This document shows, one piece after another, positions 1-44,241 of a stretch of DNA of 44,241 nt. How positions within the stretch are numbered: the first letter of the stretch is position 1; each line of letters begins with the position of its first letter. This stretch comes from an uncultured Acetobacteraceae bacterium (GTDB lineage: Bacteria > Pseudomonadota > Alphaproteobacteria > Acetobacterales > Acetobacteraceae), in NCBI GenBank assembly GCA_964252525.1, contig CAXUNZ010000005.1:1-44241 (forward strand). The letters run 5' to 3'. The notes beneath the pieces were generated by a model, which saw only the letters and a program-made list of their open reading frames with translations, did not search any database and had not been told where the DNA came from. A program made the translations under genes and the position numbers.

Positions 1-660
1 TGTTCGCTTATCTGCCTCAGAGCTCTGTATCGCAGGTTTTGAAAGGTGTTCTTAGACAAAGCGCAGCGAGTTCAGCCACTTGCATCTAGATTCCCTAGAA
101 CATCAAGCAGGGAAAATCGCTGATCGAGCAGGGAAAGGATCGTCCGCCGCAGTGTGGTTGATGGGATTTGTGGCGAGCGATTTAGAAGCAACTAAGGTGA
201 TATTATGGCGCTACGCCGCATCACATAGGTCTGTGATCGGCGATCACATAGCTACGTGAGTTGGAGCCAGATGGCCCCTTCGCTCGGGTTCAACGTCGTA
301 GGAAGCCCTCGGCTGGTGGGCCCACGATGCTCCCGTGTTGAACGAGGGCCTGTGTAGATGGTCACGATGAGCTGAGGTGCCTTTTTGAGTCGAGTTGCGT
401 CAAAACGGGTAGCCGGTTGATGAGCGTGCCCGCTGCTTCGGCCGCGACCAGACCGTGTTCAACCCCTTGCATTACGCGCCGGTCCTGGCCCGAACCCGGC
501 GTACTCCCTGATGGCGCCCCTTCAAAGGACTGGGGACTGGTTTATGAGCTTTATTTGGAAGTGGGTGTCGCCTCAGGCTCCAACATGGTCAAGGGCGTGC
601 ACCTACCTTTACCGAACTCGACGCTGAGGGGCGAGGCTTACTACCAATCGGCGTCGCCCA

Positions 661-1446
661 CCCGGTCGGCTCTGGGCCTATGTACGCGATGATCGGCCCT
701 TTTGCGGCGATGCCCTCCAGCGGTCGCCTACTTCTACAGTCCCGATCGCACCAGTGCGCATCCTGCTGCACACCTGGCGGCCTTCATTGGTCTGCTCCAG
801 GGAGATGCCTATGCAGGATTTGAAAAACTATATGGCCAGCCCGCACTAAGCCCGGTCCCATTACGGAGGTGGCGTGTTGGGCGCACACACGCCGCGGATT
901 TTTCGACGACTGGGAGCGACACAAAATCCCCAACGGCCAAGCAGGCGCTGGATGGGATTGCCGCGATTATGCCATCGAAGCGCGTGCGGCCTTTGCTCCC
1001 ATTGCCGAGCGGGTAGAACGGCGCTACGAACTGGCCCCTCTGTTGGACGACTTTTTCGCCTGGTCCGGCGCCACGGTCGCAAAGCTATCGGCAAAGCCAA
1101 CCTGGCCGAGGCGTTCCGCTACGCGCTCAATCGGCGTGAAGCATTGTCGAAGTTTGTCACCGACGGACGGTTGGAGATCGACAACAACATCGCCGAGAAC
1201 GCCATGCACTGCATTGCCGTGGGCCGGAAGAATTACCTGTTCGCGGGGTCCGATTCAGGCGGAGAAAAAGCCGCTTCCATCTACACCATCGTACGCACCG
1301 CAAAGCTCAACGGCGTCAATCCCGAAATCTACCTGCGCGATGTACTTGCTAAAGTTGCCAGCGGGCATCCGATCAACCGTATCGATGAATTGCGGCTATG
1401 GGCGCGGCCGATGCCTGACACTTCAACAGTTTTTTCTAGGCTTTAA
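661..1446 (+). pseudogene. tnpC: IS66-family transposase TnpC, frameshifted 3' remnant
   Basis: Motifs spread over several frames: GRLWAYVRDDRPF, AYFYSPDR, LLQGDAYAGF, ACWAHTRR, DGRLEIDNNIAEN..IAVGRKNYLFAGSD.GG, TAKLNGVNP..YLRDVL, INRIDEL. Confidence 0.9.
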
Positions 1447-1463
1447 TGATACAAAGGTCAGAC

Positions 1464-1851
1464 TGTTGATTTCCATGCGGAACTGACCCGGCTTTTCCAT
1501 CGGGATTCGACCCGGGCTAATTTATGGTTTGCGGGTCATGTTGAGGTCAAGTTTCTCCCCTTCTCCTTCCGGCCTTTCGAGGCGGCGGCGCTGGCTTTGA
1601 AGCGGAAGCTGTCGTTGCCGGGCTCCACAATGTGGCAGTGATGCGTCAGGCGGTCGACCATGGCCGTTGTCATCTTGGCGTCGCCAAACAGGCCCGCGCA
1701 CTCGCTGAAGCTCAGATTGGTGTGATGGCGACCGGGGCCTTCTCGTACAGCTTGCTCAGCAGATGGAACAGCAGAGCGCCGCCGGAGGAACTGAACGGCA
1801 ATTACCCAGCTCATCGAGGACCACGAGGTCGCACCGCATCAGCCTGTCGGA
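1464..1851 (-). mobile_element. istB: IS21-family remnant: terminal repeat plus frameshifted istB 3' part (about 1536-1851)
   Basis: End TGTTGATTTCCATGCGGAACTGACCC at 1464 with a second subterminal repeat TTCCATCGGGATTCGACCC. Minus-strand peptides [16 protein letters not shown] and [29 protein letters not shown] are IstB motifs. Confidence 0.88.
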
Positions 1852-2219
1852 CATGCGGCCGACATTCAGGACCGCGATGGCGGTGTGCTGCTGATGAGCA
1901 CGCTCTTTGGGCTGTATCCGTTCCTGCTGAAGCTCTATGCCGATGGCGGCTACCAGGGACCGCAATTCCAGCAGGCCTTGAAGCGCGTCTGTCGCGGGAT
2001 CAACGTCGAAATCGTCAAGCGCTCTGATGCGGGCAAATTCGTGGTTCTGCCGAAGCGCTGGATTGTCGAGCGCACCATTGCCTGGCTCAACCGGTGCCGC
2101 AGACTGGCCAAAGAGTGGGAATGCCTCAACCGCAGCGCCCTTGCGTTCCTGACGTGAGCTTCCGTCCGGCTGATGGTGGGAAAGCTATGTCAGTTAGTAC
2201 CTTGATTTCGAACAGACTC
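1852..2219 (+). mobile_element. IS5-family (IS1031-like) element, 5'-truncated
   Basis: [46 protein letters not shown]; right end ...TTCGAACAGACTC followed by TTA; near-identical to 13713-14078. Confidence 0.9.
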
Positions 2220-2658
2220 TTAGAAATGATGGGGTTCTGGGGGGAATGGCTAGTCACCGGGTACGGCGGGTGGCAATCCCAAAGGCGACGAGATGAAGCG
2301 CGAGCAGAACGCAAAGGCCACCAGGTACGACCTGTTCAGCAGGACGGCCCCATGTGAAACTGTAAGAGGTATCCTCTCCCCAAGCGTTTACTTTTTTTTG
2401 CGTCGAACCAACGACCCTCCGGTGTCTGGCTGTCCTTCGCCACCCTTGACTATGCGTGCAGCGCCGGTTACATACTTGTGAAAGAGCGATGGCCCACATC
2501 AGGCTGTCTATCAGCGTCGAAGCACTTCCCTGTTGGGCGTGTATGCCAATATGGCTGTTCTAGATACAGCGCCCAGCAAGGATAACCGCTGATCCTAAAG
2601 AAAATGCCGTGCACTCCGTGGGTCCAGTTAAATTAAGAAAGAGATTAGATCACCAGAA

Positions 2659-3480
2659 ATGGCTCCTGCTACCAAGTCATTAAACGCCGCTGGCGCAAGC
2701 GTGAAGTCCGCGGCACGCGTTTTGTCAATTTTTGAGTATTTTGAGAAAACGCGGGTGTCACGCACGCTCTCCGAGATATCGCAAGATCTGAATTACCCGG
2801 TTTCAAGCACGCTTGCGTTACTGCGCAGCGTGCAAGCAATGGGCTATCTCAATTACGACCACGGAGCAAAGTCTTACTCGCCTAGTATACGCTTTGCATT
2901 ACTGGGGCAGTGGATACATGATCGCCTGTTCGAGCGCGGACCCATCAAGCACATGATGGAACATATCTCCACATTGACGCGCGAAACGGTCCTGCTCGGC
3001 ATCCAAAATGGCTTTCACTCTCAACATATTCATATCATCGAGACGTCCCAGCCGCTAAGATATCACCCTTTAGTCGGGACGTTAAGGCCGCTGCTGCGTT
3101 CGTCAGTGGGCCGTGTGCTCCTCTCCCGCCAGCCGCGGGCGACAGTGCTGAAGATCATCGAACGTATCAGCGCGCTGCACATCGATGAGGGTCGCATCTT
3201 CAATCCATCCGACGTGTTTAGCGATTTGGAGCTGGTGAGGAAGCAAGGATTTGCGTTTTCAGCAAACCTGTTCGAGCCGGGCGCCGCAATCGTGACCGTT
3301 GCGCTACCCGCAGGAGTCGGCGACATCCCGATGGCGATTTCAGTCGGCGGCCCGGCTAACCGCGTCACTGAAGAAAACGTGCATGCCCTTGTTGACCAGA
3401 TCAACGGCGCCATCGGGGAATTCTTTCCTGACGGTGGCCACGGGGCGCAGCAAAGCGAGAAGGCTGCGGTCGAGCGCTGA
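2659..3480 (+). CDS. IclR-family transcriptional regulator
   Basis: N-terminal HTH SVKSAARVLSIFEYF..TLSEISQDLNYPVSST..LL, then IclR effector domain (ETVLLG, G..RPL.RSSVGRVLLS, AISVGGP..R); 273 aa. Confidence 0.93.
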   Translation: MAPATKSLNAAGASVKSAARVLSIFEYFEKTRVSRTLSEISQDLNYPVSSTLALLRSVQAMGYLNYDHGAKSYSPSIRFALLGQWIHDRLFERGPIKHMMEHISTLTRETVLLGIQNGFHSQHIHIIETSQPLRYHPLVGTLRPLLRSSVGRVLLSRQPRATVLKIIERISALHIDEGRIFNPSDVFSDLELVRKQGFAFSANLFEPGAAIVTVALPAGVGDIPMAISVGGPANRVTEENVHALVDQINGAIGEFFPDGGHGAQQSEKAAVER

Positions 3481-3531
3481 CTGACCCCGCAACGTGGATG
3501 CGGGCCTCCGTAACGCTTGCCGCGGGAGTTA

Positions 3532-3604
3532 CTTTCCACATGTATGGAAAGCGTTTTCATGTGGGAGAAGCTACATTGACGAGGTTCATGTCCGTGGGTA
3601 GGGT
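3532..3604 (+). promoter_or_regulatory. Tandem operator-like palindromes plus putative sigma70 promoter for the ThDP/ACAD operon
   Basis: CTTTCCA-CATGTA-TGGAAAG (3532-3551); second site TTTCATGTGGGAGAAG (3555-3570); TTGACG (3576) + 17 bp + TAGGGT (3599). Confidence 0.6.
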
Positions 3605-3680
3605 GGATTGTGGCCGGAACTCATACCTCAGGCATTAAGGCCTATGAACTGTGGCACCGCCAGTGATGCAGGAGAAGATA

Positions 3681-5405
3681 ATGCTGCAGTCAGCACCCCC
3701 GGACAGCAACTCGGCCGCGGAGCGGACGGGCGGGCAGCTGCTCGTTGATTGTCTCCTCGCGCATGGCGTGGATACCGTCTTTTGTGTTCCAGGCGAGAGC
3801 TTCCTTTCGGTTCTGGATGCGCTCTACGACGTGCGGGACCGCGTACAAGTCATCGTCGGGCGACATGAGGCAAGCGTTGCCAACATGGCCGAGGCTTACG
3901 GCAAATTGACGGGTAAACCCGGCATTTGCTTTGTGACCCGGGGGCCCGGCGCTACACATGCATCGATTGCGCTGCATACGGCAGCACAAGACTCAACCCC
4001 GCTAATCCTGTTTGTCGGGCAGGTTACCCGCAATCAGCTTGGCCGCGAGGCCTTCCAGGAAATGAATTATCGTGACCTATTCGGCAAGGTCACGAAATGG
4101 GTGGCCGAGGTCACCGACCCGCAACGTTTGCCCGAACTTATCGGACGGGCGTTCCATACCTCTGTGAATGGACGCGCGGGCCCCGTCGTCGTCTCGATCC
4201 CAGAGGATATGCAAGACGAGATGTGCACCGCTCCCACACCCGCGCGTTACATGCGTGCCTCATCCGCCCCGAGCGTCACAGCACTCGCAGAGCTGCGGGA
4301 CTTACTTGACCGTTCGGAACGCCCCCTTATCATACTCGGTGGCAGCGGTTGGTCGCCAGAAAGCGTGACCGACATCCAACGCTTTGCTGAGACCTTCGCC
4401 CTGCCGGTCGCAGCCGGATTCCGCCGTCAGGACCTGTTCGACAACAAGCATCCCCACTATGCCGGCGTGCTTGGATTAGGCACCAATCCCAAACTGGTCG
4501 ACATGGTCGGCCGCTCGGACCTTTTGCTGGTCGTCGGTGAACGCCTCGGCGACATGACCACCGGCGGGTACACGCTGGTCGAGTTTCCAAGGTCCCGCCA
4601 GCGTCTCATCCACGTCCATGCCGGCGCCGAAGAACTCGGCTTGCTGTATGAGGCAGACCTGCTGATCAATGCGACCGCGTGCGACTTCGCTCAGGCTGTC
4701 GCCGCGCTCCGCCCGCTTAGAACGGTTAAGCGCTCGGCTTGGATCGCAGAGGGCCACGCAAACTACGAAAGCTTTTCCGTGCCGCCGGCCAAGGGGCAGC
4801 CGCGGATTAACGTTGCGGAAATTATTCATTACCTGAGCGACAAGCTTCCTGCCAACGCCATCATCACCAACGGTGCCGGCCTCTACACGGCCTACGTTCA
4901 TCGCTATTACCAATTCCGCAGTTATGGGACCCAGCTTGCCCCAACCAGCGGAGCAATGGGTTACGGATTGCCCGCGGCGCTTGCCGCCAAAATTGTCCAT
5001 CCCGATCGTCCCGTAATCTGCTTTGCCGGGGACGGGTGTTTTCTGATGGCCTCGCAAGAACTGGCGACAGCCGTCAGGCATCAGGTTGCCATAATTATCG
5101 TGGTTATCGACAATGCCAGTTATGGTTCTATCAGAGCCCACCAGGAACGGTATTATCCTGGGCGCGTGGTTGCGACAGATCTTGTGGGTCCGGATCTTGT
5201 GGCATTCGCCAAATCGTACGGAATCTACGCCGAGAAGATCGAGGCGACTGAGGATTTTGCCGGCGCCTTCGACCGTGCGGCTGCCTCGGGCCTGCCCGCG
5301 CTGCTAACCTTCAAGCAGGACGTGACCGAAGCCATAGCGAGCCTGATCGGCAAGCCGCAATCCGCGCCGGTGCCGGCGGCACACGATCGCCATTTGGTGG
5401 ATTGA
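3681..5405 (+). CDS. ThDP-binding protein, acetolactate synthase large subunit-like
   Basis: RTGGQLL..FCVPGESFL, catalytic RHE, FVTRGPG, AFQE, GAMGYG, ThDP motif GDGCFLM..DN. Start moved to ATG 3681 behind AGGAG. Confidence 0.9.
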   Translation: MLQSAPPDSNSAAERTGGQLLVDCLLAHGVDTVFCVPGESFLSVLDALYDVRDRVQVIVGRHEASVANMAEAYGKLTGKPGICFVTRGPGATHASIALHTAAQDSTPLILFVGQVTRNQLGREAFQEMNYRDLFGKVTKWVAEVTDPQRLPELIGRAFHTSVNGRAGPVVVSIPEDMQDEMCTAPTPARYMRASSAPSVTALAELRDLLDRSERPLIILGGSGWSPESVTDIQRFAETFALPVAAGFRRQDLFDNKHPHYAGVLGLGTNPKLVDMVGRSDLLLVVGERLGDMTTGGYTLVEFPRSRQRLIHVHAGAEELGLLYEADLLINATACDFAQAVAALRPLRTVKRSAWIAEGHANYESFSVPPAKGQPRINVAEIIHYLSDKLPANAIITNGAGLYTAYVHRYYQFRSYGTQLAPTSGAMGYGLPAALAAKIVHPDRPVICFAGDGCFLMASQELATAVRHQVAIIIVVIDNASYGSIRAHQERYYPGRVVATDLVGPDLVAFAKSYGIYAEKIEATEDFAGAFDRAAASGLPALLTFKQDVTEAIASLIGKPQSAPVPAAHDRHLVD

Positions 5406-5516
5406 GGCGCTTGCCCGCCATTTACCAAAGCCGACTTTTCGGCGGCGATTTGATTGCGGAGCTTTGAAAGAAATACGCTGCGGGACGGTTAGGCCCAAGC
5501 AGTGCAGGGAGGGATT

Positions 5517-6659
5517 ATGAACATCAACCTGGCTCTGAAGGATCCGGCGTGGGCGGAACGCGCCGTGCGATCGATCCAGGAGATCGCCTCGGACCATCGC
5601 GAGGAGGTTGCGGCGTGCCATCGCGACGCAAGATTTCCAAAGGACGCCTTCGAGGAGATGGGGCGGCGTGGACTGCTTGGGGTCATTACGCCAGCGGAGT
5701 TCGGGGGTTATGGTGGGGACGCGCCTGAGTATTGTCTAACCACCGAAGCGATGGCGCGTTACAACCTGGTTTCGTCGCAAATTCAGATACAGGGGCAGCG
5801 CTGGCTGGTGGACTGGGGCACGCCCGGTCAGAAGGAGCGCTACCTTCCTGGTCTTGTGGCCGGAACAATCATTTTTTCCGAATCAATCTCCGAGCGGGGG
5901 GCCGCATCGTCGTTGAAGCAGCTAAAGGCGAGCGCGCGGCGCTCGGCTGGCGACTGGATTATAAACGGCGACAAGATACACATCAATTTGGGAAAGGAAT
6001 CCGACGTTACCTTGGTCTATGCAATGGCAGAGCAAGGTCTGACCGCATTCCTGTTGGACACGCATCTGCCCGGCGTCAGCAGGGAGCACAGCAACCCGAT
6101 CGGAGGGCGCCTGCTGCCGACGGCCGACATGTATTTCGACAATGTCCGCGTTCCCGATGCCGCTGTCCTCGGCGCGCCGGGTCAGGGACTTGCGACGTTC
6201 CTGAGTACGTTCAACGTCAGTCGGCTTGGCAACGCCTCCGAACTCCTGGGCGCGGCGCAGCGTGGATTGAGTGATGCGCTCGATTACGCGCGCCAGCGGG
6301 AGGTGGGCGGCAGCTTCGTCACGGACTTCCAAGGGCTGCAATGGCAGATAGCGGACGGCTACGCACTGCTGTACTCGGCATCGCTGGTGCGCGATAGGGC
6401 AGCCAACCTCGTGGCTGAAGGCAAGGAACACGCCTTCGAGGCGAGCCTAGCCAAGAAATTAGCCATCGATGCAGCGGAAAAGGTCATCAACGACGTTTTT
6501 TCCCTAGTCGGAGGGCACGGCCTATACCACGTCCAACCGTTTGGCCAATTGCTGTTCGACATAAAGACGCTGCGCGTGGGCGGTGGATCGATGGAGATTT
6601 TGCGCAACTACATGGCCCAGCAGATACTGAAGAGCGGCAGCTTTAGGGGTTTGAAATGA
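5517..6659 (+). CDS. Acyl-CoA dehydrogenase-fold flavoprotein (canonical catalytic Glu absent)
   Basis: GLLGV..P.EFGG, GT..QKERYLP, ISE..A.S, W.ING.K, FDNVRVP, YARQRE..G...DFQGLQW.IAD. Start ATG 5517 after GGAGGG. Confidence 0.9.
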   Translation: MNINLALKDPAWAERAVRSIQEIASDHREEVAACHRDARFPKDAFEEMGRRGLLGVITPAEFGGYGGDAPEYCLTTEAMARYNLVSSQIQIQGQRWLVDWGTPGQKERYLPGLVAGTIIFSESISERGAASSLKQLKASARRSAGDWIINGDKIHINLGKESDVTLVYAMAEQGLTAFLLDTHLPGVSREHSNPIGGRLLPTADMYFDNVRVPDAAVLGAPGQGLATFLSTFNVSRLGNASELLGAAQRGLSDALDYARQREVGGSFVTDFQGLQWQIADGYALLYSASLVRDRAANLVAEGKEHAFEASLAKKLAIDAAEKVINDVFSLVGGHGLYHVQPFGQLLFDIKTLRVGGGSMEILRNYMAQQILKSGSFRGLK

Positions 6660-8140
6660 ATAACGTCGCAGGGCTTATCCGTGATGCCGCCCGTTCCAAT
6701 CCTGCTGCAGCCCTTGGAACCTTCCAGCAATACGACTCTCTCGAGCAAGCCGTGGCGCGGGCTCGCGAGGCCGCCGATCGCCTGCGAGCTGCTGGTTTGG
6801 CGCGGGGAGACATTGTTGCCATCATCGGCAGCAATTGCGCATCCTATCTGATTACATGGATGGGCGCACAGATTGCCGGCCTGCAAACCGCGCTGATCAA
6901 TCCTACCTATCCGGATGAATTCCTGGCCGGTATGCTGGATGATCTAAGGCCGCAGGCGATAGTCTGGCTCCTCAGGCGTCCCGGCCTGCTTGCCGATCGC
7001 GAAATTATCCAGATCGACGCAACCTTTGCCTGGGACGGCCGGATCGTCCTGATGCAGCAAACAGGGCGCGTTTCCGCCGGGACCGGTGTAGGCGAAGACT
7101 GCTCCATGGACGAAATCGCCGCTTACATCCACACGTCCGGCACGACGGGAAACCCCAAATTCTGCGCGCTGAGCCACGGCTACTTCGCACGGCTGGGGCG
7201 GTATTTCGCAGACACCATGTCCCTGTCCCGCCACGACGTGGTGATCAATCCCCTGCCGCTGTTTCACATCAATCCAATCGGTAACGGCCTCGTTGGCTCG
7301 CTCACGGCAAGCGCGGGATTTCTTTCGACCGAGAGGTTCTCGACTGCGGACTTCTGGCCGATGGTCAAACTGCATGGCGCAACCGCACTGATCCTGCACG
7401 GCGCACCAGCCGGAATGCTGAAGGCCAGGACAACGCGCGAAGATGCACGTGGCCACAAAGTCAAGATCGGGTTCTTTTGTGATCCCGCCTTCCTGGAGCA
7501 ATTCGACGTGCCGATCGGCATTGGCGGCTACGGTTCGACCGAGGCGGGGGGCTATTGCCACAGCTGGAAATTTCGGCCGAAAGATCAGGATTTACCAGCC
7601 GAAGGCGCCACCCACCTTTCCGGGCAGCCCAGGTTCGATATGGAGTGCAGCCTTGCCGAGGACGGGGAAATCCTCGTGCGAGGCAAGGAGGCTTGTGTGC
7701 TGTTCTCGGGATACATGAAGGGTGGGAGCATCGATCCGCACCTTGATGGGAGCGGCTGGTTCCACACTGGAGACCGGGGCCGGTTTGACGAATATGGTCG
7801 CCTGGTATTTATCGAAAGGACAAGCGAGTCCATACGGGTCAACGGCGAGTACGTGCCAATCGATTTTCTCGAGGATCGTCTCAAGCGCGCCAGATCTTTG
7901 GGCGATTTCGCACTTTGGCGGGAGGATTCGCCGGCTCGCGGGCACGAAGCAGTCATCTACACGACGTCTGAAACTGCGGACGGCGACGAGCTGCGGAGCC
8001 TGGTTGCGGATCTGCCGAGATACATGCATCCCGCCAAGCTCATCCGCATTGCGGCGATCCCACGCGATGCCGGGGTCGGCAAGGTGCAGCGCCGGCTGCT
8101 TTCGGCGCAACCAGCACTGGACGTAAGGCTGCTACGATGA
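6656..8140 (+). CDS. AMP-forming acyl-CoA ligase (CaiC-like ANL adenylation enzyme)
   Basis: HTSGTTGNPK, PLPLFH, GYGSTE, GEILVRG, GWFHTGD, C-terminal GKVQR; ATGA overlap with the upstream gene. Confidence 0.9.
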   Translation: MNNVAGLIRDAARSNPAAALGTFQQYDSLEQAVARAREAADRLRAAGLARGDIVAIIGSNCASYLITWMGAQIAGLQTALINPTYPDEFLAGMLDDLRPQAIVWLLRRPGLLADREIIQIDATFAWDGRIVLMQQTGRVSAGTGVGEDCSMDEIAAYIHTSGTTGNPKFCALSHGYFARLGRYFADTMSLSRHDVVINPLPLFHINPIGNGLVGSLTASAGFLSTERFSTADFWPMVKLHGATALILHGAPAGMLKARTTREDARGHKVKIGFFCDPAFLEQFDVPIGIGGYGSTEAGGYCHSWKFRPKDQDLPAEGATHLSGQPRFDMECSLAEDGEILVRGKEACVLFSGYMKGGSIDPHLDGSGWFHTGDRGRFDEYGRLVFIERTSESIRVNGEYVPIDFLEDRLKRARSLGDFALWREDSPARGHEAVIYTTSETADGDELRSLVADLPRYMHPAKLIRIAAIPRDAGVGKVQRRLLSAQPALDVRLLR

Positions 8141-8901
8141 GCGAAGTTTACCTTGACCGAAGCGGGTACGTGGCTATCGTCGAAATCCGCCGCGGCCCGG
8201 ATAATTTCATAGACGAGCGCTCGCTTGGCGAGCTCGCAAGCGCCTTCGAGGCGTGCGATTCGGAACCCGAGATCCGGTGCATCGTGTTATGCAGCGAGGG
8301 CAAGAATTTTTGCGCCGGCGTCAATTTCGCCAGCACGGCTGGCGATCCGACCAGCGAGATAAGCGGTGCAGCCATCTACCGTCAGGCGTTACGGCTGTTC
8401 CGTTGCGTCACGCCCGTTGTGGCCGTGATACAGGGGGCGGCCGTCGGCGCGGGATTGGGCCTCTCGCTGGTGGCCGATTTCCGACTCGGTTCGCCACAAA
8501 CGCGGTTTACCGCCAATTTCAACAGGCTTGGGATCCATCCCGGTTTCGGACTGTCGGTGACATTGCCCAGGATTGTCGGTGCACAGCATGCCGCCATGCT
8601 GTTTTACTCAGGCCGCAGGGTTGGCGGAGAGGAGGCCTATGCAATCGGACTGCTCGACCAATTGGCGCCGCACTCCGAGTTGCGCGCCGCCGCTCTTGCT
8701 TTGGCTGTAGAGATCGCCCAGTCTGCGCCGATAGCGGTTGTCTCCACCCGTCGCACGTTGCGCCGTGGTCTGGCTGACAGCGTCTCCGCGGCGCTTGACC
8801 GTGAACTGGCCGAACAGGAGGCGCATTTCCGTACGGAGGATTTCAAGGAAGGCGTTAAGGCAATGAAGGAGCGGCGCGCACCGGTGTTTGCGAGTCGTTG
8901 A
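8137..8901 (+). CDS. Enoyl-CoA hydratase/isomerase (crotonase) family protein, non-canonical active site
   Basis: NFCAGVNF, P.VAVIQGAAVGAG, RLGIHPGFG, TEDFKEGV.A..ERR.P.F; ATGA overlap. Confidence 0.92.
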   Translation: MSEVYLDRSGYVAIVEIRRGPDNFIDERSLGELASAFEACDSEPEIRCIVLCSEGKNFCAGVNFASTAGDPTSEISGAAIYRQALRLFRCVTPVVAVIQGAAVGAGLGLSLVADFRLGSPQTRFTANFNRLGIHPGFGLSVTLPRIVGAQHAAMLFYSGRRVGGEEAYAIGLLDQLAPHSELRAAALALAVEIAQSAPIAVVSTRRTLRRGLADSVSAALDRELAEQEAHFRTEDFKEGVKAMKERRAPVFASR

Positions 8902-8913
8902 GTGTTTCATGAA

Positions 8914-9012
8914 GACTGGAGGAGCAGTGCCTGTCCCCCAAAACCCCCATCCTCGGTTAGGTGGAGCCGAGTAATAGACGGGAAGTTTGGAGGAGATGGC
9001 ACAACTCCCCAA
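8914..9012. repeat. Inverted pair of REP-like hairpin units between convergent genes
   Basis: GACTGGAGGAGCAGTGCCTGTCCCCCAAAACCCCCATC (8914-8951) and the oppositely oriented GGGAAGTTTGGAGGAGATGGCACAACTCCCCAA (about 8980-9012); related copies at 27591 and 40641. Confidence 0.55.
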
Positions 9013-9041
9013 CCATCCCTCAATCAAACGCACATTTTGTA

Positions 9042-10007
9042 CTACCGCGCGCTGGCTTCCGAGAGCGCATTCTTCTGGCGCTCATCAAGCCTCAGCCGCG
9101 CGAAATTCTTGATTTCTTCGAATTGTTCGACGCTGGTGACAGCGGCGATCGGGGCAGTCACCCCAGCCTGCGCCGTCAACCACGCCAGAGCGATTTCAGC
9201 CGGCGCCGCACCTTGCTCCAGCGCCACATCTTGCAGGACCGCAAGGATGCGGGCGCCACGATCGTTCAGATACCGCCGCATGACCAATTCGGTAAGGTCC
9301 GGCCCCCAAAGATCGACTGGTATATCCGCTTCGCTCCGATACTTGCCGGTCAGGTAACCCTTGGCCAGTGTGCTGTAGCAAAGTACACCGACATCGTTGC
9401 TTATGCAGGCGGCCTGCACGGCACCTTCATATTCAAAGCGGTCGCAAAGATTATAGCGTGGCTGAAACGTCTCGTAGCGTGCAAGGCCTCCGGACTGGCT
9501 GGCGTCCAGCGCAGTGCCGAGACGCCCCGGATCGTAATGCGAGGCGCCGATCGTCCGTACCTTGCCCAACCTCACCAACTCGTCCAAAGCGCCCAGCGTT
9601 TCCTCCAGCGGCACATCAGGGTCGTCGTGATGTGCCTGGTAGAGATCGATGTAATCGGTTTGCAGACGGGCCAGTGAGCCGTCGACCGATTTCTTAATGT
9701 GCGCTGCCGACAGGCCCTTGCCCACGTTCGGCATCGAGGCCCCGAATTTTGTTGCAAGCACGACGCTATGCCGTGCGCCGCGAGACTTCAGCCATTGACC
9801 GATGATCATCTCCGATTCGCCGCCAACATGGTCCGGCACCCAGCAGGAGTAGACGTCAGCAGTGTCGATGGCATCAAAGCCTGCCGAAATGAATGCATCC
9901 AGAATTTTAAACGATGTTCTGGTATCGGCGGTCCACCCAAAGACATTCCCGCCGAGGACAAGAGGCGCAATAGTGATGTCGGAGCGGCCCAATTTTCGCT
10001 TGTCCAC
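9042..10007 (-). CDS. Aldo/keto reductase (paralogue 1)
   Basis: RKLGRS..LVLGGNVFGW, IDTADVY, ATK, SLARLQTDYIDLYQAH, IGAS, QPRYNL; the D/Y/K/H tetrad is present. Confidence 0.93.
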   Translation of the reverse strand: MDKRKLGRSDITIAPLVLGGNVFGWTADTRTSFKILDAFISAGFDAIDTADVYSCWVPDHVGGESEMIIGQWLKSRGARHSVVLATKFGASMPNVGKGLSAAHIKKSVDGSLARLQTDYIDLYQAHHDDPDVPLEETLGALDELVRLGKVRTIGASHYDPGRLGTALDASQSGGLARYETFQPRYNLCDRFEYEGAVQAACISNDVGVLCYSTLAKGYLTGKYRSEADIPVDLWGPDLTELVMRRYLNDRGARILAVLQDVALEQGAAPAEIALAWLTAQAGVTAPIAAVTSVEQFEEIKNFARLRLDERQKNALSEASAR

Positions 10008-10061
10008 AGCGCCGACCCCCAGCCCGGTCCTATGCTGTCTTTCTAGCTGGCTACGCGGCCG

Positions 10062-10625
10062 TCAAGCAGCCCTGCGACTCAGAAGATCGATAATGTCCCG
10101 TGTCTTGCCGGTCTCTCCCATTTTCGGAAAAACCCAAGTCAGGCTATTGGCGTGAGCATCGGGGCTCAGGTCGGTCATTGCATCCGTGGCCAAGGTCACG
10201 TTGAAACCAAGCTCGGCGGCTTGGCGCGCGGTGGATTCGACACCCAGGCTTGTCGCGACTCCTGCGACCACGACCTGGGTAACGCCCTTGCCCCTGAGAT
10301 ATTCATCAAGGCCGGTGCCGGTGAAGGCGCCCCAGGTCGTTTTTGTCAGCGTGTGATCGCCCGGCTGCTGATTGAGCTCCGGCACGAGGTCTGCAAACCC
10401 GTCGGGACGCGCACCACCGCTGCCGCCCTGCTCCTTGCGACCCGCGGACCCGCTTTTGACGTTGACGAGCACGACGGGCAGGTGATGGGCGCGAAACGCG
10501 CCGGCCAGCTCACCGGCGCGCGCAATGACCTCGCTCAGAGGATGAACCGTGGGGTAGCCCAACATACCATTCTGCAAGTCTATGACGATGAGGGCGGCAA
10601 CTGGATCAAGGGCGGTGATAGGCAT
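10062..10625 (-). CDS. Isochorismatase-family hydrolase, YecD-like (paralogue 1)
   Basis: ALIVIDLQ, K..WGAF.GT.L..YLR, GVATSLGVESTARQA, DAMTD..H..S...FP.MGE. Confidence 0.9.
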   Translation of the reverse strand: MPITALDPVAALIVIDLQNGMLGYPTVHPLSEVIARAGELAGAFRAHHLPVVLVNVKSGSAGRKEQGGSGGARPDGFADLVPELNQQPGDHTLTKTTWGAFTGTGLDEYLRGKGVTQVVVAGVATSLGVESTARQAAELGFNVTLATDAMTDLSPDAHANSLTWVFPKMGETGKTRDIIDLLSRRAA

Positions 10626-10674
10626 CAATTTCCCCTATTGGATGTGCGCGTGGCGCAGTGGTGATATCGAGCGG

Positions 10675-13101
10675 CTACCATTTGTAGCGTAGCTGAACGG
10701 CAAAATTAATCGGCTCTTCCTTGCCACCGACGCTATCGCCGGTTCCGTATGACAGGGGGATGACTGCATCGGTGAGATTCTTGCCAATAAAATCAACTGC
10801 CCATCCTTTGATCGGATCTTCCAGCGTCATTTTAGCATCCAGCCGGAGGCTGCCCGGTACCAAGAACAGGGAATCGTCCGTTCCGAGGCTGTTGTAGTAC
10901 TTCGTCGTGAAGATCGGTGTCACGCTCCCATCAAGAACAAGGTTGTCGTTGAGATGAATCTTGAACTCGCCTGTGACCGAGCCGCTCCAGTTAGCGGCAA
11001 AGTCCAATGGCCTTCCAGCGAGGTTCTGAAGCGGGATGCCCTCGTAGGTTTGCAAGACGGTCGGCGATGCGTTTGGGTATTTGGTGTAGTCGGCATTTAA
11101 ATAGGTGACGTTAGCTGTCACGCGAAAGATCTTGCTGATCGCCCATTCACTTTGCAACTCGACACCTTGCGACACCGCGGTAGCCGCGTTCTGCGGTATC
11201 GTCGCGGCGTTCAGCGCCAACTCGACACGTGAGTTCAACTGCAGGCCAGAATATTGCTCGTGGAAGTAGTCCAGGTTGATGAGCAAGCGGTCGTCGAGCC
11301 ACTTCGTCTTCACGCCGCCTTCAAAGGCGGTCACGAACTCCGGCCCGTAGACGGGATAAATATTAGTGCCGGACGTTGTTGTAAGCGGTGCCGGGGCCGT
11401 GCCAGAGAATCCTCCCGCAAGAAAGCCCCGCGTGTAGGTCGCGTAAAGCATCTTGTCGGGCGTGAGCTGGTACTGCACGCCGGCGGATGGCGTCACGGCC
11501 CTATCTTCCCGAGTGTAGGGATAGGTGCCATATTCCCCAAGGGCGATAGAGGCAAGTTTTTGCAGGTTCTCCGGATAGCTTACCAATCCGCCATAGGTCT
11601 GCGTTTCCCGGCCATAATTCACGTTGCCTACGAAATTCTTGTCGTCCCATATTCCGCGTATGCCGAGGTTGAACTTCAGTTGATCGGTGGCGTGCCAGCT
11701 GAGCGAGTCGAAAAGCGCGTAAATTGATTCGGCCTGCTTGTATCCGATAGCATAGCCGAGCGGCAGTTCGTCGGCAGGGAAGCCCAGGGCGTGCTCAAGC
11801 AACTGGTTCGCGAAAGCAGCGTTGCCGTTTAGGAGCTCCGTGCCGTTGTCTTTCTGAAAATAGCCGCCAATCATGTTTTCGACCGGCAGATTGGCGGGCG
11901 TTGTGGCCCGGAGCTCCTGGCTAAATTGCGAAAACGTCTCTCCGTATTGAACAGTCGTGAGCACGTGGTTTCCCACGTCACCATTATCCTGTTGGGCAGC
12001 GTAGTTATAATCGTAATAGCCCGTAACGGACGTGAGCTTCACGTCCCCCAGGTTGTAGTTCAAGGTGAGTTCGTTTGTGTTGGTCTGAAGGCGCGAGAAC
12101 TGGCCTGCAAGCGTCGAATCGACATCGTTGTGTAAGCCCAAAGGAACATCGAACGCCAGGGCGGCGGGGCATTGCTTGTTGATCGCACTGTCGGGCAGCG
12201 GTGCCGGAGGAGGGCAGTTGGTCCATTGTGACGGCGTTTCATTATAGGCCCCGGTGATGAGGTTGGAGCTATCCTCAACTTTTAAGGTCGCATCAAAGTC
12301 TTCGCTGGGTTTCCAGGAGACGGTGATACGGCCGGCATAGTTTTGTTCACCAGGCGCGGTCTTGTCGGTGTTCAGGTTCTCGATCCAGCCGCTCATGCCG
12401 TTGGTGGTTCCGGCAACACGAATCGACAAGGTGTCGGCCACTGGTAGGCTGGCCGCCCCTTCCAGGGCATAGGCCCCATAAGACCCGTAGAGGGCGCGAA
12501 CGTAGCCGTCATAGTGGTCGTCGGGCTTTTTCGTGGAGATGTTTAGTGCGCCGGAAATGGCATTGTTGCCGAAATAGGTGCTTTGGGGTCCCTTCAGCAC
12601 CTCCACCCTGTCCACGTCCAGAAAGGTGTCCTGAATCATTTTGGACCGGCCGTAATAGATATCGTCTTCAAACACCGCGACCGACTGGTCGAACGTGGGG
12701 TTGTTCGCGCCTGAACCTACGCCGCGCACGGAGAGAGAGTTGCCGATTTGATCGCCTGATGACTGGATATGAAGGTCCGGCAGCACCTGCGACAGGTCCT
12801 GAAGGCTATTAGTGTTCTGGCCGCGTAACGCCTGACCCTGAACCACCTGCACGGTGATGGGCACCCTCTGAAGTCTTTCGGCCCTTTTCTGCGCAGTTAC
12901 GACTACATCCTCTATCTTGCCGCCCACAACGGCCCCCGGCACCCCTCCAGGAGCTGCCGATGTTGCCGCGGCATTCCCATCCTGGGTCGGCGCTGCTGCG
13001 GCAAGGGAGAGCGATGGCCTATAGCTGAGCGTAACCGGCGCGACTGTGAAGGTCAATCCGGCCGTCGATGCAGCGACCATTAAGCGAAGCTTGGAACGCA
13101 T
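10675..13101 (-). CDS. TonB-dependent outer-membrane receptor
   Basis: Signal peptide, TonB box IEDVVVTAQKR, plug motif DRVEVLKGPQSTYFG.NAISGALNI, SQELR, C-terminal aromatic LRYKW; 808 aa. Confidence 0.95.
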   Translation of the reverse strand: MRSKLRLMVAASTAGLTFTVAPVTLSYRPSLSLAAAAPTQDGNAAATSAAPGGVPGAVVGGKIEDVVVTAQKRAERLQRVPITVQVVQGQALRGQNTNSLQDLSQVLPDLHIQSSGDQIGNSLSVRGVGSGANNPTFDQSVAVFEDDIYYGRSKMIQDTFLDVDRVEVLKGPQSTYFGNNAISGALNISTKKPDDHYDGYVRALYGSYGAYALEGAASLPVADTLSIRVAGTTNGMSGWIENLNTDKTAPGEQNYAGRITVSWKPSEDFDATLKVEDSSNLITGAYNETPSQWTNCPPPAPLPDSAINKQCPAALAFDVPLGLHNDVDSTLAGQFSRLQTNTNELTLNYNLGDVKLTSVTGYYDYNYAAQQDNGDVGNHVLTTVQYGETFSQFSQELRATTPANLPVENMIGGYFQKDNGTELLNGNAAFANQLLEHALGFPADELPLGYAIGYKQAESIYALFDSLSWHATDQLKFNLGIRGIWDDKNFVGNVNYGRETQTYGGLVSYPENLQKLASIALGEYGTYPYTREDRAVTPSAGVQYQLTPDKMLYATYTRGFLAGGFSGTAPAPLTTTSGTNIYPVYGPEFVTAFEGGVKTKWLDDRLLINLDYFHEQYSGLQLNSRVELALNAATIPQNAATAVSQGVELQSEWAISKIFRVTANVTYLNADYTKYPNASPTVLQTYEGIPLQNLAGRPLDFAANWSGSVTGEFKIHLNDNLVLDGSVTPIFTTKYYNSLGTDDSLFLVPGSLRLDAKMTLEDPIKGWAVDFIGKNLTDAVIPLSYGTGDSVGGKEEPINFAVQLRYKW

Positions 13102-13234
13102 AGTACTCCCCGCTTTTATTGGCCCACCTTCGGTGAGATGCCGACTTGTTTCGGCGATTACTTACCGCGCGCGCCTTTGTGCGAGAGCGCGGCGAGATCG
13201 TTCTTAGCTGCGCAGCATTCAGCACGCAAGGCCT

Positions 13235-13271
13235 ATTCACGCACTGGGAAGAGTCTTTCACGTATGCGAAA
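13235..13271. promoter_or_regulatory. Operator-like palindromes upstream of the TonB-dependent receptor
   Basis: TTTCACGTATGCGAAA (13256-13271) and a weaker ATTCACGCACTGGGAA 21 bp to the left; the motif recurs across the island. Confidence 0.6.
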
Positions 13272-13325
13272 TGCATTGCTGCTTCGGTCGATGGCAAGCG
13301 GCCACCGTTCTCCGCGCGGGGGTTA

Positions 13326-14078
13326 GTGTCCGTCCGGGAACCCCTTGGGTCGTTTGAGTCACTTGTGATTCGCTGCTGTGTGCACCGATTCGCAGGAGGG
13401 CTTGCATGTGGACCGATGAGAACCGCGCCCGCTACGACCGCAGCAAACTTCGCTATCTCAGTGACCTGACGGATGAGGAGTGGGCGCATGTTGCTCCCCT
13501 GATCCCCAAGGCCAAGCGCGGCGGCAACAAGCGCACGGTTGACGTGCGCGCCGTCCTGAACGGCCTGATGTATGTGCTCAGCAGCGGCTGCCAGTGGCGC
13601 TACATCCCCAAGGACCTGCCCCCACGCAGCACGGTCAACGACTATTTCCGGCGCTGGACTACGACGGCATTTTTTGGTAGACACACTGGGTTTGCTGCTG
13701 CACGCGATCATCCATGCGGCCGACATTCAGGACCGCGATGGCGGTGTGCTGCTGATGAGCACGCTCTTTGGGCTGTATCCGTTCCTGCTGAAGCTCTATG
13801 CCGATGGCGGCTACCAGGGACCGCAATTCCAGCAGGCCTTGAAGCGCGTCTGTCGCGGGATCAACGTCGAAATCGTCAAGCGCTCTGATGCGGCAAATTT
13901 GTGGTTCTGCCGAAGCGCTGGATTGTCGAGCGCACTATTGCCTGGCTCAACCGGTGCGGCAGACTGGCCCAAGATTGGAATGCCTCAACCGCAGCGCCGT
14001 TGCGTTCCTGAAGTGGGCTTCCGTCCGACTGATGGTGAGAAAGCTATGTCGGACAGTAACTTGATTTCGGACAGACTT
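13326..14078 (+). mobile_element. IS5-family (IS1031-like) element with internally deleted, frameshifted transposase
   Basis: MWTDENRARYDRSKLRY.SDLTDEEW..SGCQWR.IPKDLPPRSTV joins directly to RRHFLVDTLGLL, so the DSQS/GYD region is missing. Imperfect IRs GTGTCCGTCCG...CGGACAGACTT are flanked by TTA on both sides. Confidence 0.92.
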
Positions 14079-14129
14079 TTAGGCGCCGCGGCAATTGCCT
14101 CTGCTGTCAGCGGCTGGTGAAAAGCTAGA

Positions 14130-15368
14130 TCAATGCCGAAGACGCGGCGCTTTAAAGAAGACCCGGCTCGCGTCCGGCATCAGGCTCTTTTCTAAGAATG
14201 GAGCCAGCGCCAAAATGCAGGCGGCCGACCCGCAAAGCGCAGCAATCATAAGGGCGAAGCCCGCGGCGAAGGTGCCTGTGGCGCCTACCAGAAATCCGAT
14301 GGTGGCTGGCGCGACAATACCGCCCAATTGCACAACCGTGTTGAACACGCCCTGGTAGGAGGCCCTGAAATGCCTTGGTGCCAGATCAAGGATGACGGAG
14401 CTGAGCGTGGGCTGGATGCAGAACAGGAAAGTAGCAGCGCCGCATAGCCCCGCAAGCGACATGGGCAAGGAGCTGGCCTTGTAGGCCGCCAGAAGCGAAA
14501 GTCCCGCGCCAAGACAGGAGCCGGTGATCAGTTCCAAACGGCGATGATACAGTCGCGAACTGGCGAGCCAGCCGCCGAGCAGGATGCCGAACAAGCCGAA
14601 TAAATAGGGCACACTGCTGATGGGTCCGAGTCTCTGCAGGTTGATATGCCGCTCCAGAGCAAGGTAGCTCGGCATCCACCCCGAATAGCCCCAGTTGGCT
14701 GTGGTGAACGCAAAGCCGCCCAACGAGGCAATCCACAAGCTCGGCAGTTTCAGGACGCTGGTGAATGGGATCGAATCGTGTGATGCGCAACCATCGTTTA
14801 TGGAAGCCGCAGGCGGCCGTTCGGGCAATAGGAGCAGGCAGATCAGGGCAGCCAGCACCGACGGTGCCGCCACGATCACGAACATCACGTGCCAACCGTA
14901 GCCACTGACGAGCTTGCCGATCAGCGGCCCGGCGAATGCCGGCGCTAGCGGTATGGCGGTGCTGAAGATCGACAGCGCCCGTGCACGCTGCCTGGATGAG
15001 AAGTTCTCGCCTATCGCCTTGGATGTCGATGTGGCGAAAAGGCCCTCGGACACTCCGAGGAGCGCACGCACGACGCACAATCCCAAGACGGTGGCAACGA
15101 GTGCGGTTGACCCGGTGAATATGGCCCAGAGCAGCGGACCAGCAACGAGCATCAACTTCGCACCCCACCGATCCGCGATCATTCCGCCCGGCAACTGCGC
15201 CACCAGATGGCCGATCCCGAAGGCGGAAAGCACGATCCCGAACTGGGGCGCCGACATCGACATTGACTTCATCATTGTAGGGCCGGCGAAGCTTATTGCA
15301 ACGCGATCGAGGTAGGCCACGAGCAAGAGGAACCACAGAGCTGACAGGATCCGTCGTTTGGCGCTCAA
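14130..15368 (-). CDS. MFS transporter, anion:cation symporter (ACS)-like (paralogue 1)
   Basis: AYLDR, QLPGG.IADRWG, RALLG..EG, GW..MF, WMPSYL; about 12 TM. Start placed at TTG 15368 behind AAGGAG (ORF extends to 15428). Confidence 0.9.
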   Translation of the reverse strand: MSAKRRILSALWFLLLVAYLDRVAISFAGPTMMKSMSMSAPQFGIVLSAFGIGHLVAQLPGGMIADRWGAKLMLVAGPLLWAIFTGSTALVATVLGLCVVRALLGVSEGLFATSTSKAIGENFSSRQRARALSIFSTAIPLAPAFAGPLIGKLVSGYGWHVMFVIVAAPSVLAALICLLLLPERPPAASINDGCASHDSIPFTSVLKLPSLWIASLGGFAFTTANWGYSGWMPSYLALERHINLQRLGPISSVPYLFGLFGILLGGWLASSRLYHRRLELITGSCLGAGLSLLAAYKASSLPMSLAGLCGAATFLFCIQPTLSSVILDLAPRHFRASYQGVFNTVVQLGGIVAPATIGFLVGATGTFAAGFALMIAALCGSAACILALAPFLEKSLMPDASRVFFKAPRLRH

Positions 15369-15437
15369 CGATCGTCTCCTTACCTGCTCACCCTGAGATA
15401 CGGCATATGCGACCAACTCACGGCTCAATCGACGAGG

Positions 15438-16349
15438 TTATGCTGCCTGGATGTCTTCCGGACGCCCATAAAGTCGGACTGGATTTTCCACGAGGATCAT
15501 AGGTTGCGATTCCATATCGTCACTCCACCCCGTCAGCAGCTCTAGCAATGCATGGGTTTGCGGGACTTCATCGGCGTCAATTAATGCAACATGGGGCCAA
15601 TCACTGCCCCAGAGGACCTTGTTGGGACAACTCTCGATCAGAGCTTTCGCCAGAGGTTGCATCGCCTGCCACGATGGTCTGGCCATGCGGTACTTGCCTG
15701 AAAGCTTCACATAGCAATTGTCGTTGTTTAGCAGCTTCAGCAAAGCCTGGAACTGCGCGCCTGGCCCTTCGGCGGGATCGCAGCCTCCGAAATGATCAAT
15801 CACCAGGGGAACAGGAAGCCTAAGCAGCGAATCCAAATTCGCCACCAGTTCGTGCCCTTGCAGCGCGAATTGTATGTGCCAGCCGAGCTGCACAATGCGT
15901 TCAGCCAATGGTGCGGCCGCATGCAGCGGCACGCCACCGGGCAGCGCTTTGAGGATGAGCACGCCGCGAACGCCCGCGGCGTGCATCCAAGTCAATTCAG
16001 CATCTGACACATCGCGTGAAACGACCGCTACGCCGCGCAGGCGGCCCGGGCAGGCCTGCAGCGCGCTCAATAGAGCACTATTGTCGGTGCCATGCACGCT
16101 GACTTGGACCAGAACACCGCTTTGCAACCCGAGCGTATCAAGAAGCGCGAGGTAGGCGTGCAGCGTTGCTTCCGGCGGGTCGTAGCCGCGCGGACCCACC
16201 CAAGGAAATTTAGGTGGTGTTTCAATGACGTGTGCATGAGTGTCCCATACCCCGGCGGGACAACAATCCCCGAAGGCCTGCGTGGTGCGTGTGGGGGAGC
16301 GCAAGCAAACGGTGCGCCAGCCGAATTCTTCACGCGCGTTGCCGTTCAC
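15438..16349 (-). CDS. Amidohydrolase_2 family protein (LigI/lactonase-like)
   Basis: P.G.WDTHAHV, VLVQVSVHGTDNS, LRGVAVV, GWHIQ, VIDHFG, YVKLSG, LWGSDWPH. Confidence 0.88.
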   Translation of the reverse strand: MNGNAREEFGWRTVCLRSPTRTTQAFGDCCPAGVWDTHAHVIETPPKFPWVGPRGYDPPEATLHAYLALLDTLGLQSGVLVQVSVHGTDNSALLSALQACPGRLRGVAVVSRDVSDAELTWMHAAGVRGVLILKALPGGVPLHAAAPLAERIVQLGWHIQFALQGHELVANLDSLLRLPVPLVIDHFGGCDPAEGPGAQFQALLKLLNNDNCYVKLSGKYRMARPSWQAMQPLAKALIESCPNKVLWGSDWPHVALIDADEVPQTHALLELLTGWSDDMESQPMILVENPVRLYGRPEDIQAA

Positions 16350-16374
16350 GCATGCAAATCACCATCCGCCAAGC

Positions 16375-17226
16375 TCAATTGCGGCATTTGGCAAATCGGC
16401 CAAGCGTGCAAATGATCTCGCTGTTGGCGCCTATCCGATTGTGTTCGGCTACATGACGATAGAGCCTCGCCGCGCCGCTCAGCATCTCGGATGCACCGCG
16501 CTCCGGTTCAAGGAACTTGGCGATCTCCTGCATTTCATCATCCCAGCGATGCGCCTTGGCAAACATCGCGGGCAGCGTCTTGCAGAGCCACGCATATATG
16601 GTTGGCTGGGTATCTTCCAGTTCTGCGACAAAGGCTTCCGCCGCGCCGGCACGCGCAGCGCCGAGCGCCATCGAGGCGCCGATGGCCTGAATGCCCTTCG
16701 TCACACCGGCATAAGCCATCTTCAGGGCTGAGGCGTCTCCCAGGCTTGCCGATAGCACCTGCGTCTCGATGCCGAGAGCTTTGAGGCTGAGCGCCTCCCG
16801 CTCGGTCGGCCCGGACATGTAGACCCGCGGGCTATATCCATCAGGCCGCGGCGCGAAACCAATGATTGAAGCATCGCCGAAAGAAAGCGCGCGTCGCACG
16901 AAGGGTGCCGCCATGTCATGCAGGGTCTGGGGAGCGATGGCATTGCAGTCGAGGAATGTCGGCTTGTTCGCGGAGTGCTCGATAACGGGCAGGTAGCGCT
17001 CCGAAATTGCCCGTGCGGAGGCGGGCGGCACTATCGAAAGCAGCATGTCGGCCTGGCTGATCATGGCCGCGTCGCTCAGCGCTTCGACACCGGCTTGCCT
17101 GGCACGATCGATGCTCGCTGCACTCCGCCCTTCGAGGGAGGTCAGGACGCGCGCGCCCCGTTCGACTAATCGCTGGGCAATGCCTGATCCCATTTCACCC
17201 ATGGAGACGATGGCGATGGTAGGCAC
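16375..17226 (-). CDS. NAD(P)-dependent oxidoreductase (6-phosphogluconate/3-hydroxyisobutyrate dehydrogenase-like, DUF1932 C-terminus)
   Basis: IAIVSMGEMGSGIA Rossmann motif, LSIVPP, DCNAIAP, GDASALKMAYAG.TKG, AHRW..EM.EIA. GTG start at 17226 behind GAGGAAG. Confidence 0.87.
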   Translation of the reverse strand: MPTIAIVSMGEMGSGIAQRLVERGARVLTSLEGRSAASIDRARQAGVEALSDAAMISQADMLLSIVPPASARAISERYLPVIEHSANKPTFLDCNAIAPQTLHDMAAPFVRRALSFGDASIIGFAPRPDGYSPRVYMSGPTEREALSLKALGIETQVLSASLGDASALKMAYAGVTKGIQAIGASMALGAARAGAAEAFVAELEDTQPTIYAWLCKTLPAMFAKAHRWDDEMQEIAKFLEPERGASEMLSGAARLYRHVAEHNRIGANSEIICTLGRFAKCRN

Positions 17227-17332
17227 TGGGAATCTTCCTCTTTTGATACAGGGCGCCACATATGGAACGAGGGTCGGGCTGGTTATCTAAACGGTCACGT
17301 GTCATGTTCCGCGCCCATCCTTGTAAAAGCTT

Positions 17333-17369
17333 TTTGATGGATGTAAACTGCCTTTTCACGTGCAGGAAA
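17333..17369. promoter_or_regulatory. Tandem operator-like sites in divergent promoter region
   Basis: TTTCACGTGCAGGAAA (17354-17369) and TTTGATGGATGTAAAC (17333-17348), offset by 21 bp. Confidence 0.55.
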
Positions 17370-17383
17370 TAACACGGCGGAAC

Positions 17384-18610
17384 ATGGACAGTGTTCGTGT
17401 GGCAGGCGTCATCGGCGCTGGCGTGATGGGCGCCGGCATCGCTGCGCTGTTTGCCAATGCCGGCGTCGGCGTCATCCTGCTCGATCTGGATCCTTCCCTT
17501 GCGGCCGCAGGCCTTGCCAGGCAGGTCAAGCTGGGAGCGTTCGACGATGCAACCCTGGTCGATGGTATTCGGGTTGGATCGAGCGTCTCCGACCTGGCGC
17601 TTTTGGCTCAAGCAGATTGGATCGTCGAGGCCGCAATCGAGCGGCTGGATGTGAAGCGGCAGATATTCGGCGCGCTTGACGGTGTGCGGAAGCCGGGATC
17701 CATCGTCTCCTCCAATACCTCCACGATCCTGTTGGCCAAATTGATCTCGGGGATGGATCTCGCCAAAGCCCAAGACATTCTGATCACGCATTTTTTCAAT
17801 CCGCCGCGCCTAATGCCGCTGATGGAACTGATCGCGGGCCCGATTGCGCGGCCCGAAGCAGCCGAGCAGGTCGCCGAGTTCGCGGAACGCCGGCTTGGCA
17901 GGTTCGTCGTGCGTTGCCGGGACACGCCGGGCTTCATTGCGAACCGCATCGGAAATTACTGGATGGCGGTCGCCCTGCACGAGGCCGTTGCCAATGGCCT
18001 GGACGTCGAGGAAGCGGATGCCGTCATCGGCAAGCCCTTTGGCCTGCCCGCAGGCATATTCGTTTTGCTGGATCTGGTGGGCATCGACCTGCTGCCAGCG
18101 GGCTGGGCCAGCCTGCAATCATCTCTGCCAGCCGAAGACCCGATACAAGCCTACCCGGCCGAGCCACCCCTCATAGCGCGCATGATTGCCGAGGGCCGTA
18201 TCGGCCGCAAATCCGGAGCAGGCTTCAGGCGTCGCGCGCAGGACGGAACATTCGAGGTGATCGACCTGGCGAGTGGAGAATATCGACCGTCGCGGCCGGT
18301 CGTGTCTGCGGCGTTGGACGCCTCGCAGAACGATTTGCGTGCCCTCATGTCGCATGAAAGCCCAGGCGGCCGGTTTGCCGCGACGGTTATGGAAAGCACT
18401 CTGGCCTATGCAGCATCGCTTGTCCCGGAGATTGCCGACTTGCCACAGGCCATCGATCAGGCGATGCGGTGGGGCTATGGCTGGCAACAGGGTCCGTTCG
18501 AGCTGATCCAGCGCATTGGCGCGAAATGGCTGGTGGACCATCTAGGCCTACGGCACTTTCGGGTTCCGCAACCGCTTGTGAATTTGGCGTCCGGGCTTTC
18601 GCCAGGCTAG
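17384..18610 (+). CDS. 3-hydroxyacyl-CoA dehydrogenase (FadN-type N-terminal part, no hydratase domain)
   Basis: VIGAGVMGAGIA, DWIVEA.IERLDVK, SSNTS, THFFNPPRLMPLME, DTPGFIANRIG, IDQAMRWGYGW..GPFE. Confidence 0.9.
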   Translation: MDSVRVAGVIGAGVMGAGIAALFANAGVGVILLDLDPSLAAAGLARQVKLGAFDDATLVDGIRVGSSVSDLALLAQADWIVEAAIERLDVKRQIFGALDGVRKPGSIVSSNTSTILLAKLISGMDLAKAQDILITHFFNPPRLMPLMELIAGPIARPEAAEQVAEFAERRLGRFVVRCRDTPGFIANRIGNYWMAVALHEAVANGLDVEEADAVIGKPFGLPAGIFVLLDLVGIDLLPAGWASLQSSLPAEDPIQAYPAEPPLIARMIAEGRIGRKSGAGFRRRAQDGTFEVIDLASGEYRPSRPVVSAALDASQNDLRALMSHESPGGRFAATVMESTLAYAASLVPEIADLPQAIDQAMRWGYGWQQGPFELIQRIGAKWLVDHLGLRHFRVPQPLVNLASGLSPG

Positions 18611-18636
18611 ACCGACCTCTTGCGCAAGTGCGCGGT

Positions 18637-19389
18637 TCAATGCGCCGCTTGCGCGATCTTGTCAGCGGCGCGCTGAGCCAAAGTCTTTGCGGCGATCCTG
18701 AGAAGGCCCTGCTCGTTGCCGAAAACAAAAAAATTGGCGCCGGCGGACAGCCACGGCGCCATCTCGGCCGTGTCCCCGATCACGATGGCGCCCAGCTTGC
18801 CGTTGGCGCGCGCCGCACCCAGCGCGTGTCGCGCACCCCGTAGCACGCTATCCGCCTCCATCGACATCAACCCCATCGCCAACGCGAGATCGGCCCGCCC
18901 CACGAGCAGGCCCGCCACACCCGGAACGGCGGCGATGGCGTGCGCGTTTTCTACGGCGGCGGAGCTTTCGATCTGACAAATGATTTCGGCACGGTCGCCG
19001 ATCTCAACCGCCTCCTCGATCATGGTCGCCCCATAGCGGCCGAAGCGGGCTGAGTTGGAAAAACCCCTCTCGCCGCCCCTAAAGCGGGCTCTGCGCACAA
19101 TGGCCAGCGCTTGCTCCGGCGTATCCACGTGCGGCACCACCAGACCGGTTGCGCCGAGATCGAGGGACTGCAGGATCGTTGCGGGCGCGTGGTCGCAAAT
19201 GCGAACGAAAAGCGGGAATTGGGCCGCCAGCCCGCCAAGGATCATCATATCCAGGCCCGCGCGGTCGAACGGGGCATGCTCGGCGTCGAGAATGCCGAAG
19301 TCGAGACCACTCAACGCGAGCACCTCGACGATCTGAGCAGAGCAGGTCTTGATGAATACGCCTGATCGGATCGTTCCGCGATCAGTCAA
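18637..19389 (-). CDS. HpcH/HpaI aldolase family protein
   Basis: G.DF.ILDAEH, VR, LDLGA.G.VVPHV, RG, CQIES, G..DLA; TTG start overlaps the stop of the upstream cupin-like gene. Confidence 0.9.
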   Translation of the reverse strand: MTDRGTIRSGVFIKTCSAQIVEVLALSGLDFGILDAEHAPFDRAGLDMMILGGLAAQFPLFVRICDHAPATILQSLDLGATGLVVPHVDTPEQALAIVRRARFRGGERGFSNSARFGRYGATMIEEAVEIGDRAEIICQIESSAAVENAHAIAAVPGVAGLLVGRADLALAMGLMSMEADSVLRGARHALGAARANGKLGAIVIGDTAEMAPWLSAGANFFVFGNEQGLLRIAAKTLAQRAADKIAQAAH

Positions 19390-20272
19390 GGCGGGGGAAC
19401 TCTACCACATAAACCTCGATGCCGTCGGCGCCGGACATCTCTCCCGCCTCGCCGCGCGGACTGTAAAGACAGGTGAGTTCGGGATAGCTGCGCCCCTGCA
19501 CGTGCAAGCCGGGCGTCAAGGTCCAGGCAATCTGCGGCCGATCGGGCCGTAGCGTATAGGTGCCGCCGTCCGACAACCGCACCATCGAGATGCGAACATC
19601 GCCATTCGGTCCGGGCCAGTCGTAAAACTGGCCGAGGTGTTTTAACTCGACGCCGCGACCGGCCTGGAAATAGGAGAACGCCTTCGGGTGCATCACGATC
19701 GGGGCTTCGTATGCGGCCGGCCCGATCACCAGCCGCTTGCCCGTGAGCATCTGGTAGCGCTCGTCATAAAGCGCGTCGACACTGTCGCGTTCCCGCGTCT
19801 CGCCTGTGACCGGATCGGTTTCGATGAAAATGCCCTTCTCGATCCGTCCCCGTGACTTCAGGCGGTTCATGGCCTCGGCGCGATGCTCTTCCCAGCGTTT
19901 GCCCCTTTGATGCTCGCCATTGAACCCGAACTGAACACCCAGGATGGTGCAGCTTTCCTTGTGCTGCGGCCCGTAATAGGCACCGTGAGGGAAGTAGCCG
20001 ATGTCACCTGCGTCAATCGATTGACCAAGGCCGAGATCGGAGGAACCCCTTTCCGTCATCTTGACCTGTGCGAAGGTGTGATGATGGCGAGGCGTCTGGA
20101 AGGCGTCCTCGCCCACATTGACGTGGTCACTCCTGACAAACCAGAAGTTGAAACCATCGGGCGCATCGTCCTCCAGCAGACGCTTGATGTTCTGCGCGCC
20201 GTCCCGCACCGCCAGACCGCTATTCTGATCCTTGTTCTGAATTTCTTCGGCGATAGAGATGATCATCCGCAT
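19382..20272 (-). CDS. Uncharacterised cupin-like protein (paralogue B)
   Basis: TPRHHHTFAQ and GDIGYFPHGAYYGPQ resemble cupin motifs 1 and 2; AAGGA RBS; close paralogue of 20346-21233. Confidence 0.75.
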   Translation of the reverse strand: MRMIISIAEEIQNKDQNSGLAVRDGAQNIKRLLEDDAPDGFNFWFVRSDHVNVGEDAFQTPRHHHTFAQVKMTERGSSDLGLGQSIDAGDIGYFPHGAYYGPQHKESCTILGVQFGFNGEHQRGKRWEEHRAEAMNRLKSRGRIEKGIFIETDPVTGETRERDSVDALYDERYQMLTGKRLVIGPAAYEAPIVMHPKAFSYFQAGRGVELKHLGQFYDWPGPNGDVRISMVRLSDGGTYTLRPDRPQIAWTLTPGLHVQGRSYPELTCLYSPRGEAGEMSGADGIEVYVVEFPRLD

Positions 20273-20345
20273 TTATCCTTTTATGCACTTGGCAGCCACA
20301 TGGGCTTTCCACGGCCGGGATCGCCAGCCAGTCGCGTCTCACCCG

Positions 20346-21233
20346 CTAATCCAGCCGGGGAAATTCTACGACGTAAACCTCGACGCCATTGGCGCCTGAT
20401 AAATGCCCGGCCTCGCCACGCGGGCTGTAGAGACAGGTGAGCCCGGGATACTCGCGCCCCTCGACCTGCAAACCGGGCGACAGGGTCCACGCGATGTGCG
20501 GACGATCAGACCGCAGCGTATAGTCGCCGCCTTCGGACAAGCGCACCATCGATATGCGCACGTCGCCGTTCGGCCCGGGCTGGTCATAGAACCGCCCGAG
20601 ATGCTTCACCTCTACCCCAGGCCCCGCGCGGAAATAGCTGAATGCCTTTGGGTGCATCACAATCGGTGCATCATACCCACGCGGGCCGAGCACAAGGCTC
20701 TTCCCCGTCAGCATCCTCAAACGTTCGTCATAGAGGGCCTCGACGCTGTCCCGCTCCGTCCGTTTGCCTGTCGCTGGATCGGTCTCGATGAACATGCCGT
20801 CCTCGATCGTCCCTCTAGTTTTCAGGCGCCTCAGCGCCTCCGCCCGGTGGTCCTCCCACGCCTTGCCTCTCTGGTGCTCTCCATTAAAGCCGAACTGAGC
20901 GGTAAAGGTCGTGCACGTATCTTTCGCCTGAGGTCCGTAATAGGCCGCGCGGGGGAAATACCCGATGTCGCCCGCCTCGATATCAACACCTGGAAAAAGG
21001 TTGGACGCGCCTTTTTCGGTGAACTTGATCTGTGCGAACGTATGGTTGTGCCGAGGCGTCTGGTGGGCGCGGTCTCCCGCGTTGGCGTGCTCGCCACGGC
21101 AGAACCAGAAATTGAACCCGTCCGGCGCATCATCATCCAGCAGCCGCTTCAACTTGAACGAGCCAGGCCGCACTGGTTCACCCATCATGGCGCTGTCCTG
21201 TGTTTGAACGTCTTCCGCTACCGCAATCCTCAT
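20346..21233 (-). CDS. Uncharacterised cupin-like protein (paralogue A)
   Basis: TPRHNHTFAQ and GDIGYFPRAAYYGPQ; GGGGAG RBS; shares blocks such as GPNGDVRISMVRLS and EVYVVEFPRLD with paralogue B. Confidence 0.75.
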   Translation of the reverse strand: MRIAVAEDVQTQDSAMMGEPVRPGSFKLKRLLDDDAPDGFNFWFCRGEHANAGDRAHQTPRHNHTFAQIKFTEKGASNLFPGVDIEAGDIGYFPRAAYYGPQAKDTCTTFTAQFGFNGEHQRGKAWEDHRAEALRRLKTRGTIEDGMFIETDPATGKRTERDSVEALYDERLRMLTGKSLVLGPRGYDAPIVMHPKAFSYFRAGPGVEVKHLGRFYDQPGPNGDVRISMVRLSEGGDYTLRSDRPHIAWTLSPGLQVEGREYPGLTCLYSPRGEAGHLSGANGVEVYVVEFPRLD

Positions 21234-21285
21234 GGGCGCTCCCCTGCACAGGAGTTCATTTTCTTATGGACAAAGGCCACGCCCT

Positions 21286-21314
21286 GCGCGCGGCAATTGG
21301 TCAATGCCGCGCGC
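21286..21314. repeat. GC-rich intergenic stem-loop
   Basis: GCGCGCGGCA-N9-TGCCGCGCGC between the IOR gene and cupin A; no clear U-tract. Confidence 0.45.
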
Positions 21315-21390
21315 GAGCTTCACTCGCCCGAGCGTCTATACGATCTGCAAACGCGCCAGACAACGGAAAACACAAGCGTGCATCCACAAT

Positions 21391-24300
21391 TCACGTATGT
21401 AAATCTTCACTAGCCGGGGTAGCATTGCCAGCATCGGGCATCCAAGGTACTACCGGGCCGTCCCTCCTGTCAGCCAGCCCCAGGTACCTAGCCAACGCAC
21501 GCGCTTGCTGTCTGCGTGCGAGCTCTATGCTGGCGTGCTTGACATGTCCGAAGCCCTTTATCGACTGCACGGCGCTTGCGAGTTCTACTGCCGCTGTATG
21601 GCTAGCTGGCGACAATGTCGGCAAAATCTCATCAACGACCAAGCTCACATAATTTTCGATCAGCCGCCGTTCCAACCGGCGCTCCATCGTGTAGCCGAAC
21701 GGGTCCAGGCGCGTCCCGCGCAGGCGCCGAAATTTCGCCAGAGCTACGAAGACCCGCAGCACCCAGGGACCGAATACTACCTTGCGCGGCAAACCACTCA
21801 CCGGATCGCGCCTGGCCAGCAGCGGCGGCGCAAGGTGGAACGCCAGCGTGAACGGGCCGTCGAAGCGTTCGCGCAGCGATGCGAGAAAACCCGTTTCGCT
21901 GTATAGCCGCGCGACTTCGTATTCGTCCTTGTAGGCCATCAGGCGGAACAGCGACTCGGCCACGGCCGAGGTCAGCGCCTCGCCGCGCGTACCAAGGCGG
22001 GCCTCGGCCTGCCGAACCCGCCGCACGATGTCAGCGTAGCGCTGCCCATAGGCGGAATCCTGATAGCCAGTCAGGAACACGATCCGCCTATCTATACGCT
22101 CATCAAGCGTCCATGAAAGGATGTGGTGGGGCAGCCGTTCGCCCCCGGCCGCCGCCATTACAGCCGGCAGGTCAAGGGCTGCTCGACGGCCCCACGTGAA
22201 CGCATCCCGGTTGAGGGCGATGGACACGCCGTTCAGTTCGATGGCCCGCTGCAGCGCCTCAAGCGAGACCGGCAGCAGGCCGCGCTGCCAGGCGAAGCCG
22301 ACCATGAAGAGGTTTGCACCGACCGCATCGCCAACCAGTTTGGTGGCGAGCTGTGTGGCATCGCAAAAATCGATGCATCCAGGCCGGACCGCTGCGGCAA
22401 GCGCCGGCTTCAGGAGCGCATTTGGCACGGCAAAGCCCGGATCGCGCGTGAACAATCCAGTTGCCGTCTCATGGTCGTTGGCAATGATGTGACCCGCCGT
22501 GCGCGAGACGCGGCCAAGATGTTCAGGTGTAGCACCCACGACGAGGTCGCAGGCAAGGAGCAGGTCGGCAGCCTCGGCGCTGATCTTGGCTGCAGCAATT
22601 TCGCCAGGCTCGGCGCCGATTTGGATGTGGCTAACCACCGCCCCGCCTTTTTGCGCAAGCCCCGTCATGTCCATCACGCGGATCGCTTTGCCGTCCATGT
22701 GCGCCGCCATGCCGATGATCGCGCCGATGGTCACAACCCCTGTGCCGCCTATGCCGGCGACGATAAGCGAGAAGATGCCCTCGGGCGCCGCAGCCCGGGG
22801 TTCGGGCAATGCTGCCCTTGAATCGGCGGCACGCACGGCCTTGCGCGGTGTGCCATTCAGGACGGTGACGAAGCTGGGGCAAAACCCATTGATGCAGGAG
22901 CGGTCCTTATTGCACGTCGAGAGATCGACGGCGCGCTTGCGGCCGAACTCCGTCTCGACCGGCACCACAGCCAGGCAATTGGACTGTCGCGAACAATCGC
23001 CGCAGCCCTCGCAGACAAGATCGTTGATAACGATGGCCAGCTTCGGATCGGCGGCCTCACCGCGCTTGCGCAGGCGGCGAAGTTCGGTAGCACAGGCCTG
23101 GTCGAAGATGAGGACGGAAACGCCCTCGACCTCGCGCAACTCCCGCTGCACCTGATCGAGGTCCTCGCGCGCACGCAGCCCAACGCCGGCAGGCAGCTTG
23201 CCCTCGCGGCGGGCAGACATATCGTCGGTCACAACAACCACCCGCGCCACGCCCTCGGCCATGACCTGCGCCACGAGGCGTTCGAGCGAAAGCTCGCCAT
23301 CCAGGGCTTGGCCGCCAGTCATGGCAACCGCACCATTGAACAGGATCTTATAGGTGACGTTCACCTTCGCTGCGATCGCCGCACGGATTGCCAATGACCC
23401 GGAATGAAAATAGGTGCCGTCGCCGATGTTCTGGAACATATGCCGGGTCGTGGAGAACGGCGCCAGCCCAAGCCAGTTGGCGCCCTCACCTCCCATCTGC
23501 GTGAAACCGCCAGTCTGGCGTTCCATCGGCAGCACCAGGTAATGGCAACCGATTCCCGCAAAGGCGTGGCTGCCTTCAGGCACCTTCGTCGAGCCGTTAT
23601 GCGGACAGCCGGGGCAGAAATGCGGCGGCCTGACCGCATGTGACTGGAGTTGCGCCATGCGCTCCACGCGCCCTTGCATCACCGCGAGCCTCGCCCGCAC
23701 CGCCTCGCTGCCGGTCGTCTCGACGATGCGCCTGCCAAGCTCCACGGCGATGGTGTTCGCCCCAAGATCACCATTGGAGGGAAACAACCAGCCGCCGGCC
23801 GCATCGCGCTTGCCGAGCACCGTCGGCGGATCCTGGGTGCCATAGAGATGCGCGCGAAGCTGGTCCTCGACCAGCCCGCGCTTCTCCTCAACAACGACGA
23901 TTTCGCGCAACCCCCGCGCAAATTCGCGCAAGCCTTGCGGTTCGAGCGGCCACGGCATGGCGACCTTATAGAGGCTGATGCCAAGCGCGGCCGCCTGCGC
24001 CGCATCGATGCCCAGATCGGCGAGCGCTTGCAACGTGTCGGGATGGGCCTTGCCGACCGTGACGATGCCGAGGCGAGCGCCCACCTCGCCAAGAACGATA
24101 TGATCGAGCCGGTTCGCCCGGGCGAAGGCCAGCGCCGCCGGCAGCTTGAAGCGATGGAGCCGTTCCTCCTGCGCAAGCGGCGTGTCGGGCCAGCGCAACC
24201 ATAAGCCGTCAGCCGGCAGAGGATCGTAATCCGGCGCGGCAAGGTCGATTATCGGATCGGCGAAGATGCTCTCGCCGCTATCCATGATTTCCGTCACGAC

Positions 24301-24897
24301 CTTAAGCCCGACCCACAGCCCCGCGTAGCGCGACATTTCCCACCCAATCAGGCCGAACTGCATCTGCTCGGCAATCGATGCGGGTGCCAGCACCGGGATC
24401 ATGGCATCGGCCAACGCGTATTCGGATTGATGCGCCGTGGTCGATGACTTGCATGTGTGGTCATCGCCGGCGATCACCAGCACGCCGCCCTGGCGCGCCG
24501 TGCCGGCCAGGTTGCCATGCTTGAAAGCGTCCCCGCTACGATCGACGCCGGGACCCTTACCGTACCACGCCGCCGACACGCCATCGTAATGGCCAGCGCC
24601 GAAGGTGCCGAGCTGCTGCGTGCCCCAAACGGCGGTGGCTGCAAGGTCCTCGTTAATCGCCGGCCTGGCTATGATGTCCCCACCCAGGAATTTCGCCGCG
24701 CGCTCCATCGTCTGGTCCAGCCCACCAAGCGGCGAACCGCGATACCCTGTCACATAGACGGCCGTGTGGCATCCTTGCGCCGTCCTGCGCCGCTTCTCCA
24801 ACTGCATCATGCGGACGAGCGACTGGGTCCCGTTCAGGTAATAGGGCCTCCCCTCAAACAAGTAACGATCGTTCAGGGTCGCCTCGAGATGCTGCAT
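21391..24897 (-). CDS. Indolepyruvate:ferredoxin oxidoreductase family protein (fused alpha-beta type)
   Basis: GYRGSPLGG, NEDLAATAVWG, WYGKGPGVDRSGD, FCPGCPH, GIGCH, GDGTYFHSG, CEGCGDC...SNC, CNKD.SC..GFCP, GIGGTGV, GLAQKGG, LMAYKDEYEVARL. Start moved to MQHLEATL at 24897. Confidence 0.95.
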   Translation of the reverse strand: MQHLEATLNDRYLFEGRPYYLNGTQSLVRMMQLEKRRRTAQGCHTAVYVTGYRGSPLGGLDQTMERAAKFLGGDIIARPAINEDLAATAVWGTQQLGTFGAGHYDGVSAAWYGKGPGVDRSGDAFKHGNLAGTARQGGVLVIAGDDHTCKSSTTAHQSEYALADAMIPVLAPASIAEQMQFGLIGWEMSRYAGLWVGLKVVTEIMDSGESIFADPIIDLAAPDYDPLPADGLWLRWPDTPLAQEERLHRFKLPAALAFARANRLDHIVLGEVGARLGIVTVGKAHPDTLQALADLGIDAAQAAALGISLYKVAMPWPLEPQGLREFARGLREIVVVEEKRGLVEDQLRAHLYGTQDPPTVLGKRDAAGGWLFPSNGDLGANTIAVELGRRIVETTGSEAVRARLAVMQGRVERMAQLQSHAVRPPHFCPGCPHNGSTKVPEGSHAFAGIGCHYLVLPMERQTGGFTQMGGEGANWLGLAPFSTTRHMFQNIGDGTYFHSGSLAIRAAIAAKVNVTYKILFNGAVAMTGGQALDGELSLERLVAQVMAEGVARVVVVTDDMSARREGKLPAGVGLRAREDLDQVQRELREVEGVSVLIFDQACATELRRLRKRGEAADPKLAIVINDLVCEGCGDCSRQSNCLAVVPVETEFGRKRAVDLSTCNKDRSCINGFCPSFVTVLNGTPRKAVRAADSRAALPEPRAAAPEGIFSLIVAGIGGTGVVTIGAIIGMAAHMDGKAIRVMDMTGLAQKGGAVVSHIQIGAEPGEIAAAKISAEAADLLLACDLVVGATPEHLGRVSRTAGHIIANDHETATGLFTRDPGFAVPNALLKPALAAAVRPGCIDFCDATQLATKLVGDAVGANLFMVGFAWQRGLLPVSLEALQRAIELNGVSIALNRDAFTWGRRAALDLPAVMAAAGGERLPHHILSWTLDERIDRRIVFLTGYQDSAYGQRYADIVRRVRQAEARLGTRGEALTSAVAESLFRLMAYKDEYEVARLYSETGFLASLRERFDGPFTLAFHLAPPLLARRDPVSGLPRKVVFGPWVLRVFVALAKFRRLRGTRLDPFGYTMERRLERRLIENYVSLVVDEILPTLSPASHTAAVELASAVQSIKGFGHVKHASIELARRQQARALARYLGLADRRDGPVVPWMPDAGNATPASEDLHT

Positions 24898-24910
24898 TGG
24901 CCGGCGCGCC

Positions 24911-25945
24911 TCAGGCGAGGCCGCTGGCGGCGACAGCTTCGCACAAGCCGTGTTCGGGCGCGCTGGCGGCGGAAAGGGCGTCAAGATGCCGTTCGTCGAG
25001 GACCAGGCCGACCGCGCCCAGGATTTCATCCAATTCCGGCACGCTGTTCACGGCCGCGATGGGTGCGGTAATGCCGGGCTGGGCCATCACCCAGGCGAGC
25101 GCCACCTGGGCGGGCAGCGCGCGGAGTTCATCGGCGACCTCTTCCAACGCCGCGAGGATGCGCAAGCCCCGTTTGCTCGCGTAGGCTTTCAGCCTGGCCT
25201 CCCAGGGGCTGGCCCGATAATCCTCGCCGGTCCGGTACTTGCCCGTGAGGAAACCCCTTGCCAGCGAGGCGTAACAAATCACCCCTACATCGTTTTCAAG
25301 GCTGACGTCGCGCAACGCGCCTTCGAATGCATCCCGGTCACAGAGGTTATAGAGCGGCTGCAGGCTCTGGTAGCGGGGCAACATCTGCCGATCACTGACA
25401 TGCAGTGCGTCGGCAAGAGCCGTGGCGTCGTAATTTGACGCACCAATGACGCGCACCTTGCCGGATCCAATCAGGCGGCCATAAGCCTCGAGCGTGTGTT
25501 CCACAGGCGTATCGGGGTCGTTCATGTGCGACTGATAGAGGTCGATGTAATCGGTCTGCAGACGCCGCAATGAGTGTTCGACGGCCTGCACGATGTGGCC
25601 AGGCGAAAGGTCGCCGCCCCAGCCCCGGCCGACACCGCCCCGGTCATGCGCACGCGGCCGCGCACCCACCTTGGTTGCAAGCACGATCCGATCACGGCAG
25701 CCGCGCGCCTTCAACCATGCGCCGATGACCGTCTCGGACTCCCCGCCGACATGGCCCGCGATCCAACTCGAATAATTATCGGACGTATCGACCGCGTTCA
25801 ATCCCGCATCCAGGAACGCATCGAGGATCCGAAATGACGTGTGCTGGTCTGCTGTCCAGCCGAACACGTTGCCGCCAAGCACCAGCGGCGCAATGCGCAA
25901 CTCCGAGCGGCCGATCCTTCGCCGTTCCATCTGCGGGGACTTCAC
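24911..25945 (-). CDS. Aldo/keto reductase (paralogue 2)
   Basis: RRIGRS..LVLGGNVFGW, VDTSDNY, ATKVG, SLRRLQTDYIDLYQSH, IGASN; GTGA overlap with the upstream isochorismatase. Confidence 0.93.
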   Translation of the reverse strand: MKSPQMERRRIGRSELRIAPLVLGGNVFGWTADQHTSFRILDAFLDAGLNAVDTSDNYSSWIAGHVGGESETVIGAWLKARGCRDRIVLATKVGARPRAHDRGGVGRGWGGDLSPGHIVQAVEHSLRRLQTDYIDLYQSHMNDPDTPVEHTLEAYGRLIGSGKVRVIGASNYDATALADALHVSDRQMLPRYQSLQPLYNLCDRDAFEGALRDVSLENDVGVICYASLARGFLTGKYRTGEDYRASPWEARLKAYASKRGLRILAALEEVADELRALPAQVALAWVMAQPGITAPIAAVNSVPELDEILGAVGLVLDERHLDALSAASAPEHGLCEAVAASGLA

Positions 25946-26514
25946 CCACCCGATCCCGCAAGGAGGCCAATGATCTCGCGCGTCATGCCGGTTTCGCCGA
26001 GCCTGGGAAATATGCGCGTGGCGCTGTTGACGTGCGCCTCAGCACTCACATCCGACATGGCATCGAGCGCCAAGGTGACGTTGAGGCCGCAGGAATAGGC
26101 CTCGCGCGCGGTCGATTCGACACCGATGCTGGTGGCGCAGCCCGCAACCACGACCTGCGTCACGCCACGTTCCCTGAGCAGCTTCTCCAGGCCAGTGCCC
26201 GAAAAAGCGCCCCAGTTCCTCTTTTCAATGACGAGGTCTCCTGGCCGGGGGGCCAAATCGTCGATAAAATCCGCATCGCTGGCAGAGCGCTGCGCGCTTG
26301 CCGCGCTGCGCACCTGTTCGGTGCGGCCTGCCGGCCTGCCCACGACCTTGACAAGCACCACCAGATGCCCGTGGTGGCGGAACGCATCGGCCAGCGCGCC
26401 GGTATTTCTGACCACCTCATCCATCGGATGTGGTTCGCGCGGCGTGGCCAAGCTGGCGTTCTGCAGGTCGATGACGATCAGCGCGGTTCGCGGGTCCAAT
26501 TTAGTGACGGGCAT
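25942..26514 (-). CDS. Isochorismatase-family hydrolase, YecD-like (paralogue 2)
   Basis: ALIVIDLQ, EKRNWGAFSGT.L, GCATSIGVESTAR, DAMSD, IFPRLGE. Confidence 0.9.
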   Translation of the reverse strand: MPVTKLDPRTALIVIDLQNASLATPREPHPMDEVVRNTGALADAFRHHGHLVVLVKVVGRPAGRTEQVRSAASAQRSASDADFIDDLAPRPGDLVIEKRNWGAFSGTGLEKLLRERGVTQVVVAGCATSIGVESTAREAYSCGLNVTLALDAMSDVSAEAHVNSATRIFPRLGETGMTREIIGLLAGSGG

Positions 26515-26568
26515 CTCATCGCTCCAGGCGCCTTGATGGACATGTTTTCCGCAAGCCTGCGCGGCCTT

Positions 26569-26608
26569 TCACGTCGGCACGGAGGTTCGGGCCGCCGTGC
26601 CGGCGTGA
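26569..26608. repeat. Intergenic stem-loop (14-bp stem)
   Basis: TCACGTCGGCACGG-N12-CCGTGCCGGCGTGA between cupin C and isochorismatase 2. Confidence 0.5.
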
Positions 26609-26642
26609 TCCCAGTGTCCGCTTCTGGCGAACCGCAGCCGCT

Positions 26643-27542
26643 CTACTCGGCCGCCTGCATGATTGAAACCGGCCGTTGCATCAAGTCCATGCTCGGCAAG
26701 CCGAGAAGCAGGATGTCGGACACCTCGTCGGCGGTGAAAATCCCCTGCTCCCCGTCTTCGAGATACAATGTGGTGTATTGCCGGAACGGCTCGTTCTCCA
26801 CCGACCCGTTACCGGAAAGAACGATATAGACGCCTCGCCCCTTAGCGCTAAACGTCGAGTTCGGATCAAGTTTGAAGCGGGCAGCGCGGAATTGGCAGCT
26901 TGTGAATGTTCCCAACGCCTTCTCGTACACACCAGCCGTCCCTGCCACCGGCATCCAAGGGTAAGCGTTCGTATCGATGAGGATCGGATCGGCATATTGC
27001 GGCTTGGGATAGTCCAAGGGCCGCTTGCGGACATGCTCCCACTGCACCTCGTAGGCATCCTGGATCTTCTCTCCGTCACCGCCGGCAGTGCGGCGGAACA
27101 TCCCGTCTTCGAACACGCCGATGTTCAAAGCCTTGATCTCCGCGTGCGCCTGGACGATCTGGTCGCGGCTGACATAGCCCGACCCGCTCGGGCCGCCGAA
27201 TTGCGCGATGATTACGGTGCCCACGACGTTCTCCTGCGGGCCGTAATAAGCGCCCTCCGGAAAATAGCCCAGCATGCCGGCGGTTAGCTTGCCCGTCGTG
27301 AAATCGGCGCAGCCCTCGATCATATAGCGCCACTGGTCGAAATTGTGGTGATGGCGCGGCGTCGAGAACTCGCCTTCCTCAACGCTGCTAATACCGACAT
27401 AGAAATTGTCCGACCTGTTCGGATCCCGGCCCAGAACCTTGTCGTTCAAGAGGACGCGGGATTTATGTCCTGAACCGCCGCGGCCTGCCCGTTTGTCGCT
27501 CCTGTTTTCGAAGCTCGGATCGCTACCTTGCATGACCTTCAT
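26643..27542 (-). CDS. Uncharacterised cupin-like protein (paralogue C, more distant)
   Basis: TPRHHHNFDQWRY, GMLGYFPEGAYYGPQ, QFGG.SG, G.FEDG.F, Y..PI; GGGAGG RBS; same motif order as paralogues A and B. Confidence 0.75.
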   Translation of the reverse strand: MKVMQGSDPSFENRSDKRAGRGGSGHKSRVLLNDKVLGRDPNRSDNFYVGISSVEEGEFSTPRHHHNFDQWRYMIEGCADFTTGKLTAGMLGYFPEGAYYGPQENVVGTVIIAQFGGPSGSGYVSRDQIVQAHAEIKALNIGVFEDGMFRRTAGGDGEKIQDAYEVQWEHVRKRPLDYPKPQYADPILIDTNAYPWMPVAGTAGVYEKALGTFTSCQFRAARFKLDPNSTFSAKGRGVYIVLSGNGSVENEPFRQYTTLYLEDGEQGIFTADEVSDILLLGLPSMDLMQRPVSIMQAAE

Positions 27543-27590
27543 ATTTGACCTCCCTTTCTGACATTCCAGAGAAACTCAATACCAAACTAA

Positions 27591-27626
27591 AGAGGGGCCT
27601 GGGGGCAGGCACTGCTCCGCCAGTCG
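27591..27626. repeat. REP-like hairpin unit
   Basis: AGAGGGGCCTGGGGGCAGGCACTGCTCCGCCAGTC matches the reverse complement of 8914-8940. Confidence 0.55.
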
Positions 27627-27732
27627 TTCTATCAAGCGTCAAGATTTCTACGGGTTGGTATAAGAGCGACCCCCGGATCGTAGTCCGATCGCCCAAGCAG
27701 CACAACATTTTCTTTCAGTGTGCACCGGCGTT

Positions 27733-28305
27733 TCATGTTGATGCAAAAGTCTCGTGCAGCAACGCCACGATCTGCGCGGTGGTGCCCGTTTCCCCCAGGC
27801 GAGGAAAGATCCGCATTATGCTGTGGCTATGGTTCTCCGACGTCCCGTCGGTCATCGCATCTGTGGCCAAAGTCACGTTGAAACCGGCTTCGTAGGCCTG
27901 CCTGGCACTCGATTCGACGCCGTTGCTTGTGGAAATGCCGGCAAAAACGACCTGGGTGATCTGTTTCGACCTGAGATAGTCTTCGAGCCCGGTGTTCGAA
28001 AAAGCGCCTCGCGCCCGCTTGGTCACCCTGTAATCGTGCGGGTGCTCGCCCAAGCCGGGGAGCAGCTCCATCGCATCGGGCGCGAGGGCGGCATTGCCGC
28101 GGGAGGGATGCTCCGTTCGCCCCGGCGAACCGCCTGCGGCGACGACGAACACAACCGCCAAGTCGTGGCGGTGAAATGCGCCGGTCAAGGCATTGACGTG
28201 CGCCACGACCTCGCCCAGCGGATGGACCATAGGGTAGGCCGCAATCCCCTTCTGCATGTCGATGACGACCAGCGCAGTCCTTGGATCGATTACGGTTAGG
28301 GGCAC
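27733..28305 (-). CDS. Isochorismatase-family hydrolase, YecD-like (paralogue 3)
   Basis: ALVVIDMQ, TKRARGAFSNT.L, GISTSNGVESSAR, DAMTD, IFPRLGE; GTG start behind AAGGA. Confidence 0.9.
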   Translation of the reverse strand: MPLTVIDPRTALVVIDMQKGIAAYPMVHPLGEVVAHVNALTGAFHRHDLAVVFVVAAGGSPGRTEHPSRGNAALAPDAMELLPGLGEHPHDYRVTKRARGAFSNTGLEDYLRSKQITQVVFAGISTSNGVESSARQAYEAGFNVTLATDAMTDGTSENHSHSIMRIFPRLGETGTTAQIVALLHETFAST

Positions 28306-28359
28306 GTGAAATCCTTGTCGGGGGCCGGGCGACCTCTTGCCACCGGGCGCGGCTACGGA

Positions 28360-28388
28360 GGCCTACATTTAGAAAGTGAAACTGTCAA
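28360..28388 (-). promoter_or_regulatory. Putative promoter with overlapping palindrome
   Basis: Minus-strand TTGACA + 17 bp + TAGGCC; imperfect palindrome TAGAAAGT-GAA-ACTGTCAA overlaps the -35 and spacer. Confidence 0.45.
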
Positions 28389-28457
28389 GGTCGCCTGTTA
28401 TATTTGTGCCTGCCCCGGCGTTGGATTATGGGCGGCGGTCCCTGAGGATGGCTGGAG

Positions 28458-28778
28458 ATGGTCACGATAACCTACATCGAACATACAGGCACCGAGCATG
28501 TGGTTGACGTCCCGTCCGGTCGTTCGGTGATGCATGCGGCCGTGCTCAACCGCGTGCCCGGAATAGTAGGAAGCTGCCTGGGAGATGGCGCCTGTGCCAC
28601 CTGCCACGTCTATGTCGACGAGCCCTGGCGCGGCAGGTGCGGTGAACGCTCGGCTCAGGAGAAACGAACGTTACGCTTTGCGCGCGAACCCGGCCGAGGC
28701 AGCCGGCTTTCCTGCCAGATCAAGGTTGCTTGCGAGCTGGACGGCCTGGTCGTGAGGCTGCCCTCGCGCCAGTTCTGA
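28458..28778 (+). CDS. 2Fe-2S ferredoxin (putidaredoxin/adrenodoxin type)
   Basis: GRSVM.AAV.N.VPGI.G.CLGDGACATCHVYV...SRLSCQI: C-x5-C-x2-C...C pattern; GGAG RBS. Confidence 0.93.
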   Translation: MVTITYIEHTGTEHVVDVPSGRSVMHAAVLNRVPGIVGSCLGDGACATCHVYVDEPWRGRCGERSAQEKRTLRFAREPGRGSRLSCQIKVACELDGLVVRLPSRQF

Positions 28779-28822
28779 AAAAACCCCACACTCGACACCC
28801 TCAACGGATGGCATCCTCGTTT

Positions 28823-30016
28823 TCACGAGATGACCCCCTCGTTTTCGAGCTCTGTGCGGCGCGCGCGCGTCAGTTTCAGCAGGTCGCCGAAGACATAATC
28901 CTCATGCTCGCCCAGCGCGGGCATCTGGGCGTTTAAATCAACGTCTGCGCCGGAAAAGCGGACCGGCGCGCGAACCACCGGACGGCTGCCCGACGGCAGG
29001 TTGCAGGTTTCGATTGCGCCGCGTGCACGCAGGTGGAGGTCTGCGGCAAGGTCGCGCGCATTCCAGGATGGGTGGGCCGCGATGCCGGCGCCCTGCAGCG
29101 AGCCTGCAGCTTCCTCCGCCGTGCGGCAGCGGGTCCAATCCGAAACGATGGCATCCAGTTGCTCGCGATGGGCGAGGCGCGAGGCGGAGGTGGCAAAACG
29201 TGCATCGCCCGCCAGTTCCGCCCGATCGATCACGCCGCACAGGGAGCGCCATTCATCATCCGTCCTGACCGCAATGGTCAGCCAGCAATCGTCGCCCGAT
29301 GATGGATAGACGCCGTGCGGCGACATGGCGGGATGAGCATTCCCCCAGCGTATCGGCTCGCCACCTGCTGCCGCTTCCAGCAGGACGTCACCGATGGACG
29401 CGGAGGCGACATCGCGCGCGGCCACGTCGTAGTAGCCGCCGCGCCCGTGCCGGGCACGGTTTTGCAGACCCGCCAGAACAGCCAAGGCGCCGTTCAGGCC
29501 AGCCGCGTGGTCCATGATGTGGCGCATTTCCAGCGGCGGCCCATCCTGGTAGCCCGACAAAGTGCCGAGCGCCCCCCAGGCGCCAAAGAGGGGTGCGTAC
29601 CCCGAAAACGCCGAGTCCGGGGACTCCTGCCCCGAGGAGGAGACCGACACCATGACCAGATCTGGCCTGCCCGCCGAAAGGGCTGGCCAACCCAGGCCCA
29701 ACCTGGCCATCACGCCCGCCCGGAAATTCTCCGCAACGGCATCCGATATGGCCACTATCGAGCGTGCGCGCGCGATTCCCGTCGGGTGCTTCAGGTTCAG
29801 GCGAACGGACAGCTTGCCGGCGGTGACGTGATCGAAGGCCGCAGGCTCGACGCGCCCATAAACGGCATGGGCCTTGCGGAAGATGTCCGGCCTGTGACGG
29901 CTCTCGATCTTGATGCATTCCGCGCCGAGCTGCGCCAGGATCTGCGTGCAGAATGGCCCCGCCGCGTGGACCGTGAAGTCGGCGATGCGAATGCCTGCCA
30001 GAACTTTCGGCATCAC
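28823..30016 (-). CDS. Family III (CaiB/BaiF) CoA-transferase, catalytic BbsF-like subunit
   Basis: L.GIRIADFT..AAGPFC...LA.LGAE.IKIES, GKLS..LNLK, ENFRAG...RLGL, SSSGQ; MDHAAG carries the active-site Asp. Confidence 0.9.
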   Translation of the reverse strand: MMPKVLAGIRIADFTVHAAGPFCTQILAQLGAECIKIESRHRPDIFRKAHAVYGRVEPAAFDHVTAGKLSVRLNLKHPTGIARARSIVAISDAVAENFRAGVMARLGLGWPALSAGRPDLVMVSVSSSGQESPDSAFSGYAPLFGAWGALGTLSGYQDGPPLEMRHIMDHAAGLNGALAVLAGLQNRARHGRGGYYDVAARDVASASIGDVLLEAAAGGEPIRWGNAHPAMSPHGVYPSSGDDCWLTIAVRTDDEWRSLCGVIDRAELAGDARFATSASRLAHREQLDAIVSDWTRCRTAEEAAGSLQGAGIAAHPSWNARDLAADLHLRARGAIETCNLPSGSRPVVRAPVRFSGADVDLNAQMPALGEHEDYVFGDLLKLTRARRTELENEGVIS

Positions 30017-31155
30017 GCCGCGCCATCCTCAAGCAGGAACTGGTGCGCGCCGATCGCCGGTGGTCCGGACGCCAGGCTCGGTGCCGCGCCGTCGATCTGC
30101 ATCGGCGCGACCAGGATCGGCATGTCGCCTTCACCTGGGATCGGCACCGACGAGAACAGGCCACGCGATCGCTCGTGTTCGCCGGCAAGGATTTCCGCCG
30201 GCTGACGGTATTTGGCAATCGGCACACCCAGCGCCTGCCCGGCGGCGACGATGTCATCGGCACATTTTTCGCGCGCCCATAGCCGGATCTGCTCGTTGAT
30301 GGCCGCGCCGCGGTGTCCCCGCTCGACGGGATCGGACAGCGCCGGGTCCTGCGACCACGCCGGCCGGCCAAGCAGGCGGACAAGGGCTCTCCATTGATGG
30401 TCCTCCGCCGTAATGATTTCGACGTAGCCGTCCAGGCAGCAAAACACGCCGCCGTAGCGGAAGGAGCGGGTCAGACGGTGCTCGAGCACGCCGTCTCCGA
30501 AGCGTTGGATCGTCATGACGCCAAGTGCCACGGCGACATCCTGGATGGAGATGTCGATGAACTGGCCGCCCAGGCGCGGCTTGGCAAACAGTGCCGCAAG
30601 CGCGCCCAGTCCTCCCGCAACGCCCGCCTGAACAAGAACGAAATCCCCGTAAATCTTCAGCGGTGGTCGCTCGGGGAACTGCTCCAGCGTCAAGCCATTC
30701 GGCAACAGGTTGCCTTCTCCGCCGGCGTGAACGAGGTTGATCTCCTCGCCTTTCCACGCCGCTTTCGGCCCCGTCGCCCCGAACGGCAGGATCGAGACAT
30801 GTATCAGATCCGGGTTGACCTCACGCGGATCAAACCCGTCCGAGGCGCGTTGCGCGACGGGCCTGTCATCGATCAGGATCGCGCTGCCGGCCATCAGACC
30901 GGCCAGGCCCTTTAGGTGTCCCTTCTCCGCGAGATCGCAAACCACGCTCGCTTTTCCCGCCGAAAAATACGCGAAGGCAGAGCTCACCCCCCCAGGCAGG
31001 AAGGGCGGCGCGCGCCGGAGCCCGCCGCCTTGGTGCGGCTCCAGCATGATTGTCTCCGCCCCGAGGGCAGCGAGCATGCGGCCGGCGTAGGACGCAGCGA
31101 CACCATCCGCACGCTCAAGGACGCGAATACCCGCGAGCGGGAGTGCCGTCGGCAT
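30013..31155 (-). CDS. Family III CoA-transferase, BbsE-like subunit (catalytic Asp apparently absent)
   Basis: PLAGIRVLE, YAGRMLA.LGAE, GKASV, SILPFG..GP, GQFIDISIQD, F.C.DGYV; FVLVQAG at the Asp position; ATGA overlap with its partner. Confidence 0.85.
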   Translation of the reverse strand: MPTALPLAGIRVLERADGVAASYAGRMLAALGAETIMLEPHQGGGLRRAPPFLPGGVSSAFAYFSAGKASVVCDLAEKGHLKGLAGLMAGSAILIDDRPVAQRASDGFDPREVNPDLIHVSILPFGATGPKAAWKGEEINLVHAGGEGNLLPNGLTLEQFPERPPLKIYGDFVLVQAGVAGGLGALAALFAKPRLGGQFIDISIQDVAVALGVMTIQRFGDGVLEHRLTRSFRYGGVFCCLDGYVEIITAEDHQWRALVRLLGRPAWSQDPALSDPVERGHRGAAINEQIRLWAREKCADDIVAAGQALGVPIAKYRQPAEILAGEHERSRGLFSSVPIPGEGDMPILVAPMQIDGAAPSLASGPPAIGAHQFLLEDGAA

Positions 31156-31162
31156 CGCCTAC

Positions 31163-32371
31163 CTAGCGGACCATTGGAAGATCCAGGTCCAGCGAGGCAG
31201 CGTCAAAGCGAACCGGGAACTCTGTCTTGCGGGACGGCAGGACAACGGTTGCCACACCGGGCGTGGTCACTTCGCCACGCTGGTTTTCGCCGCGGATCTC
31301 AATGTCAACGAGCGGATAATTGTCCTTGATGTATTTGCGCGAGACGCGACCCCTGCACCAGGTCGCATCGCCCATGACGTTGAAGCGGCGATATTCGGTT
31401 CGCACGCGCTTGAGAAAGGCCGCATCGCCCATCCAGTTGGTCACGAGGGTTGCCATCCAGGCGGTGCGCTGCGGCCCATAATCGTAGGTTCCCGGCACCC
31501 CCACCTGCTTGGCGGTGGACTCGCGATGATGGCCGATCCCGGTATATTCAAGGCCGCCGCCCGCCTCCGGATTACGGAAGAAATGGCCGGGGTGCTTCAT
31601 CGCCGCCTTGAACACCACGCCGTGCGTATGGCCGCGACCGCAAGCCACTAGATAGCCCATGGTGTCCATCATGGAGAGCGGGCCGCGGACTATCGGCGGC
31701 AATTCGTCGCCTTCGTTGACGTCTTCCCAATACCTGACGTTGGAACCCCTGATCGCCCGATCCTCGCCGATCGTTGCTTCTTCAATCGCGCTTATCTCGG
31801 CTTCGCTATATTCATAGGGAAGGATGTCCTTGTACTTGCCTGCATCCCGCGCCGCCTTGCGCTCATGACGAGTACACCAACCCAGCGCCTTGGCAACCAC
31901 CTCGCCGCGCTGGTTCGCGTAAACCGCTTCCACGTATTGCAGGACCAGCCTGCCGGAAAACTTGCTGGTCTTTTCCTCTACGCCCACGACCCGCTCGATG
32001 GCGGTAATGCGGTCGCCGACCCGTACGTGCCGGTAGAGCTCCCAATCGTTCCCCGCGCCGAAGCCATGCACGCCGGGCAGGCCCCACCGTGTGCGCCCAA
32101 CCCAGCCATAGGCCATCGGGAACATCGGATGGCCTAGCATCGCTCCGTAACGGCTCACGCGTCCCTGCTCGGGGTCGCGGTAAAGCGGGTTCAGATCACC
32201 AATACCGTTGCAGAAATTGCGCATCGTGTCCTGCGTCGCGTCCTGGAGATAAGGACCCTCGGGCCGCAGCTGCAGCCCGATCATGGCAACGGCGTCCGCT
32301 ACCGCTTCATCGGTAATCTTGCCTTCTGCCGGAGCATCTCCGACCGAAGCCATGTTATCTGCAACGTCCAT
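31163..32371 (-). CDS. MaoC/FAS1-like double-hotdog (de)hydratase
   Basis: RNFCNGIGDLNPLY, V.VGD.I, Y.NQRGEVVA, YWEDV.EGDELP, HH....A..VGVPG.YDYGPQR, TNWMGD, ENQRGE.T.PG.A.V.LPSR: two hotdog repeats. Confidence 0.82.
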   Translation of the reverse strand: MDVADNMASVGDAPAEGKITDEAVADAVAMIGLQLRPEGPYLQDATQDTMRNFCNGIGDLNPLYRDPEQGRVSRYGAMLGHPMFPMAYGWVGRTRWGLPGVHGFGAGNDWELYRHVRVGDRITAIERVVGVEEKTSKFSGRLVLQYVEAVYANQRGEVVAKALGWCTRHERKAARDAGKYKDILPYEYSEAEISAIEEATIGEDRAIRGSNVRYWEDVNEGDELPPIVRGPLSMMDTMGYLVACGRGHTHGVVFKAAMKHPGHFFRNPEAGGGLEYTGIGHHRESTAKQVGVPGTYDYGPQRTAWMATLVTNWMGDAAFLKRVRTEYRRFNVMGDATWCRGRVSRKYIKDNYPLVDIEIRGENQRGEVTTPGVATVVLPSRKTEFPVRFDAASLDLDLPMVR

Positions 32372-32418
32372 CTTTCAGATCTCCTCGAACATCGTTCGGG
32401 CCGCCGATTTGACAGCAG

Positions 32419-32434
32419 TCTCACGTATGTGCAT
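32419..32434. promoter_or_regulatory. Operator-like site in divergent promoter region
   Basis: TCTCACGTATGTGCAT, just 3' of TTGACA (32409); same motif as at 13256 and 21389. Confidence 0.55.
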
Positions 32435-32500
32435 TTATTTATCACATGAACGCAAGAAGCCGATCTTCCTCTCGCTTGTCAACGGGTCAGGGTCGCGGCG

Positions 32501-33346
32501 GTGCATCGAAATTCTGTGCATGAGACAGGGCAGGCCGGCTTGAAATCCCAGGATGCTGCCGCTTACGAGACCTTGCGTTTGAGCCAACCCGCCGAAGGCG
32601 TGCTTCTGGTCGCGCTCAATCGGCCTGACGTCCGCAACGCGCTGAACACCCAGATGGGGCGCGATTTGTGCGGCGTATTCGGCCCGATGCGGTTCTCGCC
32701 GGGTGATTTGCGCTGCGTGGTCGTCACTGGCTCGGGCGAAAAAGCCTTCTGCGCCGGCGGCGACCTCAAGGAGCGCGACGGCATGGATGATGCCGCTTGG
32801 CGTCTGCAGCACGCGATATTCGAACAAGCCTTCTATGCAATCATGGACAGCACCGTGCCCGTGATTGCCGCAGTAAATGGCGCGGCTTACGGCGGCGGCT
32901 GCGAACTCGCCCTTGCCTGCGACTTCGCCTATGCGTCCATGGAGGCCCGTTTCGCACTTACGGAAGTGACGATCGGATTGATCCCAGGGGTTGGCGGCAC
33001 GCAAAACCTGCCTCGTGCCGTGGGCGAGAGACGTGCCAAGGAGCTGATCCTTTCTGGACGGCCGTTTTCCTCAGCCGATGCGCTTGAATGGGGGATGATC
33101 AACGCTGTCTTTCCGGCTGACGCGCTTCTGTCGGGCACGCTGGAGACCGCTAGCCTGATCGCCGCGAACGCGCCGATTGCCGTGCGTCAGGCCAAGCTGG
33201 CGATCCATCGCGGCCTGCAAGGGGATCTGAGGACGGGCCTCGTCCTCGAGGTCAACGCCTATGAACGCGTCCTCTCGAGCGCCGACCGGCGCGAGGGCGT
33301 GGCCGCCTTCGTTCAGAAGCGCCGTCCCGCGTTCAAGGGCAGCTAG
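32501..33346 (+). CDS. Enoyl-CoA hydratase (methylglutaconyl-CoA hydratase-like)
   Basis: LNRP.VRNAL, KAFCAGGDLKE, GGGCELAL and FALTEV.IG.IPG.GGTQ.LPR; both catalytic Glu present; exact start uncertain. Confidence 0.92.
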   Translation: MHRNSVHETGQAGLKSQDAAAYETLRLSQPAEGVLLVALNRPDVRNALNTQMGRDLCGVFGPMRFSPGDLRCVVVTGSGEKAFCAGGDLKERDGMDDAAWRLQHAIFEQAFYAIMDSTVPVIAAVNGAAYGGGCELALACDFAYASMEARFALTEVTIGLIPGVGGTQNLPRAVGERRAKELILSGRPFSSADALEWGMINAVFPADALLSGTLETASLIAANAPIAVRQAKLAIHRGLQGDLRTGLVLEVNAYERVLSSADRREGVAAFVQKRRPAFKGS

Positions 33347-33347
33347 C

Positions 33348-34274
33348 GTGAGAGATGTCGCCATCCGCGAAGTGGGTCTGCGCGACGGCTTGCAGATCCT
33401 GCCGGACGTCATGCCCTTCGCCGCAAAGCGAGACTGGATTTCCCGTGAAGCGGCGTGCGGCGTTAACGAGATTGAGGTCACTTCTTTCGTTCCGCCCAGG
33501 CTTTTGCCGCAATTCGGCGATGCGGCCGAAATCTGCGCTCATGCCGGCAGCATCGAGGGCCTCGCCGTCTCCGCATTGGTGCCAAACCTCAGGGGTGCGG
33601 AGCACGCCATCAGCGCGGGCGTCGACAAGATCGTCTTCGTGGTTTCGGTCAGTGAGCAGCACAACCGGGCGAATGTGCGCCAGAGCGTCACCGACTCCAC
33701 CGCAGAATTTGGCCGCCTGGCTGCCCTGCTGAGCGCGGCCACGGGGCGCCGACCGCGCCTGGTGGCCGGGCTAGCCACCAGCTTCGGATGCTCGATCGCC
33801 GGCGATGTGGCGCAGGCGGACGTGCGGGATCTGGCCGCACGGCTGATCAGGCTGGGCGCAGACGAGCTGCTCATCGCCGACACTGTTGGGTACGGAAATC
33901 CCGCGGCTGTCCGCACCCTGTTCTCCTCGCTGTTTGCCGATTTCGGGGAGGAGTTCCCCATGACCGCCCACTTGCACGACACGCGGGGTCTGGGATTGGC
34001 CAACGCGGTTGCTGCTCACGATGCGGGCGTGCGCGCCTTCGATGGCGCGTTGGGGGGCTTGGGCGGCTGCCCGCATGCACCCGGTGCCAGCGGCAACGTC
34101 GCGACCGAAGACCTTGTCTTCGCCTTCGAATCCATGGGCCAGCGGACGGGCATCGACCTGATGATGTTGCTGCAGGTACGGGCGGAGCTGGAGCACAAGC
34201 TGCCGGGCGCGCCTTTTACGGGTGCGATTGCTCGCGCCGGACTTCCAAGGAATTGGACGAATGCTGCTGACTGA
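33348..34274 (+). CDS. Hydroxymethylglutaryl-CoA lyase family protein (HMG-/citramalyl-CoA lyase-like)
   Basis: IREVGLRDGLQ, EVTSFV, SFGC, ADTVG, HLHDTRG.GLAN, GGLGGCP.APGASGNVATED. GTG start immediately after the hydratase stop. Confidence 0.93.
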   Translation: MRDVAIREVGLRDGLQILPDVMPFAAKRDWISREAACGVNEIEVTSFVPPRLLPQFGDAAEICAHAGSIEGLAVSALVPNLRGAEHAISAGVDKIVFVVSVSEQHNRANVRQSVTDSTAEFGRLAALLSAATGRRPRLVAGLATSFGCSIAGDVAQADVRDLAARLIRLGADELLIADTVGYGNPAAVRTLFSSLFADFGEEFPMTAHLHDTRGLGLANAVAAHDAGVRAFDGALGGLGGCPHAPGASGNVATEDLVFAFESMGQRTGIDLMMLLQVRAELEHKLPGAPFTGAIARAGLPRNWTNAAD

Positions 34275-35388
34275 GGCTGACGGCAAGCGGCTGCTCGCCC
34301 GGGCAAGCATCCCGATTCCGGCCGGAATCAAAGTGCACACTGCCGCGCAGCTGCGCGATCCGGCCATCGCCTTTCCGGCCGCGCTTAAGGCCCAGGTGGC
34401 GAGCGGCGGCCGCGGTCTGGCCGGAGGTGTCGTGCGGTGCGCCGATGTCTCGGAGGCCGAAGCCGCTTTCGACCGCATTATGACAATCCGGTTTGGCGAT
34501 GCGATGCCCAGCTCGATCTTGGTCGAGCCATGGCTGCCGATTGCCCGCGAGCTGTACCTCGCGGTTGTAGTCGATGGGCGCGCAGGCGGTTTTAGCGTGC
34601 TGTACGCGCCTAAGGGCGGCGTCAAGGTCGAGAGCGGCGAGACACCCGCCATCTATGAAGTCGGGCTGCCGGAAAACTACCGGGCCCATAAGCTGCGCGC
34701 CATCCTGGGTGGCGTGGAGCCGGACGGGCGAGTCGTCGAACGTGTCACGGCCCTGGCGCGGCGACTGCTGCGAGTTGCCCAGGCGCAGGATTGCATGACG
34801 GTCGAGATCAACCCTCTCGTGCTGCTGGAGGACGGCAGCCTGGTGGCGGCCGATGCGAAGATCGTTCTGGATGAGGCGGCCGCCTTCCGCCAGGCCGTGA
34901 CGCAGGAGCGCCTGGCCGCTGCCAGGCAAGCGGAGCCGGACGACGTGCGCCGGTGCCAGGAGGCCAATCTCGTGCTGGTGTGGCTGGATGGCGATGTCGG
35001 CCTCGTGTCGGGCGGGGCCGGCATGACTATGGGCGCGATGGATGCGATCCAGGCTGCCGGTGGACATGCGGCCTGCTTCCTGGATTGCAGCGGCAACCCG
35101 ACCAAAGCCGGATTTGCGCTCGCGGTCGAACTGCTCGAACGCAGTCCACGCGTCCGGAGCATCCTAATCAGCATCTTCGGCGGCGGCCTGCAGGTTGACC
35201 GCGTCGCCCGCACGCTCATTGAGGTCCTGGCAGGCGGATTGACGACCAAGCCGATCGTGTTCCGCCTAGACGGAACCCGGAACGAGGCGGCAACCCAAAC
35301 CCTGGCGGCGGCGGGCTACGCCAATCACACCACGCTCGAAGCGGCGGTGAGCGATGCTGTCGCCCACGCCAAGGCGGACCGCGCATGA
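34261..35388 (+). CDS. sucC: Succinyl-CoA synthetase beta-subunit-like ADP-forming acyl-CoA ligase (divergent paralogue)
   Basis: ML.E..GK.LL, LKAQV..GGRG.AGGV, RELYL, VEINPL, ADAK..LD..A.FRQ, LDG.VG...GGAG..M..MD, FLD, IFGG; ATG at 34261. Confidence 0.85.
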   Translation: MLLTEADGKRLLARASIPIPAGIKVHTAAQLRDPAIAFPAALKAQVASGGRGLAGGVVRCADVSEAEAAFDRIMTIRFGDAMPSSILVEPWLPIARELYLAVVVDGRAGGFSVLYAPKGGVKVESGETPAIYEVGLPENYRAHKLRAILGGVEPDGRVVERVTALARRLLRVAQAQDCMTVEINPLVLLEDGSLVAADAKIVLDEAAAFRQAVTQERLAAARQAEPDDVRRCQEANLVLVWLDGDVGLVSGGAGMTMGAMDAIQAAGGHAACFLDCSGNPTKAGFALAVELLERSPRVRSILISIFGGGLQVDRVARTLIEVLAGGLTTKPIVFRLDGTRNEAATQTLAAAGYANHTTLEAAVSDAVAHAKADRA

Positions 35389-36287
35389 GCATTTTGCTGG
35401 ATCGCTCAGTCCGGGTCGTGATGCTGGGCATAACCGGTCGCCTGGGGGTCTTCTCGGCCAAGGACCTGATCGAATACGGCACCACACTCGTCGCGGGTGT
35501 ATCGCCCGGCCGGGGCGGCACGATCGTCGAGGGCGTACCCGTCTTTGGCACCACGGCCGATGCGGTCCGCGAGACCGCGGCCGATGCGGCCATCGTCTAT
35601 GTGCCGGCGCCTTTGGCGCTGGACGCCGTGCTCGAGACCTTCGATCTCGGGCTTCGCCTCGTGGCCTACCCCGGTGACGGCCTGCCTGTCGCTGATGCAA
35701 TGCAGATGCGGGCAGCGGCCCGCGCGAACGGCGCGTGGATGGTTGGGCCCAATTCGCCGGGCATCATCTCTCCGGGCCAGGCCAAGCTCGGTTTCATGCC
35801 CAGCTATTGCTTCACGCCCGGTCCGGTGGGCGTCATCTCCCGCAGTGGTTCTCTGTCCTACGAGGCGGCATACCGGCTCTCTGCGGCCGGGCTCGGGCAA
35901 TCCAGCGTCGTCGGCATCGGCGGTGACCCGGTCAAGGGCGTGCGGGCAGGTGAGGCCGTGGAGATGTTCCACGCCGATCCTGCTACCGCCGCCATCGTCT
36001 ATCTGGGAGAGATCGGCGGGGCAGACGAGTATGCCGTTGCCGACTACGCGTCTCGGCCGGGTGCCAAGCCGGTGGCCGCCTTGCTGGTGGGGCGCACGGC
36101 GCCGCCCGGCAAGAAGATGGGCCACGCCGCCGCCCTGATCGGATCGGCGGCCGATACATGGGCCTCCAAGGTCGACGCCATGGAGAGGTCGGGTATCGAT
36201 GTCGCGCGCAGCATCGGTGCGCTTGTCGAAGCGACGCGGACCGCGCTGGCCCGCGCCTCGTCCGCACCGCTTGTAACGGTCGGTTGA
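35385..36287 (+). CDS. sucD: Succinyl-CoA synthetase alpha-subunit-like
   Basis: MSILL, GITGR, GT..VAGVSPG.GG, GPNSPGIISPG, ISRSGSLSYE, GQS..VGIGGDP, GEIGG, phospho-His motif KKMGHA. Confidence 0.9.
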   Translation: MSILLDRSVRVVMLGITGRLGVFSAKDLIEYGTTLVAGVSPGRGGTIVEGVPVFGTTADAVRETAADAAIVYVPAPLALDAVLETFDLGLRLVAYPGDGLPVADAMQMRAAARANGAWMVGPNSPGIISPGQAKLGFMPSYCFTPGPVGVISRSGSLSYEAAYRLSAAGLGQSSVVGIGGDPVKGVRAGEAVEMFHADPATAAIVYLGEIGGADEYAVADYASRPGAKPVAALLVGRTAPPGKKMGHAAALIGSAADTWASKVDAMERSGIDVARSIGALVEATRTALARASSAPLVTVG

Positions 36288-36315
36288 GTGCAAGCGCAAC
36301 GCAATCGAGCCTGAT

Positions 36316-37977
36316 ATGCACGCAGACCCGTCCAAGCTCATGAAAGTGCACCAGGCAGTTGCGCGCGCGCTCGCCGATAATGGGGTGGACACGATATTCG
36401 GCGTCATGGGTGACGCCAACATGTTCGCCATGCACAGCTTCGTGCATGATTGCGGTGGCATTTTCGTATCGGCATCTCACGAAGTCGGCGCAGCCCTGAT
36501 GGCGCTTGGCTACGCCACCCTCTCGGGCAAGGCCGGTGTATGTTCGGTCACGCACGGTCCCGGCTTGACAAATACCGTTACGGCACTTGTCGAGGGCGTG
36601 AAAGGATCGGTGCCGATGGTCATCGTTTGCGGCGACACGGCGCTCCTCGATCGGGAAAACAACCAGAACGTCGCTCAACGCGATATCGTCATCGCAACTG
36701 GAGCAGGATTCGAACAGCTCCGCTCACCGCAAACAGCGAGCCAGGACGTGGCCATGGCGCTGCGTAGGGCAATGACCGAACGCCGTCCAATTGCACTGAA
36801 CATGCCCAGCGAGCTGGACTGGAGCCCTGTTGACTACCAGCCCGTGATCGTTCGCCTTCCGGTGGATCGGGCTGTGGTGTTGGCCAGCGAAGACTTGGAC
36901 AACGCGATCGGCATGATGGCCGCGGCGCGGCGCCCAGTCATCCTCGCCGGGCGCGGCGCGGCTTGCGCCGCGGCCAAATGTGCCATTCTGAAACTCGCCC
37001 GGCGCATCGAGGCGCCGCTCACCACCACGCTGAAAGCCAAGGATCTCTTTGATGGCGAAGATTACAACCTTGGCATTTGCGGCACTGTCAGCACGCAAGC
37101 GGCTGTCGAGACGATCATGGAGAGCGACTGCCTGATTTCATTTGGCGCCAGCCTGAATTACCGCACCACTTCGAAAGGCGCATTCCTCAGAGGAAAACGC
37201 GTCATCCAGGTCAATCTCGAGCAGTCGGAAATTGGCAAGAACGTCCAACCCGATGTCGGCCTGGTTGGAGATCCGGCGGCCGTGGCGGACCTCATGACCC
37301 ATTGGCTGGATGAGGCGGAGATCCCACCATCGAGTTGGTACTCGGACGAGTTGAAGGAGCGGATTGCGTCGGCGCGTCCGGACATCGACCAACAGGACGA
37401 TTATGACAACGGCACGGTCAATTACCTGAGTACCCTGCTGCGCATTGGCGCGTTCCTGCCGCAAGACCGCATACTCGTGACCGATGGCGGCCGGTTCATG
37501 CTACGAACATGGCCGCTGCTGCGCGCTTCACCTGGGCGTTCGTTCATCGCGCCGGTCAATTTTGGATCGATCGGGCTCGGTCTATCGCACGCCATTGGCG
37601 CAGCCTACGCCGGGCGCGGGCGTCCCGTCGTGCTCGTTACGGGAGACGGCGGATTCATGAATGGCGGTCTGGCCGAATTCAACACCGCGGTGAGAGGCAA
37701 ATTGGACCTGATCGTAATCATATGCAACGACAATGCCTACGGCGCCGAAGTCGTCAAGTTCAACGACAGATATCCCGGTGACAAGATGGACCCGGGAATG
37801 ATTACGTTTGATTGGCCGGATTTCGCACCAGTTGCTATCGCCTTGGGTGGCAATGGCGTCACGATCAGGTCTGCAAACGACCTTGTTTCGGCCGAACAGG
37901 CGATAAGCCAACGCAACGGTCCGTTGCTAATCGACATCAAGGTTGATCCCTACCGGATGGCCATGTCACTGGGCTGA
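36316..37977 (+). CDS. ThDP-dependent enzyme, ALS-like 'GDANM' subgroup (paralogue 1)
   Basis: GVDTIFGVMGDANMF, SHE, VTHGPG.TN, GSIGLG, TGDGGFM..NDNAYGAE. Confidence 0.9.
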   Translation: MHADPSKLMKVHQAVARALADNGVDTIFGVMGDANMFAMHSFVHDCGGIFVSASHEVGAALMALGYATLSGKAGVCSVTHGPGLTNTVTALVEGVKGSVPMVIVCGDTALLDRENNQNVAQRDIVIATGAGFEQLRSPQTASQDVAMALRRAMTERRPIALNMPSELDWSPVDYQPVIVRLPVDRAVVLASEDLDNAIGMMAAARRPVILAGRGAACAAAKCAILKLARRIEAPLTTTLKAKDLFDGEDYNLGICGTVSTQAAVETIMESDCLISFGASLNYRTTSKGAFLRGKRVIQVNLEQSEIGKNVQPDVGLVGDPAAVADLMTHWLDEAEIPPSSWYSDELKERIASARPDIDQQDDYDNGTVNYLSTLLRIGAFLPQDRILVTDGGRFMLRTWPLLRASPGRSFIAPVNFGSIGLGLSHAIGAAYAGRGRPVVLVTGDGGFMNGGLAEFNTAVRGKLDLIVIICNDNAYGAEVVKFNDRYPGDKMDPGMITFDWPDFAPVAIALGGNGVTIRSANDLVSAEQAISQRNGPLLIDIKVDPYRMAMSLG

Positions 37978-37985
37978 GCGCGCGT

Positions 37986-38015
37986 GGAGGCGGACCGCGG
38001 CTCGGTCCGACTCCG
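37986..38015. repeat. Intergenic stem-loop after the ThDP gene
   Basis: GGAGGCGGACCG-CGGCT-CGGTCCGACTCC; no U-tract. Confidence 0.45.
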
Positions 38016-38051
38016 CAAGACCGTTCAAGAAGAATACGGGGAGACTACGAG

Positions 38052-39305
38052 ATGGCTGAGACAAGACAGGCGGGAATCATTTCGGCAACATGGTTCTTCA
38101 TGCTCGTAAACAATCTCGGATCGAGCACGATGGGCTTTGCCGGGCCATCAATCATGAAGTCGCTGTCGATGACTCCTGGCAGCTTCGGGATTGTCCTGTC
38201 GTCGTTCGGGGTCGGTTATCTGCTGGCGCAGATACCCGGGGGACTGCTCGCCGATCGATGGGGCGCCAAGCCGCTTCTCGTCATCGGCCCGATCCTGTGG
38301 GCCTTGCTGACTGGTGCGACCGGACTTGTGGCAACGACGACCGGGTTCGTCACCGTGCGAGTCCTCTTCGGAGCTTCCGAAGGTCTCGCCGGAACCTCCA
38401 CCTTCAAGACCGTCGGCGAGAACTTCAGTTCAAAGCAGCGTGGCCGGGCGATGGCCATCTGCTCGACGGCCATTGCGGCAGCGCCGGCCTTCGGTGGCGC
38501 ACTCGTCAGCAAACTGGTGGACGGGTGGGGCTGGCGCACGATGTTTGTCATCATGATGGGACCGGCCGTGCTCGCGGCATTGATCAATTTCTTCCTGATA
38601 CCTGCAGATCGCCCGACCAGGAGCACCGTCCTGGCCGCAGGGTCCCCACAAAAGGATGCCTCGTTCAGTGAAGCGCTCCGCCGCCCCAGCTTCTGGCTTC
38701 TCGCAGTCGGACAGTTCTGCATCGGCACCGCTTACTGGGGCTATCGCGGCTGGATGCCAAGCTATCTGGCATTGACGCGCCACATCGACCTGAAATCTCT
38801 GGGATTGCTCAGCAGCACGCCGTACGTTTTCGCCTTCTTCGGCATGTTGCTGGCCGGATGGCTGGATGGAAAAGTGCTGTACCGGCATCGTCCTCAGTCG
38901 CTCGCCTGCTCCTGTCTTCTCGCAGGGTTGTTTCTTTTCCTGGCCTACCGGGCCGAAACCGTGCCCCTTTCCCTGGTTGGATTGTGCGGGACGGCGCTCT
39001 TTCTTTACGGCAACACCGGGCCGCTCACGGCATTCATGCTCGAGTTGGCGCCCGAAAAATCCCGTGCAGCCTATGTGGGGGGTGTGTTGACCGTGGGCTT
39101 GCTGGCGGGGATCATTGCACCGTTGTTGATCGGCTACCTTGTTTCCAGGACAGGTACCTTCGCCAGCGGTTTCGAACTCATGATCGCTGCGCTGTGCGTG
39201 ACCGCCGCTTGCATGCTTGTGCTCACCCGTTTCGTGCCCGCCATGCACACGCCGGAATTGGCGTATGCAGAGCCCACGGTCGCGGCCAAAGCCTTGCCGC
39301 CGTAA
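38052..39305 (+). CDS. MFS transporter, ACS-like (paralogue 2)
   Basis: FAGPSIMKSL, QIPGGLLADRWG, RVLFG.SEG, WMPSYL.L.RHI; collinear with 14130-15368; GGGGAG RBS. Confidence 0.9.
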   Translation: MAETRQAGIISATWFFMLVNNLGSSTMGFAGPSIMKSLSMTPGSFGIVLSSFGVGYLLAQIPGGLLADRWGAKPLLVIGPILWALLTGATGLVATTTGFVTVRVLFGASEGLAGTSTFKTVGENFSSKQRGRAMAICSTAIAAAPAFGGALVSKLVDGWGWRTMFVIMMGPAVLAALINFFLIPADRPTRSTVLAAGSPQKDASFSEALRRPSFWLLAVGQFCIGTAYWGYRGWMPSYLALTRHIDLKSLGLLSSTPYVFAFFGMLLAGWLDGKVLYRHRPQSLACSCLLAGLFLFLAYRAETVPLSLVGLCGTALFLYGNTGPLTAFMLELAPEKSRAAYVGGVLTVGLLAGIIAPLLIGYLVSRTGTFASGFELMIAALCVTAACMLVLTRFVPAMHTPELAYAEPTVAAKALPP

Positions 39306-39308
39306 CGT

Positions 39309-40727
39309 TCAGGAAGATTGCAGCTCGTCGATCTGAAACCCCAGGCGGCCGGCCCGCATGCGGATGCGCAACCCACGATGCCTCGCCAGGTATCGGATGA
39401 AAACGATTGCCGCAGCTAGACCCGACGCGGCAGCGATGCTCATGGCCCAACGCGGCCCGAACCTGTCTGCAACCCATCCGATGACCGGCGCGCCGATCGG
39501 CGTCCCGCCGCTGACCATCGCACTGCGGAAGGTGATGACACGGCCCCGCATCTGTGGCGCCGTGGACAGTTGCATCAAGCTGTTCGTAGCGTTTGTGAAC
39601 GTCAGCGCAGACGAACCAACGACAATGAGTGCCAAGCCAAACAGCCAGAAATTCGGCATGAGTGCCGCACACCCGCACGCCAACCCGAAGAACGCGGCGC
39701 CCGACAGCAGCTGCCCGACCTGAGGTCTGTCCCGCCTGGCGGAGAATAGGGCTCCGGCAACCGTTCCGATGGCGACGAAAGACATCAGGAGCCCATACCT
39801 GCTCGCCCCGGCATGGAACACGGTCACTGACATCGTGGATATGAAGATCGGAATGTTCAATCCGAACGTACCGATCAGGAAAAGCATGAGCAGGATTGCC
39901 TTGAGGTCCGGCCGCGCCCGGACGTAACGCACGCCCGCGGCAAAACCTGCCTGGATGCCGCTGTCTTTGTTCTGACGGTGTAATTCACCCACGCGAAGGC
40001 AGTATAGGGAGCACAAGACGGCGGCGAAGGAGATGGCGTTGACCAGGAACGCCCATCCGCAGCCCGCAGCGCCGATCATAGTGCCTGCTATGGCCGGGCC
40101 AACCATTCGCGCGACGTTGAACGATGTTGAATTGAGCGCAATTGCGTTGGGCAGATCGGCGTCACCAACCAGTTCGGAGACAAAGGTTTGGCGAAGCGGC
40201 GTGTCGAACGCCGTAACACAGCCGAGCAATGCCGCCGCGACGAAGACGTGCCATATCGTGACGAAGCCGCCGACCGTCAACACGCCCAATGCCAGGGCCA
40301 ATATTCCCAGTGCGGCCTGGGTTGCCATCAGCAGCTTTCGCTTATCGAAATTATCGGCCGCAGAACCGACCAACGGCAGGAAGACGAATTGCGGGGCAAA
40401 CTGCAAGGCCATGACCCACCCCAAGGTGGTCGCGTTGTGATGGGTCAATACGGTGAGAACCAGCCAATCCTGCGCGATGCGCTGCATCCACGTGCCGACA
40501 TTCGATACGATCGCACCTCCGGCCCAGACGCGGTAGTTGAAGACCTTGAGTGAGCGGAAGGCGCCTGCGTCGGGTTTCAAGTCCGGACTGCCGGCGATGT
40601 CGACAAATTGGCTGCGCGGATTTTTCGACTTAATTGATGACGGGGGCGCTGGGGGGGGGGCAGGCACTGCTCCCCCACTCCTTTCTGAGTGTGTTTTTGT
40701 GTGGGTTGGCAGGCGTTCAGGATTCAC
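39309..40727 (-). CDS. MFS transporter (DHA3/MFS_3-like)
   Basis: FRSL..FNYR.W.GG.IVSNVGTWMQR.AQDWLVL, AFD.P.RQ.FV.ELV, NA.ALNS.SFN.AR..GPA.AG, MRGRV. The true start may be about 40580. Confidence 0.9.
   Translation of the reverse strand: MNPERLPTHTKTHSERSGGAVPAPPPAPPSSIKSKNPRSQFVDIAGSPDLKPDAGAFRSLKVFNYRVWAGGAIVSNVGTWMQRIAQDWLVLTVLTHHNATTLGWVMALQFAPQFVFLPLVGSAADNFDKRKLLMATQAALGILALALGVLTVGGFVTIWHVFVAAALLGCVTAFDTPLRQTFVSELVGDADLPNAIALNSTSFNVARMVGPAIAGTMIGAAGCGWAFLVNAISFAAVLCSLYCLRVGELHRQNKDSGIQAGFAAGVRYVRARPDLKAILLMLFLIGTFGLNIPIFISTMSVTVFHAGASRYGLLMSFVAIGTVAGALFSARRDRPQVGQLLSGAAFFGLACGCAALMPNFWLFGLALIVVGSSALTFTNATNSLMQLSTAPQMRGRVITFRSAMVSGGTPIGAPVIGWVADRFGPRWAMSIAAASGLAAAIVFIRYLARHRGLRIRMRAGRLGFQIDELQSS
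40641..40680. repeat. REP-like hairpin unit with G10 tract
   Basis: CGGGGGCGCTGGGGGGGGGGCAGGCACTGCTCCCCCACTC; core CAGGCACTGCTCC is shared with 8921 and 27606. Confidence 0.55.
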
Positions 40728-41169
40728 CCAGTCGTTTAATCAACGCGATGGCCGCCTGGAGGGTCTGCTGTTCATCCGGACTGAGCTTTGCAATCGCCGT
40801 CGAGAGCCATTCCCGCTTTGCGTCGCTGCGCCGTCGTCTTGCCTCGATCCCCTCGGGCGTCAACGCAAACAGAATTTGCCGTCCATCTGTGGGGTGGGGA
40901 CGGCGCTGAACAAATCCATCCTGCTCTAGGCTGGCAAGAATCGTGCCCATGGATTGAGGTTTCATCGACTCCGCCCGTGCGAGATCGGAAGTTGTCATCC
41001 ACTGTCCCTTCTCAAGCCGTGCCAATGTTCCAAGCTGAGAAAGGTTGAGTTCGGTGGGCGTTGCCGCCGAGCGGAGCCGTCTTCGAAGCTGTCCGATCGC
41101 AAGCGAAAGATCGGTCACGATGGTTTGCAGTGTATCCGCTGCATCGGTGGTCGTCGTATGGTCCGTCAT
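40717..41169 (-). CDS. MarR-family transcriptional regulator
   Basis: L.LSQL..LARL, T.SDLARAE.MKPQSM..ILA.LE..G.V.R.PHPTDGRQ...ALT..G; 150 aa. Confidence 0.93.
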   Translation of the reverse strand: MTDHTTTTDAADTLQTIVTDLSLAIGQLRRRLRSAATPTELNLSQLGTLARLEKGQWMTTSDLARAESMKPQSMGTILASLEQDGFVQRRPHPTDGRQILFALTPEGIEARRRRSDAKREWLSTAIAKLSPDEQQTLQAAIALIKRLGES

Positions 41170-41212
41170 GCTCGGCGATCCGAATGCCTTATCAACAATT
41201 TGGCCACGAGGA

Positions 41213-42871
41213 TCAGTGCGCGCCCAACATGCGGTCCGGATCGAGCTTGACGTCTATTAGTAACGGGCGGCTGCGGGAGCTGATCGCCTTTTCGGCCGCA
41301 TCGAAGTCCCTATCCGACCTGATCGTCACGCCATGTCCCCCCAAAGCCACCGCAACGGGCGCGAAGTCGGGCCAGTCGAAGGCAATCATGCCGCCTGCCA
41401 TCTTCCTGTCCGGATATTTGTTGGCGAACTTGGAGACTTCGGCACCGTAGGCGGAGTTGTTGCAGACGACCACGATCAGGTCCAGGCGGTAACGTACGGC
41501 CGTGTTGAACTCGGTCAGCCCCCCATGCATGAAGCCCCCATCGCCTGTGACCAATACGACAGGCCGGCGGGGCGCAGCGATTGCGGCACCAATGGCGTGC
41601 GAGAGCCCAAGGCCGATCGAGCCCAAGTCGATAGCCGAAATAAATGATGGGGGTCCGGAGGTCGTCATCATCGTCCAGGCCTCACGCATGAAACGGCCCC
41701 CGTCGGTGACGACAATCCGGTCCGCCGGCAGGAGCTGGTCCAGGCGAAATAGCGAACCTTTGTAATCGACGGTTCCATTGTCATGCCCGAGCGAGCCACC
41801 TGCCTGGTAAATGTCTCGCGCGATCTTTTGCATGAGCTCTTCGGTGTAAGCGCCGGAGGACGGTATTTCTGCCTCGTTCAGCCAATTCTCGATGATGCCG
41901 GCCATGCCGCCAGGGTCGCCCACCACGGCCGCATCGGGCTGAATGGTCTTTCCCAGCTCGGAGGGCTCCTGGTTGACCTGCACCAGCCGCTTGCCCTTGA
42001 GGAACGTACCATTTGATGTCGTGTATTTGTTGAGGCTGGCACCAAATGAAATGACGCAGTCGCTTTCCAGAATGATCTCAACGGCGGCTGGTGTGCTCGC
42101 GGTGCCAAAGACGCCCAGGTTGAAATCCTCGCCACGGAAAAGGTCCTTGGCCTTGAGCGTTGTCGCCAGCGGTGCCTCGATGCGTTTGGCCAGGCTTACG
42201 ACTGCGGCGCGCGCCGCGGCTGAGGCCGCTCCACGCCCAGCAAGGACGACCGGGCGCCTGGCGGCGGCGATGAGGCCAATGGCATTGTCCAGCTCATCGC
42301 TGACCGAAACGACGGCACGGCTTTCAGGAAATCGCAGGCGAATGGGCTGGTAGCTGACCTCGGTCCAATCGAACTCGATGGGCACGTTGAGGGCGATCGG
42401 CCGACGTTCTGCGTGGGCTCTGCGCAACGCGGAGGTGACGTCCTGCACAACGGTCTTGGACGAGCGGACCTGCTCGAAACCCGCGCCGGCGGCAATGACG
42501 AATTCACGTTGGGAGACGTTTTGCGCGTGGCCGCTATCGACCACCGGCGTATCGCCGCAGAGCAGGACCATGGGCGCGGATGCCTTCACGCCCTGGACTA
42601 ATGCGGTCACGGTATTGACCATCGCCGGGCCATGAGTAACGCTGCATAATCCCACTTTCCCACAGGCGGCCGAGTAGCCCAGGGCCATCAGCGCCGAACC
42701 ATATTCGTGCGAGGCGGCCACGAACGCTCCGCCGCAATCGTGGACGAAGCTATCGGCCATGAACATGTTTGCGTCGCCAACCAAGCCGAAGATCGTGTCG
42801 CAGCCATTATCGAAAAGCGTGCGGGCGATGGCCTGGTGAAATTTCATGTTCGCGTTTGCTGGCGTCAGCAT
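41213..42871 (-). CDS. ThDP-dependent enzyme, ALS-like 'GDANM' subgroup (paralogue 2)
   Basis: DTIFGLVGDANMF, SHE, VTHGP, GSIGLGLSHAIGA, TGDGGFM..NNSAYGAE; collinear with 36316-37977. Start moved to ATG 42871 behind GGGAG. Confidence 0.9.
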   Translation of the reverse strand: MLTPANANMKFHQAIARTLFDNGCDTIFGLVGDANMFMADSFVHDCGGAFVAASHEYGSALMALGYSAACGKVGLCSVTHGPAMVNTVTALVQGVKASAPMVLLCGDTPVVDSGHAQNVSQREFVIAAGAGFEQVRSSKTVVQDVTSALRRAHAERRPIALNVPIEFDWTEVSYQPIRLRFPESRAVVSVSDELDNAIGLIAAARRPVVLAGRGAASAAARAAVVSLAKRIEAPLATTLKAKDLFRGEDFNLGVFGTASTPAAVEIILESDCVISFGASLNKYTTSNGTFLKGKRLVQVNQEPSELGKTIQPDAAVVGDPGGMAGIIENWLNEAEIPSSGAYTEELMQKIARDIYQAGGSLGHDNGTVDYKGSLFRLDQLLPADRIVVTDGGRFMREAWTMMTTSGPPSFISAIDLGSIGLGLSHAIGAAIAAPRRPVVLVTGDGGFMHGGLTEFNTAVRYRLDLIVVVCNNSAYGAEVSKFANKYPDRKMAGGMIAFDWPDFAPVAVALGGHGVTIRSDRDFDAAEKAISSRSRPLLIDVKLDPDRMLGAH

Positions 42872-42895
42872 TACTAAAACTCCCAGGTTTGTCGC

Positions 42896-42921
42896 AATGC
42901 TTGAAGTGACAGGCAAGCATT
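42896..42921. promoter_or_regulatory. Palindrome upstream of the ThDP2-marR-MFS operon (candidate operator)
   Basis: AATGCTTG-N10-CAAGCATT, about 25 bp upstream of the start codon. Confidence 0.45.
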
Positions 42922-43192
42922 AATACGAGTTTTGCCCTGCACTTGAGGGCGTAATCAAAGTGCGGAATGCTCGCAACCTCGCGAGGGCAATGCCTCGCCG
43001 GATGCGGTTACGATGATCCTTCACCGCCAATCAAACAGGCTGAGTTGAAGCCTGCAACCCAACTTGGAACGCTATCTGGTCAGGTTTCCTTCATTGTGCG
43101 GCGCCCCATAAAGCCGGCACATAGTTCCTGTCAAGGCTAATCAGATGGATGTTAGCTGTAGTTCGAACCAGTCAGTTAGCTTTATTGAGCAA

Positions 43193-43584
43193 TGAGGTGG
43201 ACCCGTTCGTCTGGACAGTCCGGCGACCCGGATAAGCTAATCCCTGTTGATCATCAGGCCGCCATCGTCGGACCTGCCGAATATAACCTCGTCCGGCGTG
43301 CGGCCGCCCAGCTTGGAAATGGGGACGGGCACTGTTGTAGTGCCCGATCCATGCCGAGAGCCCGGCACGCAGCTCGCCGCCCGTTTCGAACGCACGCAAA
43401 TAAACGCATTCGTATTTCAACAACCGCCAAAGCCGCTCGATGAACACATTGTCCATCCAGCGGCCGCTTTCGTCCATGCTGATCCGTATGCCGGCTGTCT
43501 CTAACACACCCGTAAAGCGCGAACTGGTAAATTGGCTGCCTTGATCGGTGTTGAACATTTCCGGCCGCCCATGACGCGCCAGTG
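43193..43584 (-). mobile_element. IS3-family remnant (OrfB 3' part plus terminal IR)
   Basis: GRPEMFNTDQGSQFTS, ISMD..GRWMDNVFIERLWR.LKYE, YN..RPH; end TGAGGTGGACCC...TGGACAG at 43193. Confidence 0.88.
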
Positions 43585-43615
43585 TGTCAATCGGCACGCA
43601 AAAGGGACCCCCTAT
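43585..43615. mobile_element. IS21-type terminal inverted repeat fragment
   Basis: TGTCAATCGGCACGCAAAAGGGACCCCCTAT resembles IS21-family ends; it sits between two IS3 remnants. Confidence 0.55.
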
Positions 43616-43972
43616 TGGAGTGTGCCCCTGGGGGTGGGCACTTTCAAGCGGTTGTTTTGACAGTCTGCTGGGCGTGTTGGCTTTCGAATTGCGTAGGGCT
43701 GAGATAGCCTAGGGCAGGATGTAATCGCTTCTCGTTGTAAACCTCGTCGATGAAGTGCGGAAGGTCGGCGGTCACAGCCTCGAAGGTTTCGTAGGCCGCC
43801 AGATAGACTGCTTCGACCTTCAGCGTCTTCATGAAGCTTTCTGCTTTGGCGTTATCGTAGGGGTTGCCGCGCCGGCTCATTGATCCGGTCAGGCCATAAG
43901 CCGCCAGCAGCGTACGGTAGGTTTCCGACGCATATTGCGAGCCACGATCCGAATGGTGGATGCACCCTGCAG
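43616..43972 (-). mobile_element. Second IS3-family remnant (integrase core 3' part plus IR)
   Basis: [54 protein letters not shown]; end TGGAGTGTGCCCC at 43616. Confidence 0.88.
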
Positions 43973-44225
43973 GCAAGGCCATCTGGCGATCTGGCGGGCT
44001 ATGCCGGCATCCTGCAGGCGGATGCCTATGGCGGCTACGGCAAGCTTTACGAAGCCGGGCGAAGTCCCAGCCCAATTTTGGAAGCAGGGTGTTGGGCGCA
44101 TGCGCGCCACAAATTCTTTGTATTGGCCGACGTTGAGTCCGCTGCGTGACGCCGCGCACAGAGCGGATGAACTGCTGCCATGGAACTGGCGGGCGCCAGA
44201 TACCGCGACACGCAAAGCCGCTTGA
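43973..44225 (+). pseudogene. tnpC: IS66-family TnpC remnant with large internal deletion
   Basis: [34 protein letters not shown] is joined almost directly to the C-terminal [12 protein letters not shown]. Confidence 0.85.
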
Positions 44226-44241
44226 TTACCGCCGCGGTGCT

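Follow-up and report, generated by a model that had tools for sequence, protein, structure and literature searches.

About 26 of the genes described here form a real, rare set that recurs, reshuffled, in distantly related bacteria. They lie in a window (the whole stretch of DNA that was analysed, 44,241 nt) that is the entirety of contig C5, in an assembly of 399 contigs. Between 2659 and 42916 we count 33 intact genes for catabolism, transport and regulation, with no housekeeping genes among them, in keeping with the original prediction of about 30 such genes. Its paralogue counts also held: three cupins, three YecD-like hydrolases, two aldo-keto reductases (AKRs; 54% identity), two MFS importers of the anion:cation symporter (ACS) type (54%), the thdp2/thdp3 pair and, together with thdp1 and IOR, four ThDP enzymes. 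Families of Rieske, P450, flavin oxygenase and thiolase proteins were likewise missing from a Pfam/NCBIfam scan of 44 ORFs. The predicted inventory was incomplete, having missed an orphan [2Fe-2S] ferredoxin gene (fdx, 28458..28778, +; 61–62% identity in the Caulobacteraceae genomes G061 and G062) that is kept across related alphaproteobacterial clusters. We tentatively favor the explanation that these genes encode O2-dependent ring opening of a toxic compound, followed by 2-oxoacid cleavage and CoA funnelling, with an IclR/MarR-controlled core of about 26 genes and an added seven-gene CoA block.

Recurrence of the gene set

Of the 33 genes, 25 are found at 40% identity or more within a single 80-kb stretch of G061, and 26 over two contigs of G062; Sphingomonas oligophenolica has 21 on one contig, Novosphingobium SG707 has 12, and five actinobacteria have 5–9. 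Control loci of a distant cupin clade (n=31) have 2. The prediction was to be abandoned if its sub-operons never occurred together in other genomes and answered to unrelated inducers; the 25–26 genes gathered in the two Caulobacteraceae show that they do occur together, which supports a conserved cluster. Gene order is different in every genome. Our literature searches found no paper describing a matching gene cluster.

Among 40 cupA/B loci of at least 10 kb, which are not independent because several come from one contig or genome, the neighbors were YecD (22), thdp2/3 (20), cupC (16) and marR (10). Minimal units in which YecD and cupin are accompanied by MarR, an MFS exporter or both also stand alone (L021, L025, L026, L031, L032), which points to a toxic substrate. 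IOR was missing from the stretches examined in G061, G064, G066 and G069. Related clusters carry interchangeable hydratase and lyase sets: LeuCD with ICL-family lyases (L016/L161), mesaconyl-CoA hydratase with CitE (L088), and, in actinobacteria, CitE with an ADP-forming ligase.

A shared operator

The claim of a shared operator motif proved partly right. A palindromic site before thdp1 is conserved in four genomes (at −147, −150, −147 and −134), and a matrix built from the relatives' sites gave 7 window matches of at least 12 bits against 0.94 expected. A de novo palindrome search scored 382 vs 224–237 for shuffled sequences, although this motif is AT-rich, there were just four shuffles and the training set included window regions. 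Operator-like palindromes precede iclR (2468..2483, 16.2 bits), thdp1 (3534..3549, the strongest at 20.4 bits), the receptor operon (13256..13271, 16.7 bits) and cupB-cupA-hpcH (21389..21404, 19.1 bits); another lies in the divergent duf1932/hcdh region (17354..17369, 13.2 bits), and a weak one in the maoC/ech2 gap (32419..32434, 10.7 bits). The site is real but does not precede every unit: the motif search placed it in 7 of the 10 window upstream regions supplied, with none ahead of fdx, ysh2 or thdp3-marR-mfs3. The strict consensus drawn from the window itself showed no enrichment in relatives (1 vs 0.85, 3 vs 1.0, 1 vs 1.2, 0 vs 0.8 and 6 vs 3.05) or in actinobacteria (1 vs 4.1). The palindrome is likely bound by the IclR-family regulator (2659..3480, +), whose orthologues in G061/G062 are 60–61% identical.

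The bicupins

The products of cupA (19382..20272, −; no Pfam family), cupB (20346..21233, −) and cupC (26643..27542, −; weak Cupin_7) belong to a family of uncharacterised bicupins at the core of the gene cluster. cupA and cupB are 71% identical, and cupC is 27% identical to either. The tree places cupA/B and cupC in distinct clades with full support, side by side in two phyla; by this sequence evidence they are ancient separate clades, which speaks against the earlier view that all the paralogues merely cover substrate variants. The cupA/B clade is rare, occurring in none of 400 sampled alphaproteobacterial genomes (just 8 weaker matches); the cupin is present in 0/4 same-genus genomes and 5/300 family genomes. 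Many holders have two cupA/B copies.

A cupin fold is predicted for CupB (pLDDT 94), and its Foldseek and VIA matches are exclusively cupins, the best of them (Z 20.3–16.6, 7–14% identity) a mixture of oxygenases, hydrolases, isomerases and proteins of unknown function. R61, H62, H64, Q68 and Y99 are invariant. The motif His-x-His-x3-Gln occurs in 237 of 240 cupin homologues; in the window bicupins it is seen in the N-terminal domain only. Y99, assigned to cupin motif 2 by sequence motif and not by coordinates, replaces the third metal His; this Tyr is invariant in the alignment and was recovered by pattern in 204 of the 240 homologues, with 35 not parsed. Cupin ring-cleaving dioxygenases (GDO, SDO, quercetinase, Dke1) are defined by a three-His metal triad, which the window cupin lacks, and we know of no cupin dioxygenase with Tyr in place of the third His. 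Across the family, cupin genes neighbor those for P450, GMC oxidase, aldehyde dehydrogenase, lactonase, GST or glutaredoxin-DinB, FAH hydrolase and HpcH/CitE lyase, a set laid out as in ring-cleavage routes.

A possible objection, which we consider doubtful, is that in the same regulon the bicupins work without O2 on 2-oxoacid intermediates, as isomerases, tautomerases or hydrolases like BacB, IolB and KduI, and that thdp2/3 first open the ring of a cyclic 1,2-diketone, like IolD or cyclohexanedione hydrolase. The Tyr substitution fits this, as does the metal motif: the BacB report gives ligands H50, H52, Q56 and H91 and bound phenylpyruvate (PMC2797259), so that HxH-x3-Q is common to BacB/AerE and the window bicupins. 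The fold matches include BacB, AerE, KduI and an IolB-like protein (Z 16.8–14.1). thdp2/3 is the second most frequent cupA/B neighbor (20/40), sugar-acid enzymes flank the G061 cluster (L-arabinonate dehydratase, over its cut-off, and 2-hydroxyacid and semialdehyde dehydrogenases), and Rhizobium and Cupriavidus plasmids have cupC-like genes divergent from HpcH aldolases. However, some YecD-cupin cassettes have no ThDP gene at all (L021, L025, L031, L032), so thdp2/3 are not required for the cupin to act; thdp2 has no close solved relative in the PDB comparison (best E 1e-41); and the conserved ferredoxin would be left without a role.

YecD-like hydrolases

The three YecD-like members of the isochorismatase family, ysh1 (10062..10628, −), ysh2 (25942..26514, −) and ysh3 (27733..28305, −), are 50–56% identical to one another. 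None has the Asp-Lys-Cys triad of cysteine hydrolases of the RutB, BiuH and nicotinamidase type: Asp and Lys are retained, and the nucleophile position is Gly or Ala in all three window copies and four orthologues. Scores to the RutB and BiuH profiles are far below cut-off. The nearest solved relatives of ysh1 are E. coli YecD (E 3e-29) and Burkholderia 3TXY (E 5e-38); the function of YecD is given as unknown in PMC4519933. Unlike YecD proper, the window copies fall under the YecD equivalog cut-off (110–140 vs 195 bits), and unlike E. coli YecD and 3TXY the YecD-like gene is here tied to a cupin, in 22/40 loci.

A bolder idea, which we regard as rather unlikely, is that CupA/B represent a novel class of ring-opening enzymes, bicupins with His-His-Gln-Tyr, and that together with cysteine-less YecD they make up a cassette under MarR control that inactivates a natural antimicrobial of wide occurrence; some bacteria would have expanded this cassette to thiolase-free catabolism by ThDP lyases, IOR and the Glu-less acyl-CoA dehydrogenase and crotonase. 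If true, this would supply the first substrate for the YecD family and several new enzyme activities at once.

An added CoA block

Judged by sequence, the seven genes caiB-caiB-maoC/ech-hmgl-sucCD (28.8–36.3 kb) travel separately from the core and were added in this genome. They encode a class III CoA transferase with Asp at the catalytic position (caiB2, 28823..30016, −) and a subunit without it (caiB1, 30013..31155, −), a double MaoC (hot-dog) hydratase/dehydratase of 402 aa (maoC, 31163..32371, −), a crotonase with both catalytic Glu (ech2, 32501..33346, +), an HMG-CoA-lyase-family C-C lyase (hmgl, 33345..34274, +; NF004283 257 bits, cut-off 246) and a SucC/SucD-like ADP-forming CoA ligase (sucCD, 34222..36287, +), 32%/47% identical to the host's other SucCD. 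caiB2 has MDH and caiB1 does not, a pattern repeated in two plasmid orthologue pairs.

The original prediction of an undescribed, co-regulated degradation pathway survives in part: the cluster and its operator are conserved and the sub-operons co-occur, but the whole 41 kb does not read as one pathway. It seems improbable that all 33 genes, MaoC block included, serve a single pathway for a single family of natural products in which the paralogues handle different congeners. In favor of such a pathway are the operator-like site between maoC and ech2, the position of thdp2-mfs2 directly after sucD (29 nt downstream, same strand), the functionally equivalent hydratase, lyase and ligase genes of related clusters and the two cupA/B copies kept by many holders. 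Yet that site scores 10.7 bits, and a threshold of 10 bits would be expected to give 2.7 matches in every 44 kb; cupA/B and cupC appear to be ancient separate clades. MaoC and SucC orthologues were absent from five holder genomes each, which had only 24–35% paralogues; conversely, three genomes with the MaoC block (G105, G313, G008) gave no cupin match. GC3 is also higher in the block (0.73–0.80) than in the left arm (0.63–0.73).

Proposed pathway

We infer the steps and the substrate class from gene content, co-occurrence, the conserved operator and catalytic-residue patterns. In the ring-opening pathway that we favor, the compound, from one class of toxic and oxygen-rich rings, would be imported by the TonB-dependent receptor (10675..13101, −; 50–51% identity in G061/G062) and the ACS-type importers mfs1 (14130..15428, −) and mfs2 (38052..39305, +), and toxicity would be limited by the MarR-family regulator (40717..41169, −) with the MFS_3-type exporter mfs3 (39309..40727, −; the real start is probably ~40560, past a REP). 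CupA/B would open the ring with O2 at the His-His-Gln(-Tyr) metal site, kept reduced by the orphan ferredoxin, and CupC may perform a second, different step. Hydrolysis of an enol-ether, enol-ester or lactone bond would fall to the cysteine-less YecD enzymes and to the LigI-like amidohydrolase of the lactonase family (15438..16349, −), while akr1 (9042..10007, −), akr2 (24911..25945, −) and the DUF1932 NAD(P)-binding dehydrogenase (16375..17259, −) may adjust carbonyl redox state.

The resulting 2-oxo and dicarbonyl acids would be split by the uncharacterised core enzyme thdp2 (36316..37977, +) and its 65% paralogue thdp3 (41213..42916, −), by thdp1 (3651..5405, +), of the uncharacterised PRK08199 subfamily (NF006052 785 bits, cut-off 539), and by the HpcH/HpaI-type class II pyruvate aldolase (18637..19389, −). 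IOR (21391..24897, −; 1168 aa), a full-length member of the fused indolepyruvate:ferredoxin oxidoreductase family (NF009588 1510 bits, cut-off 952; NF009589 likewise ~1510), would convert a 2-oxoacid to acyl-CoA. The CoA-bound fragment would be processed without thiolase by the AMP-forming acyl-CoA synthetase (6656..8140, +), an acyl-CoA dehydrogenase-fold protein (ACAD, 5502..6659, +; orthologues 73–77%), the crotonase-fold Ech1 (8137..8901, +) and a 3-hydroxyacyl-CoA dehydrogenase-family enzyme (hcdh, 17360..18610, +). Both usual catalytic Glu positions of the ACAD are without Glu (YEG reads VGG), and Ech1 and its four aligned orthologues lack both catalytic Glu. In the added block, the SucCD-like ligase and CaiB pair would activate a branched dicarboxylate, MaoC and Ech2 would move water, and a citramalyl- or HMG-type CoA ester would be cleaved to a keto acid and acetyl-CoA. 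Pyranones, butenolides or tetronates, tropolones and substituted hydroquinones would all fit as substrates.

Comparison with known systems

As had been claimed, the window does not match the paa, box, bbs, iaa, lig, itaconate or liu gene sets. Neither a ring epoxidase (PaaABCE or BoxAB) nor a thiolase is among the 44 ORFs, and PaaF (209 bits, cut-off 371), PaaG (172, 345) and PaaH (158, 669) profiles all score below cut-off. In place of the lig/pmd set (LigAB, LigC, LigJ and LigK with LigI) there are only the LigI-like amidohydrolase (E 1.5e-39) and DUF1932, with no LigAB or LigK family by Pfam. Two-subunit class III CoA transferases in which only one subunit has the catalytic Asp are typical of bbs and iaa, and caiB2/caiB1 form such a pair; Pfam found no thiolase and no glycyl-radical or Mo-hydroxylase entry enzyme in the window. 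In liu, HMG-CoA lyase is accompanied by methylcrotonyl-CoA carboxylase and isovaleryl-CoA dehydrogenase; HMGL passes its subfamily cut-off, but Pfam found no biotin carboxylase, and the ACAD lacks Glu as described.

For itaconate the negative claim stands for the genes as such, there being no RipC/CitE match in the window and no match in the host genome to the Ich-like protein of a plasmid block (Ich_L007), but probably not for the chemistry. Block orthologues sit with genes for an itaconyl-CoA-hydratase-like (Ich-like) MaoC and a CitE/RipC-like lyase, so the MaoC block likely works like the itaconate pathway, in which case Ech2 and HMGL may take the corresponding steps. Itaconate/citramalate degradation (Ict or SucCD, Ich, Ccl) has the same logic of CoA ligase or transferase, hydratase and CoA-ester lyase, and succinyl-CoA synthetase can activate itaconate, as stated in PMC12290011. 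Unlike that route, the block uses a crotonase with an HMG-CoA-lyase-family enzyme, an uncharacterised 402-aa MaoC and a two-subunit CaiB.

Gentisate/homogentisate-type routes combine a cupin dioxygenase, a thiol-dependent isomerase, an FAH hydrolase and IclR/MarR control. The bicupin fold resembles theirs (Z 16.6 to salicylate dioxygenase and 15.1 to gentisate dioxygenase), as do the FAH, GST or glutaredoxin-DinB and IclR/MarR neighbors in related loci; in contrast, Tyr replaces the third metal His, identity is 8–12%, and the window, with no FAH or isomerase, has ThDP enzymes, IOR and YecD hydrolases as its core. BacB/AerE match in fold (Z 16.8, rmsd 3.3–3.5, ~195 aligned residues), but they are biosynthetic, have a fourth His ligand where the window bicupins have Tyr, bind metal in both domains, and share 11–13% identity with the window proteins, whose context is catabolic. 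The myo-inositol (iol) pathway combines the ThDP ring hydrolase IolD, the bicupin IolB and an aldolase, and the window also has a ThDP enzyme, a bicupin (IolB-like fold match, Z 14.1) and an aldolase. IolD was absent from the PDB and top NCBIfam matches of thdp2; unlike iol, the window lacks that pathway's dehydrogenase, dehydratase and kinase and has CoA enzymes and IOR.

Insertion sequences and window ends

The original description of an IS-bounded island is right about IS debris at both ends: at the left an IS66 transposase fragment (874..1446, +; PF03050/PF13817) and an IS5-family 3' remnant (1852..2223, +), and at the right two IS3-family integrase-core fragments (43172..44159, −). Mobility does not follow. 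Ends with differing IS families are no proof of a composite transposon; the two share neither IS copies nor att sites, no integrase was found, and the contig ends hide the flanks. Since the window is one whole contig, its IS-rich ends may be assembly breaks; its first ~55 nt also match the ends of 10 other contigs. A broken internal IS5-family element (13331..14082, +), 95% identical to the left remnant, leaves 2.2–13.3 kb between two direct IS5 remnants. Patchy distribution and atypical composition (GC 61.2 vs 64.6%), as expected of a genomic island, are seen here, with strongly atypical composition only in the left 10 kb.

We find it hardly probable that independent cassettes (MarR-YecD-exporter, IclR-acyl-CoA operon, IOR and MaoC block), each with its own inducer, have gathered in a mobile region. 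In composition the IS5-flanked left 12 kb is the most foreign (tetranucleotide 99.4th percentile), the independence of the MaoC block is clear, gene order varies, and a marR-YecD pair (55–56%) stands alone on contig C203, so that cassette may be generic. Nevertheless, for all the shuffling, Caulobacteraceae bring together the same 25–26 orthologues and Sphingomonas 21, several units have an operator in common, and the cupA/B clade was in none of the 400 sampled genomes. Separately, a 25-bp repeat (8914, 27601, 40656) was considered as an operator and rejected; it is a REP-like host repeat (8914..8939, 27601–27628 and 40655–40683) with 170 genome-wide matches at two mismatches or fewer.

Gene content of the window

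We found 33 intact genes, from 2659 to 42916 of the window, by ORF listing and family scans. The gene units of the left part are iclR; thdp1-acad-acs-ech1, with a ThDP enzyme, an acyl-CoA dehydrogenase fold and a crotonase among the products; tbdr-ysh1-akr1, with a TonB-dependent receptor and the first of three YecD-like hydrolases; duf1932-amh-mfs1; and hcdh. The middle part holds cupB-cupA-hpcH, ysh3, cupC and ysh2-akr2-ior, in which the three cup genes encode bicupins and ior a fused IOR, together with fdx (a [2Fe-2S] ferredoxin) and maoC-caiB1-caiB2; the right part holds ech2-hmgl-sucC-sucD-thdp2-mfs2 and thdp3-marR-mfs3. Comparison among the window sequences showed the paralogue counts of the original prediction to be right, and family scans of 44 ORFs found no Rieske, P450, flavin oxygenase or thiolase gene. 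Most window genes lack a close paralogue elsewhere in the host genome, and four window proteins were singletons in a protein cluster look-up.

The gene set does not belong to the paa/box, lig, liu, bbs/iaa or itaconate clusters, in agreement with the earlier failure to match it to a known pathway. Nor are the bicupins classical three-His cupin dioxygenases or the YecD-like proteins Cys hydrolases; the assignments to IOR, HMGL and PRK08199 did hold. A literature search, with most subscription journals and supplements outside its reach, found no paper describing the gene set.

Distribution of the core genes

The cluster is patchily distributed. The cupin is absent from all four same-genus genomes, and was matched in five of 300 family genomes and in eight of 400 class genomes; these last eight are weak matches, and the cupA/B type is not among them. 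A cupin profile search yielded 54 loci from genomes and 77 from metagenomes, and the loci were extended for eight genomes. Counting orthologs at 40% identity or above, one Caulobacteraceae genome (G061) has 25 of the 33 window genes in a single 80-kb stretch and a second (G062) has 26 on two contigs, while Sphingomonas oligophenolica has 21 on one contig, Novosphingobium SG707 has 12, and five actinobacteria have 5–9 each; the control, 31 loci of a distant cupin clade (528 kb), has 2. The sub-operons, whose failure to co-occur elsewhere the original prediction had named as a refutation, are therefore found together in other genomes. Loci of the cupA/B type numbered 72. Tallied over the 40 that span 10 kb or more, which are not independent of one another, the neighbors were YecD (22), thdp2/3 (20), cupC (16) and marR (10), and more rarely AKR, fdx and IOR (6 each).

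One reading of the window is that it merely gathers unrelated cassettes. Gene order differs in every cluster compared; set against the gene content shared with the Caulobacteraceae and Sphingomonas clusters, we consider this reading improbable. The smallest units (L021, L025, L026, L031, L032) pair YecD with a cupin and add MarR, an MFS exporter or both. The core is carried by the cultured strains Sphingomonas oligophenolica JCM 12082, Novosphingobium sp. SG707, Amycolatopsis pithecellobii RM579 and Ameyamaea chiangmaiensis NBRC 103196. A marR-YecD pair, 55–56% identical to the window copies, also stands alone on host contig C203 (about 4609-6545), with a probable MFS gene after it. In a minimal cassette of the Ameyamaea type, a 221-aa protein without a Pfam match (L186:11521-12186, minus strand) precedes YecD-cupin-MFS, near integrase-like genes.

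The MaoC block

The genes missing from the Caulobacteraceae clusters are the seven of caiB2-caiB1-maoC and ech2-hmgl-sucC-sucD (28823-36287). Window queries found no MaoC orthologue in five holder genomes and no SucC orthologue in five. MaoC orthologues (59–82%) do occur on plasmids of Agrobacterium, Salipiger, Cupriavidus and Qingshengfaniella, and in two of 400 class and three of 300 family genomes, together with the CaiB pair; SucCD, a second MaoC that is Ich-like, a lactonase and a lyase of the CitE type are frequent companions. Three genomes with the block (G105, G313, G008) gave no cupin match. The block is thus an add-on to the core cluster, and the original proposal that the whole 41 kb forms one unit is not upheld. 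A single pathway using all window genes, for which the shared unit of ech2-hmgl-sucC-sucD with thdp2-mfs2 might be cited, is quite unlikely in view of this separate distribution. We conclude that the cluster is real, conserved and probably catabolic and detoxifying, with unusual enzymes, narrower than the proposed island, and apparently undescribed.

In the window a crotonase that retains both glutamates and an enzyme of the HMG-CoA-lyase family stand in for Ich and CitE; itaconate can be activated by SucCD, according to the accessible part of PMC12290011. The block may therefore provide a branched-dicarboxylate route to a keto acid and acetyl-CoA. CaiB2 has the Asp of the catalytic position and CaiB1 does not. 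A PDB sequence search with the 402-aa MaoC found no relative, its predicted structure has a pLDDT of 51 and was set aside, and a sigma-70 promoter and terminator scan of 27.4-37 kb stayed at chance level.

In its own right, the MaoC402-CaiB-CaiB(-SucCD) module (L007-L010, L174, L175, L204-L206) is an orphan pathway under strong conservation, with 119 other clusters at 74–88% identity among the 120 matches listed. Its partners include a lactonase, dehydrogenases, the Ich-like MaoC and the CitE lyase; in G105 it adjoins a Mo-hydroxylase and a hydantoinase-like amidohydrolase.

Regulation

A palindrome near TTTCAyAT-ATrTGAAA came to light post hoc in the window, at five sites vs 0.53 expected, and its strict window consensus is not enriched in relatives. 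A de novo motif search, run jointly on upstream regions of the window and of relatives (32 in all), recovered it in 26 (score 382 vs 224–237 for four shuffles). Seven of the 10 window regions have it, and in four genomes it lies at nearly the same distance upstream of thdp1. A matrix made from 13 relatives' sites gave seven window hits of at least 12 bits, all intergenic, vs 0.94 expected. The shared operator that had been proposed is thus borne out as a candidate site before several units, kept in relatives; it does not extend to the whole window, since the site before the MaoC block is near background (10.7 bits) and the de novo search found none before fdx, ysh2 or thdp3-marR-mfs3. The likely binder is IclR, which is 60–61% identical to its counterparts in the two Caulobacteraceae genomes. 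A REP-like palindromic element of about 45 bp was ruled out as an operator because it has 170 matches across the host genome, many at contig ends. Its three window copies (8914-8939, 27601-27628, 40655-40683) are slightly decayed, which suggests long residence of the cluster in the host lineage.

Bicupins and other core enzymes

CupB has a predicted bicupin fold (pLDDT 94). A PDB sequence search with the cupin profile found no relative at E below 0.95; the best fold match was a ChrR-like bicupin (Z 20.3, rmsd 2.9, 201 aligned), followed by a putative dioxygenase, DUF861 proteins, ureidoglycine aminohydrolase, HEPD, pirins, AerE, BacB, quercetinase and salicylate dioxygenase, all at 7–14% identity. 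R61, H62, H64, Q68 and Y99 are invariant in the aligned cupins. The HxH-x3-Q motif occurs in 237 of 240 cupin homologues and is shared with BacB (PMC2797259, accessible part), and where cupins generally have a third metal His the window bicupins have Tyr. The available portion of PMC3765361 does not mention the window cupin motif, and ESM Atlas matches were all 'hypothetical protein' or Cupin_7. A quick-search tree of 59 rows places CupA/B and CupC in clades of their own (SH-aLRT 100), both of which reach across two phyla, so the two are likely to have different jobs.

Neighbors across the wider cupin family include P450, GMC oxidases, aldehyde dehydrogenases, lactonases, GST or glutaredoxin-DinB, FAH and HpcH/CitE lyases. 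The bicupin family also has a distant clade (L035-L065; e.g. L039:8558-9787, L043:5703-6569), which sits in a different, tightly conserved cluster that looks undescribed too: by family scan or as judged from sequence, it has P450 (25 of 32 loci), SDR (25), 3-hydroxyisobutyrate-dehydrogenase-like (24), FAH-like (22), old yellow enzyme (18) and IclR (11) genes, with an ABC transporter. Genes resembling cupC stand divergent from an HpcH aldolase in L066 (Rhizobium pRL11), L067 (Cupriavidus pENH92) and L203, amid tartrate/threonate or FAH/GMC/aldehyde dehydrogenase genes; under guessed locus-tag stems, the accessible main text of PMC3333776, whose supplements may differ, does not mention the pRL11 region.

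In all three YecD-like proteins Asp and Lys are retained and the nucleophile Cys is missing. The function of E. coli YecD is unknown (PMC4519933, in part), and the protein is among those tabulated as changing with vanillin (PMC6561319, in part). The ACAD lacks its usual catalytic glutamates and Ech1 both of its own, as in all four orthologues aligned. ThDP motifs are intact in the window enzymes; the PDB search found no close solved relative of Thdp2, and ESM Atlas returned generic ThDP clusters only.

Proposed pathway

Our best reading overall, a tentative one, is import, O2-dependent ring opening, hydrolysis, C-C cleavage and acyl-CoA funnelling. A toxic, oxygen-rich ring compound would be imported and its ring opened by CupA/B with oxygen; YecD and the lactonase would hydrolyze the product; ThDP enzymes and HpcH would cleave C-C bonds of the resulting 2-oxo and dicarbonyl acids; and IOR would lead to acyl-CoA. 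The add-on block could split a branched dicarboxylate. In the main rival, which we think unlikely, the cupins are O2-independent isomerases and Thdp2/3 open the ring; the motif shared with BacB would fit it. As candidate substrates, patulin, pulvinic acids, tropolones, kojic acid/maltol, tulipalin, fusaric acid and benzoxazinoids were weighed, and none has support beyond analogy.

For now the cluster is a well-supported lead of a familiar sort, an orphan catabolic cluster, and not a new kind of system. It does tie together, by gene neighborhood across two phyla and a conserved operator, at least six protein subfamilies without a characterized close relative: two bicupin clades, Thdp1, Thdp2/3, the Glu-less ACAD and crotonase, and the 402-aa MaoC. 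With the core present in cultured strains, it is a target for pathway discovery; its inducer, once found, would probably show how a toxic natural product is neutralized and consumed by soil bacteria, and could give YecD-like proteins a function.

Boundaries and host genome

The host genome (3.72 Mb, 399 contigs, 93% complete) contains the window as the entire contig C5. Debris of IS66 and IS5 lies at the left end and of IS3 at the right, so the "IS-bounded" description stands as far as IS debris at both ends; it fails for the ends as transposon limits, as the debris differs between them and the limits may be assembly breaks, the first 55 bases matching ends of 10 other host contigs. A second IS5 remnant (about 13.3-14.1 kb) is 95% identical to the left one. 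The window has 61.2% GC vs 64.6% for the genome, and tetranucleotide composition marks only its left 10 kb as clearly foreign (99.4th percentile; remainder 51–83). The region is acquired and long-resident, and a transposon is not demonstrated. A sequencing-run search found one DNA run with a small share of the window, in short pieces only over 24-43.9 kb, and no RNA run containing the window among those listed.

The host is a versatile degrader: P450 matches fall at 17 places in its genome, several being two halves of one gene, contig C2 has a second, distant 402-type MaoC, and C137 has a CaiB-HMGL pair. One P450, on C200, is 47% identical to the cluster P450 of S. oligophenolica, yet we claim no tie to the cluster because the gene stands alone. 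Between the IS66 and IS5 remnants (1500-1850, minus strand) we noticed, on reading the sequence, what seems to be a decayed transposition-helper gene.

What the first reader, a model, noticed from the sequence alone, without database searches (positions are those of the whole stretch)
19382..27542. Three paralogous uncharacterised cupin-like proteins with an unusual His-His-Gln-Tyr metal-site signature
Seen: three ~296-aa ORFs (19382-20272, 20346-21233, 26643-27542) all carry TPRHxHxFxQ followed by GxxGYFPxxAYYGPQ and QFG. A and B are a tandem pair with long identical peptide blocks but many synonymous differences, consistent with purifying selection. Knowledge: cupin motif 1 is HxH-x3/4-E and motif 2 is G-x5-PxG-x2-H. 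Here Glu is replaced by Gln and the motif-2 His aligns to Tyr in all three copies. Inference: a 2-His/1-Gln/1-Tyr metalloenzyme family (dioxygenase, lyase or isomerase), perhaps a bicupin with a degenerate second barrel. These are the best candidates for the pathway's signature step; B overlaps the HpcH aldolase start.
Basis: partly seen in the sequence, partly recalled or inferred. Interest (0 to 1): 0.75.

Follow-up and report, generated by a model that had tools for sequence, protein, structure and literature searches.

The report
Tyrosine-site bicupin enzyme family
These three genes belong to a large, unnamed bacterial protein family with a predicted two-barrel cupin fold in which a tyrosine stands where cupins normally have their last metal-binding histidine; they are likely metal enzymes that reshape small organic acids during the breakdown of an unknown carbon source, which would be a new kind of metal site in a well-studied fold.

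Summary
All three ORFs lie on the minus strand and carry PRHxHxFxQ, YYGPQ and QFG. The tandem pair is 71% identical with dN/dS 0.13; the third copy is only 27-28% identical and belongs to an older sister subfamily. Both models (pLDDT 92-95) are bicupins, with no solved match above 17% identity in the wide fold search. His/His/Gln/Tyr is a family trait: among 149 top representatives of 755 clusters, Tyr is 149/149 and Gln 146/147. The second barrel has no conserved His. Gln is not new (BacB has it); Tyr at the motif-2 His position is. In both models it lies in register to pair across the sheet with the first His. Relatives sit beside HpcH aldolases (8/8), FAH hydrolases (28/29), or transporters alone. 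Best guess (0.42): a redox-neutral hydratase, dehydratase or tautomerase acting on a metal-bound 2-oxy-acid, with Tyr as ligand and base. Main rival (0.30): a gentisate-dioxygenase-like C-C cleaving oxygenase. Metal, geometry and substrate are untested. I found no characterised member. 'Signature step' of this cluster is not shown.

The parts
19382..20272 (-). Bicupin A (P0001, 296 aa; likely start Met3 at 20266), AB subfamily; site residues H63, H65, Q69, K71, Y100, Q114
20346..21233 (-). Bicupin B (P0002, 295 aa), AB subfamily; site residues H62, H64, Q68, K70, Y99, Q113; modelled at pLDDT 95.5
26643..27542 (-). Bicupin C (P0003, 299 aa), C subfamily; site residues R21, R63, H64, H66, Q70, R72, Y100, Q114, D162; modelled at pLDDT 92.6; Pfam Cupin_7 31.7 bits
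19931..20086 (-). Codons H63 to Q114 of copy A (Tyr100 at 19973-19975): the putative metal site
   Evidence: computed
20895..21050 (-). Codons H62 to Q113 of copy B (Tyr99 at 20937-20939): the putative metal site
   Evidence: computed
27201..27353 (-). Codons H64 to Q114 of copy C (Tyr100 at 27243-27245): the putative metal site
   Evidence: computed
18637..19389 (-). HpcH/HpaI-family aldolase, TTG start overlapping the end of copy A by 8 nt; likely next enzyme
15438..16349 (-). Amidohydrolase related to 2-pyrone-4,6-dicarboxylate lactonase (best PDB match E 1.5e-39)
21391..24897 (-). Fused indolepyruvate:ferredoxin oxidoreductase-family protein directly upstream of B and A
25942..26514 (-). 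YecD-like isochorismatase-family protein just downstream of copy C (others at 10062-10628 and 27733-28305); recurs in 11 of 20 AB loci
36316..37977 (+). Thiamine-diphosphate enzyme of the GDxNM type (second copy 41213-42916, minus strand); recurs in 9 of 20 AB loci; no solved relative at E<=1e-45
40717..41169 (-). MarR regulator with an MFS transporter (39309-40727); a MarR lies within two genes of the cupin in 12 of 20 AB loci

Best explanation
The three genes encode members of a large unnamed protein family with a predicted bicupin fold and invariant His, His, Gln and Tyr in the first barrel, which likely bind one metal ion and likely catalyse a redox-neutral step (adding or removing water, or tautomerising or ring-opening) on a small organic acid. 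Shown: the family, the invariant residues, the lack of conserved His in the second barrel, the gene neighbours. Predicted: the fold, and the first His and the Tyr as cross-strand neighbours. Inferred: the substrate chelates the metal through its carboxylate and a 2-oxo or 2-hydroxy group; Arg/Lys72 and Arg21 hold the carboxylate; the tyrosinate supplies the negative charge that Glu supplies in 3-His-1-Glu cupins, and is displaced to act as the base; Gln114 and Asp162 position substrate or water. The product would be a 4-hydroxy- or 4-oxo-2-oxo acid that an HpcH aldolase or FAH hydrolase splits to release pyruvate. The two old paralogue types kept together would handle related substrates or successive steps. 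The substrate in this window is not identified.
For: Fold: two models, pLDDT 95.5 and 92.6, match bicupins at Z 20.1 and 20.3 (3o14, rmsd 3.0-3.1, 202-209 aligned). Site: in 479 unique full-length members H64 478, H66 479, Q70 479, Y100 478, Q114 479, D162 474, R21 473, R/K72 472; in the best 149 representatives of the word-free HMMER search H/H 147 of 147 with residues, Q 146 of 147, Y 149 of 149, never His. Tyr aligns with the motif-2 His of 3ebr, 2vqa and gentisate dioxygenases. In both models the first His and the Tyr are lone beta-bridge residues in the antiparallel register of the adjoining strands (62+99=59+102; 64+100=61+103). HxHxxxQ is the BacB spacing. Tyr is a metal-binding catalytic base in the cupin lyase DddU. 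A cupin hydratase, LumY, works between a pyrone lactonase and an aldolase; the window has a PDC-lactonase relative and an HpcH aldolase. Subfamily E has HpcH within two genes in 8 of 8 loci; in Rhizobium 3841 it lies among sugar ABC, SDR, lactonase and tetronate genes, a setting that needs a dehydratase more than a ring-cleaving oxygenase. Many members stand alone beside transporters: FAH or HpcH is near in only 1 of 20 soil-metagenome loci of 8 kb or more, which suits a one-step conversion.
Against: No activity, metal or side-chain geometry was measured; bridge partners are inferred from DSSP letters, not read from coordinates. Motif 1 resembles gentisate dioxygenases, including Arg at His+6 (hhalign probability 53%, E 1.3e-4, 41 columns), and subfamily D has FAH within two genes in 28 of 29 loci with a P450 in 27 of 29, the usual layout of a ring-cleavage operon. 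Only 9 of 20 AB loci have HpcH or a citrate-lyase-type lyase and none has FAH. MmgE/PrpD, present in 4 of 8 E loci, could be the dehydratase instead. Loci within a subfamily are kin and not independent. LumY is a 16-kDa protein, so a precedent and not a homologue. DddU's Tyr is in motif 1, a different position.
Confidence: 0.42

Rival explanations
1. They are O2-dependent C-C cleaving dioxygenases that work like gentisate/salicylate 1,2-dioxygenase or like diketone-cleaving cupins. Iron held by His, His, Gln and Tyr binds an o-hydroxy acid or enolate, and O2 opens it to a 2,4-dioxo or 2-oxo acid for FAH, HpcH or thiamine enzymes.
For: Motif 1 HRHxxxxxR aligns to gentisate dioxygenases and Tyr100 to their third His. 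SDO also has its site only in the N-terminal barrel and uses Arg127 and Arg83 for the carboxylate. FAH is the next gene on the same strand in 29 subfamily-D loci, in clusters with P450, ferredoxin and reductase and no other ring-cleaving enzyme among the recurring genes. The window has no other oxygenase among its called genes. The named hosts include no obligate anaerobe (from my own knowledge of the taxa).
Against: No NCBIfam hit at E<=0.1, so no gentisate dioxygenase model matches. The third His of the Fe(II) site is never present (0 of 479; 0 of 149). SDO ranks only 12th-14th in the wide fold searches, below DUF861 and ChrR-like bicupins. Solitary copies lack downstream enzymes. The sugar-acid setting of subfamily E fits poorly.
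Confidence: 0.3
2. They are metal enzymes of another class, for example C-N or C-O hydrolases, lyases or decarboxylases, like the DUF861 / ureidoglycine aminohydrolase or oxalate decarboxylase bicupins.
For: DUF861 proteins and ureidoglycine aminohydrolase are among the best fold matches (Z 17-19); oxalate decarboxylase tops Foldseek. Some loci have NMT1-type ABC importers or Asp/Glu-racemase-family neighbours.
Against: Identity to these is 8-16% and the Z-scores are tied with many other bicupins; no ligand set matches. The recurring neighbours are aldolases, FAH hydrolases and acid dehydrogenases rather than nitrogen-handling genes.
Confidence: 0.18
3. They are not enzymes but ligand-binding or sensing proteins that work with the adjacent regulator, with Tyr having removed the catalytic metal site.
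For: The best fold match is annotated as an anti-sigma ChrR-like protein; a MarR lies within two genes in 12 of 20 AB loci; GntR or LysR genes flank others.
Against: Nine polar residues clustered at the barrel are nearly invariant over 20-50% identity. No DNA-binding domain or sigma factor is attached or adjacent in the window. The genes sit inside enzyme operons, overlapping or abutting HpcH or FAH genes.
Confidence: 0.07

Closest known systems
ChrR-like bicupin Maqu_0586 (PDB 3o14; Pfam Cupin_7 PF12973)
   Same: Best fold match for both models (Z 20.1 and 20.3) and best sequence-profile match in the PDB (E 7.2e-8, mainly the second barrel); P0003 passes the Cupin_7 cut-off.
   Different: 15-17% identity; about 70 residues shorter; relatives of that type keep His in motif 2 (HAPHS, HTPSS); the helical insert with Asp162 is absent. 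Its own function is uncharacterised as far as the PDB title shows.
Gentisate / salicylate 1,2-dioxygenases (TIGR02272; PDB 2phd, 2d40, 3bu7)
   Same: Bicupin with the site in the N-terminal barrel only; motif 1 HRH with Arg six residues after the second His; FAH neighbours in subfamily D.
   Different: Third His replaced by Tyr, Ala replaced by Gln; no NCBIfam hit; 8-14% structural identity; copies A and B have Lys for the Arg.
BacB / AerE bicupins (3-His-1-Gln; PDB 3h7j, 5zbf)
   Same: HxHxxxQ ligand spacing; fold Z 16.3-17.0.
   Different: BacB has a third His and a metal in both barrels; this family has Tyr and no conserved His in barrel 2. That these enzymes are isomerases is recalled, not from a call.
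Cupin DMSP lyases (DddU, DddQ, DddK)
   Same: A Tyr takes part in metal binding and acts as the catalytic base (DddU His146, Glu150, Tyr152, His185).
   Different: Their Tyr is two residues after the Glu in motif 1, where this family has Arg/Lys; they keep Glu and the motif-2 His.
LumY dienedioate hydratase of lumichrome catabolism
   Same: A cupin adding water between a pyrone lactonase and an aldolase, the order suggested by the window's neighbours.
   Different: 16 kDa against about 33 kDa here; its sequence was not seen, so homology was not tested.

Membership tests
Cupin superfamily | Double-stranded beta-helix barrel | tested here: met
   Two predicted models match bicupins at Z about 20, Foldseek E about 1e-10 to 4e-12
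Cupin superfamily | Motif 1 HxH | tested here: met
   H64 478 of 479, H66 479 of 479
Cupin superfamily (canonical 3-His-1-Glu site) | Motif 1 Glu | tested here: not met
   Gln in 479 of 479; a known variant (BacB)
Cupin superfamily (canonical 3-His-1-Glu site) | Motif 2 His in G-x5-P-x-G-x2-H | tested here: not met
   G89 468, P95 466, G97 414 of 479 kept, but Tyr 478 and Cys 1 at the His position; Tyr 149 of 149
Cupin superfamily | Bound mononuclear metal | not testable with these tools
   No coordinates or ligand model were obtained
Gentisate/salicylate 1,2-dioxygenases | Match to TIGR02272 | tested here: not met
   No NCBIfam family at E<=0.1 for any of the three
Gentisate/salicylate 1,2-dioxygenases | 3-His Fe(II) site | tested here: not met
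   Third His aligns to Tyr100
Gentisate/salicylate 1,2-dioxygenases | Carboxylate-binding Arg six residues after the second His | tested here: met
   Arg 419, Lys 53 of 479; Arg in copy C, Lys in A and B; aligned to the GDO Arg
Gentisate/salicylate 1,2-dioxygenases | O2-dependent ring cleavage | not testable with these tools
   Needs an assay
ChrR-like Cupin_7 (PF12973) | Score above the Pfam cut-off | tested here: inconclusive
   P0003 31.7 bits against 27; P0001 and P0002 no Pfam hit at E<=0.01; 29-49% of members of the nearest Atlas clusters carry it
ChrR anti-sigma factors | Adjacent ECF sigma factor | tested here: not met
   None among the window's called genes
BacB-type 3-His-1-Gln bicupins | HxHxxxQ in motif 1 | tested here: met
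BacB-type 3-His-1-Gln bicupins | Third His, and a metal site in both barrels | tested here: not met
   Tyr in barrel 1; no His conserved in half or more of members in barrel 2, none at all there in P0003
Cupin DMSP lyases | Glu ligand with catalytic Tyr two residues later | tested here: not met
   Gln, then Arg/Lys

The most novel reading that the evidence does not exclude
The family holds a tyrosinate-ligated Fe(III) centre inside a cupin barrel and cleaves C-C bonds with O2 by activating the substrate, as intradiol dioxygenases do in an unrelated fold. This would be a new class of ring- or enediol-cleaving oxygenase with hundreds of uncharacterised subfamilies in soil, peat and marine bacteria, reached by moving the anionic ligand from motif 1 (Glu to Gln) to motif 2 (His to Tyr).
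Probability: 0.13. Interest if true: 0.82.

Novelty: new variant of a known kind. Interest (0 to 1): 0.52.

Why it matters
The motif-2 histidine is among the most constant features of metal-binding cupins. A family of at least 755 clusters at 50% identity that has replaced it with Tyr, and Glu with Gln, would add a new ligand set to the cupin repertoire and give a natural test of how ligand charge and position steer chemistry. The family has no model of its own in Pfam or NCBIfam and no solved structure, and it is embedded in at least five different catabolic gene settings in Alphaproteobacteria, Burkholderiales and Actinomycetota, so one solved reaction would open several unknown degradation pathways. 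Cultured strains carry it (Rhizobium johnstonii 3841 RL_RS30550, Cupriavidus necator NH9 BJN34_RS36110, Paraburkholderia phymatum BURPHP1_1443), so it can be tested directly. It remains a new enzyme family in a known fold, not a new kind of system.

Tried and rejected
NCBIfam gave no family for the three proteins; PDB sequence searches gave nothing below E 7e-8 and nothing characterised. Source names in 10 clusters were 'hypothetical', generic cupin labels, or one automatic 'Gentisate 1,2-dioxygenase'. ESM Atlas neighbours were hypothetical proteins. Nine literature searches listed no paper on this family or on a 2-His-1-Gln-1-Tyr cupin; the library lacks most subscription journals, and the same exact-phrase search also missed known 2-His-1-Gln enzymes, so this is weak evidence. 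Guessed old Rhizobium locus tags were not found. The P. phymatum homologue was expressed at a low level and not induced by Mimosa root exudate (fold change 1.13, padj 0.85), which gave no substrate clue. No RNA holder was listed for the window. Complex prediction with iron was not available, so oligomer state and metal contacts are untested. Promoter and terminator scans were at chance level. Earlier findings of this scan: none. Rejected: an artefact or shadow ORF (family, selection and fold say otherwise); a recent triplication (C is a distant subfamily); an obligate AB-C heterodimer (single copies occur in 10 of 21 AB loci, counting L012-L021, and genome G443 has two AB copies and no C); riboflavin catabolism (LumY is half the size). 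Considered without support: ascorbate or reductone cleavage to threonate, gamma-pyrone (maltol, kojate, chelidonate) opening, and lignin acyloin chemistry.
Full report
Observation. The three ORFs are real and lie on the minus strand at the stated coordinates. Each has PRHxHxFxQ, then GYFPxxAYYGPQ, then QFG. The first motif occurs exactly three times in the six frames of the 3.72-Mb assembly and tblastn finds no other copy. Copies A (19382-20272) and B (20346-21233) are 71% identical; 101 of 210 identical residues differ synonymously and dN/dS is about 0.13. The second barrel is the more conserved part between them (83% against 61%). Copy C (26643-27542) is 27-28% identical to both. The gene overlapping the HpcH start is A, by 8 nt and with a TTG start.

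Setting. The window is a whole contig with GC 0.612 against 0.646 for the genome, third lowest of 31 contigs over 20 kb, with transposase fragments near both ends and at about 13.5 kb. None of 4 genomes of the same genus has the family; of 36 in the same family one has a strong match and two have weak partial ones. It looks like an acquired catabolic island. It carries an IclR and a MarR regulator, three thiamine enzymes, acyl-CoA dehydrogenase, ligase, hydratases and 3-hydroxyacyl-CoA dehydrogenase, two class III CoA-transferases, a MaoC-type dehydratase, an HMG-CoA-lyase-like enzyme, a succinyl-CoA-ligase-like pair, a fused 2-oxoacid:ferredoxin oxidoreductase, two aldo-keto reductases, three YecD-like proteins, a PDC-lactonase relative, HpcH, a TonB receptor and MFS transporters. 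No oxygenase is among the called genes.

Fold. AlphaFold models of B and C have mean pLDDT 95.5 and 92.6. Both match bicupins: best is 3o14 (Z 20.1, rmsd 3.0, 202 aligned, 15% identity; Z 20.3, rmsd 3.1, 209 aligned, 17%), then DUF861 proteins, Npun_F5605, ureidoglycine aminohydrolase, HEPD/MPnS, AerE, BacB, pirins and gentisate/salicylate dioxygenases at Z 15-19. Foldseek ranks oxalate decarboxylase first. These scores fix the fold and not the function. A helical insert of about 60 residues lies between the barrels.

Family. A word-free HMMER search with a 69-sequence profile found 1042 clusters (50% identity) at E<=0.001, 755 at 1e-10 and 384 at 1e-30. Eight of 400 other genomes of the class have one copy each. 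In 479 unique full-length members (of 503 collected; 24 dropped as short, long or duplicate), in P0003 numbering: R21 473, R63 474, H64 478, H66 479, Q70 479, R/K72 472, Y100 478, Q114 479, D162 474. Part of that set came from pattern scans that include the motif, so I recounted: 359 proteins from the homologue searches give H64 358, H66 359, Q70 359, Y100 358, and the best 149 of the 150 listed representatives (one frameshifted fusion dropped; 20-51% identical to C) give H/H 147 of 147 with residues, Gln 146 of 147, Tyr 149 of 149, Q114 145 of 149. The weaker 892 hits were not inspected, so members with His may exist further out. The second barrel has no conserved His.

Is Tyr at the ligand position? 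It aligns with the motif-2 His of 3ebr (E 0.0023), of 2vqa (E 0.68) and of 14 gentisate dioxygenases (hhalign probability 53%). In both models the first His and the Tyr are isolated beta-bridge residues whose numbers sum to the same register as the adjoining strand pair (62+99=59+102 in B; 64+100=61+103 in C). Cross-strand partners point to the same face, so the Tyr likely points into the barrel beside the His. The partner assignment is inferred from DSSP letters; I had no coordinates. Whether the Tyr binds the metal or sits in the second shell of a 2-His-1-Gln site is open; I put about 65% on ligand.

What is unusual. Gln is not: BacB uses His50, His52, Gln56, His91 (PMC2797259, passages). 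Tyr as ligand and base is known in DddU, but in motif 1 (PMC11497337, passages). Two cupin reviews, of which I saw only keyword passages and one section, showed no Tyr at the motif-2 position (PMC3765361; PMC4019311). Inference: Glu to Gln together with His to tyrosinate keeps the net ligand charge at minus one.

Subfamilies and neighbours. A tree of 120 members separates AB, C, D, E and smaller groups; A and B sit in one clade, C far away. AB and C types travel together: 15 of 46 distinct contig lengths of 9 kb or more among AB hits recur among C hits (read by hand), and the two are within 2 kb in L001, L002, L004 and L007. Counting loci of 8 kb or more: AB (20 of 21 loci) has MarR within two genes in 12, YecD-like in 11, the GDxNM thiamine enzyme in 9, HpcH or a citrate-lyase-type lyase in 9, FAH in none. 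D (29 loci, mostly marine Alphaproteobacteria and Burkholderiales) has FAH within two genes in 28 and a P450 in 27, with ferredoxin, reductase, SDR, flavin ene-reductase, EthD and an NMT1 ABC importer. E (8 loci; Rhizobium, Ensifer, Sinorhizobium, Cupriavidus, Paraburkholderia) has HpcH in 8, FAH in 3, MmgE/PrpD in 4; in R. johnstonii 3841 the HpcH operon runs on through SDR, aldehyde dehydrogenase, tartrate and L-threonate dehydrogenases and 3-oxo-tetronate genes, with sugar ABC and lactonase genes on the other side. C-like soil metagenome members (20 of 80 loci long enough) are mostly alone beside transporters; FAH or HpcH is near in 1. Two others abut a TcuA-like flavoprotein. Loci within a group are kin, and three pairs of AB loci share a genome, so these counts show a handful of independent settings, not dozens.

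Mechanism. The same site serves all settings, so one chemistry on varied substrates is likely. The common thread is small carboxylic acids and downstream enzymes that, from established knowledge of HpcH and FAH families, release pyruvate from 4-hydroxy- or 4-oxo-2-oxo acids. The Arg six residues after the second His matches the carboxylate-binding Arg of gentisate/salicylate dioxygenases. I therefore infer a 2-oxy-acid chelated at the metal. Two chemistries fit. Redox-neutral hydration, dehydration or tautomerisation (0.42) fits the sugar-acid setting of E, the solitary copies, the BacB-like Gln, the Tyr base precedent, and the lactonase-cupin-aldolase precedent of LumW/LumY/LumX (PMC12746152, abstract, section 15 and a supplement search). 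O2-dependent cleavage (0.30) fits the P450-cupin-FAH layout of D, the likeness to gentisate dioxygenase motif 1 and the lack of another oxygenase in the window. Other metal chemistry (0.18) and a non-catalytic sensor (0.07) remain. The island's substrate could not be named.

Known or new. It is a cupin, but fails the defining ligand tests for gentisate dioxygenases, BacB-type bicupins, DMSP lyases and ChrR. No specific Pfam or NCBIfam model, solved relative or informative name was found, and nine literature searches listed nothing on it, within a library that lacks most subscription journals. The one expression record found, P. phymatum BURPHP1_1443 matched by coordinates in the supplement of PMC5789663 (rows only), is labelled 'conserved protein of unknown function' and was not induced by Mimosa exudate. 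Recalled and not from calls: intradiol 2-His-2-Tyr Fe(III) sites, MPnS 2-His-1-Gln, BacB/AerE as isomerases, HpcH and FAH substrates, the oxygen needs of the named taxa. Verdict: a real, large, uncharacterised bicupin family with a distinctive Tyr-for-His site; new variant of a known kind; interest 0.52.

Noticed in passing
L038:8586-12666 and 28 similar loci (subfamily D): A conserved uncharacterised cluster in marine Alphaproteobacteria, Gammaproteobacteria and Burkholderiales: P450, ferredoxin, reductase, SDR, this cupin, FAH hydrolase, flavin ene-reductase, hydroxyacid dehydrogenase, EthD proteins, IclR and an NMT1-type ABC importer. Substrate unknown.
   Followed up: partly
L063:2909-24849 (R. 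johnstonii 3841 pRL11, RL_RS30505-30605): An apparently unassigned catabolic cluster joining sugar ABC, SDRs, lactonase, MmgE/PrpD, the cupin and HpcH to tartrate, L-threonate and 3-oxo-tetronate genes; suggests a C7 2-keto-3-deoxy acid split into pyruvate and a C4 unit (inference).
   Followed up: partly
window:36316-37977 and 41213-42916: Two copies of a thiamine-diphosphate enzyme with a GDxNM motif, below every NCBIfam cut-off and with no solved relative at E<=1e-45; a recurring partner of the AB cupins in Alphaproteobacteria and Actinomycetota.
   Followed up: partly
window:10062-10628, 25942-26514, 27733-28305: Three YecD-like isochorismatase-family proteins; the motif reads TSIGVES, TSNGVES or TSLGVES with Gly where cysteine hydrolases have the catalytic Cys (role of the Cys recalled).
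   Followed up: partly
window:9042-10628 and 24911-26514: The aldo-keto reductase plus YecD pair occurs twice, as do the GDxNM thiamine enzyme, the MFS importer type and the enoyl-CoA hydratase: the island looks built from repeated modules.
   Followed up: no
L153:732-12115: A family member lies between a TcuA-like flavoprotein and two glutathione S-transferases whose N-termini resemble the lignin beta-etherase pair BaeA/BaeB (resemblance recalled, not tested), with SDRs, a P450 and a GMC oxidoreductase nearby; a gentisate dioxygenase lies about 10 kb away in G061.
   Followed up: partly
window:31163-32371: A 402-aa double hot-dog (MaoC-type) dehydratase with no solved relative at E<=1e-4, beside a pair of class III CoA-transferases.
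   Followed up: partly
window:13406-14120, 869-2357, 43172-44159: Transposase fragments; a 372-bp stretch at about 1.9-2.2 kb is 95% identical to one at about 13.7-14.1 kb.
   Followed up: partly
L006:10965-11528 and L010:10923-12073: A glutaredoxin-like or DinB-fold protein follows the AB cupin directly in two distant hosts; DinB-fold thiol-dependent isomerases follow ring cleavage in some pathways (recalled).
   Followed up: no
P0368: A 469-aa database protein that is a frameshifted run-through of an AB gene into a C gene, probably a sequencing error, but it shows the two types adjacent.
   Followed up: no
L154:4579-5355: A 258-aa protein with a PPHFHxxDQFQV motif and no Pfam hit at 1e-6, in the same ABC-importer cluster as a family member; possibly another HxHxxxQ cupin family.
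   Followed up: no
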